Of a stretch of DNA of 44,771 nucleotides, positions 1-44,771 are shown piece by piece. The DNA lies in assembly GCA_003173855.1 (NCBI GenBank), contig PPGI01000014.1:1-44771 (forward strand). Reading direction: 5' to 3'. The notes below the pieces were generated by a model. It did not search any database. It was not told the DNA's origin and saw only the letters and a list, made by a program, of their open reading frames with translations. Origin of the DNA: Candidatus Zambryskiibacteriota bacterium (GTDB lineage: Bacteria > Patescibacteriota > Minisyncoccia > Phycocordibacterales > DATDWN01). Every line of letters starts with the position of its first letter. Positions within the stretch are counted from its first letter, which is position 1. Made by a program: the position numbers and the translations under genes.

Positions 1-3
1 TTG

Positions 4-74
4 CTGCCGACCAGGGAATCGAACCCCAATTACCTCCTCCAAAGGGAGATGTCCTACCGTTAGACGAGTCGGCA
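4..74 (-). tRNA. tRNA-Gln(TTG)
   Basis: Reverse complement folds as a cloverleaf: TGCCGAC/GTCGGCA acceptor stem, anticodon loop CT-TTG-GA, T-loop GGTTCGATTCC; CCA not encoded. Confidence 0.95.
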
Positions 75-171
75 ATATTATCTATTAGTTTTATTGCAGA
101 CAATAAAACAATCTAATATTACACTTTTTCTGACTTTTTGCTAGGAAATAGAAATAAAATATTGAATTAAT

Positions 172-200
172 TTGACATATGATTTTTTTCATGATATTCT
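172..200 (+). promoter_or_regulatory. sigma70-type promoter with extended -10, followed by AGGAGG at 207-212
   Basis: TTGACA(172-177)-17 bp-TATTCT(195-200) with TG at 192-193. Confidence 0.6.
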
Positions 201-337
201 TCGGACAGGAGGAAAAATAAAAAAGAAATTAAATGGAGATATTGATGATGGATGTATGAGATCTATTGCCTTGACGATAAGTGGAAAGAATCCAATTAAA
301 GTATACTTTGGGAAACCAAAATGATAGAATTCCCCAT

Positions 338-673
338 ATGAAAAATCCGTACATAAATGCATTAGTAGCCTTTGGATATATTGTCGGCCTTGTTTTTGTT
401 ATGTTTAAGGTAGTAGCCCAATCACAAATTGGGCAAAACACGACAATTCTTGCACCAATGGCTGTACTATGTCTGCTTGTCTTATCAGTGGCACTTATGG
501 GAGTATTATTTTTTTACGAACCAGCACGACTTTTTTTAGAAAATCATAAACGCGAAGCTCTAACTTTTTTTCTAAAAACTGTTGTTACTTTTGCCTGTCT
601 TCTAGCTATTCTATTAATATTAGTTGTTTATTCTAGTTACGTACCTCTTGGATCGAGTTTTTTGATAAAATAA
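338..673 (+). CDS. hypothetical membrane protein (about 3 TM)
   Basis: Three hydrophobic segments; ATG 338 preferred over upstream GTG 281. Confidence 0.75.
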   Translation: MKNPYINALVAFGYIVGLVFVMFKVVAQSQIGQNTTILAPMAVLCLLVLSVALMGVLFFYEPARLFLENHKREALTFFLKTVVTFACLLAILLILVVYSSYVPLGSSFLIK

Positions 674-735
674 TTATCATTTGAAATTCACAATTCTAAA
701 GTTATAATTTAGAAATTATTTTTAACTTAAATAAA

Positions 736-1029
736 ATGATAATCGTACAAGACACATTTGTTTGTAAACCTGGGAACGCTTCGAAAATGGCAAAACTTTT
801 TAAAGAAGTAATGAGTAATGATAAAAGTGTGCTGCATATCATGACTGATATGACGGGACAATACCACAGAGTAATAATGCTATCGAAACATGACAATCTA
901 ACAGCTTATGAAAAAAGTTGGGAAGAATATCAAAATCCAACTCCAGAGATGAAAAAATCAATGGAAAAAATGAATGGAATGAATGATATGTATGTCAGTG
1001 GTTCGCGAGAGATCTTCCAAGTCTGGTAA
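736..1029 (+). CDS. small protein, NIPSNAP/dimeric alpha-beta barrel-like
   Basis: 97 aa; N-terminal 'F.CKPG' and C-terminal 'GSREIF' pattern resemble NIPSNAP-like proteins. Confidence 0.6.
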   Translation: MIIVQDTFVCKPGNASKMAKLFKEVMSNDKSVLHIMTDMTGQYHRVIMLSKHDNLTAYEKSWEEYQNPTPEMKKSMEKMNGMNDMYVSGSREIFQVW

Positions 1030-1089
1030 ACTTCATAATTTCTACATTTTAATTGTCCATAATTAATGATTATCAGTTAAAGATAATTT

Positions 1090-1344
1090 ATGGCACAAAT
1101 AATCAATAATTCACGACCAAACGACCCAGTTGTTGTAGATAATGGAGGAGGTTGGGCAGTTGCGGTCATTGTCTTGCTTATAGTTCTTGCAATAGGAGCG
1201 TATGCGTTAATCAGACATTATAGGCCAGCAGCAACTGGAGGATCAAATCCAAGTACAAATATTAATGTAAGTGTTCCAAATCCTGTCGGCGGTGCAAGCG
1301 GAGGTTCAAGTGCTCCTGATACAGCACCAAATTACAATCCCTAA
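1090..1344 (+). CDS. single-pass small membrane protein with low-complexity tail
   Basis: One TM helix followed by an N/P/G/S-rich tail; terminator follows. Confidence 0.75.
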   Translation: MAQIINNSRPNDPVVVDNGGGWAVAVIVLLIVLAIGAYALIRHYRPAATGGSNPSTNINVSVPNPVGGASGGSSAPDTAPNYNP

Positions 1345-1371
1345 TTATTAGTAAATTCTAGAATTTCCAAC

Positions 1372-1404
1372 AAAGTAAAAAAGCCCGATCGGGCTTTTTT
1401 ACTT
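1372..1404. terminator. bidirectional intrinsic terminator
   Basis: AAGTAAAAAAGCCCGATCGGGCTTTTTTACTT perfect palindrome between convergent genes. Confidence 0.85.
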
Positions 1405-1418
1405 ACTTCTTATATATG

Positions 1419-1601
1419 CTATCTAGTCCCGCGCTGTTCCCGATAGATTTCTCTAGTGCCTGCGCTACCTGAGAACCCTATAATGGCGATTAGCAATCCA
1501 ATTATCGCCAGGGTCCACGTTAATGCTGCACCTGTTAAACCTACGAATGCCAGAACGAAAAGTATTAGTCCGAGCACTCCATTCAATGTATTTTGCCACA
1601 T
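1419..1601 (-). CDS. small 2-TM protein, SPW-repeat-like
   Basis: 60 aa, 'WQN.LNGVLGL' start and two hydrophobic helices. Confidence 0.65.
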   Translation of the reverse strand: MWQNTLNGVLGLILFVLAFVGLTGAALTWTLAIIGLLIAIIGFSGSAGTREIYREQRGTR

Positions 1602-1725
1602 ATGTTTTATTGAATTTTAATGCTAAACGACCTTTGCATAACTCATTCTATATAATGAACATTTAGATCAGATGAATTATGAAGATGTAGATGATATAAT
1701 TAATTATTATTCAATAGCCAAAAAT

Positions 1726-2151
1726 ATGAGTAAACATAATTTGGACAAGTATAGTTTTCTTTGGTCAGAATTGCGTTTAGTAGTTGCAGCGCTGGCACTT
1801 TTTCTCGGCGGAATTCCTCCAGCATTAAAAGTTTTCGGTTACAGTAGTGCTGTTCTTTCATTATTAAAATTTTCCTGGATTATTTCTGGAGTAGCATCAG
1901 CCTATTTAATTTATAGATGGAAGCAAAATAACAAAAATCTTTTCGGAGTTAAGGTCCAAAAAGATTTTAATATTTTTTTGGTCAGTATTATTTCTGGACT
2001 TAATCTTGGTGTTGCAGGACTTTTAGGAACAAATATAGGAATGAACATTTCCAGTGCATATCTAATATATGTTATTGTTGGATTAATTTATCTTTACAGC
2101 GCATTTTATCTTTGGTCACGCTTTAAAACACACGGCGCTCGCCTTTTTTAA
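1726..2151 (+). CDS. hypothetical 4-TM membrane protein
   Basis: Hydrophobic ORF; ATG 1726 lies downstream of TATAAT near 1695. Confidence 0.75.
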   Translation: MSKHNLDKYSFLWSELRLVVAALALFLGGIPPALKVFGYSSAVLSLLKFSWIISGVASAYLIYRWKQNNKNLFGVKVQKDFNIFLVSIISGLNLGVAGLLGTNIGMNISSAYLIYVIVGLIYLYSAFYLWSRFKTHGARLF

Positions 2152-2161
2152 ATTAATTAGT

Positions 2162-3418
2162 TTAGTTTGAAGTATCGCGAATTAAATTTGGACTAATAGT
2201 ATTTCCAGATACAACTCCATTGATTTTTACAGTATCTCCAGAATGGAGTGCGTTTATTGGAATCTGAATGCCATTTATATTCCAAATGGCGGTGTTTCTA
2301 TGCGGAATAACGATATATGAGATGCCGCTTGTATCAGCTAAGTTAAAGCTTGTGTCAGTAACATTTGAGACTATACCCACAAAGTATGTTTGAGGACTTG
2401 TCGGAACAACGTAGCCATTATTTGGTGGCGCTGGTGTTTGAGGTACTGGTGTAGGGACGGGAGTAGGATTTGGAACCGGACTTGGAACTGGAGTCGGTAC
2501 GGGTGTCGGGACTGGAACAGGAGTTGGTTGTGGCGAAGGTACGGGTGTTGGAACAGGTGTAGGTTGAGAGAAAACTGTTATTGTCGCTGAATTTGTTGCC
2601 ATTCCTCCAGGACCAGAACAAGTTAAAGTATAAGTTGAATTAGTGGATGGATATACTATTTGTGAACCTGAAGTTGGAGCTTGGCCAATCCAGGCACCAC
2701 TTGCGTTGCAAGTTGAGGTATTAGTCGTAGACCATGAAAGTGTTGAGGCTCCTCCAAAAACTATATTGTTTGGTGAAGCAAATATTGTTACAGTTGGTTG
2801 AGGTGTTGGTGTAGGTGTTGGTACTGGAGTCGGAACAGGTGTTGGAACTGGCATAGGAGTTGGTTGTGGACGAGGAATAGGAGCCGGGATAGGTGCTGGT
2901 GTTGGTACTGGAGTTGGTGTATGCACTGGTGTAGGAGTATTTTGCGACCAATCTCTAATAAATGTTGCGTTTACAGTAAATGATTGGGTGGTGCTAATCG
3001 GTCCTTCGACACCAACAAAATCTCCAGCCTTTATATTTCCTAAATTAACAGTATTGTTTGTCTGTATTCTCCAGGGACCAATCCAACTTGAGACAATGAT
3101 TATTCCATTTTGCACGGACTGAACTGTTCCTCGAATCAAGACATTCCCTTGGGAATCAATGTTCAAAACTGCTGGAAAATTAAAATTGTTTTGAACATTG
3201 CCAACAATATTTACTGTATTTGTATGCGGGTCATTTTGTGTCAGGCTCTGATCAGCTACTCCATTGTTTTCAAGTTCTGTAGTTGTCGTGGCATACGTCG
3301 TAGGAGTAAATGCAGAATGTGTATCTGCAATCAATTTTCTATTTGCAACAACAACCATAACAAGAAGCACAGCAGCAAAAAGACTAGCAGAATAAAGAAT
3401 GATTTTTTTAGTTTTCAT
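2162..3418 (-). CDS. Pro/Thr-rich surface protein with DUF5666-like OB domains and an Ig/PKD-like domain
   Basis: N-terminal anchor, two PTP(V) repeat linkers, 'GDFVGVEG'/'GDTVKING' OB-like motifs, 'STLSWST...TYTLTC' Ig-like module. Confidence 0.75.
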
Positions 3419-3517
3419 GAAGGTAAATTTACATTTTTAATGTGAAACAATTTTACAAAAGTAAAGGTGATGCTTTTATGAATGAAATAGGTGTAGCCGG
3501 TTTGATATAATTTATAA

Positions 3518-3892
3518 ATGGAGGAAGAACCAGTAAAAGAATACAGCTCGCGTGTTCGACAAATCTACCTTTTAATGGCTGTAATTCTGCTTGTTTCTGC
3601 AGCTTTTTTTAAAAACGAAGTTCCGTTTCCTGTTCCACTTTCGGTTTTTATGATTCTGCTACTAGTTATTTTTGGTGGATTGACGAATCCGAAATTAAAA
3701 TGGGTAATGAAAATGGATTTTGGTGTTTCAATTCTCGCATTTCTTGTTTTCGGATCTTACGTTATGTCTGCATACGGCGGCAAATCAGCCTTATTTTTCG
3801 GTGCATCCGTGGCTTTAGCAATTTTGTCGATACTTGCACTCTATTTTAATTCCGAAAGTTTGCGGGAAAATTTAAAACCATCAAGTTCATAA
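3518..3892 (+). CDS. hypothetical 4-TM membrane protein
   Basis: Four hydrophobic segments; TATAAT just upstream of the ATG. Confidence 0.75.
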   Translation: MEEEPVKEYSSRVRQIYLLMAVILLVSAAFFKNEVPFPVPLSVFMILLLVIFGGLTNPKLKWVMKMDFGVSILAFLVFGSYVMSAYGGKSALFFGASVALAILSILALYFNSESLRENLKPSSS

Positions 3893-4059
3893 ATTTCATA
3901 TTTTTTTCATCCAATTTCACACCGAAGTCTCTATTTTTTCGCAATTTCATCTGATCTTAATCAATTCTCAGTATAATTTTGGTTGCTCTGCGTAAATTCA
4001 AGCGGAGCTTCTTATTAGTTTATAGTGATCAATTTATTATTAACTAAATAAAATAAATT

Positions 4060-4308
4060 ATGGCTACAAAAACCGTAAACCCAACAGAAGTTCAAAAATA
4101 TCTGTCGGGTATTGATTTCCCTGCTGATAAAGCAGAAATCATCTCTTATGCTAAAAGCAAGGGAGCTCCTAATGAAGTAATCGATGCACTAAATGGGCTT
4201 CCTGATATGGATTACAACAATAGCGCTGAAATTTCCTCTCAATTCGGAGGTGGAGGAGGAAAAGGAGGCGGTAGTGGTGGTGGACGAGGTGGAGGATCTG
4301 ATATGTAA
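4060..4308 (+). CDS. DUF2795 domain protein with Gly-rich tail
   Basis: 'L.GIDFPA.K..II.YA...GAP..V...L..LP...Y' DUF2795 signature. Confidence 0.85.
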   Translation: MATKTVNPTEVQKYLSGIDFPADKAEIISYAKSKGAPNEVIDALNGLPDMDYNNSAEISSQFGGGGGKGGGSGGGRGGGSDM

Positions 4309-4372
4309 AACTTAATAATTTCCCACTTACAAAAGAGAGGGCGCACGCCTTCTTTTTTGTTATAATAGTAGA

Positions 4373-4843
4373 ATGAGAAAACAAATTACTTTTATTATAA
4401 TTTTAGTTTTAATTGGAGGTGGTTTAATTTGGTACAATTTTTTTAGGACACAAGTGCCTATGACGGGTCAAAATAATAATGGTGAACAGCAAAAATTTTT
4501 TACATACAATAATGCTTCACCGGACTTGATTACTGTTCAATTGCCATACCCAGGAGCAGTTGTTGGCAAGCAATTTAGCGTTTTAGGAAAAGCTCGAGGC
4601 AGTTGGTATTTTGAAGCTTCGTTTCCAGTAAAAGTTTTAGATAAAAATGGAAATGTCCTTGCGCAAACTCCAGCTCAAGCCCAAGGGGATTGGATGACAA
4701 CAGAATTTGTTCCATTTAAAGCAGATTTAACTGTTCCACAATCCTACATTGGTCCTGCAACACTAGTTTTAAAAAACGACAATCCATCCGGTGATCCAGC
4801 TCGAGATAAATCACTCTCATTTCCAATTACAATCGAGTATTAA
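4373..4843 (+). CDS. membrane-anchored Gmad2-type immunoglobulin-like domain protein
   Basis: N-terminal TM; 'G.ARG.WYFEASFPV...WMT..FVPF...L..DNPSG' signature. Confidence 0.8.
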   Translation: MRKQITFIIILVLIGGGLIWYNFFRTQVPMTGQNNNGEQQKFFTYNNASPDLITVQLPYPGAVVGKQFSVLGKARGSWYFEASFPVKVLDKNGNVLAQTPAQAQGDWMTTEFVPFKADLTVPQSYIGPATLVLKNDNPSGDPARDKSLSFPITIEY

Positions 4844-4918
4844 TTCTTTCTCCATCTAGTTTATAATAAACTCAAGATACTTATCCCGTTAGGACGACAC
4901 AGTTTCTTTCGGGAATGA

Positions 4919-4938
4919 TACTTCGATATATCGAAGTA
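4919..4938. repeat. 20-bp palindrome TACTTCGATATATCGAAGTA (copy 1 of 4)
   Basis: Perfect palindrome; related copies at 11152, 41079 and 41283. Confidence 0.85.
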
Positions 4939-4960
4939 AAAAATTTTATTAATAATTTAT

Positions 4961-5602
4961 ATGAAGATTACAAAATTTGGACATTGTTGTTTGCTAATTG
5001 AGACGAGGGGGAAAAAGATTTTGACTGACCCTGGAAGTTTTACGACCGATCAAAACAATGTTAAGGGTATTGATATTGTTTTAATCACTCACGAACACGC
5101 CGATCATTTTCATGTTGAATCTGTAAAGAAAATAAAAGAAAATAATCCGAACGCTATTATCATCACTAATTCAGCAGTTGGAAAGTTATTGGACAAAGAA
5201 AATATTTCTCATTCTGTTTTAGAAGGAAAAACAATGGATGATTTTGGTGAGATTTCTATTCAAGCGTATGATCATAGGCACGAAGAAATTTTTGAGGAGT
5301 TTGGCCAAGTCCAAAATACTGGATATTTTATAGCTGATGAATTGTTTTATCCAGGTGATTCATATACTGAACCTGGTAGGCCAGTGCCAATTTTAGCTCT
5401 GCCTGTTGCTGGACCATGGTGCAAAATTTCTGATGCGCTTCGATATGCATTGCATGTTAAACCAAAAAAAGCTTTTCCAGTTCACGATGCTGTTGTAGCA
5501 ACCGAAGCAGTTGTTTTTTATCATATGGTTCCAGAAACTGTTTTGACTCAATCTGGTATCGAATTTGTCTCAATGAAAGCAGGTGATACAATAGATTTCT
5601 AA
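4961..5602 (+). CDS. MBL-fold metallo-hydrolase
   Basis: THEHADH motif, 'GH.C...TDPG', 'PGDS', 'PVHD'. Confidence 0.92.
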   Translation: MKITKFGHCCLLIETRGKKILTDPGSFTTDQNNVKGIDIVLITHEHADHFHVESVKKIKENNPNAIIITNSAVGKLLDKENISHSVLEGKTMDDFGEISIQAYDHRHEEIFEEFGQVQNTGYFIADELFYPGDSYTEPGRPVPILALPVAGPWCKISDALRYALHVKPKKAFPVHDAVVATEAVVFYHMVPETVLTQSGIEFVSMKAGDTIDF

Positions 5603-5677
5603 TACTTGACAAGAAAGTAATTAATGTTACTCTTTTTTCAGACGTAATCGGTAACCTGTCGCCGATTTTAGACAGGA

Positions 5678-6295
5678 ATGGAGTTTGACATGTCTGTTGC
5701 GAAAAAGGGCAAGGTAGTGATGGTGAATCATCAGAGGTTGTTCGGATTCATTGAGGAGGAAGTAACGAATGATCAAGTTTTCTTTCACTTCAATGACTAC
5801 GCTCCACATTTCTTTGACTTTGGAGATGGAGTAGTTATCGCTTCTGCAGTAGGGAGTCATTTACCTACATATCCAAGGAAGGGTGATATTTTGTACTATC
5901 ACTCTGCTTTGGGGAGAAAAGGAAGACGAACAATTTCTTGGGTTTATGAAGTCCAGCACATTGCAGCTGAAACAGAAAAACTCAAGAAAGAAATTCTCGA
6001 ACTGAGGACAAAACCACCTTACTCAGGATCGGATCCGTTTCGATCGAGGAGTACAAACGACACGAGATATTCTCCCCCTCCGCCTCCACCCCCACCACCG
6101 CGACAGCCACAGACTCCACTCCCTTGGAGAGTTGTGCTCGCTATTCCATGGGGAACTACTATCACGAGAAAAATAGTGACAAGCCAGTATCGTAAGCTTG
6201 CCTTCGATCGTCATCCAGATCGTGGTGGAAGTCACCAAGCGATGGCAGATTTGAATCGAGCACGAGATGAGGCTCTCAGGTTCGTTACAGTTTAG
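5678..6295 (+). CDS. cold-shock-like OB domain / Pro linker / J-domain fusion protein
   Basis: 'GKV..VN..RLFGFI...VFFHFND' (RNP1/RNP2-like) and C-terminal 'YRKLA...HPDRGG....MA.LN.A'; own promoter at 5606-5633; start may be ATG 5690. Confidence 0.75.
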   Translation: MEFDMSVAKKGKVVMVNHQRLFGFIEEEVTNDQVFFHFNDYAPHFFDFGDGVVIASAVGSHLPTYPRKGDILYYHSALGRKGRRTISWVYEVQHIAAETEKLKKEILELRTKPPYSGSDPFRSRSTNDTRYSPPPPPPPPPRQPQTPLPWRVVLAIPWGTTITRKIVTSQYRKLAFDRHPDRGGSHQAMADLNRARDEALRFVTV

Positions 6296-6302
6296 ATTCG
6301 CG

Positions 6303-6330
6303 AGGCGTCGACTTTGGTCGGCGCCTTTTC
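6303..6330 (+). terminator. intrinsic terminator
   Basis: AGGCGTCGAC/GTCGGCGCCT stem followed by T-run. Confidence 0.8.
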
Positions 6331-6392
6331 TTATTCATCCTGTCTACATACAGCTAGTCTACAATTCAGATGTTACTAGTTAAATTTAAAAC

Positions 6393-6911
6393 ATGGCAAA
6401 AATTAATACATTACAAGATTCGTTTTTAGCGAAACTGCAGGCGCTTTACGACATCGAAAACGAGATCATAAAAGCCCTGCCAAAAATGGTGGAGGCAGCA
6501 AGTGATCCGGAATTAAAAGACGCGCTTAGCTCGCATTTAGAAGAAACAAAAGAACAAGCGCATAGGCTTGAGCAGGCATTTGAAATGCTTGAAGAAAAAC
6601 CGAAGAAATTAAAAGCCGAAGGTGTGCGGGGAATTATCGAAGACGGTAAATGGGTAATGGATGCTGATGCACCAGATGCGCTAAAAGATGCGATGCTGGC
6701 ATCTGCTGCTCGATATGTTGAGCATTACGAAATGGCAGGTTATATGTCTGCTATCGAGGAAGCAAGCCTTCTTGGCTACGATGACATTGCAGAATTGCTT
6801 TCCGATTCGCTTTCAGAAGAAAATGCAGCAGATGATAAATTAGTTTCAGTTATGAAAGATAGCATGGATGAATCACTCACTGCAGTCGGAGCGTCTGAAG
6901 AAGAGGAGTAA
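6393..6911 (+). CDS. YciE/YciF (DUF892) ferritin-like protein
   Basis: 'LYD.E......LPKM...A....L......HLEET..Q..RL' and 'VEHYEMA.Y' motifs. Confidence 0.9.
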   Translation: MAKINTLQDSFLAKLQALYDIENEIIKALPKMVEAASDPELKDALSSHLEETKEQAHRLEQAFEMLEEKPKKLKAEGVRGIIEDGKWVMDADAPDALKDAMLASAARYVEHYEMAGYMSAIEEASLLGYDDIAELLSDSLSEENAADDKLVSVMKDSMDESLTAVGASEEEE

Positions 6912-6922
6912 TAATTATTTAT

Positions 6923-7102
6923 ATGCCAACAAAATATGGACCAAAAACAAAAAAGAAGATGAAAAAGGTTATGCATGAGTGGAAGCATGGCGAGCTTAAG
7001 TCAGGTGGAAGTGGAGAAAAGGTAAAATCAAGGAAGCAGGCAATAGCTATCGGACTTTCTGAAGCTCGTCGTGGAGGTGGAAAGGTTCCAAGGAAGAAAT
7101 AG
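6923..7102 (+). CDS. DUF6496-like small basic protein (59 aa, below the ORF-track cutoff)
   Basis: Translated by hand: MPTKYGPKTKKKMKKVMHEWKHGELKSGGSGEKVKSRKQAIAIGLSEARRGGGKVPRKK. Confidence 0.88.
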   Translation: MPTKYGPKTKKKMKKVMHEWKHGELKSGGSGEKVKSRKQAIAIGLSEARRGGGKVPRKK

Positions 7103-7225
7103 GACAACACCCTATCACTTTTTGCAAATTTTAATATATGTTTTGCTATAAACACCCCCTCTATACAATATAGAGAGGGCTGTTATACTATAGAAGTCAC
7201 GTTTTATTAGTAATTTTTAAACATT

Positions 7226-7480
7226 ATGGCAAAAAGCAATTCAGCATTTATGAAGCCAATGAACGTTAGTTCAGATTTGGCTGTTATCGTCGGCAAAGGC
7301 CCAATGCCTCGATCAGAGGTTGTAAAGAAATTGTGGGTCTATATCAAGAAGAATGGTCTTCAAGATGAGAAGAACAAAAGGAACATAAATGCTGACAGCG
7401 ATCTGAAGAAAGTGTTCGGAGGTAAGGGAACTGTATCCATGTTCGAAATGACTAAGCTTGTATCTAAGCATTTGTCATAA
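7226..7480 (+). CDS. SWIB/MDM2 domain protein
   Basis: 'L..IVG...MPRSEVVKKLW.YIK...LQD..NKR.I..D..LK.VF' signature; terminator at 7502-7526. Confidence 0.93.
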   Translation: MAKSNSAFMKPMNVSSDLAVIVGKGPMPRSEVVKKLWVYIKKNGLQDEKNKRNINADSDLKKVFGGKGTVSMFEMTKLVSKHLS

Positions 7481-7569
7481 TCTCTCCTTGTGTGGTTTAT
7501 CAAAAACTCCCTAACTGGGAGTTTTTGTATTCATTGCAATTTTAGAAATAGTATGATAGCTTAGATAAC

Positions 7570-7725
7570 GGAAAATCCCCAAGGGCTGGGATCTCTCGGT
7601 TCGCAAAGTAAGAGGGCGAAAGCTTGAAAGGGATGTGTCCAACCAGTGAGTTGATTCTTCTCTAAAAGAAGAAAAAAATTATTTATGTAGTAAAGGGCGA
7701 CTTCCTTGTCAGGAGGTCGCCCTTG
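7570..7725 (+). ncRNA. candidate small structured RNA
   Basis: TTGCAA(7534)-17-TAGCTT(7557) with TG; 5' GGA..ATCCC pairs with GGGAT..TCC(7630-7640); GC-GAAA-GC hairpin; ends at hairpin 7693-7724. Confidence 0.4.
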
Positions 7726-7729
7726 TTCG

Positions 7730-8380
7730 TTATTGGCGAGATCCGTAGGATCCAGCATAACGTGTGTTGAACCAGCGAGCATGCGCTCGACTGATATTAA
7801 GTTCACGTAAGAAAGTTCTGTAATGTCCGCAGATCTGTCGAGGAGTCTCCTTGTCTACCAGTCTCCTCCGTATGAAGCCTGAAGCCATGTGCATGTAGAC
7901 GTGTGGAATATTTCCAGTGTACAGCTCATGGTCAAAAAGCTCTTGAGCAGTCCTTGTTGGTGTAATTGGAAAATTGCAGACCCAACGTACATAAGTCGCT
8001 CGACTGCGTACGCTTACTTCGAGTTCTTTGCAAGCTAGAAGCATAAATCGTATTTTCCCGAAGAAGTTCTCTTTTGAAAAGCAACTTCGTGAATCTCGAT
8101 TCAGATTGATCTTTGCTTGCGTTAAAATCATTTCGGCATCTTCTCTGGCGTTTGCTCGCATTTTACCTTGCCCTGTTTCCCAGAGAAGAATGTAATATTC
8201 GTATGTTTTTCTGAAGCGAAACAGAGATCTAATGATGTCGATCTGTTCTGGAGTAGTTAGCTCGAAATCCTCAATCAACTTTTCAAGAGTCCTTCTTTCT
8301 ACAAAGAGAAAGCTTTCTAGCATTTTCTCGGGCGTAAGATTTGTGCCCATGATCTCATTCAAAATACTGCTGTGCTGCAT
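7730..8380 (-). CDS. orphan hypothetical protein in a promoter/SD/terminator unit
   Basis: TTGACA(8424-8419)-16-TAATAT, GGAGG at 8390-8386, ATG 8380, terminator hairpin 7693-7724. Confidence 0.75.
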   Translation of the reverse strand: MQHSSILNEIMGTNLTPEKMLESFLFVERRTLEKLIEDFELTTPEQIDIIRSLFRFRKTYEYYILLWETGQGKMRANAREDAEMILTQAKINLNRDSRSCFSKENFFGKIRFMLLACKELEVSVRSRATYVRWVCNFPITPTRTAQELFDHELYTGNIPHVYMHMASGFIRRRLVDKETPRQICGHYRTFLRELNISRAHARWFNTRYAGSYGSRQ

Positions 8381-8482
8381 GAGCACCTCCGATTAAATAT
8401 TAACATTAAATCTCATATTGTCAAATTGTTAAATCAAGATTAATTGACATTTTTATGAATAAATATCGCAATACAATTATTC

Positions 8483-8507
8483 GTAACATTCATATTTTGC
8501 TAGCGTC
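8483..8507 (+). promoter_or_regulatory. putative ECF-sigma promoter GTAAC-N16-CGTC
   Basis: AAC...CGT spacing typical of ECF promoters; second copy at 9876-9901. Confidence 0.5.
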
Positions 8508-8560
8508 TCGTAGAGTACAGGTAACTCATAATACCTGTAATTATTCCTTAAATTACGCTT

Positions 8561-9835
8561 ATGAAAAACATAACTAACTTCTTAAAGCATCCGGCTGGAA
8601 TTGCCACTTCAGTTGGAGTGATCGGTGCAGTGGCATTGTTCGGTGCTATTCTTGCTCACGCTCAAGTAACACCAACTGTTAGCTCATCGATTCATGATGG
8701 AAGTCATACTGTTATAAGTACAGCCCTAATCGGTTCAAATGTTCATGATAACGCAAACGTAGCCTCAACTTCTGGACCAACACCAACAGGAACAGTTGAT
8801 TTTACTCTTTACTCGAACACAAGCTGTTCAGGAACTGCATCAAGTACACAAAGTGCAGTTGGTCTAAACTCTGGCGGATCTGCAGAATCAGGAACTACGA
8901 CAATTACTAGCACAGGCCTCTCATACAAGGTCCATTATAACGGCCAGGGAGATGTTTATGCTCCGACAGATGGTCCATGTGAGCCACTATTTGCTACATC
9001 TAATTCTGTAACGATCTTAGGAACACTATCATCAACTACAGTTTTAGCTGGAACATCAGTTACAGAAAGTGCAATTCTAAATAACTCTACAGCAAATGCT
9101 ACAGGAACAGTCGCTTACAGATACTTTACTGACAATGGTTGTACTTCAAACCAAATTCTAGTTAATTCTGTAACAGTATTGGATGCCACAGTTCCAACTT
9201 CAAACTCTGTTCAATTCAATACTCCAGGTACATTCTATTGGAGAGCAAGCTATTCAGGAGATCAATACAATAACTCTGCTTCAACATTATGTCTTCCAGT
9301 TCAAGTTCTAGCTACATCAACACCTCCAACACCTACACCAACCCCAACTCCTCCGCCTTCTGGAACTGGAAGTATCTCAGGAACAGTTTACAGTGATGTA
9401 AACCACAATCTAATAAATGACACTGGAGATGTTGGACTTGCCGGCTTTACCATTAACCTCTACGGTGGAATGGGATGGTGGAAAATGAACCATCTTCCAG
9501 TAGCCTCAACAGCTACAGACTCGAATGGAAATTACAGTTTCGGAAATCTTGCTGCAGGTACTTACTCAATCGAAGAAGTAAACAAAGCAGGTTGGATTCA
9601 GTTAACGGGTGATTACAAAGGAGTAGTTCTTGCCTCAAGCACATCAATAACCGGAAAAGATTTCGCTAACGCTTCAACGACAAATACACACAAAGATAAA
9701 GGAAATCATTTCGGTGAGTTCTTCAAGAAATTCGGAAAGCAGTTCAAGGATTTCTGGAAGCACCAAAATAAAGAATTGAAAAAGTTAGATCATGGAAATA
9801 AGAAAGGTGATGGTGATAACGATGACGACGACTAA
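8561..9835 (+). CDS. secreted Ser/Thr-rich protein with Ig-like repeats and SdrD-B-like domain
   Basis: Signal peptide (AHA-Q), Cys-paired Ig-like repeats, 'SISGTVY.D.N......GD.GLAG.TI.L...TDSNGNYSF.NL..GTY'. Confidence 0.82.
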   Translation: MKNITNFLKHPAGIATSVGVIGAVALFGAILAHAQVTPTVSSSIHDGSHTVISTALIGSNVHDNANVASTSGPTPTGTVDFTLYSNTSCSGTASSTQSAVGLNSGGSAESGTTTITSTGLSYKVHYNGQGDVYAPTDGPCEPLFATSNSVTILGTLSSTTVLAGTSVTESAILNNSTANATGTVAYRYFTDNGCTSNQILVNSVTVLDATVPTSNSVQFNTPGTFYWRASYSGDQYNNSASTLCLPVQVLATSTPPTPTPTPTPPPSGTGSISGTVYSDVNHNLINDTGDVGLAGFTINLYGGMGWWKMNHLPVASTATDSNGNYSFGNLAAGTYSIEEVNKAGWIQLTGDYKGVVLASSTSITGKDFANASTTNTHKDKGNHFGEFFKKFGKQFKDFWKHQNKELKKLDHGNKKGDGDNDDDD

Positions 9836-9875
9836 ATAACCCTACAAAATGGCCCTAAAATAGGGCTATTTTGTT

Positions 9876-9901
9876 GTAACAATTAAACTAACCAAAACGT
9901 C
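9876..9901 (+). promoter_or_regulatory. putative ECF-sigma promoter GTAAC-N17-CGTC
   Basis: Immediately after terminator 9844-9874 and upstream of the 9956/10238 secreted proteins. Confidence 0.45.
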
Positions 9902-9955
9902 TTTCATTAATGTGAAGGTATGGTAAAATCAAGAATTATTCGATAATTAAAAATT

Positions 9956-10228
9956 ATGGCGAAATATGTAATTGGACTTGTAGTAATTGCCGCAGTAGCT
10001 TTTGGATGGTGGCATTGGCAGTCTAAACAACCATCAAAAGTTGCCGAAACACAAACAACAAATACGCAAAATCAAACAAATGGAACAAATGTTGCGTCAA
10101 GCATTAATGCAAACACTTCTTTCGATCAGGATCTCTCTACAATAGATACACACATGAATGCAGTTGATAATAGTAGAACATCGGTCGACCAGAGCTTCAA
10201 TGATAAGCCAGTTCAACAAACAGAATAA
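9956..10228 (+). CDS. small membrane-anchored protein
   Basis: N-terminal TM with a Thr/Asn-rich body. Confidence 0.75.
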   Translation: MAKYVIGLVVIAAVAFGWWHWQSKQPSKVAETQTTNTQNQTNGTNVASSINANTSFDQDLSTIDTHMNAVDNSRTSVDQSFNDKPVQQTE

Positions 10229-10237
10229 TAAACGAAT

Positions 10238-11047
10238 ATGAAAAATATAGTTAAAATTTCTAGTGTTCTTGTACTTAGCTCGATGCTTATCCTTCCATTT
10301 GCCGCTTATGCGTTGGATGTAAACGCAACTGTTAATGCAAATGCACAAGTTGGTGGAACAAACACTACTGTTGATGCAAAACTTCAAACAAGAATTGATA
10401 CTGCAAAAGACAGGGCAAATAAAGAAATCGATCGGCGAATTGATGCTCTAAATACTCTAACTTCGCGAGTTGGAGAACTAAAACGACTGACGGCGGACGA
10501 GAAAACAAATATTTCAGCAGCATTGTCTAACCAAATTACACTTTTGACTAATTTGAAGACAAAAATTGCAGCAGACACAGATATTACAACCCTGAAAGCT
10601 GATATAAAATCAATTACACAATCATACAGAATCTTTTTGGTTGTCTTGCCACAAGGTAGAATTGCTGCAGCTGCTGATGAAATAAATACAACTGCTGACC
10701 TTTTTGCAACACTTAGCGCAAAAATTCAGGCAAAAATTACAGACGCTCAAAATGCTGGTAAAGATGTTTCAAGCTTGAACACTTTGCTTACCGAGGCAAC
10801 AGCAAAAGTTGCTGATTCGAAGATCCAAGCTGATGCTTCAGTAGCGCACACTGCAAATTTGAAACCAGACAACGGTGATCAAGCTGTGATGAAAGCAAAC
10901 AATGATGCATTTAAAATGGCGCGTTCTGATTTAAAAATTGCTCACGAGGATCTAGTAACCGCTCGACAAGATGTTCAAAAAATCATTGTTCAACTCCGCC
11001 AATGGAATGTAGGGGCAAATGCGACAACAACGACAACAGTTCACTAA
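10238..11047 (+). CDS. secreted alpha-helical/coiled-coil protein
   Basis: Signal peptide (AYA-L), heptad-rich helices; terminator near 11065-11098. Confidence 0.8.
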   Translation: MKNIVKISSVLVLSSMLILPFAAYALDVNATVNANAQVGGTNTTVDAKLQTRIDTAKDRANKEIDRRIDALNTLTSRVGELKRLTADEKTNISAALSNQITLLTNLKTKIAADTDITTLKADIKSITQSYRIFLVVLPQGRIAAAADEINTTADLFATLSAKIQAKITDAQNAGKDVSSLNTLLTEATAKVADSKIQADASVAHTANLKPDNGDQAVMKANNDAFKMARSDLKIAHEDLVTARQDVQKIIVQLRQWNVGANATTTTTVH

Positions 11048-11151
11048 TCTCAGGTTTCTCTAATAACAAAAGCCATGATCAAACATGGTTTTTGTTTTGT
11101 AAATTATTTCAATAATTAATTTATCATACGATATTCCGTATGAAATAGAAG

Positions 11152-11171
11152 TACTGCGATATATCGAAGTA
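11152..11171. repeat. 20-bp palindrome copy 2 (one mismatch)
   Basis: TACTGCGATATATCGAAGTA. Confidence 0.75.
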
Positions 11172-11243
11172 TCCAAACAACAGAATTAATTGCAATTATC
11201 TCGATTTTTAGTAGGCTGGAACCAGACTGCACATTTACAGGAG

Positions 11244-11978
11244 ATGATGATGAGTGGAAGACCGTCAGACTACCTAGTTGTGGCGGCCGACTCATATCCT
11301 ATTATTAGGACTGATCGTCATCGCTACACATACAAGAATCTGGTAACAGAACTTGTCGAGAAACTCAAACGAACAAATGTAACAATCAAAGTTGGCCCTG
11401 TTCTTCGAGCAATTGGGTATGATCTGATAAATCTTATCCATTTCCAGAACATGAGAGTCTTTGCCGATCTTAAGCTTGTCGATATTAAGAACACTCTTGA
11501 ACTTGATGGAGTGTTGCTTAATGAGGCAAGACCTGAAATGATCACCGTCTACAGTGATACAACTGTTGAGGCAATGAAAATTCTGAAGCTTTGGTTGCCC
11601 GACACAAAAGTTCTTGGTGTCACGGTAATGACTGATTCAGAGGTTCTAAGTGAGGACCACCTCATTTCGAGAGTAAGAAAGGTAAGACTTGCTGGTATTT
11701 CAGAACTTGTGGCATCTGCATATGAGATACCGCTTATCACGAGGCACTTCAGTAACTACTTTAGTGTTAGTACTCCCGGAGTGCGGCTGCAAGGAGTTGT
11801 TGTGCCTGGTGATGATCAAAATCCAAAACGAGTGATGACTCCGTTCGAAGCAATCCAAGCTGGTGCAAATAGGATCATCGTAGGTCGGCCAGTAACGATG
11901 TCAAACAATCCGTACGACACAGTCATGCGGATTCTTGAAGAAATCCAAGTTGGACTCAAAGAGTTCGGAAGGGATTGA
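11244..11978 (+). CDS. pyrF: orotidine-5'-phosphate decarboxylase (divergent)
   Basis: DLKLVDIKNT (DxKxxDIxxT), TPGVR, DDQ..R..TP, VGRP; AGGAG at 11239 (start ATG 11244-11250). Confidence 0.88.
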   Translation: MMMSGRPSDYLVVAADSYPIIRTDRHRYTYKNLVTELVEKLKRTNVTIKVGPVLRAIGYDLINLIHFQNMRVFADLKLVDIKNTLELDGVLLNEARPEMITVYSDTTVEAMKILKLWLPDTKVLGVTVMTDSEVLSEDHLISRVRKVRLAGISELVASAYEIPLITRHFSNYFSVSTPGVRLQGVVVPGDDQNPKRVMTPFEAIQAGANRIIVGRPVTMSNNPYDTVMRILEEIQVGLKEFGRD

Positions 11979-11981
11979 GTA

Positions 11982-12617
11982 ATGCAGCCAATGAGTGAGC
12001 AAGAAGTTCATGATCGAATACGCAAAACTGGAGCTTTACTTGATGGCCACTTTAGATATGCGGCAAACAAGCACGGTTCAAAGTATGTGGATAAATACAA
12101 AATTTATCCACATACAAGATTAATCTATTTGCTATGCAAAGAAATTGCAGATAGATTTGCGTTTGTAACCAGTATTGATACTGTAGTAGCGCCAGAAAAA
12201 GGAGGAATAATTCTTTCTCATTCAGTTGGATTTAGTTTGACAATGCGAGTGGGAAGAGAAGTTTGTAGTGTCTTTGCAGAAAAAAAGAGAACAATAGACG
12301 ACTTTGAATTTGCTCATGGTTTTTCAAAGTTTGTTAACGATAAAAATGTTCTTGTTGTAGAAGATACAATCAACTCCGGTAAAACTTCAAGAAAAATCAT
12401 CCAACTTGTCAGAGAATATGGAGGCAGAGTTATTGGTCTTGGTGCAATTTGGAATCTAGGAGGTGTTACGGCCGCGGATCTTGAAATCCCAATACTCTCA
12501 TCTCTTGTAAACATTGCTTTCAAATCTTGGAAAGCAATGGATTGTCCATTGTGTGCTCAAGGTGTTCCTATAAATTTTGAGGTCGGCAGAGGACCTCTGG
12601 GCTTCGAGGCTCGCTAA
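11982..12617 (+). CDS. pyrE: orotate phosphoribosyltransferase
   Basis: 'GHF......H...YVDK', PRPP motif VLVVEDTINSG, C-terminal CPLC; terminator at 12607-12640. Confidence 0.85.
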   Translation: MQPMSEQEVHDRIRKTGALLDGHFRYAANKHGSKYVDKYKIYPHTRLIYLLCKEIADRFAFVTSIDTVVAPEKGGIILSHSVGFSLTMRVGREVCSVFAEKKRTIDDFEFAHGFSKFVNDKNVLVVEDTINSGKTSRKIIQLVREYGGRVIGLGAIWNLGGVTAADLEIPILSSLVNIAFKSWKAMDCPLCAQGVPINFEVGRGPLGFEAR

Positions 12618-12664
12618 GTATGGCGAGCCTTTCATTTTTAATTCGATTAATTTACAATTTTGTT

Positions 12665-13285
12665 ATGAATAGTTTTCAAACTCTTGCAGACGATATTACA
12701 ATCGAGAAAGTTATATCTGGATTAAAAGATCGAAATATTGAAGGCATTGTTGTTAATACTAGATCTGAAGCTTTGGAGAAAATAAAATCTTTAATTCCTC
12801 CCGGAGTTTCTGTGATGAGTGGTGCTTCACGAACTTTAGAGGAAATTGGTTACATCGAATATTTGAAATCTGGCCAACACGGCTGGAAAAATCTAAAAGA
12901 AGATATTTTAGCCGAAAAAGATCCGGTAAAACAAGGAGAACTTCGCAAAACTTCTGTGCTTTCTGACTATTATTTAGGAAGTGTTCACGCGTTAGTTAGC
13001 GACGGGCAAATGATTATTGCTTCAAATTCCGGGAGTCAGTTGCCGCATTTAGTTTTTACATCAAAAAATATTATTTTGGTTGTCAGTAGTCAGAAAATTA
13101 CTCAAACTTTTGAAGACGGCATGAGACGACTTGAAGAATATGTTTATCCTCTGGAAAACAAGCGTATGAAAGAGACAGGAGCAGCTGGAAGTGCTATATC
13201 AAAAATATTAATCTTTAGAAGAGAACCACCATTTTTAAAAAGATTAGTTCATGTAATTATTGTAAAAGAGAAGCTCGGTTTTTAG
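12665..13285 (+). CDS. LUD domain (lactate utilization-like) protein
   Basis: 'IP.G.SV..GAS.TL', 'D.YLGSV.AL..DG....AS.SGSQL', 'V....KI'. Confidence 0.85.
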   Translation: MNSFQTLADDITIEKVISGLKDRNIEGIVVNTRSEALEKIKSLIPPGVSVMSGASRTLEEIGYIEYLKSGQHGWKNLKEDILAEKDPVKQGELRKTSVLSDYYLGSVHALVSDGQMIIASNSGSQLPHLVFTSKNIILVVSSQKITQTFEDGMRRLEEYVYPLENKRMKETGAAGSAISKILIFRREPPFLKRLVHVIIVKEKLGF

Positions 13286-13324
13286 AATTAAGCAAAGATT
13301 AATTTTGTACTGTATAGTATATTG

Positions 13325-13906
13325 ATGAATTCCGAGCCCCAACTTACTGACGAGACGGTGGCCAAGCTTGTACAAGAAGGTGATATCGACAAGTTTGGCA
13401 TATTGATGGAACGCTATGGGGCGAAACTGTTTCGTTATGGCAAAAAGTTTCTTTCAAACGAGGATAATATCGAGGATGTGGTTCAGGATGTTTTTATAAA
13501 AACATTTGAGAATATAAAAAGCTTTGATACCAAACAGCGATTTTCCCCGTGGATTTATCGCATTGCTCACAACACATACATCAATGCTTTGAAAAAAAAT
13601 TCGATTGGTCCGATGTATTTGTTTGATTTCGATACCTTGCTTGCCCACACTGTAACCGATGAATCAATTTCAAAAGAAGCAGAGGAAAAAGAAATGAAGG
13701 AGATTGTCGAAAAAGGATTATCAAAAATAGAGCCGAAATATCGGGAGATACTTGTTTTGTACTATATTGAGGACTTGAGTTATAAAGAAATAGCTGAAGT
13801 TCTTCATATTCCGGTCGGTACAGTCGGAGTAAGAATTATGCGGGCGAAAGAATTGTTAAAGGAGAAATATAAGGAATTGGGAATTGATATAAACAAACAT
13901 GAATGA
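13325..13906 (+). CDS. ECF RNA polymerase sigma factor
   Basis: Region 2 'EDVVQDVFIK....F..WIYRIA.N'; region 4 'LSYKEIAEVL.IPVGTV...I.RA'. Confidence 0.95.
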   Translation: MNSEPQLTDETVAKLVQEGDIDKFGILMERYGAKLFRYGKKFLSNEDNIEDVVQDVFIKTFENIKSFDTKQRFSPWIYRIAHNTYINALKKNSIGPMYLFDFDTLLAHTVTDESISKEAEEKEMKEIVEKGLSKIEPKYREILVLYYIEDLSYKEIAEVLHIPVGTVGVRIMRAKELLKEKYKELGIDINKHE

Positions 13907-14600
13907 GCAACTAAAAGATCAAGTTTTGAGAAAAATTGAGGAGGGCAAGATTTCGATGAAGCCGAAAGCTTATTTCGTATTTAAAGTAATACTCCTCGGC
14001 ACAATTACTGTGATTACATTCATTATTACTGCTGTTCTTGTGAGTTACATTATTTTTAGCCTCAAAACTGGCGGACATTTGTTTTTATTGGGTTTTGGTG
14101 CAAGAGGAATTTATAAATTTCTGCTCTTATTCCCTTGGGTTTTGTTTATAATTGATGCAATTTTACTTTTGTTCTTGGATTGGCTATTAAAACAATTTAA
14201 ATTTGGTTATCACAGCCCCATTATCTATTTATTTTTAGTCAGCTTGGCTTTGATTACCGTTTTCGGGTCATTGATAGATGTTACATCATTTCATCGGGGA
14301 CTTCTTCGCGAAGCTGAAGCAAGCAAACTGCCATTTGCAGGAGGTTTGTATGACGGTTTAAGAAAATCTCATCGAAAAATTGGTATATTCATGGGCGAGG
14401 TCACAAGCGTATCAACGAGCACATTTTTTATGGATTATGATGATTATGATACTCCTTGGCCAGACGGAAATATTGAAGTTATTGCCCCCACTGGATTTCA
14501 CGTTATCCTTGTACCAAAAGATGAAGTTTTTGTAGCTGGGGACATGATAAATGGGGAAATCCATGCTTATGGAATTAGAAAAATTGTCGGTAACGACTAA
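13899..14600 (+). CDS. membrane protein, probable anti-sigma factor
   Basis: Overlaps the ECF stop codon; 3 TM helices and a C-terminal OB-like extracytoplasmic domain. Confidence 0.65.
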   Translation: MNEQLKDQVLRKIEEGKISMKPKAYFVFKVILLGTITVITFIITAVLVSYIIFSLKTGGHLFLLGFGARGIYKFLLLFPWVLFIIDAILLLFLDWLLKQFKFGYHSPIIYLFLVSLALITVFGSLIDVTSFHRGLLREAEASKLPFAGGLYDGLRKSHRKIGIFMGEVTSVSTSTFFMDYDDYDTPWPDGNIEVIAPTGFHVILVPKDEVFVAGDMINGEIHAYGIRKIVGND

Positions 14601-14659
14601 ATATTGTCTAATGAAGCCGAGATGAAATAAAGTCTAAATTTAATCGGTATTTATAATTG

Positions 14660-15028
14660 ATGAAGAAAAAATATTATAAGGGCTGGAAGAAAATGCATAA
14701 AAAGTTGATTGCAGGAGCTGGAACGGGACTTATGGCCGGAATGCTGCTTATGGGTACAGCTAACACTGCTTTTGCAGAAACTGATTACCAAGCGCCATAT
14801 TCACAACAAACAAACGCTACAGGAATGCATATAATGCATCGCTGGAATTCTGGAACAAAAGCAGCTTCTCTTGCAACTAGCCTCGGTCTTGATCCGGTAC
14901 AGGTTAAACAAGAAATGGCTTCAGGAAAAAGCTTAAAGCAAATATTAGCTGACAATGGAATTGTTCCTGGTCAAATACAGAGAGCCTTTGAAAAAACTAG
15001 GAAAATTCGTAATAATAGAAAGTGGTAA
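14660..15028 (+). CDS. secreted hypothetical protein
   Basis: Signal peptide (AFA-E), 'LA..LG.....V.....GKSL.QI....G' motif. Confidence 0.7.
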   Translation: MKKKYYKGWKKMHKKLIAGAGTGLMAGMLLMGTANTAFAETDYQAPYSQQTNATGMHIMHRWNSGTKAASLATSLGLDPVQVKQEMASGKSLKQILADNGIVPGQIQRAFEKTRKIRNNRKW

Positions 15029-15050
15029 GCATTAGAATAGGTCGATATGA

Positions 15051-15159
15051 ATCCCGTTAGAAATAACGGAAACTAGTACGTATGAAGGTCGAATTACCAC
15101 GAAATAATAAATTTAGGGTCTTCGAAATCGAATTTGAAGTTTCCTATTTCTAACGGGAT
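15051..15159. mobile_element. MITE-like element with ATCCCGTTAGAAATA terminal inverted repeats
   Basis: ATCCCGTTAGAAATAacGGAAACT ... AGTTTCC-TATTTCTAACGGGAT; degenerate short relative at 4883-4917. Confidence 0.7.
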
Positions 15160-15628
15160 GAAAAAAGCTATTTTAAGTGCGATTGTGGTAATCGCATTTG
15201 GTGGATATTATTTTTTTAAAAAAATAAGTGCACAAGATGTGCCGCTAACTCCTATTTCAGAAACGCCTACGCCAACCTCAATTGAACCAAATCCAACTCA
15301 ATTGCCAATACCAGTTCCGACTCCTACACCCGAACCAACAGGTCAATATAAAAACGGATCATATACCGGGAATTCAATCAATTTCTTTTACGGAACAATG
15401 CAGGTCAGGGCTATAATTTCTGGCGGTAAATTAACTGATGTAAAATTTTTAAAATATCCAAATGACAGGCCAACATCAGTTGAAATAAACACTCAAGCTA
15501 TGCCGATTCTAAAATCTGAAGCCATTAAATCTCAAACAGCCAATGTTGACATAGTTTCTGGGGCAACTGATAGCACAATCGCATTTAATGAATCTCTTGG
15601 ATCAGCACTTCAAATTGCAAAAAATTAG
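15158..15628 (+). CDS. membrane-anchored FMN-binding (flavinylated) protein
   Basis: 'YKNGSYTG', 'VDIVSGATDST' [S/T]GA[S/T] flavinylation motif. Confidence 0.92.
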   Translation: MKKAILSAIVVIAFGGYYFFKKISAQDVPLTPISETPTPTSIEPNPTQLPIPVPTPTPEPTGQYKNGSYTGNSINFFYGTMQVRAIISGGKLTDVKFLKYPNDRPTSVEINTQAMPILKSEAIKSQTANVDIVSGATDSTIAFNESLGSALQIAKN

Positions 15629-15630
15629 CC

Positions 15631-16374
15631 ATGAAAGAGACTAGAAGTCTGATGGGAATGACAATTACACTCGAGATTGTTGATCCTGGTGTCCACGATG
15701 ATTCAATAAATAAAGTCTTTGAATATTTAAAGTGCATTGATGAAAAATTTAGTACCTACAAAGAAACAAGTGAAATCAGTGCAATAAATCGTGGAGAAAT
15801 TGAAATACAAAATTCCAGTTCAGACATGGAAACTATTTTTTATTTGGCAAATGAAACAAAAATAGAAACAAATGGATATTTTGATATTAAAAAACCAGAT
15901 GGAAAATTTGATCCGTCTGGAATTGTCAAAGGCTGGGCAATTTACAATGCTTCGCAAATTTTAAATTATCTGGGACATAAAAATTTTTACATTGATTTGG
16001 GTGGAGATATCCAGACTTATGGAAAAAATAAAAAAAAAGAAGATTGGAAACTTGGTATTCGAGATCCATGGAAACACGAAAATATTGTTAAAACTGTAAG
16101 TGGTAAGAATTTAGCCATGGCTACTTCGGGAACATATGAAAGAGGTAATCATATTTACAATCCAAAAACAAAAGAAAATAATTTTGACATTGTTAGCTTT
16201 TCGGTTATTGGTCCAGATATTTTTGAAGCTGACAGATTTGCTACAGCTGCATTTGCAATGGGCAGAGAGGGTATTAATTTTATCGAAAATCTAGTTGGCT
16301 TCGAGGGTTATATGATAGATAATAAAGGAATCGCAACGGAAACATCAGGATTTAAAAACTATGTTAAATATTAA
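15631..16374 (+). CDS. apbE: FAD:protein FMN transferase (ApbE family)
   Basis: 'FSTY...SEIS.IN', 'DPSGIVKGWA', 'GGDI', 'ATSGTYERG.HI.NP', 'AD..ATA'. Confidence 0.93.
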   Translation: MKETRSLMGMTITLEIVDPGVHDDSINKVFEYLKCIDEKFSTYKETSEISAINRGEIEIQNSSSDMETIFYLANETKIETNGYFDIKKPDGKFDPSGIVKGWAIYNASQILNYLGHKNFYIDLGGDIQTYGKNKKKEDWKLGIRDPWKHENIVKTVSGKNLAMATSGTYERGNHIYNPKTKENNFDIVSFSVIGPDIFEADRFATAAFAMGREGINFIENLVGFEGYMIDNKGIATETSGFKNYVKY

Positions 16375-16450
16375 TCTCTTTTCGAGATGTGGGTTCGAAT
16401 TTAGCAAAAAATTATTCCGGCGATGAAAAAGTTATGGTGAATAAGAGATT
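16373..16450 (-). repeat. dispersed repeat family B, partial or composite copy
   Basis: Right part is the reverse complement of AATCTCTT.TTCACCATAACTTTTTCATCGCCGGAATA, shared with 18985 and 42336. Confidence 0.75.
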
Positions 16451-16459
16451 CGTATCAGA

Positions 16460-17995
16460 ATGAACTTCATAGATAATTTTTTAAACAAAATAACGATGTA
16501 CAGACTCGTGATGTACTATCTCGAAGCATTAATTGCTATTGCTTTGGTATTTTCATTATTTGGGAAAATGAATTTTGGTCCACTTCAATTCATTTTCTCT
16601 TTCTTTTTTATTTTATTTGTTTGTTGGGGAACGAACGAATTATTTTCGCGACTTTTTAAGGTTACTGCAAATGTTGAGTCGTTTTACATTACCGCTTTTA
16701 TTCTTGTCTTAATTATTTCTCCTCTAAAAACTTGGACGGATATTTTCTATTACACTATTGCTTTTTGGGGTTCATTTATGGCAATGGCATCAAAGTATTT
16801 AATTACTATAAAAAAACGTCATATCTTCAATCCTGCGGCTTTTGGAGTGACTATTGTGACTTTAGTTTTTAAAACATCAGCTACTTGGTGGATTGGCAAT
16901 AAGCTTTTAATGCCATTTGTTCTCATCGGTGGACTGCTAATTGTTCGAAAAATTTTACGATCTGATCTTGTTTGGAGTTTTTTCTTTACTGCTTTTATGA
17001 CTATGCTTGCGAGTTTCTTGCCATACCAAAATTTTGGAGCAATTTGGCAAATAGTTCAAAGTATTATTTTTTCAACTCCAATTCTATTCTTTGCATTTAT
17101 AATGGTTACTGAGCCATTTACAACACCAACAAGAATAAATTGGCAAATGGTTTATGGGACGCTCGTTGGATTTCTGTTTGCTCCAGCAATTCATATTGGT
17201 TCACTTTATTCAACACCAGAACTCGCACTTCTCGTCGGAAATATTTTTTCATATTTTGTTAGCTCCAAAGAACGTTTAATTTTAACTTTAAAAGAAAAAA
17301 TAAAAATTTCACCAGATATTTACGATTTTATTTTTACAACTCCGCAAAAAATTCAATTCTTGCCCGGTCAATATCTTGAATGGACTTTGGCTGTAAATAA
17401 ACCTGATCTCCGAGGCAATAGGCGATATTTTACTTTGGCTTCAGCACCAAGTGAAATGGAGAAAAATCAAGAAATGAGGCTTGGAGTTAAATTTTATGAC
17501 AAGCCAAGCACTTTTAAACGTGATCTTCGGGATTTGCCAATTGGTGGAACTATTTTTGCAGGTTCGCTTTCAGGGGAGTTTGTTTTGCCTCGCGACAAGA
17601 ATAAAAAATTGGTTTTTATTGCGGGTGGAATTGGAGTTACTCCTTATCGAGCAATTTTAAAGCAAATGATTGATACCGGGGAGAAGCGAGATATTGTTAT
17701 TTTAAATTCAGTCAAAACTCGAGAAGATATAGTTTATGATGAAATTTTTAAACAAGCAGAGTCTTTAGGTGTAAAAACAATTCATATAGTTAATAATCTG
17801 AAAGATGGAACACAAGAATCAAATATGCGAGCCGGAATACTTAGTGCGGAAATGATTCAAAAAGAAATTCCTGATTATCGTGATCGAACTTTTTATATTT
17901 CTGGCCCACATGGAATGGTTACAGCTTTTGAGAATTTACTAAAGGGAATGGGAGTTAGTGACATTAAGACTGATTTCTTTCCAGGTTTTGTGTGA
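16460..17995 (+). CDS. RnfD/NqrB-like membrane domain fused to an FNR-type FAD/NAD(P)-binding oxidoreductase
   Basis: 'HIFNPAA', 'FAFIM.TEP.TTP' (RnfD-like); 'RYFTLAS', 'IAGGIGVTP', 'YISGP..MV' (FNR family). Confidence 0.88.
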   Translation: MNFIDNFLNKITMYRLVMYYLEALIAIALVFSLFGKMNFGPLQFIFSFFFILFVCWGTNELFSRLFKVTANVESFYITAFILVLIISPLKTWTDIFYYTIAFWGSFMAMASKYLITIKKRHIFNPAAFGVTIVTLVFKTSATWWIGNKLLMPFVLIGGLLIVRKILRSDLVWSFFFTAFMTMLASFLPYQNFGAIWQIVQSIIFSTPILFFAFIMVTEPFTTPTRINWQMVYGTLVGFLFAPAIHIGSLYSTPELALLVGNIFSYFVSSKERLILTLKEKIKISPDIYDFIFTTPQKIQFLPGQYLEWTLAVNKPDLRGNRRYFTLASAPSEMEKNQEMRLGVKFYDKPSTFKRDLRDLPIGGTIFAGSLSGEFVLPRDKNKKLVFIAGGIGVTPYRAILKQMIDTGEKRDIVILNSVKTREDIVYDEIFKQAESLGVKTIHIVNNLKDGTQESNMRAGILSAEMIQKEIPDYRDRTFYISGPHGMVTAFENLLKGMGVSDIKTDFFPGFV

Positions 17996-18007
17996 TAAAA
18001 TAATTAT

Positions 18008-18283
18008 ATGAACCCATTAAATTATATAAACATAAATTCATTCAACCCGATAAATGCCCAAAATCTTTACATTCAGTTCTTGAATTATTTTCCTGCACAG
18101 TATCATCAAGCAGTATCCATTGTTGTGGCATTACTTCTGATTTATACAATCTATCGAATCATCAGGCGTGATTTTATATTCCTTATCGCTCTTGTCATTT
18201 TTATTCCTGCTTCGATTCCAGTTCTTAAGTCTCTTTGGTTTACGATTGTAGATGTAGTTAAGTATCTTCTTCACTACAAATAA
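18008..18283 (+). CDS. small membrane protein
   Basis: 91 aa with 2 hydrophobic helices. Confidence 0.7.
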   Translation: MNPLNYININSFNPINAQNLYIQFLNYFPAQYHQAVSIVVALLLIYTIYRIIRRDFIFLIALVIFIPASIPVLKSLWFTIVDVVKYLLHYK

Positions 18284-18306
18284 TTTCAGAATGTTATAAT
18301 AAGAAT

Positions 18307-18423
18307 CTCAGCGGATTTTTGCACAAAATCAAGGCGGAATGAAAAAATGCTCGGAGCTTTACAAGTGTAAAGTGACGAATATTTTTGAAATTCTAACGCA
18401 GAGATTGAGTAAAAAGACCTGAG
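18307..18423 (+). repeat. long nested hairpin element, family D/E
   Basis: CTCAG...CTGAG outer stem; core AAAATGC..GGAGC-stem-GTGACGA..ATTTTT shared with 28947-29069. Confidence 0.65.
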
Positions 18424-18431
18424 CTAAAAAT

Positions 18432-18986
18432 ATGAAACACGAGCTAGCAGTATTTGGGGGAGGTTGCTTCTGGTGTACAGAAGCAGTTTTTAAAATGCTA
18501 AAAGGTGTAAAAAGTGTCGAGCCGGGATATTCAGGTGGAACAGTTAAAAATCCGACATACGAACAGGTAAGTTCCGGCAACACTGGCCATGCTGAAGCAA
18601 CAAAGGTTGAATTTGATCCAAATGAAATCAAGTACACTGATTTACTGACTGTTTTCTTTGCTTCGCATGATCCAACTTCGCTAAATAGACAGGGAAATGA
18701 TATCGGCACACAGTATCGTTCCGTAGTTTTTTATACAAATGAAAACCAGAAGAAAGAAGTTGAGGAATTCATAAAAAAATTAAATGAATCAAATAAAATG
18801 GGTCGATCAATTGTAACAGAAGTAGTGCCGCTTGATATTTTCTATCCTGCAGAGAATTATCATAAAGATTATTATGCCAATCATCCTGACGCGGGATATT
18901 GCCAGCTTGTCATTAATCCAAAGTTAGAAAAAGTTCAAAAAGAATTTGCAGATTTATTAGCTAACCATCCAAAAAATGAAAATTAA
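18432..18986 (+). CDS. msrA: peptide-methionine (S)-S-oxide reductase
   Basis: GGCFWC, GHAE, HDPT, QYRS, AENYHKDY motifs. Confidence 0.97.
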   Translation: MKHELAVFGGGCFWCTEAVFKMLKGVKSVEPGYSGGTVKNPTYEQVSSGNTGHAEATKVEFDPNEIKYTDLLTVFFASHDPTSLNRQGNDIGTQYRSVVFYTNENQKKEVEEFIKKLNESNKMGRSIVTEVVPLDIFYPAENYHKDYYANHPDAGYCQLVINPKLEKVQKEFADLLANHPKNEN

Positions 18987-19107
18987 ATCTCTTTTTCCTA
19001 ATAACTTTTTCATCGCCGGAATATTTTTCTACTGAAAAATTTCCTCGCACTCGCCTCTTCACGGGCTCCGTGATGCGCTGAAAAAGTTATTAGTCAACGA
19101 GATTTAA
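18983..19107. mobile_element. MITE-like element, family B full copy
   Basis: TTAAATCTC..CTAATAACTTTTTCA ... TGAAAAAGTTATTAG..GAGATTTAA imperfect terminal inverted repeats between msrA and msrB. Confidence 0.72.
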
Positions 19108-19118
19108 ACTTATATAAT

Positions 19119-19487
19119 ATGGAAATAAACGAAGAAGAATTAAAAAATAAACTAACACCTGAGGAATATCATATTCTTCGCGAAAAGGGAACAGAAGCAC
19201 CTTTTTCTGGAAAACTTTTGCATGATGACCGGACTGGAATGTATAAATGCAAAGTTTGCGGCCAAGAACTTTTTGATTCAAAGACTAAATTTGATTCTGG
19301 CACTGGTTGGCCAAGTTTCGATAAGGCTATACCTGGTGCTGTAAAAGAAATTGCAGATGATTCCATAGGAATGCATCGAACCGAAGTCGTTTGTTCAAAC
19401 TGCGGTTCACATCTTGGTCACGTATTTGATGATGGCCCGACTGAAACTGGTAAACGTTACTGCCTTAATTCAGTTTGCCTAGTTTAG
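19119..19487 (+). CDS. msrB: peptide-methionine (R)-S-oxide reductase
   Basis: GTEAPF, CxxC, GWPSF, RTEV.C..C.SHLGHVF.DGP, RYCLNS. Confidence 0.97.
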   Translation: MEINEEELKNKLTPEEYHILREKGTEAPFSGKLLHDDRTGMYKCKVCGQELFDSKTKFDSGTGWPSFDKAIPGAVKEIADDSIGMHRTEVVCSNCGSHLGHVFDDGPTETGKRYCLNSVCLV

Positions 19488-19891
19488 AAATTTCTAATTG
19501 GAGTTGAACTTGCTGGTCTAATTTGAATATTTTGAGCAATAAAACTGCCATCAGAATTTGGTGTTCCTGTAATTGTAACTTCTTGTCCAACTTGTAAATC
19601 ATTTAATGATCCAGAAACTGACTTTTGAACTGCTGTTTGATTTCCAGTAAATATTATTTTTGATCCACCTCCGCGAACACTAACAGTTACTGACTGAGCA
19701 TCTTTTGAAATAATCTGTCCGCCAATAAATCCCATTCCCGTGCCATTTCTTCCTATGCCCATTCCTTGACCACCCACAAAGGCAAATTGACCCATTCTTT
19801 GAGCTCTCTGACCTCTGCCGTATACCATTCCTCCATAAAAAGCTAATCCGATAACTACCAATGCGATTATTGCTGTTATTGTTTTGTTCAT
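19484..19891 (-). CDS. membrane-anchored DUF5666-like protein of the exporter operon
   Basis: N-terminal TM, Gly-rich linker, 'L.VG..V...G....DGS..A..IQI'. Confidence 0.75.
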   Translation of the reverse strand: MNKTITAIIALVVIGLAFYGGMVYGRGQRAQRMGQFAFVGGQGMGIGRNGTGMGFIGGQIISKDAQSVTVSVRGGGSKIIFTGNQTAVQKSVSGSLNDLQVGQEVTITGTPNSDGSFIAQNIQIRPASSTPIRNF

Positions 19892-19927
19892 AATTATTAC
19901 TACATATACTATTAATAACTTCTTTCA

Positions 19928-21151
19928 TTATTCATATCGCAGAGCATCAATAGGGTTTAGATTGGAGGCTCTGCGTGCTGGATAGTATCCGAATATGATA
20001 CCTATAACTGCAGAAACCCCAAAAGCTAAAACAATTGAAGAAATTGAAACTGTAGTTTTTAAAACTCCTAAAGCATTAATACCTAGAGAAAATGCACTGC
20101 CTAGCAACACTCCGATCAATCCTCCAATAAAAGTAAGTGCAATTGCTTCAATCAAGAACTGGTTACTTATATCTTTTTTCTTTGCACCAATTGCTTTTCT
20201 AAGACCAATTTCTTTTGTTCTTTCAGTTACAGTTGTTAGCATCATGTTCATTATGCCGATTCCGCCAACAAGCAATGAAATTCCAGCAACAGCAGAAAGA
20301 AGTGTTGTAAATGTTCCAGTAACGCTTGAAGCTGTAGCTACAATATCTGCTTGATTTAGGGTATTGAAATCTGCTTGGGCTGGATCAGAAATATGATGCC
20401 TATCAAGTAAAACATTTGTTACTTCACTTTGAACTAGAGACATGCTATCTGCATCTTGGGCTTTTACACTAATTGTTGTTAAATAATCTCCGCCAGCTAG
20501 AAATCTTTGTGCAGTTGAAATTGGTATAAAAATCATGTCATCTTGGCTCCCAAAACCATTTCCGCCTTTTGTTTTTGTTATACCAACAACTTGGAATTGT
20601 TCATTGCGAATTCTTATATATTGTCCTAAAGCTTCAGCTCCTTCTCCAAATAAATCATCACGAGCAGTAGGTCCAAGAACGGCAACTTTTGAAAGACTTC
20701 TGACATTTAAATCTGTAATAAAGGATCCCTCGTCAATTTCTACATTTCTGACTTCAGGATAACTTGAAACAGTTCCAACAACAGAAGTGTTTGTATTTGT
20801 CCCTTTTGCAGTTACCTGATAGCGTCCAGAAATTTCTGGTGCAACAGCTTGAACTTCCTTCACATCTTGTTTGATTGCGTCAGCGTCCTCCTGTGTGAGC
20901 GATCTTCCAGTTCCTCGTCCTAAACTAATTTGAATTCCAGGGCCACGTTGAGCTCCTGGCATAACTAAAACCAAATTTGATCCAAGCGATTGGATATTTG
21001 CAGTAATCGCACTCTGAGCACCTTGACCGATGGATGTAAGTGCAATAACTGAACTTATCCCAATAATAATTCCTAGCATTGTTAAACCAGAGCGAACTTT
21101 GTTTGCTGAGAGGGAAGTTCTTGTTTCATCTAAAATATCTTTTGTTCTCAT
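19928..21151 (-). CDS. MacB/FtsX-family ABC permease
   Basis: '[12 protein letters not shown]', '[23 protein letters not shown]', 'PA.RA..L.PI.ALRYE'. Confidence 0.95.
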
Positions 21152-21849
21152 TGAATTATTTTTCGATTATGGTTTTTGCTGTCAGAAATAATCTCGCCAT
21201 CCTTGATATGAATAATTCTGTCTGCGTGTTGTGCAATATCATGCTCATGGGTAATCAAAACAATTGTTCGTCCTAATTTCTTATTTAATTTTTGAAAAGT
21301 TTGGAGAACAATTTCCCCAGTTTTTGTATCCAAATTTCCTGTTGGCTCATCAGCTAAAATAAGTGATGGATTATTTACTAATGCTCTTGCAATGGCTACA
21401 CGCTGGATTTGTCCACCAGACAATTGATTTGATTTACGATTAAAATTTTCTTCATCTAATCCTGCAGAATGCAGGGCAATTTTAGCTTTTTCTTCGCGTT
21501 CATTCTCCTCTTCCCCAGCATAAATTAGGGGTAGCATTACATTTCGAAGAACGGTTGTTCGTGGAAGAAGATTGAAAGATTGAAAAACAAAACCAATTTT
21601 GTTCTTACGAATATCAGCTAATTCATCATCACTTAAATCCGCGACATTTTTCCCATTAAGAAAATAACTTCCATCTGTTGGTGTATCGAGTGCACCAAGA
21701 AGATACATGAGTGTTGATTTGCCTGATCCAGACGGCCCCATAATAGCCACAAATTCACCATCTTCAATTTTAAATGAGGCATTCCTTAGAGCAGTGAATT
21801 TAATCTCTCCACTTTGATATGTCTTTCCTAAATTTTTTACCTCAATCAT
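21148..21849 (-). CDS. ABC transporter ATP-binding protein (LolD/MacB-like)
   Basis: [25 protein letters not shown]. Confidence 0.96.
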
Positions 21850-23624
21850 TGCCTAATGTTAAAAGTTCTTACATTTCCGCCACCTCCGCTAGTGCGTCCC
21901 CCTATACTCGAGAATAGAGTAGGTGTTTGGTTTGCTCCTGTTGTTGTCTGACCACTTATTGTTCTTGTAACAACGATGTCTCCCTCCTTTAAGCCCGAGG
22001 TGATCTCAGTCGAGGTGTCGCTTGAATCTCCAATTTCAACCATAACTTCTCTTGGTAAAATATTTGAAGTTCCACCCTGGTTTCCATTTTGATTGATTGG
22101 TGCATCAAAAACTTCAACTAAGGAAACTCCACCTTGCGATTTAACAGCAGAAGTTGGAACCATCAAAACATTTGGTTTTGCTTCAATAATTATATTTGCA
22201 TTCACGCTCATGCCCGGTTTTATTCGATCATCCTGTGTATCAAAACTGATTTGAGTATTGTAAGTAACAACTCCTTGAGAGACAGTACCTATTGAATCAA
22301 TCTCAGCAATTTGTCCTGAAATCGAAAGTCCATCGATTGCATCAAATGTTAGTGTTACTTTCTGTCCAACTTTTACTTTTGAGGCGTCAACTTCGTTTAA
22401 TCCAATTTCTGCAATTCTTTTATTAGTAATTATTGTGGCTACAGCTGTTCCCGAAGAAGCTGAATCATATTTTTTTACAGAAACAGAAGCTATCACACCA
22501 TCAAATGGGGCACGAACATAATAATTATTCAAAGTATTTTTAGCGTCAATTAAAGCATTTTGTCGCTGCATGAGGCTTAATTGTGAGCTTTTTACATCCA
22601 GTGGATCTGCCCCATTTTGAAGTTTGGTTAGACTTGCAGACTTTTCTGCAATTAATGATCGTGAATTTGAAATTGTGCTTAATGCGCTCTGGAGTGCACT
22701 AACATGTGAGGCAACTTGAGTTGAGTAAGTATTTAGAGATGTCAGTGCCGAAGTAACAGTAGAAGGAATTTGCTTGTTCTGAACAGTTAAATCATCCTTA
22801 ACAAAATTTAATAAATCAGTGGCACTTTTTATAGAATCAGAAATAGCAAGTGTTGTGTTATATGATTCTTGAATTAAGTCTTCGATGCTTGAAGTAGCCA
22901 TCGTTCTTGAAGAATTTCTGAAATCAACAAAATTTTTATTGTAGGCATCACGAGCAGCGTTATATTTTGTTTCAGAAGCAGATTTAAAATTATTAACACC
23001 GTAGTCATAACTAGAAACCATATCGGCATATGCAGAAACATTATCTTGTGCGCCATGAGTTAAATCAGTTCCATAAAGAAGATTTTGCAAACCACTCATA
23101 ATATTTGGTAGGTCAACAAAAGTTTGAGATGTATCATCCCAGCCATCTGTATAAGATTTCAGTAAGTCAGCCTGTGCTTGATTGAGTGCATTCTGAGCTT
23201 GGATTAAAGAAAGGTTATCAGCTGGTTGTGTAAGTTTGTTTAAAGCAATTTGAGAACTTTCTAGATTAATTTCTGCGTCTCGAACTGCTTTTTGTGCATC
23301 TTGTGGATCAAGTTCAGCAATTAAAGTTCCAGCTTTGACTTCGTCTCCTGCTTTTACACCAATATAAATTACATCACCGCTTGCCTTTGGTTTTAAATCG
23401 ACTTGATTCGATGATGAGACTTGGCCAGAACCAGTTACCGACGAAATTAGTGTTCCGATTTGAGCTGTAGACGTGACATACCGAGTCTCTGATGATGTGG
23501 CAGTTACTTTTTTAAAACCGTAATAGCCAATTCCTAAAATCAAAATAATAACTATAGTTGATATGATTTTATGGGAAACATAATATTGCTTAAATTTGAG
23601 AAACCAGTTTTTTAAGGATTTCAT
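21846..23624 (-). CDS. MacA/HlyD-family efflux adaptor with long coiled coil
   Basis: N-terminal TM, lipoyl halves 'V..GD.V..G..IA.L' and 'APFDG', 'KPGMS', 'GL.EGD.V'. Confidence 0.9.
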
Positions 23625-23717
23625 TAATTCATAATACAACCATCAATCGATTAATCTTTCAAGTTTATTGAAAATTAATAGTCTAAATGTTATAACCTGA
23701 ATTAGGAGGGAAGGACT

Positions 23718-23900
23718 GTGAGATACGAATATAATGGCGATGAAGTCTTTTTCGTTCTGAAAGATCCACAAGGTGATTCAGATTTTTTGCTTTCAAAAGC
23801 AGAATGTGAACTGCGACTGCGAAATTTGCGTGAAAATGGATTGCCAGGTGTCGATGAGATGGAGGAAGCAATCAAAAATTGGCCGTCTGATAAAAAGTAG
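23718..23900 (+). CDS. orphan 60-aa protein in a promoter/SD/terminator unit
   Basis: TTGAAA(23668)-17-TATAAC with TG, AGGAGG at 23704, GTG start, terminator 23910-23939. Confidence 0.7.
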   Translation: MRYEYNGDEVFFVLKDPQGDSDFLLSKAECELRLRNLRENGLPGVDEMEEAIKNWPSDKK

Positions 23901-23947
23901 TCGTTACAGAAAAAGTCGTTTGATCTGTAGCGGCTTTTTCTGATATA

Positions 23948-23985
23948 AAAACAAAACCTCCGCTTGCGCCTGAGGTTTTGTTTTC
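23948..23985 (-). terminator. intrinsic terminator-like hairpin for a minus-strand transcript
   Basis: AAAACAAAACCTC...GAGGTTTTGTTTT. Confidence 0.6.
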
Positions 23986-24174
23986 TTGTGTCACCGTTCT
24001 TTCAAAGAGGGTGTCCCAACTTTATCTAATTGTTGTCTCTAATCGAATGCTCATAACACGCGATACAGCGAGACATTTTTGATTTAATTTTTAAAAGGGA
24101 ATTCTCTCGAGAAGGTAACTATAAATATTTTCTTTCAAAAAATATTAAAAGTCAATATAAATTTAATGTAATTT

Positions 24175-24225
24175 TGTGTAAAACCTGTGGGTAAGTTGTG
24201 TAAAACCAGAAATTTTTGTGGAAAT
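24175..24225 (-). promoter_or_regulatory. array of four DnaA-box-like 9-mers
   Basis: TGTGTAAAA 24175, TGTGGGTAA 24186, TGTGTAAAA 24197 (11-bp period), TGTGGAAAT 24217; compared with consensus TGTGNAWAA. Confidence 0.65.
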
Positions 24226-24263
24226 GAAAAGGGCAGGTCGTCTTCTGACCTGCCCTCATCCAA

Positions 24264-24392
24264 TTAATTTCGTTGAAACATCTTCCCCCTTGCCTCGTCA
24301 GCCATTTTTCCTGATGCTCCGAGAAGGCAAGTAAGTATTACGATCCCAATGAATACGATGCCGCCGCCGATGATCCAGTAATTTGCATGCAT
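24264..24392 (-). CDS. 42-aa single-TM peptide (not in ORF track)
   Basis: MHANYWIIGGGIVFIGIVILTCLLGASGKMADEARGKMFQRN; TTGACA-16-TATAGT promoter near 24481-24454; terminator GGGCAGGTC/GACCTGCCC at 24231-24255. Confidence 0.65.
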   Translation of the reverse strand: MHANYWIIGGGIVFIGIVILTCLLGASGKMADEARGKMFQRN

Positions 24393-24523
24393 ATGCCACC
24401 AAACGTGCAAGATATTTCAGTCATTATGACTGACAACACTTGCATACTGCTAAACTATACTATAGCCTAAAGTTTTGTCAAGTTATTGAGAAATATGATT
24501 AATATTGTGATAAGATAGCACTC

Positions 24524-25135
24524 ATGGAAAAATTGATCCAATTGATCGAAGTGCTTGGCTTCTTTAGTTATATACTCCTTTTTATAATTATTTTTCTTGA
24601 ATCATTTCCAGTAACTTTTTTTCTACCTGGTGATAGTTTACTTTTTACAACTGGGTTTCTAGCTTCCCAAGGAAATTTCAATATCATTGTACTCGTAATA
24701 GTTCTTTATATTGCGAGCGTACTAGGATATTTTTTCAGCTATTTTATGGGCGAAAGGATCAGAACTTTTATTTTAAATTCAAATGACAGATATTGGTTCA
24801 AGAAAAAACATTTAGATTATACAAAGAATTTTTTTGATAAATATGGTGATAAAACAATAATCATTGGTCGTTTTATTCCCATTGTTAGATCATTTGGTCC
24901 GACTTTAGCCGGTGCAGTGGATATGAATTATAAAAAATTTATGCGTGACAATATTCTTGGCGGTCTGCTTTGGGTGCCAGTCGTGACATCACTTGGATAT
25001 TTTCTAGGTAAAAGTATTCCAAATGCACATTTGTACTTAACACCGATAATTTTAGGAATTATTTTTGTTTCGTTTATCCCAACTATTATTGAGTATATTC
25101 ATGTTAGAAGAAAAAAACACAACCAAGGAGCCTAG
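24524..25135 (+). CDS. DedA/VTT family membrane protein
   Basis: 'E.....FFLPGDSLLFT.G', 'FF.KYG...II.GRFIPIVR'. Confidence 0.93.
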   Translation: MEKLIQLIEVLGFFSYILLFIIIFLESFPVTFFLPGDSLLFTTGFLASQGNFNIIVLVIVLYIASVLGYFFSYFMGERIRTFILNSNDRYWFKKKHLDYTKNFFDKYGDKTIIIGRFIPIVRSFGPTLAGAVDMNYKKFMRDNILGGLLWVPVVTSLGYFLGKSIPNAHLYLTPIILGIIFVSFIPTIIEYIHVRRKKHNQGA

Positions 25136-26297
25136 CCCAATTTCCGTAAGTCACTATCTTGATCAGCTTAATCGAACTCTTATAAAAGAGCGAGCAAAAA
25201 TTATTGGAGAAGTTTTAGAGGTAAAATTGTATCCAGAAAGAAGCTATCTTTATTTCACATTGAAAGATAAACAAGATCAAAGTTCGATTAATTGCTTTAT
25301 GTGGAAAAGAGATTTTATGATTTCTGGCATTGAATTGAAGGATGGTTTAGAAGTGATTGTTACCGCCTATCCAAATATTTATAAACCGAAAGGCACATTA
25401 ACATTGAATATTGAATTGATTGAACTTGTCGGTGAAGGCGCACTGCAAATTGCTTACGAAAAGTTAAAGAAGAAATTGGAATTGGAGGGTTTGTTTTCTC
25501 CACTCCGAAAAAGAAAAATTCCAGACTACCCCCACAGAATTGGAGTGATAACTTCAAGATCTGGAGCAGTTATAAACGATTTTCTATCTAATATTGGCAA
25601 ATTTGGATATGAAATTCTATTTGTCGATTCAAAAGTTGAAGGGCAAGAAGCTATCAGGGATCTAATGTCTGCAGTCAAAACTATGGAGAACAAGTATCTT
25701 GATGTTTTGATTTTAATGCGGGGTGGTGGATCACTTGAATCATTTCAATCTTTTAATAACGAAACTTTGGTGAGACAAATTGCAGATTTTCCTGCGCCAG
25801 TTATCACCGGAATTGGTCATGATAAAGATATTCCACTGGTTAGTTTGGTTTCAGATAGAAATGTTTCAACACCAACAGCGGTGGCAAATCTTTTGAATTC
25901 AAGTTGGAGTGAGGCAAAATCGAACATAAATTTAATTTGTGAAAGAATATTTTCAAGTTTTCAATCAAATATTATTGATGTTTTCCGAAAAGCTGAAAAT
26001 ACAATGTTTAGAGAGGCAGAAATTATAGGTTCAGAGATAAAAAGAATTGGAGAATTATTAAATCAGGCAAATAGGGAATTGTTTCGTGGCTTTGAAACAT
26101 TATCAAAAAATGCTGAGCAGTTTATAAATCAAAATGCGAAAACTATTGAACTCGACAGTCCAATGAGACAATTGAAAAAAGGCTACAGTATTGTAAGATC
26201 TCATGGTAAGATAATTCGGAAAATTAAAGATGTTAAATCTGGCGATGAATTAAATGTTTTTGTTTCAGATGGAGCAATCAAATCACGAGTAACCTAA
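25101..26297 (+). CDS. xseA: exodeoxyribonuclease VII large subunit
   Basis: 'YFTLKD', 'GVITS..GAV..D', 'RGGGS.E', 'GIGH..D', 'TPTA', 'L.KGYS'. Confidence 0.93.
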   Translation: MLEEKNTTKEPSPISVSHYLDQLNRTLIKERAKIIGEVLEVKLYPERSYLYFTLKDKQDQSSINCFMWKRDFMISGIELKDGLEVIVTAYPNIYKPKGTLTLNIELIELVGEGALQIAYEKLKKKLELEGLFSPLRKRKIPDYPHRIGVITSRSGAVINDFLSNIGKFGYEILFVDSKVEGQEAIRDLMSAVKTMENKYLDVLILMRGGGSLESFQSFNNETLVRQIADFPAPVITGIGHDKDIPLVSLVSDRNVSTPTAVANLLNSSWSEAKSNINLICERIFSSFQSNIIDVFRKAENTMFREAEIIGSEIKRIGELLNQANRELFRGFETLSKNAEQFINQNAKTIELDSPMRQLKKGYSIVRSHGKIIRKIKDVKSGDELNVFVSDGAIKSRVT

Positions 26298-26301
26298 TCC
26301 A

Positions 26302-26508
26302 ATGTCCAAAAAAAATAACGGAAATTTAAACGAAACACTAAAAAAGCTGGCACAAATTGTGAATTGGTTTGAGTCACAGTCAGAACTTGATGTCGAAAAA
26401 GGCTTAGAACAGGTGAAAGTTGGCGCAGAACTAATAAAACAATCACGAGAAAGATTAAAAGAAATCGAAAACGAATTTAAAGAGATTAAGAAAGATATAC
26501 AGAAATAG
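26302..26508 (+). CDS. xseB: exodeoxyribonuclease VII small subunit
   Basis: Short helical protein directly after xseA, 'L..IV...E....DVE.GL.....G..L'. Confidence 0.88.
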   Translation: MSKKNNGNLNETLKKLAQIVNWFESQSELDVEKGLEQVKVGAELIKQSRERLKEIENEFKEIKKDIQK

Positions 26509-26941
26509 AATCTCTTATTTTTTCCAGTACTTCTTCAGAAACTTCAAATTTATCTGATGGAGCATAATTTTTACCCCATCTTGTATCAATAAAATTTTGA
26601 CCAGCAAATTCGCGTTCTTTTTCGTATCTTGGAATTAAATGCAAATGTCCATGTCCTCCATGATGTGTAAATATGTTTCCGAGCCACGCGTAGTTCATAA
26701 AATCTGGCTTCCATATTTTATCAATCGCTTTCTCGTATTCTCGAATAATTAATCTTAATTCAGCATATTCCTCGTCTGTTATTTCTGAAAATTTTTGCAT
26801 TCCACCATAACGTAAAAGCCATACATATGATCTGCCTAGATATCTTTGTTCTTCATGCAACAACAATGTCCAATATTTATATTCCTTCAGAATCCAACCT
26901 TTATATTCTAAATCCAAGCTTCTATATTTTTCTTTTTCCAT
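26486..26941 (-). CDS. HIT family protein
   Basis: 'NYA.LGN.....HGHLHLIPRY' HxHxH motif. Confidence 0.9.
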   Translation of the reverse strand: MEKEKYRSLDLEYKGWILKEYKYWTLLLHEEQRYLGRSYVWLLRYGGMQKFSEITDEEYAELRLIIREYEKAIDKIWKPDFMNYAWLGNIFTHHGGHGHLHLIPRYEKEREFAGQNFIDTRWGKNYAPSDKFEVSEEVLEKIRDSISVYLS

Positions 26942-26942
26942 A

Positions 26943-27710
26943 TTAAATCATCGTCTGAATATCTGGTTCTATAATTATTCCAGCAGAAGCTAAATCTTTG
27001 TGAGTAAATTTAATACCGTTTTGGACTGGAGCGTTTTTTATGATCTTGATTATCTCATCTTCATTATCAAGAATTTTGTAAAATTTAAGATCATCCTCAT
27101 CAATTGTGCCACGAGAAAGAAATTCTTTTCTCATCAAATTATCAAGTGGTTTCCAAAAATCACTACCGACTAAAATCATTGGTACTTCTTCGATTCTGTG
27201 AGTCTGGTTTAAGGTCACTATTTCAAAAAATTCATCCAGCGTTCCAAAACCTCCTGGGAAAAATAAATAGGCTTCAGCAGAAAAGGAGAGGCAGACTTTT
27301 CTAGAAAAGAAATAATAAAAATTCAAATGATCAGACAAATAATTATTCATCACTTGATGATGTGAAAGTTCAATAGTTAAGCCGATTGATTGTCCTCCAA
27401 CTTCCAAGGCTCCACGATTGGCCGCTTCCATGATTCCAGGGCCACCACCAGTAACAATCGAGTAGCTTAATTCCTTAGAAATTCGTGAGGCGAGTGACCT
27501 TGCCTTTTTGTACTCCTTATCTTTTTCTTTGAAATGACTTCCGCCAAAAAAAGTTACTGATCTAGGATATTTGGCGAGAAAATTAAATCCGTCCGTAAAT
27601 TCGCGGGAAATTAATGAGACTCGCTCGACTGCCGTTTCGTGAATCTCTGCTTTTGATAGTGGTTCTTTTGGGAGATGTTTTGGTGGAAGATTAATTTTTT
27701 CTTTTGCCAT
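26943..27710 (-). CDS. LOG family (TIGR00730-like) protein
   Basis: 'TGGGPGIMEAANRGA', 'PGGFGTLDE'. Confidence 0.93.
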   Translation of the reverse strand: MAKEKINLPPKHLPKEPLSKAEIHETAVERVSLISREFTDGFNFLAKYPRSVTFFGGSHFKEKDKEYKKARSLASRISKELSYSIVTGGGPGIMEAANRGALEVGGQSIGLTIELSHHQVMNNYLSDHLNFYYFFSRKVCLSFSAEAYLFFPGGFGTLDEFFEIVTLNQTHRIEEVPMILVGSDFWKPLDNLMRKEFLSRGTIDEDDLKFYKILDNEDEIIKIIKNAPVQNGIKFTHKDLASAGIIIEPDIQTMI

Positions 27711-27763
27711 CACTTAATTTTACATGAAAAAAGAAAAGGCCGGAAGTGTTATCTTCCGACCTG

Positions 27764-28402
27764 CTAGTCTCCAGCGATCGAGTACCGGATGTGTTCTATC
27801 CGCTCATCGAGCCAGTCTTTATGACCCTTGATGATCAATTGAGGAACTTCCTCCTTTGTAGTTTTGTCCGTATAAATAATCTGATCGAAGTCTTCAGGTA
27901 CCCATAGACTGCCTGGGTACATTCTTTCGTATCGAGTTCTGTCATTCTGGTCTCTCTTGCAGATCTGACGCTCAATTTCATCGATTGAAAGGTCCTTGTA
28001 CTTCTCATCACCCTGTCTTCTTTCTGCTCGGATGCGAGAAGGGCAGAGAAGAACAACATGATAGAAATGTGGACAAAAAGCATGAGCAAGACGACTTTCA
28101 ATCACAGTATGATTTTGAGATCCATACAATGCTTGCTCAGTGTCTATCATCTCATCGAAACCCATGTCAGGGTGTTCAAGTATGTAATCAGTAAACTCCT
28201 CGATTGTTTTAAAACCATGGAGTTCGCCAATTTCCCTCATGACCTTTCCCATGCTGATGAACCTAACTCGCCAATCATCTATGTAAAATTCACGAAGTCC
28301 CCTTATTGCTGCGCTTTTACCTGCACCAGCATCTGCTGATATGGTGATCCCATTTGAGTACCACCATTTAGGCAAAAGAGCCCTTTTGGAATAGTCACTC
28401 AT
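27764..28402 (-). CDS. cytidylate kinase-like NMP kinase (archaeal-type)
   Basis: 'ITISADAGAGKS' P-loop, 'S.G..MRE', 'VIESRLA', 'R..R....D..RY...Y'; SD GAGGTG at 28413-28408; terminator 27737-27762. Confidence 0.8.
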   Translation of the reverse strand: MSDYSKRALLPKWWYSNGITISADAGAGKSAAIRGLREFYIDDWRVRFISMGKVMREIGELHGFKTIEEFTDYILEHPDMGFDEMIDTEQALYGSQNHTVIESRLAHAFCPHFYHVVLLCPSRIRAERRQGDEKYKDLSIDEIERQICKRDQNDRTRYERMYPGSLWVPEDFDQIIYTDKTTKEEVPQLIIKGHKDWLDERIEHIRYSIAGD

Positions 28403-28478
28403 GTAATCACCTCTCTAGCCGCAAATTAACATATTGCTAATTGATTTACAACATGTCCTGGATGTACAATATATATAT

Positions 28479-28943
28479 ATGAAAAACTTAAACAAAGAGG
28501 AGCGAATAGCAGTTGTAGTAGGAATTTTTATAGTTGGATTCTTTTTTATTTTTGGCCAGACAGCATTATCTATTTTTAAACTTAACAATCAAAATAATTC
28601 AATAGCAAAAGCACCTGAAGTTGTTGTTCAAAATGATGTAATCGGCGGAGGAGCTGTTGCGGAAGTAGGAGATCGAGTGACAGTGAATTATACCGGACGA
28701 TTTGTTGATGGAACTGTTTTTGATTCATCGCTTACTCGACACGAGCCATTTTCTTTTAATCTTGGTTCAGGACAAGTGATCAAAGGTTGGGACAAAGGAA
28801 TTGTTGGAATGCGCGAAGGCGGCAAAAGAACAATTTCTATTCCACCAGAACTTGGTTATGGAACAAATGATTATGGTCCGATTCCTGGCGGATCGACATT
28901 GATTTTTGATATCGAATTACTCAAAGTAGAAAAACCACATTAG
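28479..28943 (+). CDS. FKBP-type peptidyl-prolyl isomerase with N-terminal TM
   Basis: 'V.YTG...DG.VFDSS', 'VIKGWD.G..GM..GGKR...IPPELGYG', 'LIFDIELL'. Confidence 0.95.
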   Translation: MKNLNKEERIAVVVGIFIVGFFFIFGQTALSIFKLNNQNNSIAKAPEVVVQNDVIGGGAVAEVGDRVTVNYTGRFVDGTVFDSSLTRHEPFSFNLGSGQVIKGWDKGIVGMREGGKRTISIPPELGYGTNDYGPIPGGSTLIFDIELLKVEKPH

Positions 28944-28946
28944 TGG

Positions 28947-29069
28947 TGAACTTTCAAATTTGGCGAACTCCTCGTTCCCAAATTAAAAATTCTCGTCACC
29001 TTAGCATTAACTAAGGCTCCTCGCATTTTTAATTTCTCACGTCGGATTTCATCCAAATTTGAAAATTCA
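28947..29069 (-). repeat. long nested hairpin element, family D/E
   Basis: TGAACTTTCAAATTTGG...CCAAATTTGAAAATTCA outer arms; core matches 18307-18423 on the opposite strand. Confidence 0.7.
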
Positions 29070-29110
29070 GAATTCTTGACAGAGTTTGTTAGGTGTGATA
29101 GGCTAAGTTT

Positions 29111-29374
29111 AGATTGCGAAGGAGACTTAGGTTTCTAAAAAAAGGACCTCGGGTGCTTGTTGGTCCGGGTGGCCCCAAAAACGCCACCTTATTAAGCTAG
29201 AGCAAGTCTCCAGAGGGAACAGGGTTCCAGCCCTCGCCTGATTCAGTGTCGGGGAAGCTGGAGCCTTCCCGACAGGTGCTTACTTGACCCCTAAGCAAGG
29301 TCTGGTGATGTCCCTAGCAGGTAGTGATCTAGTCCCTGATTCGGCGCTTCGCCGGGTCAGGGACTCGTTTTTTT
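29111..29374 (+). ncRNA. candidate structured ncRNA upstream of tgt
   Basis: TTGACA(29076)-17-TAGGCT; 5' AGATTGC pairs with GTGATCT(29324); helices GGAGACTT/AAGTCTCC, GGACC/GGTCC, GGTGGC/GCCACC; 16-bp terminator 29331-29365 with T-run; no ORF. Confidence 0.65.
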
Positions 29375-29391
29375 ATACAAAAAAATGTTAA

Positions 29392-30591
<1,200 letters not shown>

Positions 30592-30643
30592 TTTTTTCCA
30601 CAGTTTGATTTTTGTAACAGATTGTTAATGTTACAATTATTAC

Positions 30644-31840
30644 ATGGGAATTAAAGCTGGAGTTGGAATGGGGCAAGGTGATGACCCATATACAGTCGGA
30701 GCAAATGCATCTCAGGATGCAGTCAATAATCTTGGGGACAAAACCCCAGATCTTTTAATTGTTTTTGCATCTGTTAAATATGATCAGCAAAAAGTTGTGG
30801 AAGGGGCTAGATCTGTTGCGCCAAATGCACTACTCGTTGGTTCATCAACTTCTGGAGAAATTATAACTAGTGGTCCGGTTAAGGAGCATTCAGTGGCTGT
30901 AATGGCTATTAAATCTCCAGAAATAAAATATAGTGTTGGAGTTGGAGAAAACATTGCAAATGGACCGCGTGAAGCCGGGAGAATGGCCGCAAAAAAAGTA
31001 AAGGAACAAGTTCAAGACCTGAAAGCATTTATGATGATACCAGACGTACTTACTGGAAATGGTGCAGATATTGTTCGAGGTGTTCTCGATGAACTTGGGC
31101 CACATTTCCCAGTTGTTGGAGGTGCATCAGGTGATGATTTTGAATTCAAAAAAACATATCAATATGTAAATGATAAAATTTATTCTGGCGCAGTTGTTGG
31201 ACTTGGACTTTCAGGACAATTTAAAATCGGTATTGGTGTAAAGCATGGCTGGATTCCAGTAGGCGAACCAATGACAGTAACAAAGTCCGCTGGTTCTGTA
31301 ATTCATACAATTAATGACAAACCAGCAATAAAAATTTACGAAGATTATTTCGGAGAAGCAGAAACAGCTTCACTGCGAACAGAAACTTTAGCAAAACTTG
31401 CTATTACATATCCGCTAGGTATGAAAGCAGCAGGAAACGACGAACTCTTGATCCGTGATCCGCTTACAGTTGATGAACACGGTTCGATTACTTGTGCAGC
31501 AGAAATTCCTGAAGGATCAGAAGTTAGACTTATGGTCGGTAGTCGCGAAGACGCTGTAAAAGTTGCAAAACTCGCTGCAGAAAACGCCGTTACTCAACTT
31601 GATGGCAGTGCTCCAAAAGCCGTAGTTATTTTTAATTGCATTGCTCGAAACAAACTCTTTGGTGACAGTTCAGGTGATGAAATTAAAGCTATTCAAGAAG
31701 CGGTTGGTCACGATACTCCTCTAATTGGTTTTTATACATATGGTGAACAGGCTCCACTTGGTGGTGAAGTTAAAAATTTAGAAAAATGTAATCCAGCTTT
31801 TCATAACGAGACAGTAGTTATTTGTGTTCTCGCGGATTAA
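30644..31840 (+). CDS. FIST (NosP-like) sensory domain protein
   Basis: 'G.STSGEI', 'VGGASGD', 'HGW.P.G', 'C.AR', 'GFYTYGE'. Confidence 0.93.
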   Translation: MGIKAGVGMGQGDDPYTVGANASQDAVNNLGDKTPDLLIVFASVKYDQQKVVEGARSVAPNALLVGSSTSGEIITSGPVKEHSVAVMAIKSPEIKYSVGVGENIANGPREAGRMAAKKVKEQVQDLKAFMMIPDVLTGNGADIVRGVLDELGPHFPVVGGASGDDFEFKKTYQYVNDKIYSGAVVGLGLSGQFKIGIGVKHGWIPVGEPMTVTKSAGSVIHTINDKPAIKIYEDYFGEAETASLRTETLAKLAITYPLGMKAAGNDELLIRDPLTVDEHGSITCAAEIPEGSEVRLMVGSREDAVKVAKLAAENAVTQLDGSAPKAVVIFNCIARNKLFGDSSGDEIKAIQEAVGHDTPLIGFYTYGEQAPLGGEVKNLEKCNPAFHNETVVICVLAD

Positions 31841-31841
31841 T

Positions 31842-32855
31842 ATGAAGCATCCGTCATATAAATTACTTTACGTTTTGCCAATTTTGTTTGTGCTCTTTGC
31901 AGGAGTAATGATCTATCTTGAAGTTGATCTCGCTTCGAGTCTTTTCATGTCGTTTGTTTTTACTTGTTTTGTTTTCGTAATTTTCAGATATTTTATTCTT
32001 TCAAATTTAGAAAAAATGGATGAAAATTTTGAAACACTAAAAGAAGAAATGCACGAAGCTCAAGAGGGAACTAAACTTTTGGTCAGACGTGATCTCGAAC
32101 TGAACAGAGCAAATGAAAAATTACAGAAATTTGATGAAGCCAAATCAGATTTTATTTCTGTCGTTGCTCACCAGCTGCGAACGCCACTCTCAGGAATTCG
32201 CTGGACACTCCACATGCTCCTAAACGGCGATTTGGGAGATTTAAACAATGACCAGAAAACATTTTTAATGAAGAGTTACGAATCCAATAACAGAATGATT
32301 ACCCTCGTAAATGACATGCTTGATGCAGATCGAATCCAGGCTGGCAAAGTAAAATACAATTTAACATGCATTAATCTTGTTGATTTGATGGACAATGTAA
32401 TTTTCGAAATTAGTCCGCAAGCAAGCAAAAAAGGAATCTCGATTGAATTTAAAAGTAAACTAGAAAATCTTCCGGAAGTTTGTGTTGATGCAGAAACTAT
32501 TCGTGCAGTTATTCAAAATTTGCTTGAAAATGCTATAAAATATACAATGACTAGTGGGAAGATTTATATTGATGCTCAAAATAAAGGAGAATTTTTAGAA
32601 GTTTCAATACAGGATAATGGCATTGGAATCCCAGAAAGCCAGAAGAAAAATGTCTTCGAGAAATTTTTCCGAGCTAAAAATGCAATCAAATTTGAAACAG
32701 ATGGTTCTGGTTTAGGTTTAAATATTTCTAAAACAATTGTTGAAAAAAATGGCGGGAAAATATGGTTTGAAAGCGAAGAAAATAAAGGCACTACATTTTA
32801 TTTCACTTTGCCATTGTGGACAGGAGACAAACCGAAGCCAGAAATAAAAAAATAA
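31842..32855 (+). CDS. membrane sensor histidine kinase
   Basis: 2 TM, H-box 'AHQLRTPL', N-box 'NLLENAIKY', G1 'DNGIGIP', G2 'GSGLGL'. Confidence 0.95.
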   Translation: MKHPSYKLLYVLPILFVLFAGVMIYLEVDLASSLFMSFVFTCFVFVIFRYFILSNLEKMDENFETLKEEMHEAQEGTKLLVRRDLELNRANEKLQKFDEAKSDFISVVAHQLRTPLSGIRWTLHMLLNGDLGDLNNDQKTFLMKSYESNNRMITLVNDMLDADRIQAGKVKYNLTCINLVDLMDNVIFEISPQASKKGISIEFKSKLENLPEVCVDAETIRAVIQNLLENAIKYTMTSGKIYIDAQNKGEFLEVSIQDNGIGIPESQKKNVFEKFFRAKNAIKFETDGSGLGLNISKTIVEKNGGKIWFESEENKGTTFYFTLPLWTGDKPKPEIKK

Positions 32856-32856
32856 T

Positions 32857-33654
32857 ATGAAAAAAATTTTAATAATCGAAGACGATGTATTTTTGGGAGA
32901 TGTTTTACTCCAAAAAATGACTAAAGAAGGCTACGAGACAGAACTTGCACGGGATGGTAAAGAGGGTTTTGAAAAAATCAAAACAATGAAACCCGATCTT
33001 GTTTTGCTCGATATTGTTTTACCCAATATGAATGGCTACGAAATTCTCGAAGCAAAGCAAATTGATAAAAATATTTCCAGCATTCCGGTAATTGTTATTT
33101 CAAATTCGGGTCAGCCAGTTGAGATCAATCGTGTTCTAGAGTTTGGCGTTAAAGATTATCTTGTTAAAGCACAGTTTGATCCACAAGAAGTTTTGGAAAA
33201 AGTAAAAAATCAATTTTTAAGTGAAGCCGAAAAAAAGCCAAAGGAAACTTCTGACGTGCCTTCAGTTAGTTTAGAGGGTAAGAAAATTCTTTGGGTTGAA
33301 GACGATAAATTTTTAAATGATATTATTGCTAGAAAACTTGCTTCAACAAAATGCATTTTTTCTCATACAGCTGATGGAGAAGAAGCATTGCAGATGATTG
33401 CAAATGACAAACCAGACATAATTTTACTCGATATTATTCTTTCTGGAATTGATGGATATGAGATTTTGCGTCGAATAAAGAGTGACTCAAAAATGAAAGA
33501 TATTCCAGTAATTTTGCTTTCAAATCTTGGTCAGCCATCTGATACAGAAAAAGGGAAATCAATGGGCGCAGCAAGATTTCTTGTAAAAGCCACAGTTACT
33601 TTGGACGAAATTTTAGATGAGATAAAACAAGTCCTCGCTGAATCGAAGAAGTAG
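32857..33654 (+). CDS. response regulator with two receiver domains and no output domain
   Basis: Two 'IL.(I/V)EDD...PD...LDI.L....GYEIL...IPVI..SN...LVKA' modules. Confidence 0.93.
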   Translation: MKKILIIEDDVFLGDVLLQKMTKEGYETELARDGKEGFEKIKTMKPDLVLLDIVLPNMNGYEILEAKQIDKNISSIPVIVISNSGQPVEINRVLEFGVKDYLVKAQFDPQEVLEKVKNQFLSEAEKKPKETSDVPSVSLEGKKILWVEDDKFLNDIIARKLASTKCIFSHTADGEEALQMIANDKPDIILLDIILSGIDGYEILRRIKSDSKMKDIPVILLSNLGQPSDTEKGKSMGAARFLVKATVTLDEILDEIKQVLAESKK

Positions 33655-33701
33655 TTGACGAATTGTATCTTTCATATATACTAATTTATATACTAATTTA
33701 C

Positions 33702-33958
33702 GGAAAGGTGGGGTTTGCCCAGCTCGGAAAGCTCCAGGCCTTATCGGGGTCTGGTCCAGCCGAAACTGTCTCCTAATCGCCATCTCTGCTGTTTTAGCTA
33801 GAGATCGAAACACTCTGGCACCTCCTTCATTCGAGCTCCTTGCTCCACCTTCCATCATTTCATAGATCCTCCTAACTTCGGGTCAAGGGAGGCAGACCAC
33901 TTCGGTCTGAAAAGTACCCGTTATCAGGCGGTCTCAACGTGAGACCGCCTTTCGTTTT
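33702..33958 (+). ncRNA. candidate structured ncRNA, tandem paralog 1
   Basis: TTGACG(33655)-16-TATACT with duplicated -10; GGAAAGGTGGGG pairs with CTCCACCTTCC(33843-33853); several internal hairpins; terminator 33926-33958. Confidence 0.7.
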
Positions 33959-34002
33959 ATGCGCGCTTGACAAAAAATGAAGGTTCCTATATACTTAACT
34001 TC

Positions 34003-34317
34003 GGATGGTGGGTTGCGCTTTGACGACGTTTCTCGGATAACCCTTTCACGTTTATCTTCCGACTTCCGACTTCCGACTTCAGCGTTCCGTTTTCCGTTTC
34101 GCTTAGACGTTGATTGCGCCTTGTGCGCCGCACCGGCCGCGTAAGTGCCGATTCAAAAAAAAGAAAAAGACGAAAACGAGCCGGCAGCTAGCACCGGCAA
34201 GACCCCAGGGTTCGGCAACCCACCACCCACCAGTTCATTTAGAAGTATCATTTAGAGGAGTGAACAAAAAAAACACCCAGAATTGTAAAACCGTGCCACC
34301 GTGGCACGGTATTTTTT
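34003..34317 (+). ncRNA. candidate structured ncRNA, tandem paralog 2
   Basis: TTGACA(33967)-17-TATACT(33990), 7 nt, then GGATGGTGGGTTGC pairing with GCAACCCACCACCC(34215-34228); terminator 34290-34317. Confidence 0.7.
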
Positions 34318-34395
34318 ATTCCAAAAAATTGACAAAGTGTTATTGTCATGTATAATCACACGAGGTTAGTTCGTAAACAATAAGAGAGGTGAGAG

Positions 34396-34917
34396 ATGAA
34401 GATCCCGATTGTGCTCGAGAGGTTTCGAATGTACGTCAAAACTTTCGAAGGTTTTTTCGATGGGATGAAGGAGATCAGATCAATAACTCCGATCGGTCAA
34501 TCAGTGAGCCAGGCACTAGAAAGAGTTCCAGTTCCTGATGTGATGGTTCGAGTAGCAGATTTGCTCGAATTATCAGAAGCATATGTGATGTTTGCACTTT
34601 TGCATCAAGCATATTCCACAGGAAAAGATTTCAATCTACGTCACGTGTTTGCCAAAGCAAATTCAAAGGGCTTCACTTACAGAACCAAATCGGGATTCAT
34701 TTTCGGTTGGCGAAGAATGGGAAAGACTCAGATTTACAAATTCTTCGTCATTCTTGGACCCACATCCAAGTACAAATGGATTGAGGTGGCGGAACACAAT
34801 CTTCTGAACTTAGGTTGGCACAGGATGGTGGAAAGGAAGTACGTAAAATCGGAAGGTCTGATAGAACAGTTCGAGTTGAAGCTCGATCGAGTACACCAGG
34901 ACCGAATCGATCAGTAA
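34396..34917 (+). CDS. orphan basic/aromatic 173-aa protein
   Basis: TTGACA(34329)-16-TATAAT, GAGGTG SD, long hairpin 34950-35010 downstream. Confidence 0.78.
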   Translation: MKIPIVLERFRMYVKTFEGFFDGMKEIRSITPIGQSVSQALERVPVPDVMVRVADLLELSEAYVMFALLHQAYSTGKDFNLRHVFAKANSKGFTYRTKSGFIFGWRRMGKTQIYKFFVILGPTSKYKWIEVAEHNLLNLGWHRMVERKYVKSEGLIEQFELKLDRVHQDRIDQ

Positions 34918-35037
34918 GTAGCGGTTGTAATTGGGAATTCCACACATTCAAAAAGATATCGCAAGAGCTGTATTTATATAAAAATACAAAAATGCTCCGA
35001 TATCTTTTTTATTTTATAAAAAAATAGTAGTATTAAA

Positions 35038-35192
35038 TTTCTCGAACTACTTCTCGAAAAGAGACTACACAGTCGCAAGCCTGGCTCTTGTCAACGTCCT
35101 GCAAAGCAGGCTCATTGACAAGTTGCGGAAACGAGTACAAGCGAGTCGGCGCTGGCCGAATGAGCGGGCTCTTTTCGAAAAGTAGTGAGAAA
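35038..35192. mobile_element. MITE-like element with about 24-bp inverted ends
   Basis: TTTCTCGAACTACTTCTCGAAAAGAG ... CTCTTTTCGAAAAGTAGTGAGAAA around a GC-rich interior. Confidence 0.6.
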
Positions 35193-35199
35193 GAAATTT

Positions 35200-35289
35200 A
35201 TGGCAAAGTTCAAAATAAAACGTGAATTCGCTCCAGCCGGCGACCCAGCACTTTGCTTGCAAAGTGCTGGGCGAGAAGTGGTTATATAA
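35200..35289 (+). pseudogene. truncated duplicate of the uvrB 5' end, interrupted by a 28-bp palindrome
   Basis: MAKFKIKREFAPAGD then CCCAGCACTTTGC-TT-GCAAAGTGCTGGG (35244-35271) and a TAA stop; same frame as uvrB. Confidence 0.75.
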
Positions 35290-35298
35290 AATGCATCT

Positions 35299-37368
35299 AT
35301 GTCCCAAAATTTTTTCAAAATAAAACGTGAGTTTGCTCCGGCGGGAGATCAACCAAAAGCAATTAAAGAATTGGTTGACGGAGTAAAAAAAGGTCTCGAT
35401 AAACAGACTCTTTTAGGCGTGACTGGATCTGGTAAAACTTATACTATCGCAAATGTAATCGAACAAGTTCAAAAACCAACTTTAGTTATTGCTCACAACA
35501 AAACACTGGCTGCACAACTGGCGCAAGAATATCGAGAATTTTTCCCAGAAAACGCTGTGCATTATTTTGTTTCTTATTACGACTTCTATCAACCAGAAGC
35601 TTACATGCCAGTTTCTGATACTTATATTGAAAAGGAGGCAATGGTAAACGAAGAAATTGAGAGGCTTCGTCACGCTTCAACTCAAGCCTTACTCACTCGG
35701 AAAGATGTAATCATTGTGGCATCAGTTTCCTGCATTTACGGTCTCGGTTCTCCAGTTGAATATGAGAAAGTAAATATGCGAATTGAAAAAGGGAAAACAA
35801 TTTCCCGCACAGATTTTATCAGGCGACTGATTGATATTCATTTTGAGCGCACTTCAGCTGATTTAACTCCAGGACAATTTCGAGCAACAGGAAATTGGAT
35901 TGAAATCATGCCAGTTTCAGAAAAAGTAATTCACAGAATCGAAATTGAAGGAAACAAAATTAAAGAAATTCAAAAAATAAACGCAATCACTCGGGAGATT
36001 ATCGAAAATATTGATTTATTTTTCCTTTATCCTGCAAAACACTTTATTTCAAACGATGAACAAAGTGAGAGGGCATTCAGGACGATCAAAGCTGAATTGA
36101 AAGATCGATTGGCGGAATTAGAAAAGGAAGGAAAACTTTTAGAAGTTGAAAGACTGAAGCGTCGAACAACATATGACCTGGCAATGATTCGCGAAATGGG
36201 TTATTGCAACGGAATTGAAAATTATTCGAGACATTTTTCGGGCAAAGCTCCTGGCGAACCACCAGACACATTGCTTTCTTATTTTCCTCACAAAGCAGAT
36301 GGTAGTGCCGACTTTCTAACAGTCATAGATGAGTCGCACGTTACTGTTCCTCAAATTGGTGGAATGTATGCAGGAGATGCTTCTCGAAAGCAAAGTTTGG
36401 TTGAGTATGGCTTCAGACTCCCAAGTGCAAAAGATAATCGACCTTTAAAATTTGATGAGTTTGAGGAACGAGTAGGACAGACCATATATACGTCTGCAAC
36501 TCCTGGAGAATATGAAAAAGAAAATTCAAAGCAAATTGTTGAGCAAGTCATTCGTCCGACAGGATTAGTTGATCCGATCGTAGAAGTTCGTGGGATTGTA
36601 GAAAAAAGCCAATATCGCGGACAAATTTTTGACATGATTGCGGAAGCCGAAAAAGCCATTCAAAAAGGTGGACGTGTCATTGCTACTACGCTTACTAAAA
36701 AAATGGCAGAAGATTTGTCTGAGTATCTCAAGGAAAAAGGTTTACGTGCAGAATATTTGCATAGTGGAATTAAAACAATAGAGCGAATTGAAATACTCAC
36801 TCGGCTTCGTCGAGGCGAATTTGACGTGCTTGTTGGGGTAAATCTTTTGCGTGAAGGTCTTGATTTGCCAGAAGTGACTTTGATTGGGATTTTAGATGCT
36901 GACAAAGAAGGTTTTTTGCGATCCGAGACTTCACTTATTCAAATTATTGGTCGAGCAGCTAGAAATACTGAGGGCAAAGTCATTTTGTATGCAGACAATC
37001 TAACTCGATCGATGAAGACTGCAATAGATGAAACAAATAGACGCAGAGCACTCCAAATCGAATACAACAAAAAACATAGCATTACTCCAAAAACAATTAT
37101 TAAAAAGATTCAGGATATTACCGATCAGCTTAAGAGTGAACACGCTAAAACTGTTGAGTCACTGCTTCAATTTGATAACAAAATGTTTGAAAAAGACCCG
37201 AAAAAATTTATTGCAACAAAAGAAAAGCAAATGGATAACGCCGTAAAAATTTTGGATTTTGAAACAGCAGCAATTTTGCGTGATGAAATTTTAGAACTTC
37301 AAAAAAAGTTTGAGCTTAGTAAACCAAAAAAAATTAAAAATCCAAGGAACAAGGATTTACTGAGATAA
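35299..37368 (+). CDS. uvrB: excinuclease ABC subunit B
   Basis: GVTGSGKT, 'YYDFYQPEAY', DESH, 'NLLREGLDLPEV', 'QIIGRAARN', C-terminal UVR motif. Confidence 0.98.
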   Translation: MSQNFFKIKREFAPAGDQPKAIKELVDGVKKGLDKQTLLGVTGSGKTYTIANVIEQVQKPTLVIAHNKTLAAQLAQEYREFFPENAVHYFVSYYDFYQPEAYMPVSDTYIEKEAMVNEEIERLRHASTQALLTRKDVIIVASVSCIYGLGSPVEYEKVNMRIEKGKTISRTDFIRRLIDIHFERTSADLTPGQFRATGNWIEIMPVSEKVIHRIEIEGNKIKEIQKINAITREIIENIDLFFLYPAKHFISNDEQSERAFRTIKAELKDRLAELEKEGKLLEVERLKRRTTYDLAMIREMGYCNGIENYSRHFSGKAPGEPPDTLLSYFPHKADGSADFLTVIDESHVTVPQIGGMYAGDASRKQSLVEYGFRLPSAKDNRPLKFDEFEERVGQTIYTSATPGEYEKENSKQIVEQVIRPTGLVDPIVEVRGIVEKSQYRGQIFDMIAEAEKAIQKGGRVIATTLTKKMAEDLSEYLKEKGLRAEYLHSGIKTIERIEILTRLRRGEFDVLVGVNLLREGLDLPEVTLIGILDADKEGFLRSETSLIQIIGRAARNTEGKVILYADNLTRSMKTAIDETNRRRALQIEYNKKHSITPKTIIKKIQDITDQLKSEHAKTVESLLQFDNKMFEKDPKKFIATKEKQMDNAVKILDFETAAILRDEILELQKKFELSKPKKIKNPRNKDLLR

Positions 37369-37423
37369 ATTTGACAAAACCAAATTTTCATAATAATGTA
37401 ATTGTGGATTTGTTGGAGGTCAC

Positions 37424-37519
37424 ATGCCCCTTTCAGCCAATTGGATGTACGCGTTCATCGTCGTTTTCACGGTGTTTGCACTTTGGGGGACACTCTTATC
37501 AGCGAGATCACTGAGATAG
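37424..37519 (+). CDS. 31-aa single-TM peptide (not in ORF track)
   Basis: [31 protein letters not shown]; TTGACA near 37371, GGAGG at 37415, terminator GGCGGGGC-TTTT-GCCTCGCC with T-run. Confidence 0.7.
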
Positions 37520-37605
37520 TCGGGGCGGGGCTTTTGCCTCGCCTTTTTGTATATGCTACTATTCTACCCACATATATAGGCCGAAACGCGGTCTTATTTA
37601 CGCGT

Positions 37606-40221
37606 ATGAAAGAGAAATCACAAGAAAAAATAATTGTAAAGGGTGCCCGTACCCATAATCTTAAAAATATAACAGTCGAAATGCCACGAAATAAGATGGT
37701 GGTTTTTACTGGTTTATCTGGATCGGGAAAATCCTCTCTGGCATTTGACACGATTTTTGCCGAAGGTCAGCGCAGATATGTCGAATCACTTTCTTCATAT
37801 GCTCGCCAGTTTTTACGACAAATGCAAAAACCGGATGTTGATGAAATTACTGGACTTTCTCCTGCAATATCAATTGATCAAAAATCTCGATCAAACAATC
37901 CTCGTTCAACTGTAGCAACAATTACAGAAATGTATGATTATCTTCGAATTTTGTATTCTCGAGTCGGTTCACCGCATTGTTTGGTTTGCGGAATGAAATT
38001 AGAGAAACTATCAAATGAGGAAATTAAAAATTTTGTTATAGAGAAAATCTCAGATTACAAAAAGCTGAAAACTGACAAAAAAATTCCTCTTCCAGTTAAT
38101 GTAGAAATTTATGCTCCTGTAGTTAAGGGAAGAAAAGGCGAATACTACCAGTTGCTTTATGATCTTTTAGGCAAAGGCTACACGACGGTGATGGTTGATG
38201 GCGCAAGAAAATCACTTCGTGATCGTGTGGATTTATCAAAAAATCAAAGACACACTATTGATGTTCAAGTAGACAGCATTTCACTTCTCGACTTTAAGGA
38301 TGATCCAAAAAGTGCAGAGGAAAGATTGTCAGAAGACTTGGAAAAAGCTCTTCACGAATCAGAAGGCCAAGTAAAAATTCTTTTCAGAGATATGGCTGAA
38401 GAAAAAAGAAAGGACTATAAACCAGAGGAATTTTTCATGTCAGCAACTCTCTCTTGTCCACGTGATGGCTATTCCTATCCGGAAGTAGAACCAAGATTGT
38501 TTTCATTCAACTCACCATATGGGGCGTGTCCAGAATGTAATGGTTTAGGAACCAGGCATTTTTTTGGCAATGAACCATGTCCAAAATGTAAGGGGGCACG
38601 ACTTCGAGAAGAAGCTTTGCATGTTTTGCTTGGAAATAAAAATATAGTCGAATTAACAGCAATGTCTATAAAAGATGCTTTTAATTTTTTCGAACATTTG
38701 AAACTCACTGAGCGTGAAAAAAATATTTCGAAGGTCGTGATGAAAGAAATTGAATCTCGACTCCAGTTTATGTTAAATGTTGGGATTGAATATTTATCGC
38801 TTGATCGACGAGCACACACACTTTCTGGAGGTGAGGCTCAGCGTATTCGCCTAGCTAGTCAGCTTGGTTCCAGTCTTGTTGGTGCACTATATGTTTTGGA
38901 TGAACCGACAATTGGACTCCATTCGCGAGACAATGATCGCTTGATTAAAACCTTGCTTGATCTTCGAAATTTAGGAAACACTATTTTAGTTGTTGAGCAC
39001 GATGAAGACACAATTTTCTCATCTGATTATTTAGTTGATATCGGTCCAGGCGCTGGAGTTCACGGTGGACATGTTGTTGTCGCAGATTATCTGGACGATT
39101 TACTAACTGCAAAGAAAAATAATTCTGGGTCAGTGACTCTAGATTATCTTCGTGGAGATAAGGTAATTGAAGTTCCAGATGAACGTCGAGATCAACAAAG
39201 AGGTGAGATTCAAATTCGTGGCGGAAAAGTATTCAACATTAAAAATTTAAATGTTGATATACCGCTCGGCAGATTTATTGCTGTTACAGGAGTTTCTGGT
39301 TCAGGTAAATCTTCTTTTGTCTATGAAATTTTGCACAGAAATCTGCAAGCAAGATTTGATCGAAAATATCGTTCAGCAAATATTTACAACGCAAGTTCTT
39401 TTACTGGAACAGAATATCTTGGCCGAGCAATATTGATCGATCAATCACCAATTGGTCGAACTCCGCGTTCAAATCCGGCAACTTATACTGGTGCTTGGAC
39501 TTTTATTCGTGATTTGTTTTCTGAAACAGCCGAGGCACGTGCTCGTGGATGGAAAGCAAACAGGTTTTCATTTAACGTCAAAGGTGGTCGATGCGAGACG
39601 TGCCAAGGAAATGGAATGATTGAAGTTGAAATGCATTTTCTTCCGACAGTTTATGTTCCTTGTGATGTATGTAAAGGCAAACGATTTATGAAGGAAACTC
39701 TTGAAGTTCGTTACAAAAAGAAAAATATATACGAAGTGCTGAAAATGACTGTTGAGGAAGGACTTAAATTCTTTGAAGATATTCCAGCTGTTGCTGATCG
39801 TCTGAAAACTCTCGATGAAGTAGGTCTTGGGTATTTGGAACTTGGTCAATCAGCCACAACACTTTCTGGCGGTGAAGCTCAACGTGTCAAAATTTCGTCA
39901 GAACTTTATCGTCCACATTTGCAAAAAACAATTTATCTTCTTGATGAGCCAACCATCGGACTTCATTACGAGGATGTCAAAAAATTGATAGAAATTTTGC
40001 AAAAGTTGGTTGATAAAGGAAACACAGTTATGGTTATCGAGCACAATATGGATGTTATTAAATCAACCGATTATATTCTTGATATTGGGCCGGAGGGTGG
40101 TGAGGGAGGTGGCCAACTCATTGCCAAGGGTACTCCGGAAGAGGTGGCAAACAATGAGAAAAGTTATACTGGAAAGTACCTTAAAAAAGCATTAAAGCAG
40201 TATAGGGCTTATCGCAAATAA
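37606..40221 (+). CDS. uvrA: excinuclease ABC subunit A
   Basis: 'GARTHNLKN', two Walker A motifs ([16 protein letters not shown]), two LSGGEAQR, Zn fingers; ATG 37606. Confidence 0.97.
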
Positions 40222-40259
40222 AGAAAGCGCCGGTTCCCCGGCGCTCCATTCAATGATAT

Positions 40260-40376
40260 TCAAAGATTGGGATCGTACTCTTTCGGCAGGGTGCCCTTTC
40301 GGACCTTTGCTCTTATTCCATTGCCGACACAGATCATGATGACCAGAGCTACGATTGCAATCAAAACTTCTCGCAT
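40260..40376 (-). CDS. 38-aa single-TM peptide (not in ORF track)
   Basis: MREVLIAIVALVIMICVGNGIRAKVRKGTLPKEYDPNL; TTGACA near 40420, GGAGG SD, hairpin AGCGCCGG/CCGGCGCT at 40225-40245. Confidence 0.7.
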   Translation of the reverse strand: MREVLIAIVALVIMICVGNGIRAKVRKGTLPKEYDPNL

Positions 40377-40447
40377 GCAAACCTCCAATCCACAGAATAA
40401 CACTATAATAGATAATGTCAAGAAACGACAAAGGCGCCGGAAGGCGC

Positions 40448-40645
40448 CTAAGTTCCATTCTTTTCCTTGATTACTCGAATGATCTCGTCAGTACAAAGAG
40501 CGAGTGCATTGAATGCAAACATCGTAATGACACCCGCTGACAGGTTGATGGTGAACGGTCCCAACTGGAATGGTGTGGAGGATGCTGCTAACATTCCTCC
40601 AAGTACAGCTATAGCATCAAGAATCATTGAAGTCCTTCTACTCAT
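40448..40645 (-). CDS. 65-aa two-TM small protein
   Basis: GGAGG-ctcaa-ATG(40645); TTGACT overlapping the first uvrC codons; terminator AGGCGCC-GGAA-GGCGCCT at 40432-40449. Confidence 0.7.
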   Translation of the reverse strand: MSRRTSMILDAIAVLGGMLAASSTPFQLGPFTINLSAGVITMFAFNALALCTDEIIRVIKEKNGT

Positions 40646-40678
40646 TTGAGCCTCCGAAATACATAGTATCATAAATAT

Positions 40679-42049
40679 ATGAAAAGTCAATACATAAGAA
40701 AAAAAATAGCAGAATTACCTGATTCACCAGGAGTGTATCTTTTTAAACGTGGGTCGAAAATTCTCTACATTGGAAAGGCTACATCACTTTGCGATAGAGT
40801 AGCCAGTTATTTTCGTGATGATATTTTGAAAACGCGTGGGCCTGTAATTGTAAAAATGCTGCGCGATTTTGATAATATCGATTACATAAAAAATGACTCG
40901 GTTCTTGAAGCGCTTCTTCTTGAAGCAAATTTGATTAAAAAACATCAACCACAGGCAAATGCTAAAGAAAAAGATAATAAAAGTTTCAATTTTGTTGTCA
41001 TAACTCGTGAGGATTTTCCACGAATTTTAATTATTCGTGGTAGAGATCTTTTGAACATAAAAAATAACAAAAATAAACTTACTTCGATATATCGAAGTAA
41101 ATCAAATCTTGGAAATTTTAGAATTGGTCACACTTTCGGGCCATTTCCTCATGCTGGGCAGTTGCGTGTCGCTTTAAAAATTATTCGTAAAATGTTTCCA
41201 TATCGCGATGACAAATGTACTTCTTGTGAAGATCAAATACAAAAAATAAAAAATAGAAAACTAAATAAAAATAAAAATCCTATATCTTTCGATATATCGC
41301 AAGATAAGAAGGACCTTGAAGAAAATAAGAAATTATGTAAGCCATGTTTTAATAGACAGATTGGATTATGTCCTGGTGTTTGCACAGGGGAGATTGCACG
41401 CGAAGAATATGCCGAGACTATTCGAAATATTGTTTTATTTTTTGAAGGGAATAAAAGAAGACTCGTGAAAAACCTTGAGAAACAAATGAAAAGTTTCGCA
41501 AAAAATCACGAATTCGAAAATGCAAACATTACTAAACGTATATTATTCTCATTAAACCATATTCAAGATGTTGCACTTCTTAAAGAAGAAGCTATTTCTT
41601 CAAAAGAAGGTTTTCGAATCGAAAGCTATGATATTGCCCATCTTTCTGGAACAAATGTTGTTGGTGTGATGACTGTCGTAGAAAATGGTGAATCCAAAAA
41701 ATCTGATTATCGAAAATTTAAAATTAAGGAAGATCCGGGAATAAATGACACAAAAGCACTTGGAGAAGTTTTGTACCGCAGACTTGGACACAATGAATGG
41801 CCGGAGGCAGATTTGATTGTTGTTGATGGTGGACTTGCACAAAAACGTGTGATGGAGAGAATACTAGCAAATTGTAAAATGCATATTCCTGTTGTTTCAG
41901 TTGTAAAAGATGAGTACCATAGACCAAAGCAAATTTTAGGGGATCGAAAATGGTTAGTACATGAGAGAGAAATTTTACTAGCTAATTCAGAATCTCATCG
42001 TTTCGGAATCACGTATCATACTAAATTAAGAAACAAATTTTTGACATAG
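40679..42049 (+). CDS. uvrC: excinuclease ABC subunit C (no C-terminal HhH; two Lys/Asn-rich inserts)
   Basis: GIY-YIG 'PGVY...YIGKA..L..RV.SYF', Cys cluster, UVR motif, RNase H-like 'IE.YDIAH', 'DLIVVDGG', 'ESHRF'. Confidence 0.93.
   Translation: MKSQYIRKKIAELPDSPGVYLFKRGSKILYIGKATSLCDRVASYFRDDILKTRGPVIVKMLRDFDNIDYIKNDSVLEALLLEANLIKKHQPQANAKEKDNKSFNFVVITREDFPRILIIRGRDLLNIKNNKNKLTSIYRSKSNLGNFRIGHTFGPFPHAGQLRVALKIIRKMFPYRDDKCTSCEDQIQKIKNRKLNKNKNPISFDISQDKKDLEENKKLCKPCFNRQIGLCPGVCTGEIAREEYAETIRNIVLFFEGNKRRLVKNLEKQMKSFAKNHEFENANITKRILFSLNHIQDVALLKEEAISSKEGFRIESYDIAHLSGTNVVGVMTVVENGESKKSDYRKFKIKEDPGINDTKALGEVLYRRLGHNEWPEADLIVVDGGLAQKRVMERILANCKMHIPVVSVVKDEYHRPKQILGDRKWLVHEREILLANSESHRFGITYHTKLRNKFLT
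41079..41100. repeat. palindrome copy 3, inside uvrC
   Basis: TTACTTCGATATATCGAAGTAA. Confidence 0.85.
41283..41306. repeat. palindrome copy 4 (variant), inside uvrC
   Basis: TATCTTTCGATATATCGCAAGATA. Confidence 0.65.
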
Positions 42050-42114
42050 AGTCAACTTTATTTTTGGATAATTTTTTTCTTGACTTTTTATTTTTGTTTG
42101 TATACACTTTCACT

Positions 42115-42316
42115 TGTACTTAGGTGTGACAGGTTCAGAGCCCACAGGGCACAGGGACTGAGTTAGCATCGGGTCGTCTTCCCGGGGATTTCCCCGAAAT
42201 ACGAAACGAAGTTCAAGGCGCGAGCCATGAACGCAAACACAATCTTTCGCAATGCGAGCACTGGGCCGTCACCCCTAGGGACACACACAAAGGTCACTCT
42301 CACGAGCGGCCTTTTT
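42115..42316 (+). ncRNA. candidate structured ncRNA
   Basis: TTGACT(42080)-17-TACACT; 5' TAGGTGTGACAGGTTCAG pairs with CTGGGCCGTCACCCCTAG(42261-42278); hairpins CGGGG/CCCCG and GGC-GCGA-GCC; terminator 42289-42316. Confidence 0.65.
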
Positions 42317-42335
42317 CTTTATAAAATTTTAAATC

Positions 42336-42391
42336 AAATCTCTTTTTCACCATAACTTTTTCATCGCCGGAATATTTTTCTGTTGAAAAAT
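42336..42391 (+). repeat. dispersed repeat family B, left-half copy
   Basis: Near-identical to 18985-19040. Confidence 0.8.
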
Positions 42392-42412
42392 GTTTAGTGT
42401 ATAATTGATTCT

Positions 42413-43300
42413 ATGGAGACTTTGCCTCAATCTTTACGAATCGGAGTTTTGCGTGGTGGACCATCGCAAGAATACGAAAATTCACTTGCTACTGGTGCTC
42501 AAGTTTTAAATATTTTGTCAGAAACTCATCGACCAGTCGATATTTTTATTTCACGAGATGGAACATGGCATGTTGGTGGAGTTAGGAAATCACCTGACAA
42601 AATTTTAAAGCAAGTTGATGTGGTTTTTAACGCTCTGCACGGGCAATTTGGAGAAGACGGAGGAATTCAGCATATTTTAAATCATCATGGCATTCCTTAC
42701 ACAAGTTCGTATCATTCGGCTTTGGTTTTAAATAAAAGATTGGCAAAAGAAAAAGCTAAAGAGAATGGAATAAAAACTCCGGTTTGGATGGTGGTCAGGT
42801 TCACCGACTCTATTGAAAACCGTGCTCAAGAAATATGGAATTCAATTCCACATCCATTAGTTATAAAACCAACAAGTTTTGGTGAAGATTTTTTAGTAGC
42901 AGATTCGTTTGGAGATTTTTATAGTAATTTGGATAGTTTGCTTACAAATTATAGTAGTGCACTTGTTGAAGAATATATTCCAGGACAGGCTGTTTCGTGT
43001 TTTGTTGTGCCGCAATTTCGAGGACAAAGTTTGTATAACTTTCCGCCAGTTGGGAATTGGTCTAAGGACGAAAAAATAACAATAGAAAATTCTGCTCGAA
43101 AAATGCACAGTGTTTTAGGATTAAATCATTTTTCCGAATCACAGTTTGTTGTTTCTCCAAAACGTGGAGTTTATTTTCTCGAAATTAGAACAACCCCGAA
43201 ACTTCATGAAAAATCTGAAATCCGGTTAGCTTTGGAAGATGTAGGCTCATCACTTAAAGACCTCGTTCATCATTTGATTCATCTTGCTTGGAGAAAGTAG
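42413..43300 (+). CDS. D-Ala-D-Ala ligase-like ATP-grasp protein (degenerate)
   Basis: 'VLRGGPS.E...SL.TG', 'VFNALHG.FGEDG.IQ', 'LVEEYI.G'; C-terminal catalytic motifs altered. Confidence 0.82.
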   Translation: METLPQSLRIGVLRGGPSQEYENSLATGAQVLNILSETHRPVDIFISRDGTWHVGGVRKSPDKILKQVDVVFNALHGQFGEDGGIQHILNHHGIPYTSSYHSALVLNKRLAKEKAKENGIKTPVWMVVRFTDSIENRAQEIWNSIPHPLVIKPTSFGEDFLVADSFGDFYSNLDSLLTNYSSALVEEYIPGQAVSCFVVPQFRGQSLYNFPPVGNWSKDEKITIENSARKMHSVLGLNHFSESQFVVSPKRGVYFLEIRTTPKLHEKSEIRLALEDVGSSLKDLVHHLIHLAWRK

Positions 43301-43329
43301 TTGCAGGTGAACTAAGGTTCACTTATAAT
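43301..43329 (+). promoter_or_regulatory. dinB promoter containing a LexA-like operator GTGAAC-taag-GTTCAC
   Basis: TTGCAG(43301)-17-TATAAT(43324); palindrome 43307-43322 fills the spacer. Confidence 0.65.
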
Positions 43330-44562
43330 ATGCTCGTGAAAAGAGCAATTTTGCACATGGATGGAGATTCATTTTTCGTTGCCTGCGAAGTAGCTAAAAA
43401 TCCAAAGCTGCGCGGTTTGCCTGCTGTTACAGGAGAAGAGCGCGGTATTGCTTCGGCACTATCATATGAAGCCAAAGCCTTGGGACTTAAACGTGGTGAT
43501 CCTATTTTTAAAATTAAACGTGATTTTCCTCAAGTGATAATTTTACCTGGAGATTATAAATCTTATGCAAAATTTTCAACTGAAATGTTTGATATTGTCA
43601 GACGTTATGCAGATGATGTTGAAGAATATTCGATTGACGAATGTTTTGCAGATTTAACCGGTTTGGAGCGACCGCTTAAAATGACTTACAAAGAAATTGC
43701 CGAACGGATTAAAAAAGAAATTACGGAAGAGCTCGGACTTTCAGTTTCTTTAGGTGTAGCACCGACCAAGGGTTTGGCAAAGGTGGCTTCAAAATGGCAG
43801 AAGCCAAACGGCTTGACTGTTATCGAGATCGAAGATGCTCCAAAGTATCTCAATCGAACTCCAATAGGAAAAATTTGGGGAATTGGTTATCGAACGGAAA
43901 AGAAGTTAAGAAAGTTAGGTATCGAAACTGCTCTTGATTTTGTGAACTTAAAAATTGAATGGATTAGGGAAAATATGCCAGAGCCGTTTGAAGTAATCTG
44001 GAGAGAGCTTAGAGGTCAGCCTATTTTAAAAATTCACTCCGAACCCAAAGAAACTTATTCATCGATCCAAAAAACCAGAACATTTTGGCCTGCTACAAAT
44101 GATAAAAATTTCTTGATTTCCCAATTTTCCAAAAATATTGAACTTGCATGCTCTAAAGCTCGTTACTACGATCTTATTCCCAAATCAGTTTCTTGGTTTC
44201 TGAAAACCCAACAGTTTCGATATCACACATTTGGAATTACTCTTCCTGTTCCGACAAATAGTCCGGAAATTATTACTGAACATTTGCGCAAATTTTTCCA
44301 CAAAATGTGGCGTCCAGATGTTTTGTACCGCACAACTGGAGTAACGTTGTATGAACTTACGCCAAAAGAGGCCACCCAGCTTGATTTGTTTGGCGGAAGC
44401 GAAAAAACTCAAAAATTTGAAACTATTCACGAACAAATTGATAATCTCGAAAAAAAATTTGGTCGTGGCGTAGTCCATCTCGCTTCCGCTAGTAAGGCAA
44501 TTAAAAGAAAAGTAAAAGGCACCGATTCCGAAGATTTAGATCGTAACTTGTTGTTTTTGTAG
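43330..44562 (+). CDS. dinB: Y-family DNA polymerase (Pol IV/DinB-UmuC-like)
   Basis: 'ILHMDGDSFF', 'SYEAK..G', 'YSIDE', 'AKVAS...KP.G', 'IWGIG', QLDLF clamp motif; start may be GTG 43336. Confidence 0.92.
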   Translation: MLVKRAILHMDGDSFFVACEVAKNPKLRGLPAVTGEERGIASALSYEAKALGLKRGDPIFKIKRDFPQVIILPGDYKSYAKFSTEMFDIVRRYADDVEEYSIDECFADLTGLERPLKMTYKEIAERIKKEITEELGLSVSLGVAPTKGLAKVASKWQKPNGLTVIEIEDAPKYLNRTPIGKIWGIGYRTEKKLRKLGIETALDFVNLKIEWIRENMPEPFEVIWRELRGQPILKIHSEPKETYSSIQKTRTFWPATNDKNFLISQFSKNIELACSKARYYDLIPKSVSWFLKTQQFRYHTFGITLPVPTNSPEIITEHLRKFFHKMWRPDVLYRTTGVTLYELTPKEATQLDLFGGSEKTQKFETIHEQIDNLEKKFGRGVVHLASASKAIKRKVKGTDSEDLDRNLLFL

Positions 44563-44633
44563 TGGACCTAGGGAGAATCGGACTCCCGCTACATCCATGC
44601 CATGGATGTGTTATACCACTTAACTATAGGCCC
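44563..44633 (-). tRNA. tRNA-Ala(GGC)
   Basis: GGGCCTA/TAGGTCC acceptor stem with G3:U70, loop AT-GGC-AT; T-loop reads TCCGA; CCA not encoded. Confidence 0.92.
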
Positions 44634-44700
44634 AAAATCAATTGAATTAGAATATCATAATTTGTAAAATCACAAAAAATCTGTTACAGTTTTTTCACTT

Positions 44701-44771
44701 GGGCCCGTAGCTTAGTTGGTAGAGCGCCTCATTTGCAATGAGGAGGTCAGGAGTTCGAATCTCCTCGGGTC
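44701..44771 (+). tRNA. tRNA-Ala(TGC), 3' end cut by window edge
   Basis: GGGCCCG start, D-loop AGTTGGTAGA, loop TT-TGC-AA, GTTCGAATC. Confidence 0.95.

Follow-up and report, generated by a model that had tools for sequence, protein, structure and literature searches.

Genomes with mixed leaderless and SD-led initiation are found in Mycobacterium and Deinococcus. In Bacteroidota initiation is SD-independent: an anti-SD exists but is occluded, and the few SD sites have a regulatory role. The toxins of type I toxin-antitoxin systems, such as Hok, Fst and TisB, are small hydrophobic peptides. A moron is classically a promoter-gene-terminator unit with deviant base composition. Such phage 'morons' have been described as independently transcribed units dispersed among the genomes of phages (Cumby, Davidson and Maxwell, 2012; PMC3594210). 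Loss of the anti-SD in Parcubacteria has also been published, for a subgroup without it (Tsurumaki et al., 2022, RNA 28:1041; PMC9297842). According to the available text of that paper, about half of Parcubacteria retain the anti-SD, and SD helices are thought not to form in the subgroup that does not.

The window analysed here is the whole 44,771-nucleotide stretch of contig PPGI01000014.1 (assembly GCA_003173855.1) of an ultra-small Candidatus Zambryskiibacteriota bacterium. An earlier note, made from its letters alone, had described self-contained promoter-cargo-terminator units scattered between housekeeping genes that follow another style of expression. This two-style pattern was borne out, and it holds across the whole 651-kb CPR (Paceibacteria-type) genome.

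Units of the window

About 15 units had been proposed; the 16 listed sites comprise 10 SD-led protein units, five GC-rich units that look non-coding and one doubtful site, at 172. Promoters, transcript ends and leaderless starts, here and throughout, are sequence-based predictions.

172..673, plus strand: doubtful; promoter-like TTGACA-17-TATTCT (TG) at 172-200, AGGAGG at about 207 with no start codon at SD spacing, GC 0.31, no terminator after it; ORF 338-673, membrane-like, 111 aa, looks leaderless, with TAGAAT 7 nt before its ATG
5606..6327, plus strand: TTGACA-16-TACTCT (TG), GGAG 6 nt before ATG 5690, terminator 6302-6327; ORF 5690-6295, 201 aa, N-terminal part cold-shock-domain-like, with a proline run and a J-domain-like HPD motif
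7534..7735, plus strand: looks non-coding, about 170 nt, weak promoter
7730..8424, minus strand: TTGACA-16-TAATAT (TG), 6 nt, GGAGG 8390-8386, 5 nt, ATG 8380; ORF 8380-7730, all-helical protein of 216 aa
11190..12631, plus strand: two genes; TTGCAA-16-TAGGCT, AGGAG, ATG at about 11250; pyrF (to 11978) and pyrE (11982-12617), terminator 12606-12631
23668..23990, plus strand: promoter-like TTGAAA-17-TATAAC (without the final T), AGGAGG, GTG 23718; 60-aa ORF to 23900, then two hairpins
24229..24481, minus strand: TTGACA-16-TATAGT, weak SD GGTGG; hydrophobic 42-aa ORF 24392-24264, terminator 24257-24229
27737..28450, minus strand: weak promoter, GAGGTG 5 nt before ATG 28402, terminator 27762-27737; ORF 28402-27764, 212-aa P-loop protein, nucleotide-kinase-like
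29076..29375, plus strand: looks non-coding; TTGACA-17-(TG)TAGGCT, 16-bp terminator 29331-29365
33655..33958, plus strand: looks non-coding; TTGACG-16-TATACT, RNA of about 270 nt, terminator 33926-33950
33967..34318, plus strand: looks non-coding; TTGACA-17-TATACT, RNA of about 317 nt, terminator 34290-34310
34329..34990, plus strand: perfect TTGACA-16-TATAAT, GAGGTG, ATG 34396; ORF 34396-34917, 173-aa orphan, followed by just a weak AT-rich hairpin
37371..37545, plus strand, between uvrB and uvrA: TTGACA-17-TAATGT, GGAGG, ATG 37424; hydrophobic 31-aa peptide, terminator 37522-37545
40224..40426, minus strand, between uvrA and uvrC: TTGACA-16-TATTCT (TG), 7 nt, GGAGG, 5 nt, ATG 40376; hydrophobic 38-aa peptide, terminator 40247-40224
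40432..40690, minus strand, between uvrA and uvrC: TTGACT-16-TACTAT (TG), 7 nt, GGAGG, 5 nt, ATG 40645; 65-aa two-helix membrane peptide, terminator 40449-40432
42080..42320, plus strand, between uvrC and ddl: looks non-coding; TTGACT-17-TACACT

Near-consensus promoters were recovered at most of these sites; those at 7534 and 28402(-) are weak. A consensus scan returned 24481(-) at 11/12, 33655 at 10/12, 33967 at 11/12, 34329 at 12/12, 40421(-) at 10/12 and 40690(-) at 9/12 (both with TG) and 42080 at 9/12, together with the promoters at 172 and 8424(-), and those at 5606, 29076, 37371, 11190 and 23668 were taken by direct reading. GC-rich hairpins with T-runs stand at 11 positions (6302, 7693, 12606, 24257(-), 27762(-), 29331, 33926, 34290, 37522, 40247(-) and 40449(-)); the hairpins following 34917 and 42316 are weak, and 673 has none behind it. 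The units are GC-richer than the window as a whole (0.38-0.51 versus 0.373), except unit 172. An SD site had been claimed for most coding units. This stands for the 10 protein units, but five others look non-coding, and unit 172 has no SD-led ORF, its AGGAGG being 20 nt from the next ATG. The start of the ORF in the unit at 8424 was corrected to ATG 8380. The uvrB/uvrA/uvrC cluster is indeed interrupted, with SD-led mini-ORFs between its genes, and the leaderless-type starts noted at 4373, 30644 and 42413 were confirmed on re-reading. Genes for an integrase, capsid, terminase or replication protein are absent from the window, and its units have no sequence in common, including at their ends.

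The cargo is varied. ORF 5690-6295 has a GC content of 0.46 and a codon score of 0.11, and was found in none of nine relatives; homologues of ORF 338-673 occur in two of the nine, and pyrF in the segments of one. The protein of unit 7730 matched no known family or fold. Unit 7534 (fold z -4.2) ends in a 14-bp terminator hairpin (7693-7724) that it shares, back to back, with unit 7730..8424(-); it matched no Rfam family and had no real DNA match in 120 relatives. The other non-coding-looking units include a GC-rich RNA of about 265 nt at 29076 (GC 0.54, fold z -4.4), directly upstream of tgt; the RNA of unit 33655, with CACCUCCUU in a predicted single-stranded region (fold z -3.6); that of unit 33967, with a threefold TTCCGAC repeat (fold z -2.7); and an RNA of about 206 nt at 42080, formed of one long imperfect hairpin and a weak terminator (fold z -5.1). 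These five units could alternatively contain unconventional ORFs or be decayed genes. A possible SD-led ORF (33858-33613) lies on the minus strand at unit 33655.

Two expression grammars across the genome

Genes of the whole genome were sorted by the presence of an SD site, and the two classes differ in promoter, terminator and codon usage. About 117 ORFs were called SD-led against 615 other genes, a class that includes false positives, since controls with a reverse-complement motif or wrong spacing gave 29 and 59 ORFs and so suggest 29-59 of the 117. For ORFs led by GGAGG alone the count was 69, versus seven with CCTCC and 22 with wrong spacing. One call was a GGAGG internal to a release-factor gene, a verified false positive. 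GC-richness alone raises the chance of GGAGG; the reverse-complement control speaks against that explanation.

The SD class is compositionally distinct and consists largely of orphan genes. Compared with the rest, it has a GC content of 0.436 versus 0.363 (p=4e-44), a codon score of 0.09 versus 0.227 and a length of 89 versus 236 aa (n=117 versus 615 throughout). Ten of 62 SD-class proteins belong to a Pfam family, versus 84 of 113 SD-less genes below 200 aa. A terminator lies downstream of 63% of the class and 21% of the rest, and a promoter scoring at least 10 upstream of 37% and 18% respectively. The mean -35 match is 4.53 in the SD class (41 of 74 with at least 5/6) versus 2.98 (10 of 129). 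From the end of the -10 box to the start codon, the SD class clusters at 15-25 nt (mode 17) and the rest at 6-7 nt. The distance from GGAGG to the start is sharp, at 4-5 nt, and the predicted leaders, of about 10 nt, begin at GGAGG. In short genes (n=100) an SD peak is seen at -10/-9. Most SD genes are dispersed (69 singletons versus 21 runs of two to four).

Core genes had been said to lack SD sites, and their SD motifs occur at background rate only: in long genes (n=474) SD 4-mers were found in 7.2% versus a background of 6.8%, and 18% have a TANNNT whose end lies exactly 6 nt upstream of the start. In 129 core genes the -10 box lies 6-7 nt before the start, as leaderless mRNA would have it. 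The proposed distinction of expression rules is thus upheld, with a strong -35, short GGAGG leader and terminator on one side and -10-only, leaderless, SD-less genes on the other, and both the two grammars and the compositional contrast between the classes are directly supported. Raw promoter-like counts did not exceed those of shuffles (59 versus 64.7, 49 versus 56.0 and 24 versus 17.7), and terminators did so only in 20-40 kb (26 versus 13.2, sd 3.3). The combination of promoter, SD and terminator is not due to chance, because TTGACA is 3.7 times enriched outside core genes (control hexamers 1.05 and 0.66) and because of the GGAGG counts given above. A second class of single-transcript modules with its own predicted expression grammar is, to judge from these signals, real.

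The genome's own 16S gene is absent from this assembly, and loss of the anti-SD is read from its congeners: the genus offers five 16S genes that are complete at the 3' end, each of which terminates in ...GGA(A/T)TA(A/T)TTCAATT, and in none of the five does CCTCC occur at the 3' end or nearby downstream. A search of the genome for ribosomal protein uL1 was negative. Both observations fit the anti-SD-less subgroup of Parcubacteria as the available text describes it (PMC9297842). Textbook GGAGG leaders seem to coexist with ribosomes that have no matching docking sequence.

Relatives and the origin of the modules

The gene order LOG-FKBP-TGT-uvrB-uvrA-uvrC-ddl is kept in 20 relatives, with gaps of 19 to 4707 nt whose contents form small clusters only. 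In nine relatives, the syntenic segments yielded no match to any of the window's nine SD-led proteins. The closest relatives are themselves distant, sharing about 87% identity in UvrA and about 48% in Ddl, so that for a short peptide or RNA the absence of a BLAST match is compatible with loss, replacement or fast divergence. The search turned up no relative near enough to reveal empty sites or target duplications. The families of proteins 7730 and 34396, with no match in 40 same-genus genomes, are rare in large searches (5 homologues, 1 locus, 7 hits). A homologue of 7730 with 39% identity lies at a different locus with different neighbours in a genome of another genus (G058), in the same layout of TTGACA-17-TAATTT-6-GGAGG-5-ATG and terminator. 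In the LOG>FKBP slot, which here holds unit 28402, 15 of 19 relatives have a different conserved ORF of 243-347 aa. Within a close pair of relatives, L008 has three cassettes more than L004, the left breakpoint falling right after a terminator T-run.

Alongside these variable slots, the persistence of module kinds in place is directly supported. Each of the two slots flanking uvrA has an SD-led membrane ORF on the same strand in 11 of 21 genomes, with GGAGG conserved amid diverged flanks. Homology of these resident peptides is suggestive (21-30% identity, hhalign probability 39.8%). Because the same kind of ORF keeps its slot and strand, part of the layer is, on this comparative reading, old and resident. 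The earlier note is thus partly supported. The distinct class with its own grammar stands, but acquisition and insertion by an unknown route is not supported as a general rule: besides this persistence, many SD-less genes vary equally (FIST-HK-RR, the MacB operon, dinB, 8561 and 2162), and the units have no common end sequence.

The reading preferred here, with a probability of about 0.6, is that the window represents the normal genome architecture of an anti-SD-less Paceibacteria lineage with two grammars and a fast-turnover modular layer. In this reading core genes lack SD sites; many have a poor -35 and a good -10 box 6-7 nt ahead of the ATG, and are probably leaderless. The flexible layer would consist of short autonomous modules in the gaps between them, each with a strong TTGACA -35, a weaker -10, a transcript predicted to begin at GGAGG or immediately ahead of it, a spacing of 5 nt from there to the start codon and a GC-rich intrinsic terminator. 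What they putatively carry is short, GC-richer and in most cases orphan: a small membrane peptide in many of them, a structured RNA with no reading frame in some. Gain, loss, tandem duplication and replacement would give such a layer a fast turnover; some kinds of module may have been inherited in place across the genus, and others appear patchy within CPR, keeping their own signals at any site much as phage 'morons' do. The simplest route would be ordinary recombination at terminator or intergenic sequence, no dedicated insertion machinery being evident.

A purely native, fast-evolving class of small proteins and sRNAs, expressed strongly or under particular conditions and never moved laterally, would account for the persistent ORFs beside uvrA, their conserved GGAGG and the lack of a phage or mobile-element signature (PHROGs hits for only three of 52; no relatives of two tested families in viral contigs). 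It is nevertheless rather unlikely, given the 7730 family, absent from congeners yet present at another locus in another genus, the three whole cassettes that separate L004 from L008, the kinase-like occupant of the LOG>FKBP slot and the atypical codon usage. Those same traits of patchy distribution, distinct composition and an architecture retained elsewhere would suit dedicated mobile single-gene cassettes, inserted by specific unrecognised machinery that is integron-cassette-like or otherwise site-specific. So would the array of L008, where a near-identical hairpin, GGGCGCCGACTAACCCTCGGCGCC, with an ACCCC flank, follows three cassettes, a pair of paralogs and one (the second) that is not homologous to them; the difference from L004 begins right after the T-run of this hairpin. 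Even so, such cassettes are an unlikely explanation. No attC-like site was found, the terminators behind 74 SD-led genes of the genome are diverse with no common end motif, and the window's units share no sequence with each other. When integrases and reverse transcriptases were sought elsewhere in the genome, the one tyrosine recombinase that turned up lay outside this contig, on C12, and reverse transcriptases were absent. Each unit also has its own promoter, unlike integron cassettes, and the same kinds occupy the same slot in 11 of 21 genomes.

It is improbable that the SD-led GC-rich genes are what is left of prophages, plasmids or integrative elements adapted to SD-using hosts. On contig C4 a run of SD-led GC-rich ORFs, including an excisionase-HTH-like protein, does lie beside the tmRNA gene, a classical integration site, and with the anti-SD kept in many Parcubacteria, as stated in PMC9297842, a shared mobile pool could be SD-tuned; but element genes of the kinds sought are missing from the window, the PHROGs and viral-contig results given above speak against it, and SD genes are mostly dispersed. 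Chance or faulty annotation in GC-richer intergenic DNA, with small ORFs that are not genes, is strongly disfavoured and would be most surprising. The unexceptional promoter-like counts and the low coding scores of many small ORFs would be expected of it, but the motif controls yield far fewer ORFs, both spacings are sharp, TTGACA is enriched outside core genes, and the larger cargo proteins have homologues, one of them with a confidently predicted fold.

Comparison with known systems

The organism resembles the subgroup of PMC9297842 in kind, in its congeners' 16S genes without CCUCC, in the failure to find uL1 and in core genes without SD; a minority gene class with textbook GGAGG leaders is not described in the available text of that paper. 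In Bacteroidota, similarly, core genes are nearly without SD and a few special genes keep it, but their 16S tail retains CCUCC, where the congeners have an AUUCA-type sequence. Mycobacterium and Deinococcus share two initiation modes per genome and leaderless genes whose -10 box precedes the start by about 6-7 nt. In contrast to the present case, they retain the anti-SD, and the genes that use SD belong to the ordinary core; here only orphan, GC-richer modules with another promoter grammar make up the SD class, and the anti-SD is apparently missing.

Peptides of 31-65 aa, hydrophobic and placed in intergenic gaps with their own promoter, SD and terminator, bear a sequence-level resemblance to type I toxins; they differ in that leaders are about 10 nt and no antisense RNA or long structured leader is seen. 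Integron arrays and CALINs are likewise hot spots where small and variable genes, many of them orphans, follow one another head to tail, and a repeated hairpin follows the cassettes in one relative's array, but here there is no attC-like shared site and no IntI-type integrase beside the arrays, and promoter and terminator are present on every unit. Like morons, the units carry one gene with its own promoter and terminator, sit between genes that are adjacent in relatives, deviate in composition and bear accessory cargo. Unlike morons, they lie in a cellular chromosome with no surrounding phage genes, where roughly one gene in ten belongs to them; several kinds stay put across the genus, and some of the cargo is RNA-like.

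Two expression grammars in one genome

The earlier note had proposed autonomous units, each with its own promoter, cargo and terminator, at 16 sites of the window. This layout is confirmed and extends to the whole genome (650,933 bases in 16 contigs, rated 97% complete, contig GC 0.34-0.40). The window is the entire contig C10; gene content is suggestive of an ultra-small Candidate Phyla Radiation bacterium from the Paceibacteria/Parcubacteria group, and one homologue carries the label Candidatus Paceibacterota. The sites, named by promoter position, comprise ten protein-coding units led by a Shine-Dalgarno (SD) motif, five RNA-like units without a convincing reading frame, and unit 172, which is doubtful because its ORF appears leaderless.

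172, plus strand, doubtful unit (ORF 338-673)
5606, plus strand, SD-led protein-coding unit
7534, plus strand, RNA-like unit
8424, minus strand, SD-led protein-coding unit (216-aa protein 7730)
11190, plus strand, SD-led protein-coding unit (pyrF-pyrE)
23668, plus strand, SD-led protein-coding unit
24481, minus strand, SD-led protein-coding unit
28402, minus strand, SD-led protein-coding unit
29076, plus strand, RNA-like unit
33655, plus strand, RNA-like unit
33967, plus strand, RNA-like unit
34329, plus strand, SD-led protein-coding unit (173-aa orphan protein 34396)
37371, plus strand, SD-led protein-coding unit
40420, minus strand, SD-led protein-coding unit
40690, minus strand, SD-led protein-coding unit
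42080, plus strand, RNA-like unit

Consensus promoter scans returned nine of the 16 sites (172, 8424 minus, 24481 minus, 33655, 33967, 34329, 40421 minus, 40690 minus and 42080), and the promoter of unit 34329 is a perfect 12/12 match. Five further promoters (5606, 29076, 37371, 11190 and 23668) were read from the sequence, with TTGACA, TTGCAA or TTGAAA as -35 box, TAnnn[TC] as -10 box and a spacing of 16-17. The promoters of units 7534 and 28402 are weak. At the sequence level, a TTGAC[AGT] -35 box is present at 12 of the 16 sites, and 11 strong hairpin-plus-T-run terminators close units. The GC content of the window units is 0.38-0.51. Raw counts of promoter-like sequences in the window were not above those of shuffles; therefore, the case rests on the combined architecture tested genome-wide.

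About 730 genes were called with a simple codon-trained ORF caller. Genes of at least 150 aa (n = 474) carry SD 4-mers at the background rate (7.2% versus 6.8%), and in 18% of them a TANNNT box ends exactly 6 nt before the start codon, versus about 3-7% at other distances (about 4% at neighbouring ones). A -10 box with at least a 4/6 match lies 6-7 nt before the start of 129 genes. Core genes thus lack SD beyond background, as claimed, and many are probably leaderless. In genes below 100 aa (n = 100), the SD motif peaks sharply at -10/-9. GGAGG was followed by a start codon and an ORF of at least 25 aa in 158 of 752 cases (control 5-mers, 9-19%), with enrichment of a 4-5 nt spacing (83 of the 158).

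A pipeline preferring SD-led starts yielded 117 SD-led ORFs, against 29 with reverse-complement motifs and 59 with the motif placed 20 nt too far upstream; for GGAGG only, the corresponding counts were 69, 7 and 22. These controls indicate roughly 60-90 real SD-led genes among those called. False positives are present in the class, for example an internal GGAGG within the release-factor gene. The prfB frameshift SD was considered as an internal test and rejected; the gene is a single in-frame ORF, and its GGAGG is coincidental.

Table. Features of the SD class (117 ORFs) and of the remaining genes (615, SD-less) of the genome.
Feature; SD class; rest
Median length; 89 aa; 236 aa
GC (p = 4e-44); 0.436; 0.363
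Codon score per residue; 0.09; 0.227
Terminator downstream; 63%; 21%
Promoter scoring at least 10; 37%; 18%
Distance from -10 end to start; 15-25 nt (mode 17); 6-7 nt
Mean -35 match; 4.53 (41/74 with at least 5/6); 2.98 (10/129, leaderless class)
Pfam family present; 10/62; 84/113 (SD-less genes below 200 aa)

The Pfam control covered 113 of 147 SD-less genes below 200 aa, the window's own genes and very short ones being left out. From the distance between -10 box and start, a leader of about 10 nt, beginning at the GGAGG itself, is predicted for the SD class. The better -10 box belongs to the leaderless class, in which TATAAT is the commonest hexamer. TTGACA is 3.7 times as dense outside SD-less core genes, versus 1.05 and 0.66 for control hexamers. 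The earlier note is therefore right, and in quantitative terms, that the units follow rules of expression that set them apart from the host core.

The cargo identified wholly or in part includes pyrF-pyrE, a nucleotide-kinase-like protein, and a protein whose N-terminus is cold-shock-like and which has a J-domain-like HPD motif. A link of the cargo to defence was rejected; the sole PADLOC hit was the kinase-like protein, which matched the kinase portion of a viperin-kinase model. The 216-aa protein 7730 has a confident, all-helical AlphaFold model (pLDDT 85.3). Foldseek gave no meaningful fold match (best E 0.46), and the best VIA-align score (Z 7.5, designed helical repeats) is within helical noise. 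The ESM Atlas returned weak resemblances to the SAM-like domain found in phage integrases, with 118 shared features.

Probable turnover and inheritance between conserved genes

The gene order LOG (minus strand), FKBP, TGT, uvrB, uvrA, uvrC and ddl is kept in 20 relatives of the same genus, whose identity to the window is 85-88% for UvrA and about 48% for Ddl. The gaps between these genes vary widely in length and are nearly empty in some genomes.

Table. Gaps between syntenic core genes in the relatives.
Slot; gap length; near-empty cases
LOG to FKBP; 109-1421 nt
FKBP to TGT; 26-614 nt; 26-73 nt in five relatives
TGT to uvrB; 33-4707 nt; 33 nt in L009 and L012
uvrB to uvrA; 237-927 nt
uvrA to uvrC; 65-2036 nt; 65 nt in L014
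uvrC to ddl; 19-1202 nt; 19-24 nt in L004, L008 and L015

Most clusters of ORFs in these slots are confined to two or three genomes each. Exceptions are an ORF of 243-347 aa between LOG and FKBP in 15 genomes, where the window has a kinase-like unit instead, and one of 195-229 aa between uvrC and ddl in eight genomes, at the place of RNA-like unit 42080. Nine relatives were extended to 43-80 kb for gene-by-gene comparison with the window. The backbone (4373, 13322-14657, 15631, 16460, msrA/B, 24524-26302, LOG, FKBP, TGT, uvrBAC and ddl) is kept in six to nine of the nine, and none of the window's nine SD-led proteins was found in any of the nine extended segments. The SD-less genes 2162, 8561, 10238, dinB and those of a FIST-sensor, histidine kinase and response regulator block were likewise found in none, and a MacB operon was found in one of the nine; variable content is thus not confined to the units. 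That block (30644-33654, between TGT and uvrB) was otherwise seen only in L014 (one of 20; 62-77% identity), and is SD-less and AT-rich like core genes.

Whole-genome searches of 40 congeners found neither protein 34396 nor protein 7730. The family of 34396 has seven matches among 1.84 billion representatives; that of 7730 has five homologues among 5.8 billion proteins and one locus among 185,579 species genomes. This sole homologue in the genome collection (39% identity) lies in another genus of the family, beside an RmuC-like gene, a membrane protein and leuS, neighbours that differ from those in the window. Its layout, TTGACA-17-TAATTT-6-GGAGG-5-ATG plus a terminator, corresponds to TTGACA-16-TAATAT-6-GGAGG-5-ATG in the window.

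In a tree of UvrB, UvrA and TGT, slot length differs even in the closest pairs. One of these, L004 and L008, differs by three additional cassettes in L008 (868 nt versus 195 nt), and the left breakpoint falls immediately after the T-run of a terminator hairpin. In L008 this hairpin and its flank are repeated behind three cassettes, the second of which is not homologous to the other two. Unit boundaries at a terminator T-run, as anticipated in the earlier note, were thus seen at this left breakpoint in relatives, but not in this genome. No common unit ends were found: the window units share no sequence, and the terminators of 74 SD-led genes are diverse. The search for insertion enzymes in the genome gave one tyrosine recombinase, on contig C12 and away from the arrays, but no reverse transcriptase. 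Closer relatives were sought by a metagenome scan with TGT, which gave nothing above 73% identity, and three DNA sequencing runs covering the stretch contained same-strain fragments only, with no informative joints; no RNA run with this DNA was listed. On contig C4, at about 38.2-43.2 kb, a run of SD-led, GC-rich ORFs adjoins the tmRNA gene (38184-38559) and includes a 70-aa excisionase-HTH-like protein with a GC of 0.58; it looks like a small integrative island.

The RNA-like units 7534, 29076, 33655, 33967 and 42080 fold more stably than shuffles (z -2.7 to -5.1). No real DNA match was found for 29076 in 40 relatives or for the others in 120, short matches being AT-rich promoter stretches, and a comparison with 1.3 Mb of related loci gave nothing. 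In nine of 20 genomes, the FKBP-TGT slot contains a TTGACA promoter, a GC-rich, non-coding-looking stretch and a terminator upstream of tgt, which suggests a positional class of RNAs. The tgt-upstream RNAs of the window, L003, L011 and L019 have only short motifs in common, and no Rfam match was found in the same slot of three relatives. MAFFT aligned these RNAs poorly, so no RNA family is claimed. Housekeeping RNAs were rejected as an identity for the RNA-like units: the genes for RNase P RNA and tmRNA are outside this contig, and no unit scored for SRP or 6S RNA at E<=1. With Rfam 15, three tRNAs were the sole matches in the window, whether at gathering scores or at E<=1. Its models for SRP RNA (small and large) and 6S RNA detected nothing anywhere in this genome, which is rated 97% complete; the RNase P RNA of the genome scores 72.5 bits, below the cut-off. 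Unit 33967 contains a direct triple repeat of TTCCGAC followed by TTCCGTTTTCCGTTTCGC (34060-34085) and, near its predicted 5' end, an almost leaderless 11-codon frame (ATG 34005, MVGCALTTFLG).

Other parts of the layer stay in place. Hydrophobic ORFs were listed regardless of SD in 21 genomes; an SD-led membrane ORF occupies the plus strand of the uvrB-uvrA gap in 11 of them, and the minus strand of the uvrA-uvrC gap also in 11. By eye, the peptides of about 30 aa have a loose A-F-x-x-x-F-x-x-F-x-x-W pattern in common, and the two-helix peptides of 55-65 aa terminate in D-E-[IV]-C-x-A-I-[RK]. The two-helix peptide of the window is 21-30% identical to those of relatives (hhalign probability 39.8% versus six relatives), which is suggestive of homology. 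The longest frame of uvrA, which runs from TTG 37402, covers part of the 31-aa peptide unit, and homology begins at ATG 37606; automatic annotation would probably over-extend uvrA and hide this mini-gene.

Three further elements were noticed in the window.

37560-37605, immediately ahead of the uvrA start: conserved element of CCYATAG followed by a short GC hairpin, TATTTRCGTAT and ATG; also at this place in relatives among L004-L020
35040-35215, upstream of uvrB: repeat of about 120-170 nt
28944-29070, directly after the FKBP stop codon: 125-nt element with a long hairpin

The element before uvrA, recognized by eye in about 15 of 21 genomes and by a strict pattern in four, may be a promoter, an operator or a uvrA leader hairpin. 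The repeat before uvrB has seven further copies, on contigs C9, C1, C4 (two), C7 (two) and C11, at 72-94% identity, and has a stable predicted fold, with z -3.3 for the plus strand and -4.7 for the minus. The element after FKBP (z -6.0 plus, -9.8 minus) shares 91% identity over 122 nt with its counterpart in this slot of L003, a much higher conservation than that of the flanking proteins (63-73% aa identity).

The idea that the units are acquired modules inserted by an unknown route is partly supported. They form a real accessory layer, distinct in composition and quick to turn over, that follows a grammar of its own for promoters, translation and terminators. The SD-led proteins were found in none of the nine extended relatives, and the slots are variable. 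However, SD-led membrane ORFs persist beside uvrA, part of the layer is apparently inherited in place, and no insertion machinery was shown.

GGAGG leaders and the altered 16S tail

The genome assembly lacks its own 16S gene, so that the tail was read from congeners (16S present in 16 of the other 40 genomes of the genus). All five complete 3' ends finish ...GGAAGCTGGTCGTGGA(A/T)TA(A/T)TTCAATT, a AAUAAUUCAAUU-type tail without CCUCC; the E. coli 16S 3' end at the same place is GGAUCACCUCCUUA. No CCTCC follows within the next few hundred bases after the congeners' 16S ends, and ribosomal protein uL1 was not found in the genome. According to Tsurumaki et al. (2022; PMC9297842), the anti-SD was detected in only 48% of Parcubacteria, and its loss overlaps a group lacking uL1. 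Both traits, the congeners' tails and the missing uL1, agree with that subgroup as described there; the SD-less, leaderless core is thus known biology, explained by the published anti-SD loss.

The conserved GGAGG leaders are not explained by that loss. Relatives have SD-led membrane ORFs immediately after anti-SD-less 16S genes on the same contig; thus, the SD class co-exists with such a 16S within one genome. At three congeners' 16S loci (L105, L108 and L112), no 23S follows the 16S, and a TTGAC[AT] promoter, a GGAGG or GGGAG leader and a small membrane ORF occur within about 300 nt. GGAGG stays at a set distance from the start codon, but its distance from the -10 box is not kept; in units 34329, 5606 and 24481, for example, the promoters are 39-61 nt away. 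A T follows GGAGG at 58% of SD sites versus 26% elsewhere, which resembles the canonical SD, and GGAGG is kept amid diverged flanks in the relatives' positional counterparts. Literature searches gave no description of conserved GGAGG leaders in an anti-SD-less background; the supplements of Tsurumaki et al. (2022), which list lineages without anti-SD, may already place the genus.

A replacement SD that would pair with the altered 16S tail was rejected; no such motif is enriched upstream, and the 5-mers enriched before core genes are -10-like. Recognition by small RNAs that carry an anti-SD has one candidate, RNA-like unit 33655, with a strong promoter and a terminator. At 33819-33827 it bears CACCUCCUU, the canonical anti-SD with its flanks, predicted to be unpaired with probability 0.93. 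On the opposite strand the same site reads AAGGAGGTG and is followed, after 5 nt, by the GTG start of a 67-aa frame; the 9-mer CACCTCCTT occurs six times in the genome, mostly within genes. As a general feature such RNAs were rejected, since unit 33655 is the single case with CCUCC among the units, and the 13 non-coding promoter-to-terminator units of the genome hold two CCTCC versus five GGAGG. Lastly, the leaders may be functional, as GGAGG is kept 5 nt from the start codons of orphan modules in species whose ribosomes lack CCUCC. The modules would then be recognized independently of the 16S 3' tail, by a different contact with rRNA or a ribosomal protein or by a trans-acting RNA, for which unit 33655 is a candidate; this is unlikely, at about one chance in five. 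If true, it would give flexible genes a separate, switchable translation channel.

Much of bacterial diversity belongs to the Candidate Phyla Radiation (CPR), and to our knowledge gene expression in this group is almost unstudied. If about one-tenth of the genes keep selected SD leaders without an anti-SD, then the ribosome would have to recognize GGAGG by a new means, or the cell would keep this class separate from core translation; both answers would inform the evolution of translation initiation after anti-SD loss. The module signature (TTGACA, short GGAGG leader, small GC-rich cargo, terminator) could be used by gene callers, which could then recover CPR small proteins and sRNAs that standard callers miss or mis-start. 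The layer also offers a handle on accessory-gene turnover in streamlined genomes without visible mobile-element machinery.

Comparison with known systems

In the SD class, initiation resembles the canonical SD:anti-SD system in that a purine-rich motif of the GGAGG type precedes the start codon by 4-9 nt, but the CCUCC of the 16S 3' end is absent, as read from the congeners' 16S. Genes with leaderless mRNAs are matched by many core genes, whose predicted -10 box lies about 6-7 nt before the start. With type I toxin-antitoxin systems, some window units share a small hydrophobic peptide gene (31, 38, 42 and 65 aa); on reading the sequence around the peptide genes beside uvrA, no antisense promoter was noticed.

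Integron cassettes and CALIN arrays end in an attC-type site, whereas none is common to the units, the only repeated hairpin being that of the array in L008. They are also served by an IntI-type integrase with Pc beside the array, whereas the single tyrosine recombinase here is distant, on C12. Moreover, integron cassettes are mostly promoterless, and every window unit has its own promoter.

Phage morons are the closest known design. Morons reside in a phage or prophage genome; the units do not, as the window has no phage genes. PHROGs matched three of 52 proteins, and no viral-contig relatives were found for the two unit families tested. As for transfer of the moron type, one family is patchy, with its other locus in another genus, and other kinds of unit persist in place. 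Like morons, the units lie between genes that are adjacent in relatives, as the near-empty slots illustrate, and deviate in base composition (GC 0.436 versus 0.363, codon score 0.09 versus 0.227). At the level of sequence, they also match the basic plan of a moron, a single gene with its own promoter and factor-independent terminator.

What the first reader, a model, noticed from the sequence alone, without database searches (positions are those of the whole stretch)
33655..34950. Tandem paralogous ncRNAs with conserved ends and swapped interiors, followed by an orphan protein: candidate new RNA/RNP system
Seen: three consecutive units, each with its own sigma70 promoter. Units 1 and 2 have no credible ORF. 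Each begins 7 nt after a TATACT with a related 5' end (GGAAAGGTGGGGTTTGC vs GGATGGTGGGTTGC). That end pairs with a 3' strand whose downstream context is also conserved (CCACCttCCAtCAtTTCAT--AG at 33845 vs CCACCacCCAcCAgTTCATttAG at 34220). A tail and a strong terminator follow. The enclosed interiors (about 130 and 200 nt) share no obvious similarity. The helix of unit 2 ends in A-CCA, like an acceptor stem. Unit 3 encodes a 173-aa Lys/Arg/aromatic-rich orphan. Inference: an RNA family with a fixed handle and variable cargo (guide, decoy or scaffold), possibly bound by the neighbouring protein. I do not recognise it as tmRNA, RNase P, SRP or 6S.
Basis: partly seen in the sequence, partly recalled or inferred. 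Interest (0 to 1): 0.85.

Follow-up and report, generated by a model that had tools for sequence, protein, structure and literature searches.

The report
Tandem orphan small-RNA genes near uvrB
Two neighbouring stretches in a very small soil-bacterium genome look like genes for structured small RNAs that were found in no other genome searched, so they are candidates for an expression test rather than an established new RNA system.

Summary
The anatomy is real. Three near-consensus sigma-70 promoters lie in a row on the + strand. Units 1 (33702-33957) and 2 (34003-34317) end in intrinsic terminators, have no credible ORF, are 50-55% G+C in a 36.8% genome, and fold better than shuffles. In each, the predicted 5' end pairs with a distal 3' strand. 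No Rfam family matches, and tmRNA and RNase P RNA lie elsewhere in the genome.

The "fixed handle, variable cargo" family is not supported beyond these two copies. I found no homolog in 40 genomes of the genus. The handle motif has no credible copy in 400 genomes of the order. Unanchored alignment of the two units is not significant; only the position-anchored matches are unlikely by chance.

The whole 1.6 kb between the response-regulator gene and uvrB is extra DNA in a variable tgt-uvrB interval. The 173-aa protein belongs to a small family of unknown fold that is missing from 400 related genomes. Its link to the RNAs could not be tested.

Best reading: two lineage-specific stand-alone small RNA genes, probably a diverged tandem duplicate, with unknown targets. 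No RNA data exist. Interest is modest.

The parts
33655..33682 (+). Promoter of unit 1 (TTGACG-16-TATACT). A second TATACT follows 12 nt downstream (33689-33694), and the predicted start at 33702 lies 7 nt after it.
   Evidence: 10/12 match; sequence; D6 (duplicated TATATACTAATTTA)
33702..33861 (+). Unit 1 core. GGAAAGGUGGGG at the 5' end pairs with CUCCACCUUCC, closing a 54% G+C multibranch domain. AUCA follows the helix.
   Evidence: fold; z -3.9 for the whole unit; helix counts; no credible ORF
33862..33925 (+). Unit 1 tail: single-stranded UUUCAUAGAU, then two small hairpins. The first holds a CCUCC that the fold pairs with GGGAGG.
33926..33957 (+). Intrinsic terminator of unit 1 (11-pair stem, T run).
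33967..33995 (+). Promoter of unit 2 (TTGACA-17-TATACT).
   Evidence: 11/12
34003..34232 (+). Unit 2 core. GGAUGGUGGGUUGC pairs with GCAACCCACCACCC (14 pairs, one A-C mismatch), followed by ACCA. The interior holds a CTTCCGA repeat run and a purine-rich A stretch.
   Evidence: (I16, D20)
34233..34289 (+). Unit 2 tail: GUUCAUUUAGA, then a hairpin and an A-rich spacer.
34290..34317 (+). Intrinsic terminator of unit 2 (9-pair stem, T run).
34329..34356 (+). Promoter of unit 3 (TTGACA-16-TATAAT, 12/12).
34396..34917 (+). 173-aa protein gene with an upstream AGAGAGGTGAGAG ribosome-binding region. It belongs to a small family with the conserved motif GFxYRTxSGxIFGWR. The fold is unassigned.
34950..35009 (+). 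Hairpin with 12-nt perfect arms and a T run after the protein gene; probable terminator of unit 3.
   Evidence: I19; sequence

Best explanation
Units 1 and 2 are two stand-alone genes for structured small RNAs that are specific to this species or a very narrow lineage. They are most likely the diverged products of a local tandem duplication.

Shown by sequence:
- They sit in accessory DNA between the response-regulator gene and uvrB.
- Each has a near-consensus sigma-70 promoter, so no activator need be assumed.
- Each ends at an intrinsic terminator.

Predicted by folding:
- The transcript starts with GG at the 5' strand of a terminal helix.
- That helix clamps a G+C-rich multibranch domain of about 160 nt (unit 1) or 230 nt (unit 2).
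- It leaves a short single-stranded linker, CA(U/G)UUCAU..AGA, which is shared by both units, followed by one or two hairpins.

Inferred, not shown:
- The clamp and the G+C-rich core make a stable RNA.
- The RNA acts in trans, without Hfq, CsrA or Ro60, either through the exposed linker and C-rich stretches pairing with ribosome-binding regions of mRNAs, or as a binding platform for an unknown protein.
- Which target or partner it has is unknown.
For: - Promoters of 10/12 and 11/12 and canonical terminators bound each unit.
- There is no credible ORF, and the three mechanical frames tested have no Pfam hit.
- G+C is 50-55% against 36.8% for the genome.
- Fold z-scores are -3.9 and -2.9.
- The terminal helix keeps 23/24 cells paired, with 2 pairs changed on both sides.
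- The 3' motif occurs only twice in the genome, and the anchored matches are unlikely by chance.
- Both units pass a strict filter (promoter to terminator, no ORF of 45 aa, G+C 45% or more) that only 7 places in the genome pass.
- No Rfam family matches at permissive thresholds.
- tmRNA and RNase P RNA lie elsewhere.
- The units are single-copy, so they are not a repeat element.
Against: - No RNA run holds the region, so transcription is unproven.
- No homolog was found in 40 genus genomes. The same BLASTN method finds RNase P RNA in 29 of those 40, so no selection across species can be shown.
- nhmmer and unanchored alignment do not support relatedness of the two units.
- Start-anchored helices of this length are as common in shuffles.
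- The two-sequence covariation is reached by 121/500 shuffles.
- No complementary target longer than 13 nt exists in the genome.
- The atypical composition and the location in inserted DNA fit acquired, possibly decaying, sequence equally well.
Confidence: 0.5

Rival explanations
1. The units are non-functional remains of horizontally acquired DNA. The G+C-rich segments came in with the 173-aa gene or earlier insertions. The promoter-like and terminator-like sites are leftovers or chance, and the terminal pairings are incidental.
For: - Three relatives have the response-regulator gene within about 15-50 nt of uvrB, so about 1.6 kb is extra here.
- The composition is atypical.
- There is no conservation in the genus.
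- The protein gene was found in 0/400 other genomes of the order.
- A multi-copy repeat and a partial copy of the uvrB 5' end lie next door.
- Helix length and unanchored similarity are at chance level.
Against: - Three promoters of 10-12/12 lie in register with two strong terminators on one strand, and each promoter places the start at the helix.
- The folds beat shuffles.
- In a 37% G+C reduced genome, unselected G+C-rich DNA would be expected to decay (general knowledge, not tested here).
Confidence: 0.25
2. This is an RNA-protein cassette: the two RNAs are bound or used by the neighbouring 173-aa protein, and the three units travel together as an accessory module.
For: - All three units lie on the same strand and are adjacent, and all are absent from relatives.
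- The protein is a real, conserved small family of unknown function.
- Its model is confident, with pLDDT 79.
Against: - Each unit has its own promoter and terminator, so co-expression is not implied.
- Nothing marks the protein as RNA-binding: there is no Pfam or PDB match, and the best fold scores are Foldseek TM 0.3 or less and Z 5.5.
- Adjacency alone is weak evidence.
Confidence: 0.1
3. The units are cis-acting leaders or attenuators. Transcription from the upstream promoters reads through the terminators conditionally and tunes the 173-aa gene and uvrB downstream.
For: - The units are on the same strand as the downstream genes.
- In two relatives (G036, G028) a comparable unit with a terminator ends about 25 nt before uvrB.
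Against: - The 173-aa gene has its own 12/12 promoter, 19 nt after the stem of unit 2's terminator.
- No alternative anti-terminator pairing was evident in the folds. I did not search for one systematically.
- A sensing leader would be expected to be conserved, and it is not.
Confidence: 0.08
4. The units are divergent members of a known class that Rfam models miss: a tRNA-like or tmRNA-like acceptor mimic (unit 2 ends in ACCA), 6S RNA, Y RNA or a retron RNA.
For: - Pairing of the two ends is shared with all these classes.
- ACCA follows the helix of unit 2.
- No 6S RNA was found anywhere in the genome, so that role is open.
Against: - No Rfam hit appears even at E up to 10, and ARAGORN finds nothing in the region.
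- Unit 1 has AUCA.
- There is no T arm, and the genome's own tmRNA gene does not encode CCA.
- The folds are multibranched, not a rod with a central bubble.
- No TROVE/Ro60 protein is encoded.
- The neighbouring ORF has no reverse-transcriptase domain.
Confidence: 0.05

Closest known systems
Tandem paralogous base-pairing sRNAs such as OmrA/OmrB or PrrF1/PrrF2 (recalled from the literature, not from a call)
   Same: Two adjacent genes on the same strand, each with its own promoter and terminator, with similar ends and a divergent middle.
   Different: Those act with Hfq through a free conserved 5' seed. Here no Hfq gene was found, and the shared 5' end is predicted to be locked in a helix. There is no conservation outside one genome.
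Bacterial Y RNAs (YrlA/YrlB) with Ro60/Rsr (recalled)
   Same: Neighbouring paralogous RNAs whose 5' and 3' ends form a conserved stem while the interior differs, encoded next to a protein gene.
   Different: No TROVE-domain protein is encoded in the genome. No Rfam match appears at E up to 10. The neighbouring protein has 173 aa and is unrelated by Pfam.
6S RNA (RF00013)
   Same: An abundant stand-alone RNA closed by pairing of its ends. Some bacteria have two paralogs (recalled). None was detected elsewhere in this genome.
   Different: No covariance-model hit. The predicted folds are multibranched rather than a long rod with a central bubble.
tmRNA / tRNA-like acceptor ends
   Same: Unit 2 has a G-start helix followed by ACCA.
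   Different: The true tmRNA is at contig C4 38184-38559 with 106.7 bits. The region has no T arm and no tag frame, ARAGORN is silent there, and unit 1 has AUCA.
The unit upstream of uvrB in two relatives (G036 and G028)
   Same: Same locus and same layout, with a GGAA start, terminal helix, NCCA and terminator. It shares a hairpin, CTCCAGGCCTT-N4/5-GGGTCTG, with unit 1. Its own helix shows 2 compensatory pairs between the two relatives.
   Different: A covariance model of it scores unit 1 at only 5.4 bits, E 0.42, although the match boundaries are exactly 33702-33860. It finds no other genus genome. The 18-nt motif occurs at the chance rate across 185,579 species genomes: 36 hits, one of them in a Parcubacteria record.

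Membership tests
Any Rfam 15 family | A covariance-model match at or near the gathering score | tested here: not met
   only 3 tRNAs in the window at gathering thresholds; the best hits in 33600-34420 are terminator look-alikes at E of 1.5 or more.
tmRNA | tRNA-like domain with a T arm, a tag reading frame and one copy per genome | tested here: not met
   ARAGORN finds none in the region. The genome's tmRNA is at C4:38184-38559 with 106.7 bits.
SRP RNA (small or large) | Domain IV hairpin matched by RF00169 or RF01854, with an Ffh partner present | tested here: not met
   No hit in the genome. RF00169 matched 0/61 genomes and the Ffh M domain 0/61. No SRP54 GTPase or FtsY scored above cut-off. 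The loss in Parcubacteria is published (PMC4508563; abstract and one passage read).
6S RNA | RF00013 match | tested here: not met
   Searches gave no hit.
6S RNA | Long rod with a large central bubble, binding of RNA polymerase, and templating of product RNA | tested here: inconclusive
   The minimum-free-energy folds are multibranched, but single-sequence folds are unreliable. Binding cannot be tested here.
Y RNA / Ro60 RNP | A Ro60 (TROVE) protein encoded in the genome | tested here: not met
   no candidate for PF05731 in the genome. The control search matched Deinococcus.
Retron msr-msd RNA | A reverse transcriptase gene directly downstream of the RNA | tested here: not met
   The downstream ORF has no Pfam domain at E up to 1. 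I did not run a genome-wide search for a reverse transcriptase.
tRNA-like acceptor mimic | A 7-pair acceptor stem stacked on a T arm, a discriminator base plus CCA, shared by the members | tested here: not met
   ACCA occurs only in unit 2, and unit 1 has AUCA. There is no T arm, and the tRNA and tmRNA models are silent.
Hfq- or CsrA-dependent sRNA | The chaperone or partner protein is encoded | tested here: not met
   Hfq: no match. CsrA: only 19.9 bits, below the cut-off of 27, inside a 380-aa frame.
Repeat element (REP/MITE-like) | Several copies per genome | tested here: not met
   Units 1 and 2 match only themselves in the genome, while the neighbouring 35046-35186 element has 9 copies.
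   The genome holds only the two copies. In 400 genomes of the order, all 29 of the 40 one-mismatch hits that I inspected lie in coding frames without a helix or promoter. 11 hits were not inspected.

The most novel reading that the evidence does not exclude
The tgt-uvrB interval of this Parcubacteria genus may be a hotspot where fast-turnover, strongly expressed, end-clamped RNA genes are gained and replaced, sometimes beside small accessory proteins. Units 1 and 2, together with the 173-aa protein, would then be one such accessory RNA-protein module, for instance in conflict with phages or hosts, and the shared handle would be the part the protein recognises.
Probability: 0.1. Interest if true: 0.7.

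Novelty: new member of a known kind. Interest (0 to 1): 0.3.

Why it matters
Small-RNA biology in the Candidate Phyla Radiation is almost uncharted. My one literature search on this (search listing only) returned no paper that holds the term Patescibacteria.

If these units are expressed, a 651-kb genome without Hfq, CsrA, Ro60 or SRP still spends near-consensus promoters on lineage-specific structured RNAs. That would give two concrete, testable candidates.

As it stands, the finding is a well-formed prediction without expression or conservation data. It is not a new system.

Tried and rejected
Homolog searches that found nothing:
- BLASTN of the units against 60 relatives gave only 24-31-nt hits.
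- nhmmer against 29 uvrB-upstream regions gave nothing better than E 6.9.
- BLASTN against the phage collection found nothing.
- The handle motif in 400 genomes of the order gave coding hits only. I counted about 16 hits for the reversed control pattern.
- The hairpin motif across the species genomes occurred at the chance rate.

Expression:
- No RNA holder is listed for the region.
- Laying contigs of four soil DNA runs gave two error-free pieces, 33591-34152 and 34279-35086, in run X1, which may be the source sample. No listed piece spans 34153-34278.

Protein:
- There was no Pfam hit and no PDB sequence hit.
- A first model from 3 sequences was unusable, with pLDDT 39.7.
- The second model, with pLDDT 79, had no Foldseek match at E<=0.001 and a best Z of 5.5.
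- The protein atlas gave no usable hit.
- tblastn against phages and plasmids found nothing.
- The search for related loci found nothing in the genome, viral or metagenome collections.

Target prediction:
- The longest perfect complement to either RNA elsewhere in the genome is 13 nt, which is chance size.

Readings rejected:
- Minus-strand gene. An 81-aa frame (33613-33858) follows AGGAGG and ATG, but it runs through unit 1's promoter into the end of the response-regulator gene. It has no promoter in the scan and no Pfam hit. I ran no further search on it.
- Type I toxin mRNA. There is no hydrophobic small ORF.

Similar units in relatives:
- I printed only 12 of the 29 upstream regions, chosen for a G+C-rich profile.
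- By eye, 7 of the 12 hold end-paired G+C-rich segments.
- Only 1 of the 24 full-length regions passes the strict automated filter, so I do not rely on this.

- Supplements of PMC4508563 were not seen.

Full report
**What is there.** The window is contig C10 of a 651-kb, 16-contig genome that is 97% complete. Its relatives include a record titled Parcubacteria.

The + strand gene order is FKBP isomerase, tgt, a FIST-domain protein, a histidine kinase, a double-receiver response regulator (32857-33654), the finding, then uvrB (35299-37368) and uvrA.

Between the regulator and uvrB lie 1644 nt that hold:
- unit 1: promoter 33655-33682, predicted start 33702, terminator 33926-33950;
- unit 2: promoter 33967-33995, predicted start 34003, terminator 34290-34310;
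- unit 3: promoter 34329-34356 and a 173-aa ORF at 34396-34917.

The promoters match the consensus in 10, 11 and 12 of 12 positions. The genome has only 186 sites of this quality on both strands, so three within 700 nt of one strand is not a chance density.

Units 1 and 2 contain no ATG-started frame with a ribosome-binding site. The three mechanical frames tested have no Pfam hit. The units are 50-55% G+C in a 36.8% G+C genome. They fold with z = -3.9 and -2.9 against dinucleotide shuffles.

**The shared ends.** In both minimum-free-energy folds the first 12-14 nt pair with a strand 146-219 nt downstream. On the two-sequence alignment, 23 of 24 cells of a 12-pair helix are paired, and two pairs changed on both sides. 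When the partner is slid by 1-3 columns only 42-59% pair.

- With two sequences, 121 of 500 shuffles do as well on the helix counts.
- A start-anchored helix of 11 or more contiguous pairs is found downstream of 10/186 promoters and in 19/558 shuffles.
- nhmmer sees no similarity between the units.
- The best local alignment is reached by 430/2000 shuffles, and the 5' alignment by 51/2000.

What speaks for relatedness is position:
- Unit 1's 3' 19-mer has three other matches with up to 4 substitutions in 1.3 Mb of strand. One is the equivalent site of unit 2.
- Its 5' 17-mer has about 43 other loci within 4 edits. One is unit 2's predicted start.
- The consensus 3' motif occurs only at these two sites.

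I take the units as probable diverged tandem duplicates. The tests were chosen after the match was seen.

**Known RNA families are excluded.** Rfam gives nothing at gathering thresholds, and nothing credible at E up to 10. ARAGORN finds nothing in the region.
- The genome's tmRNA is on C4 (106.7 bits). Its RNase P RNA is on C8 (72.5 bits, 504 nt).
- 6S RNA was not found anywhere.
- SRP RNA, the Ffh M domain, the SRP54 GTPase and FtsY are missing here. SRP RNA and the Ffh M domain are also missing in 61 of 61 genomes of the order sampled. This agrees with the published loss of SRP in Parcubacteria (PMC4508563; abstract and one passage read).
- No TROVE/Ro60, no Hfq, and no CsrA above cut-off is encoded. 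The Y-RNA, Hfq-sRNA and Csr-sponge models therefore lack their partners.
- The ACCA after unit 2's helix is real, but unit 1 has AUCA and there is no T arm. The genome's tmRNA gene does not encode CCA.

**No family beyond the two copies.** BLASTN of the units against 60 relatives gave five hits of 24-31 nt. The same method recovers RNase P RNA in 29 of 40 genus genomes. Another orphan unit of this genome (C1) also finds nothing.

The handle motif with up to one mismatch gave 40 hits in 400 other genomes of the order. I inspected 29. All lie inside open frames of 65 aa or more, with upstream helices of at most 7 pairs, against 10-11 pairs for the two real sites.

One lead remains. Two relatives (G036, G028) have a unit directly upstream of uvrB with a GGAA start, a 19-pair terminal helix, (A/G)CCACCA and a terminator. 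It shares the hairpin CTCCAGGCCTT-N4/5-GGGTCTG with unit 1. That unit shows two compensatory pairs between the two relatives. However:
- A covariance model of it scores unit 1 at only 5.4 bits (E 0.42 in 3 kb), although the match boundaries are exactly 33702-33860.
- The model finds no other genus genome.
- The motif occurs at the chance rate in the species collection.

**The setting is accessory DNA.** In three relatives the response-regulator gene ends within about 15-50 nt of uvrB. In most other relatives tgt lies upstream, with varied content in between, including small excisionase-like helix-turn-helix ORFs.

In this genome the interval also holds:
- a 140-nt structured repeat with 9 copies in the genome;
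- an 81%-identical copy of the first 42 nt of the conserved uvrB coding start.

The 173-aa protein has two relatives at 53-56% identity and a handful of distant ones. It was found in none of 400 other genomes of the order and has no recognisable domain or fold. The DNA around its relatives could not be fetched, so co-occurrence with the RNAs is untested.

**Verdict.** The claim that the units are non-coding transcription units is the best reading, at about 0.5. The main rival is inert acquired DNA, at about 0.25.

The proposed RNA/RNP system rests on two copies in one genome plus adjacency. Nothing found here raises it above a possibility. There is no expression evidence of any kind.

I rate this as a new, orphan member of the ordinary kind "stand-alone bacterial small RNA gene". 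It is of modest interest until transcripts are shown.

Noticed in passing
window 35046-35186 (+); other copies at C9:5677-5791, C1:8231-8377, C7:79495-79615, C7:56017-56135, C4:13769-13923, C4:61894-62013, C12:25967-26085, C11:18016-18175: A structured repeat of about 140 nt occurs in 9 copies at 72-94% identity in a 651-kb genome, always between genes and in either orientation. The outer arms and an inner hairpin differ between copies but stay complementary within each copy (for example CCTGC/GCAGG, CTAGC/GCTAG, CCCCGCC/GGGCGGAG), while a CTTGTCAACGTC...CTCATTGACAAG core is conserved. Related copies with other flanks occur in the soil contigs. Rfam has no match. It may be more interesting than the finding itself.
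   Followed up: partly
window 35209-35250 versus 35314-35355; hairpin 35244-35271: An 81%-identical copy of the uvrB 5' coding end (FKIKREFAPAGD) lies 105 nt upstream of the real start, opening a 29-codon frame. A perfect 13-pair hairpin follows it. None of the 29 relatives' upstream regions has such a copy. It looks like a scar of rearrangement at this hotspot.
   Followed up: partly
whole genome and 60 relatives of the order: SRP RNA, the Ffh M domain, the SRP54 GTPase and FtsY were not found here. RF00169 and PF02978 each matched 0 of 61 genomes. The loss is already published for Parcubacteria (PMC4508563).
   Followed up: yes
G000 C1(-) 6717-7077; C4(+) 10006-10283; C4(+) 125-385; C7(+) 26003-26296; C7(+) 147569-147765: Five further G+C-rich, ORF-free stretches behind consensus promoters have no Rfam match, and four of them pass the strict filter. 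The C1 unit has no homolog in the genus either. This small genome seems to hold several unknown RNA genes.
   Followed up: partly
window 40224-40421 (-): A promoter-to-terminator unit here encodes a 38-aa hydrophobic peptide (MREVLIAIVALVIMICVG...) behind a GAGG site. It is probably a small membrane protein gene missed by length cut-offs.
   Followed up: no
loci L021-L049 (upstream of uvrB in 29 relatives): The tgt-uvrB interval varies in the genus. Some species have nothing there (L046). Some have the two-component cassette (L049, L045, L024). Some have excisionase-like HTH ORFs (L023, L039, L022) or pilin-like genes (L047, L025). By eye, some have end-paired G+C-rich segments.
   Followed up: partly
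G000 C8:4436-4939: The RNase P RNA is 504 nt long and scores 72.5 bits, below the Rfam gathering score of 100. Its sequence has long A+T-rich stretches that look like insertions between the conserved cores.
   Followed up: no
protein P0007 (1958 aa): A very long protein matches the 173-aa family profile in 17 separate stretches, so the domain may also occur as a tandem repeat in giant proteins.
   Followed up: no
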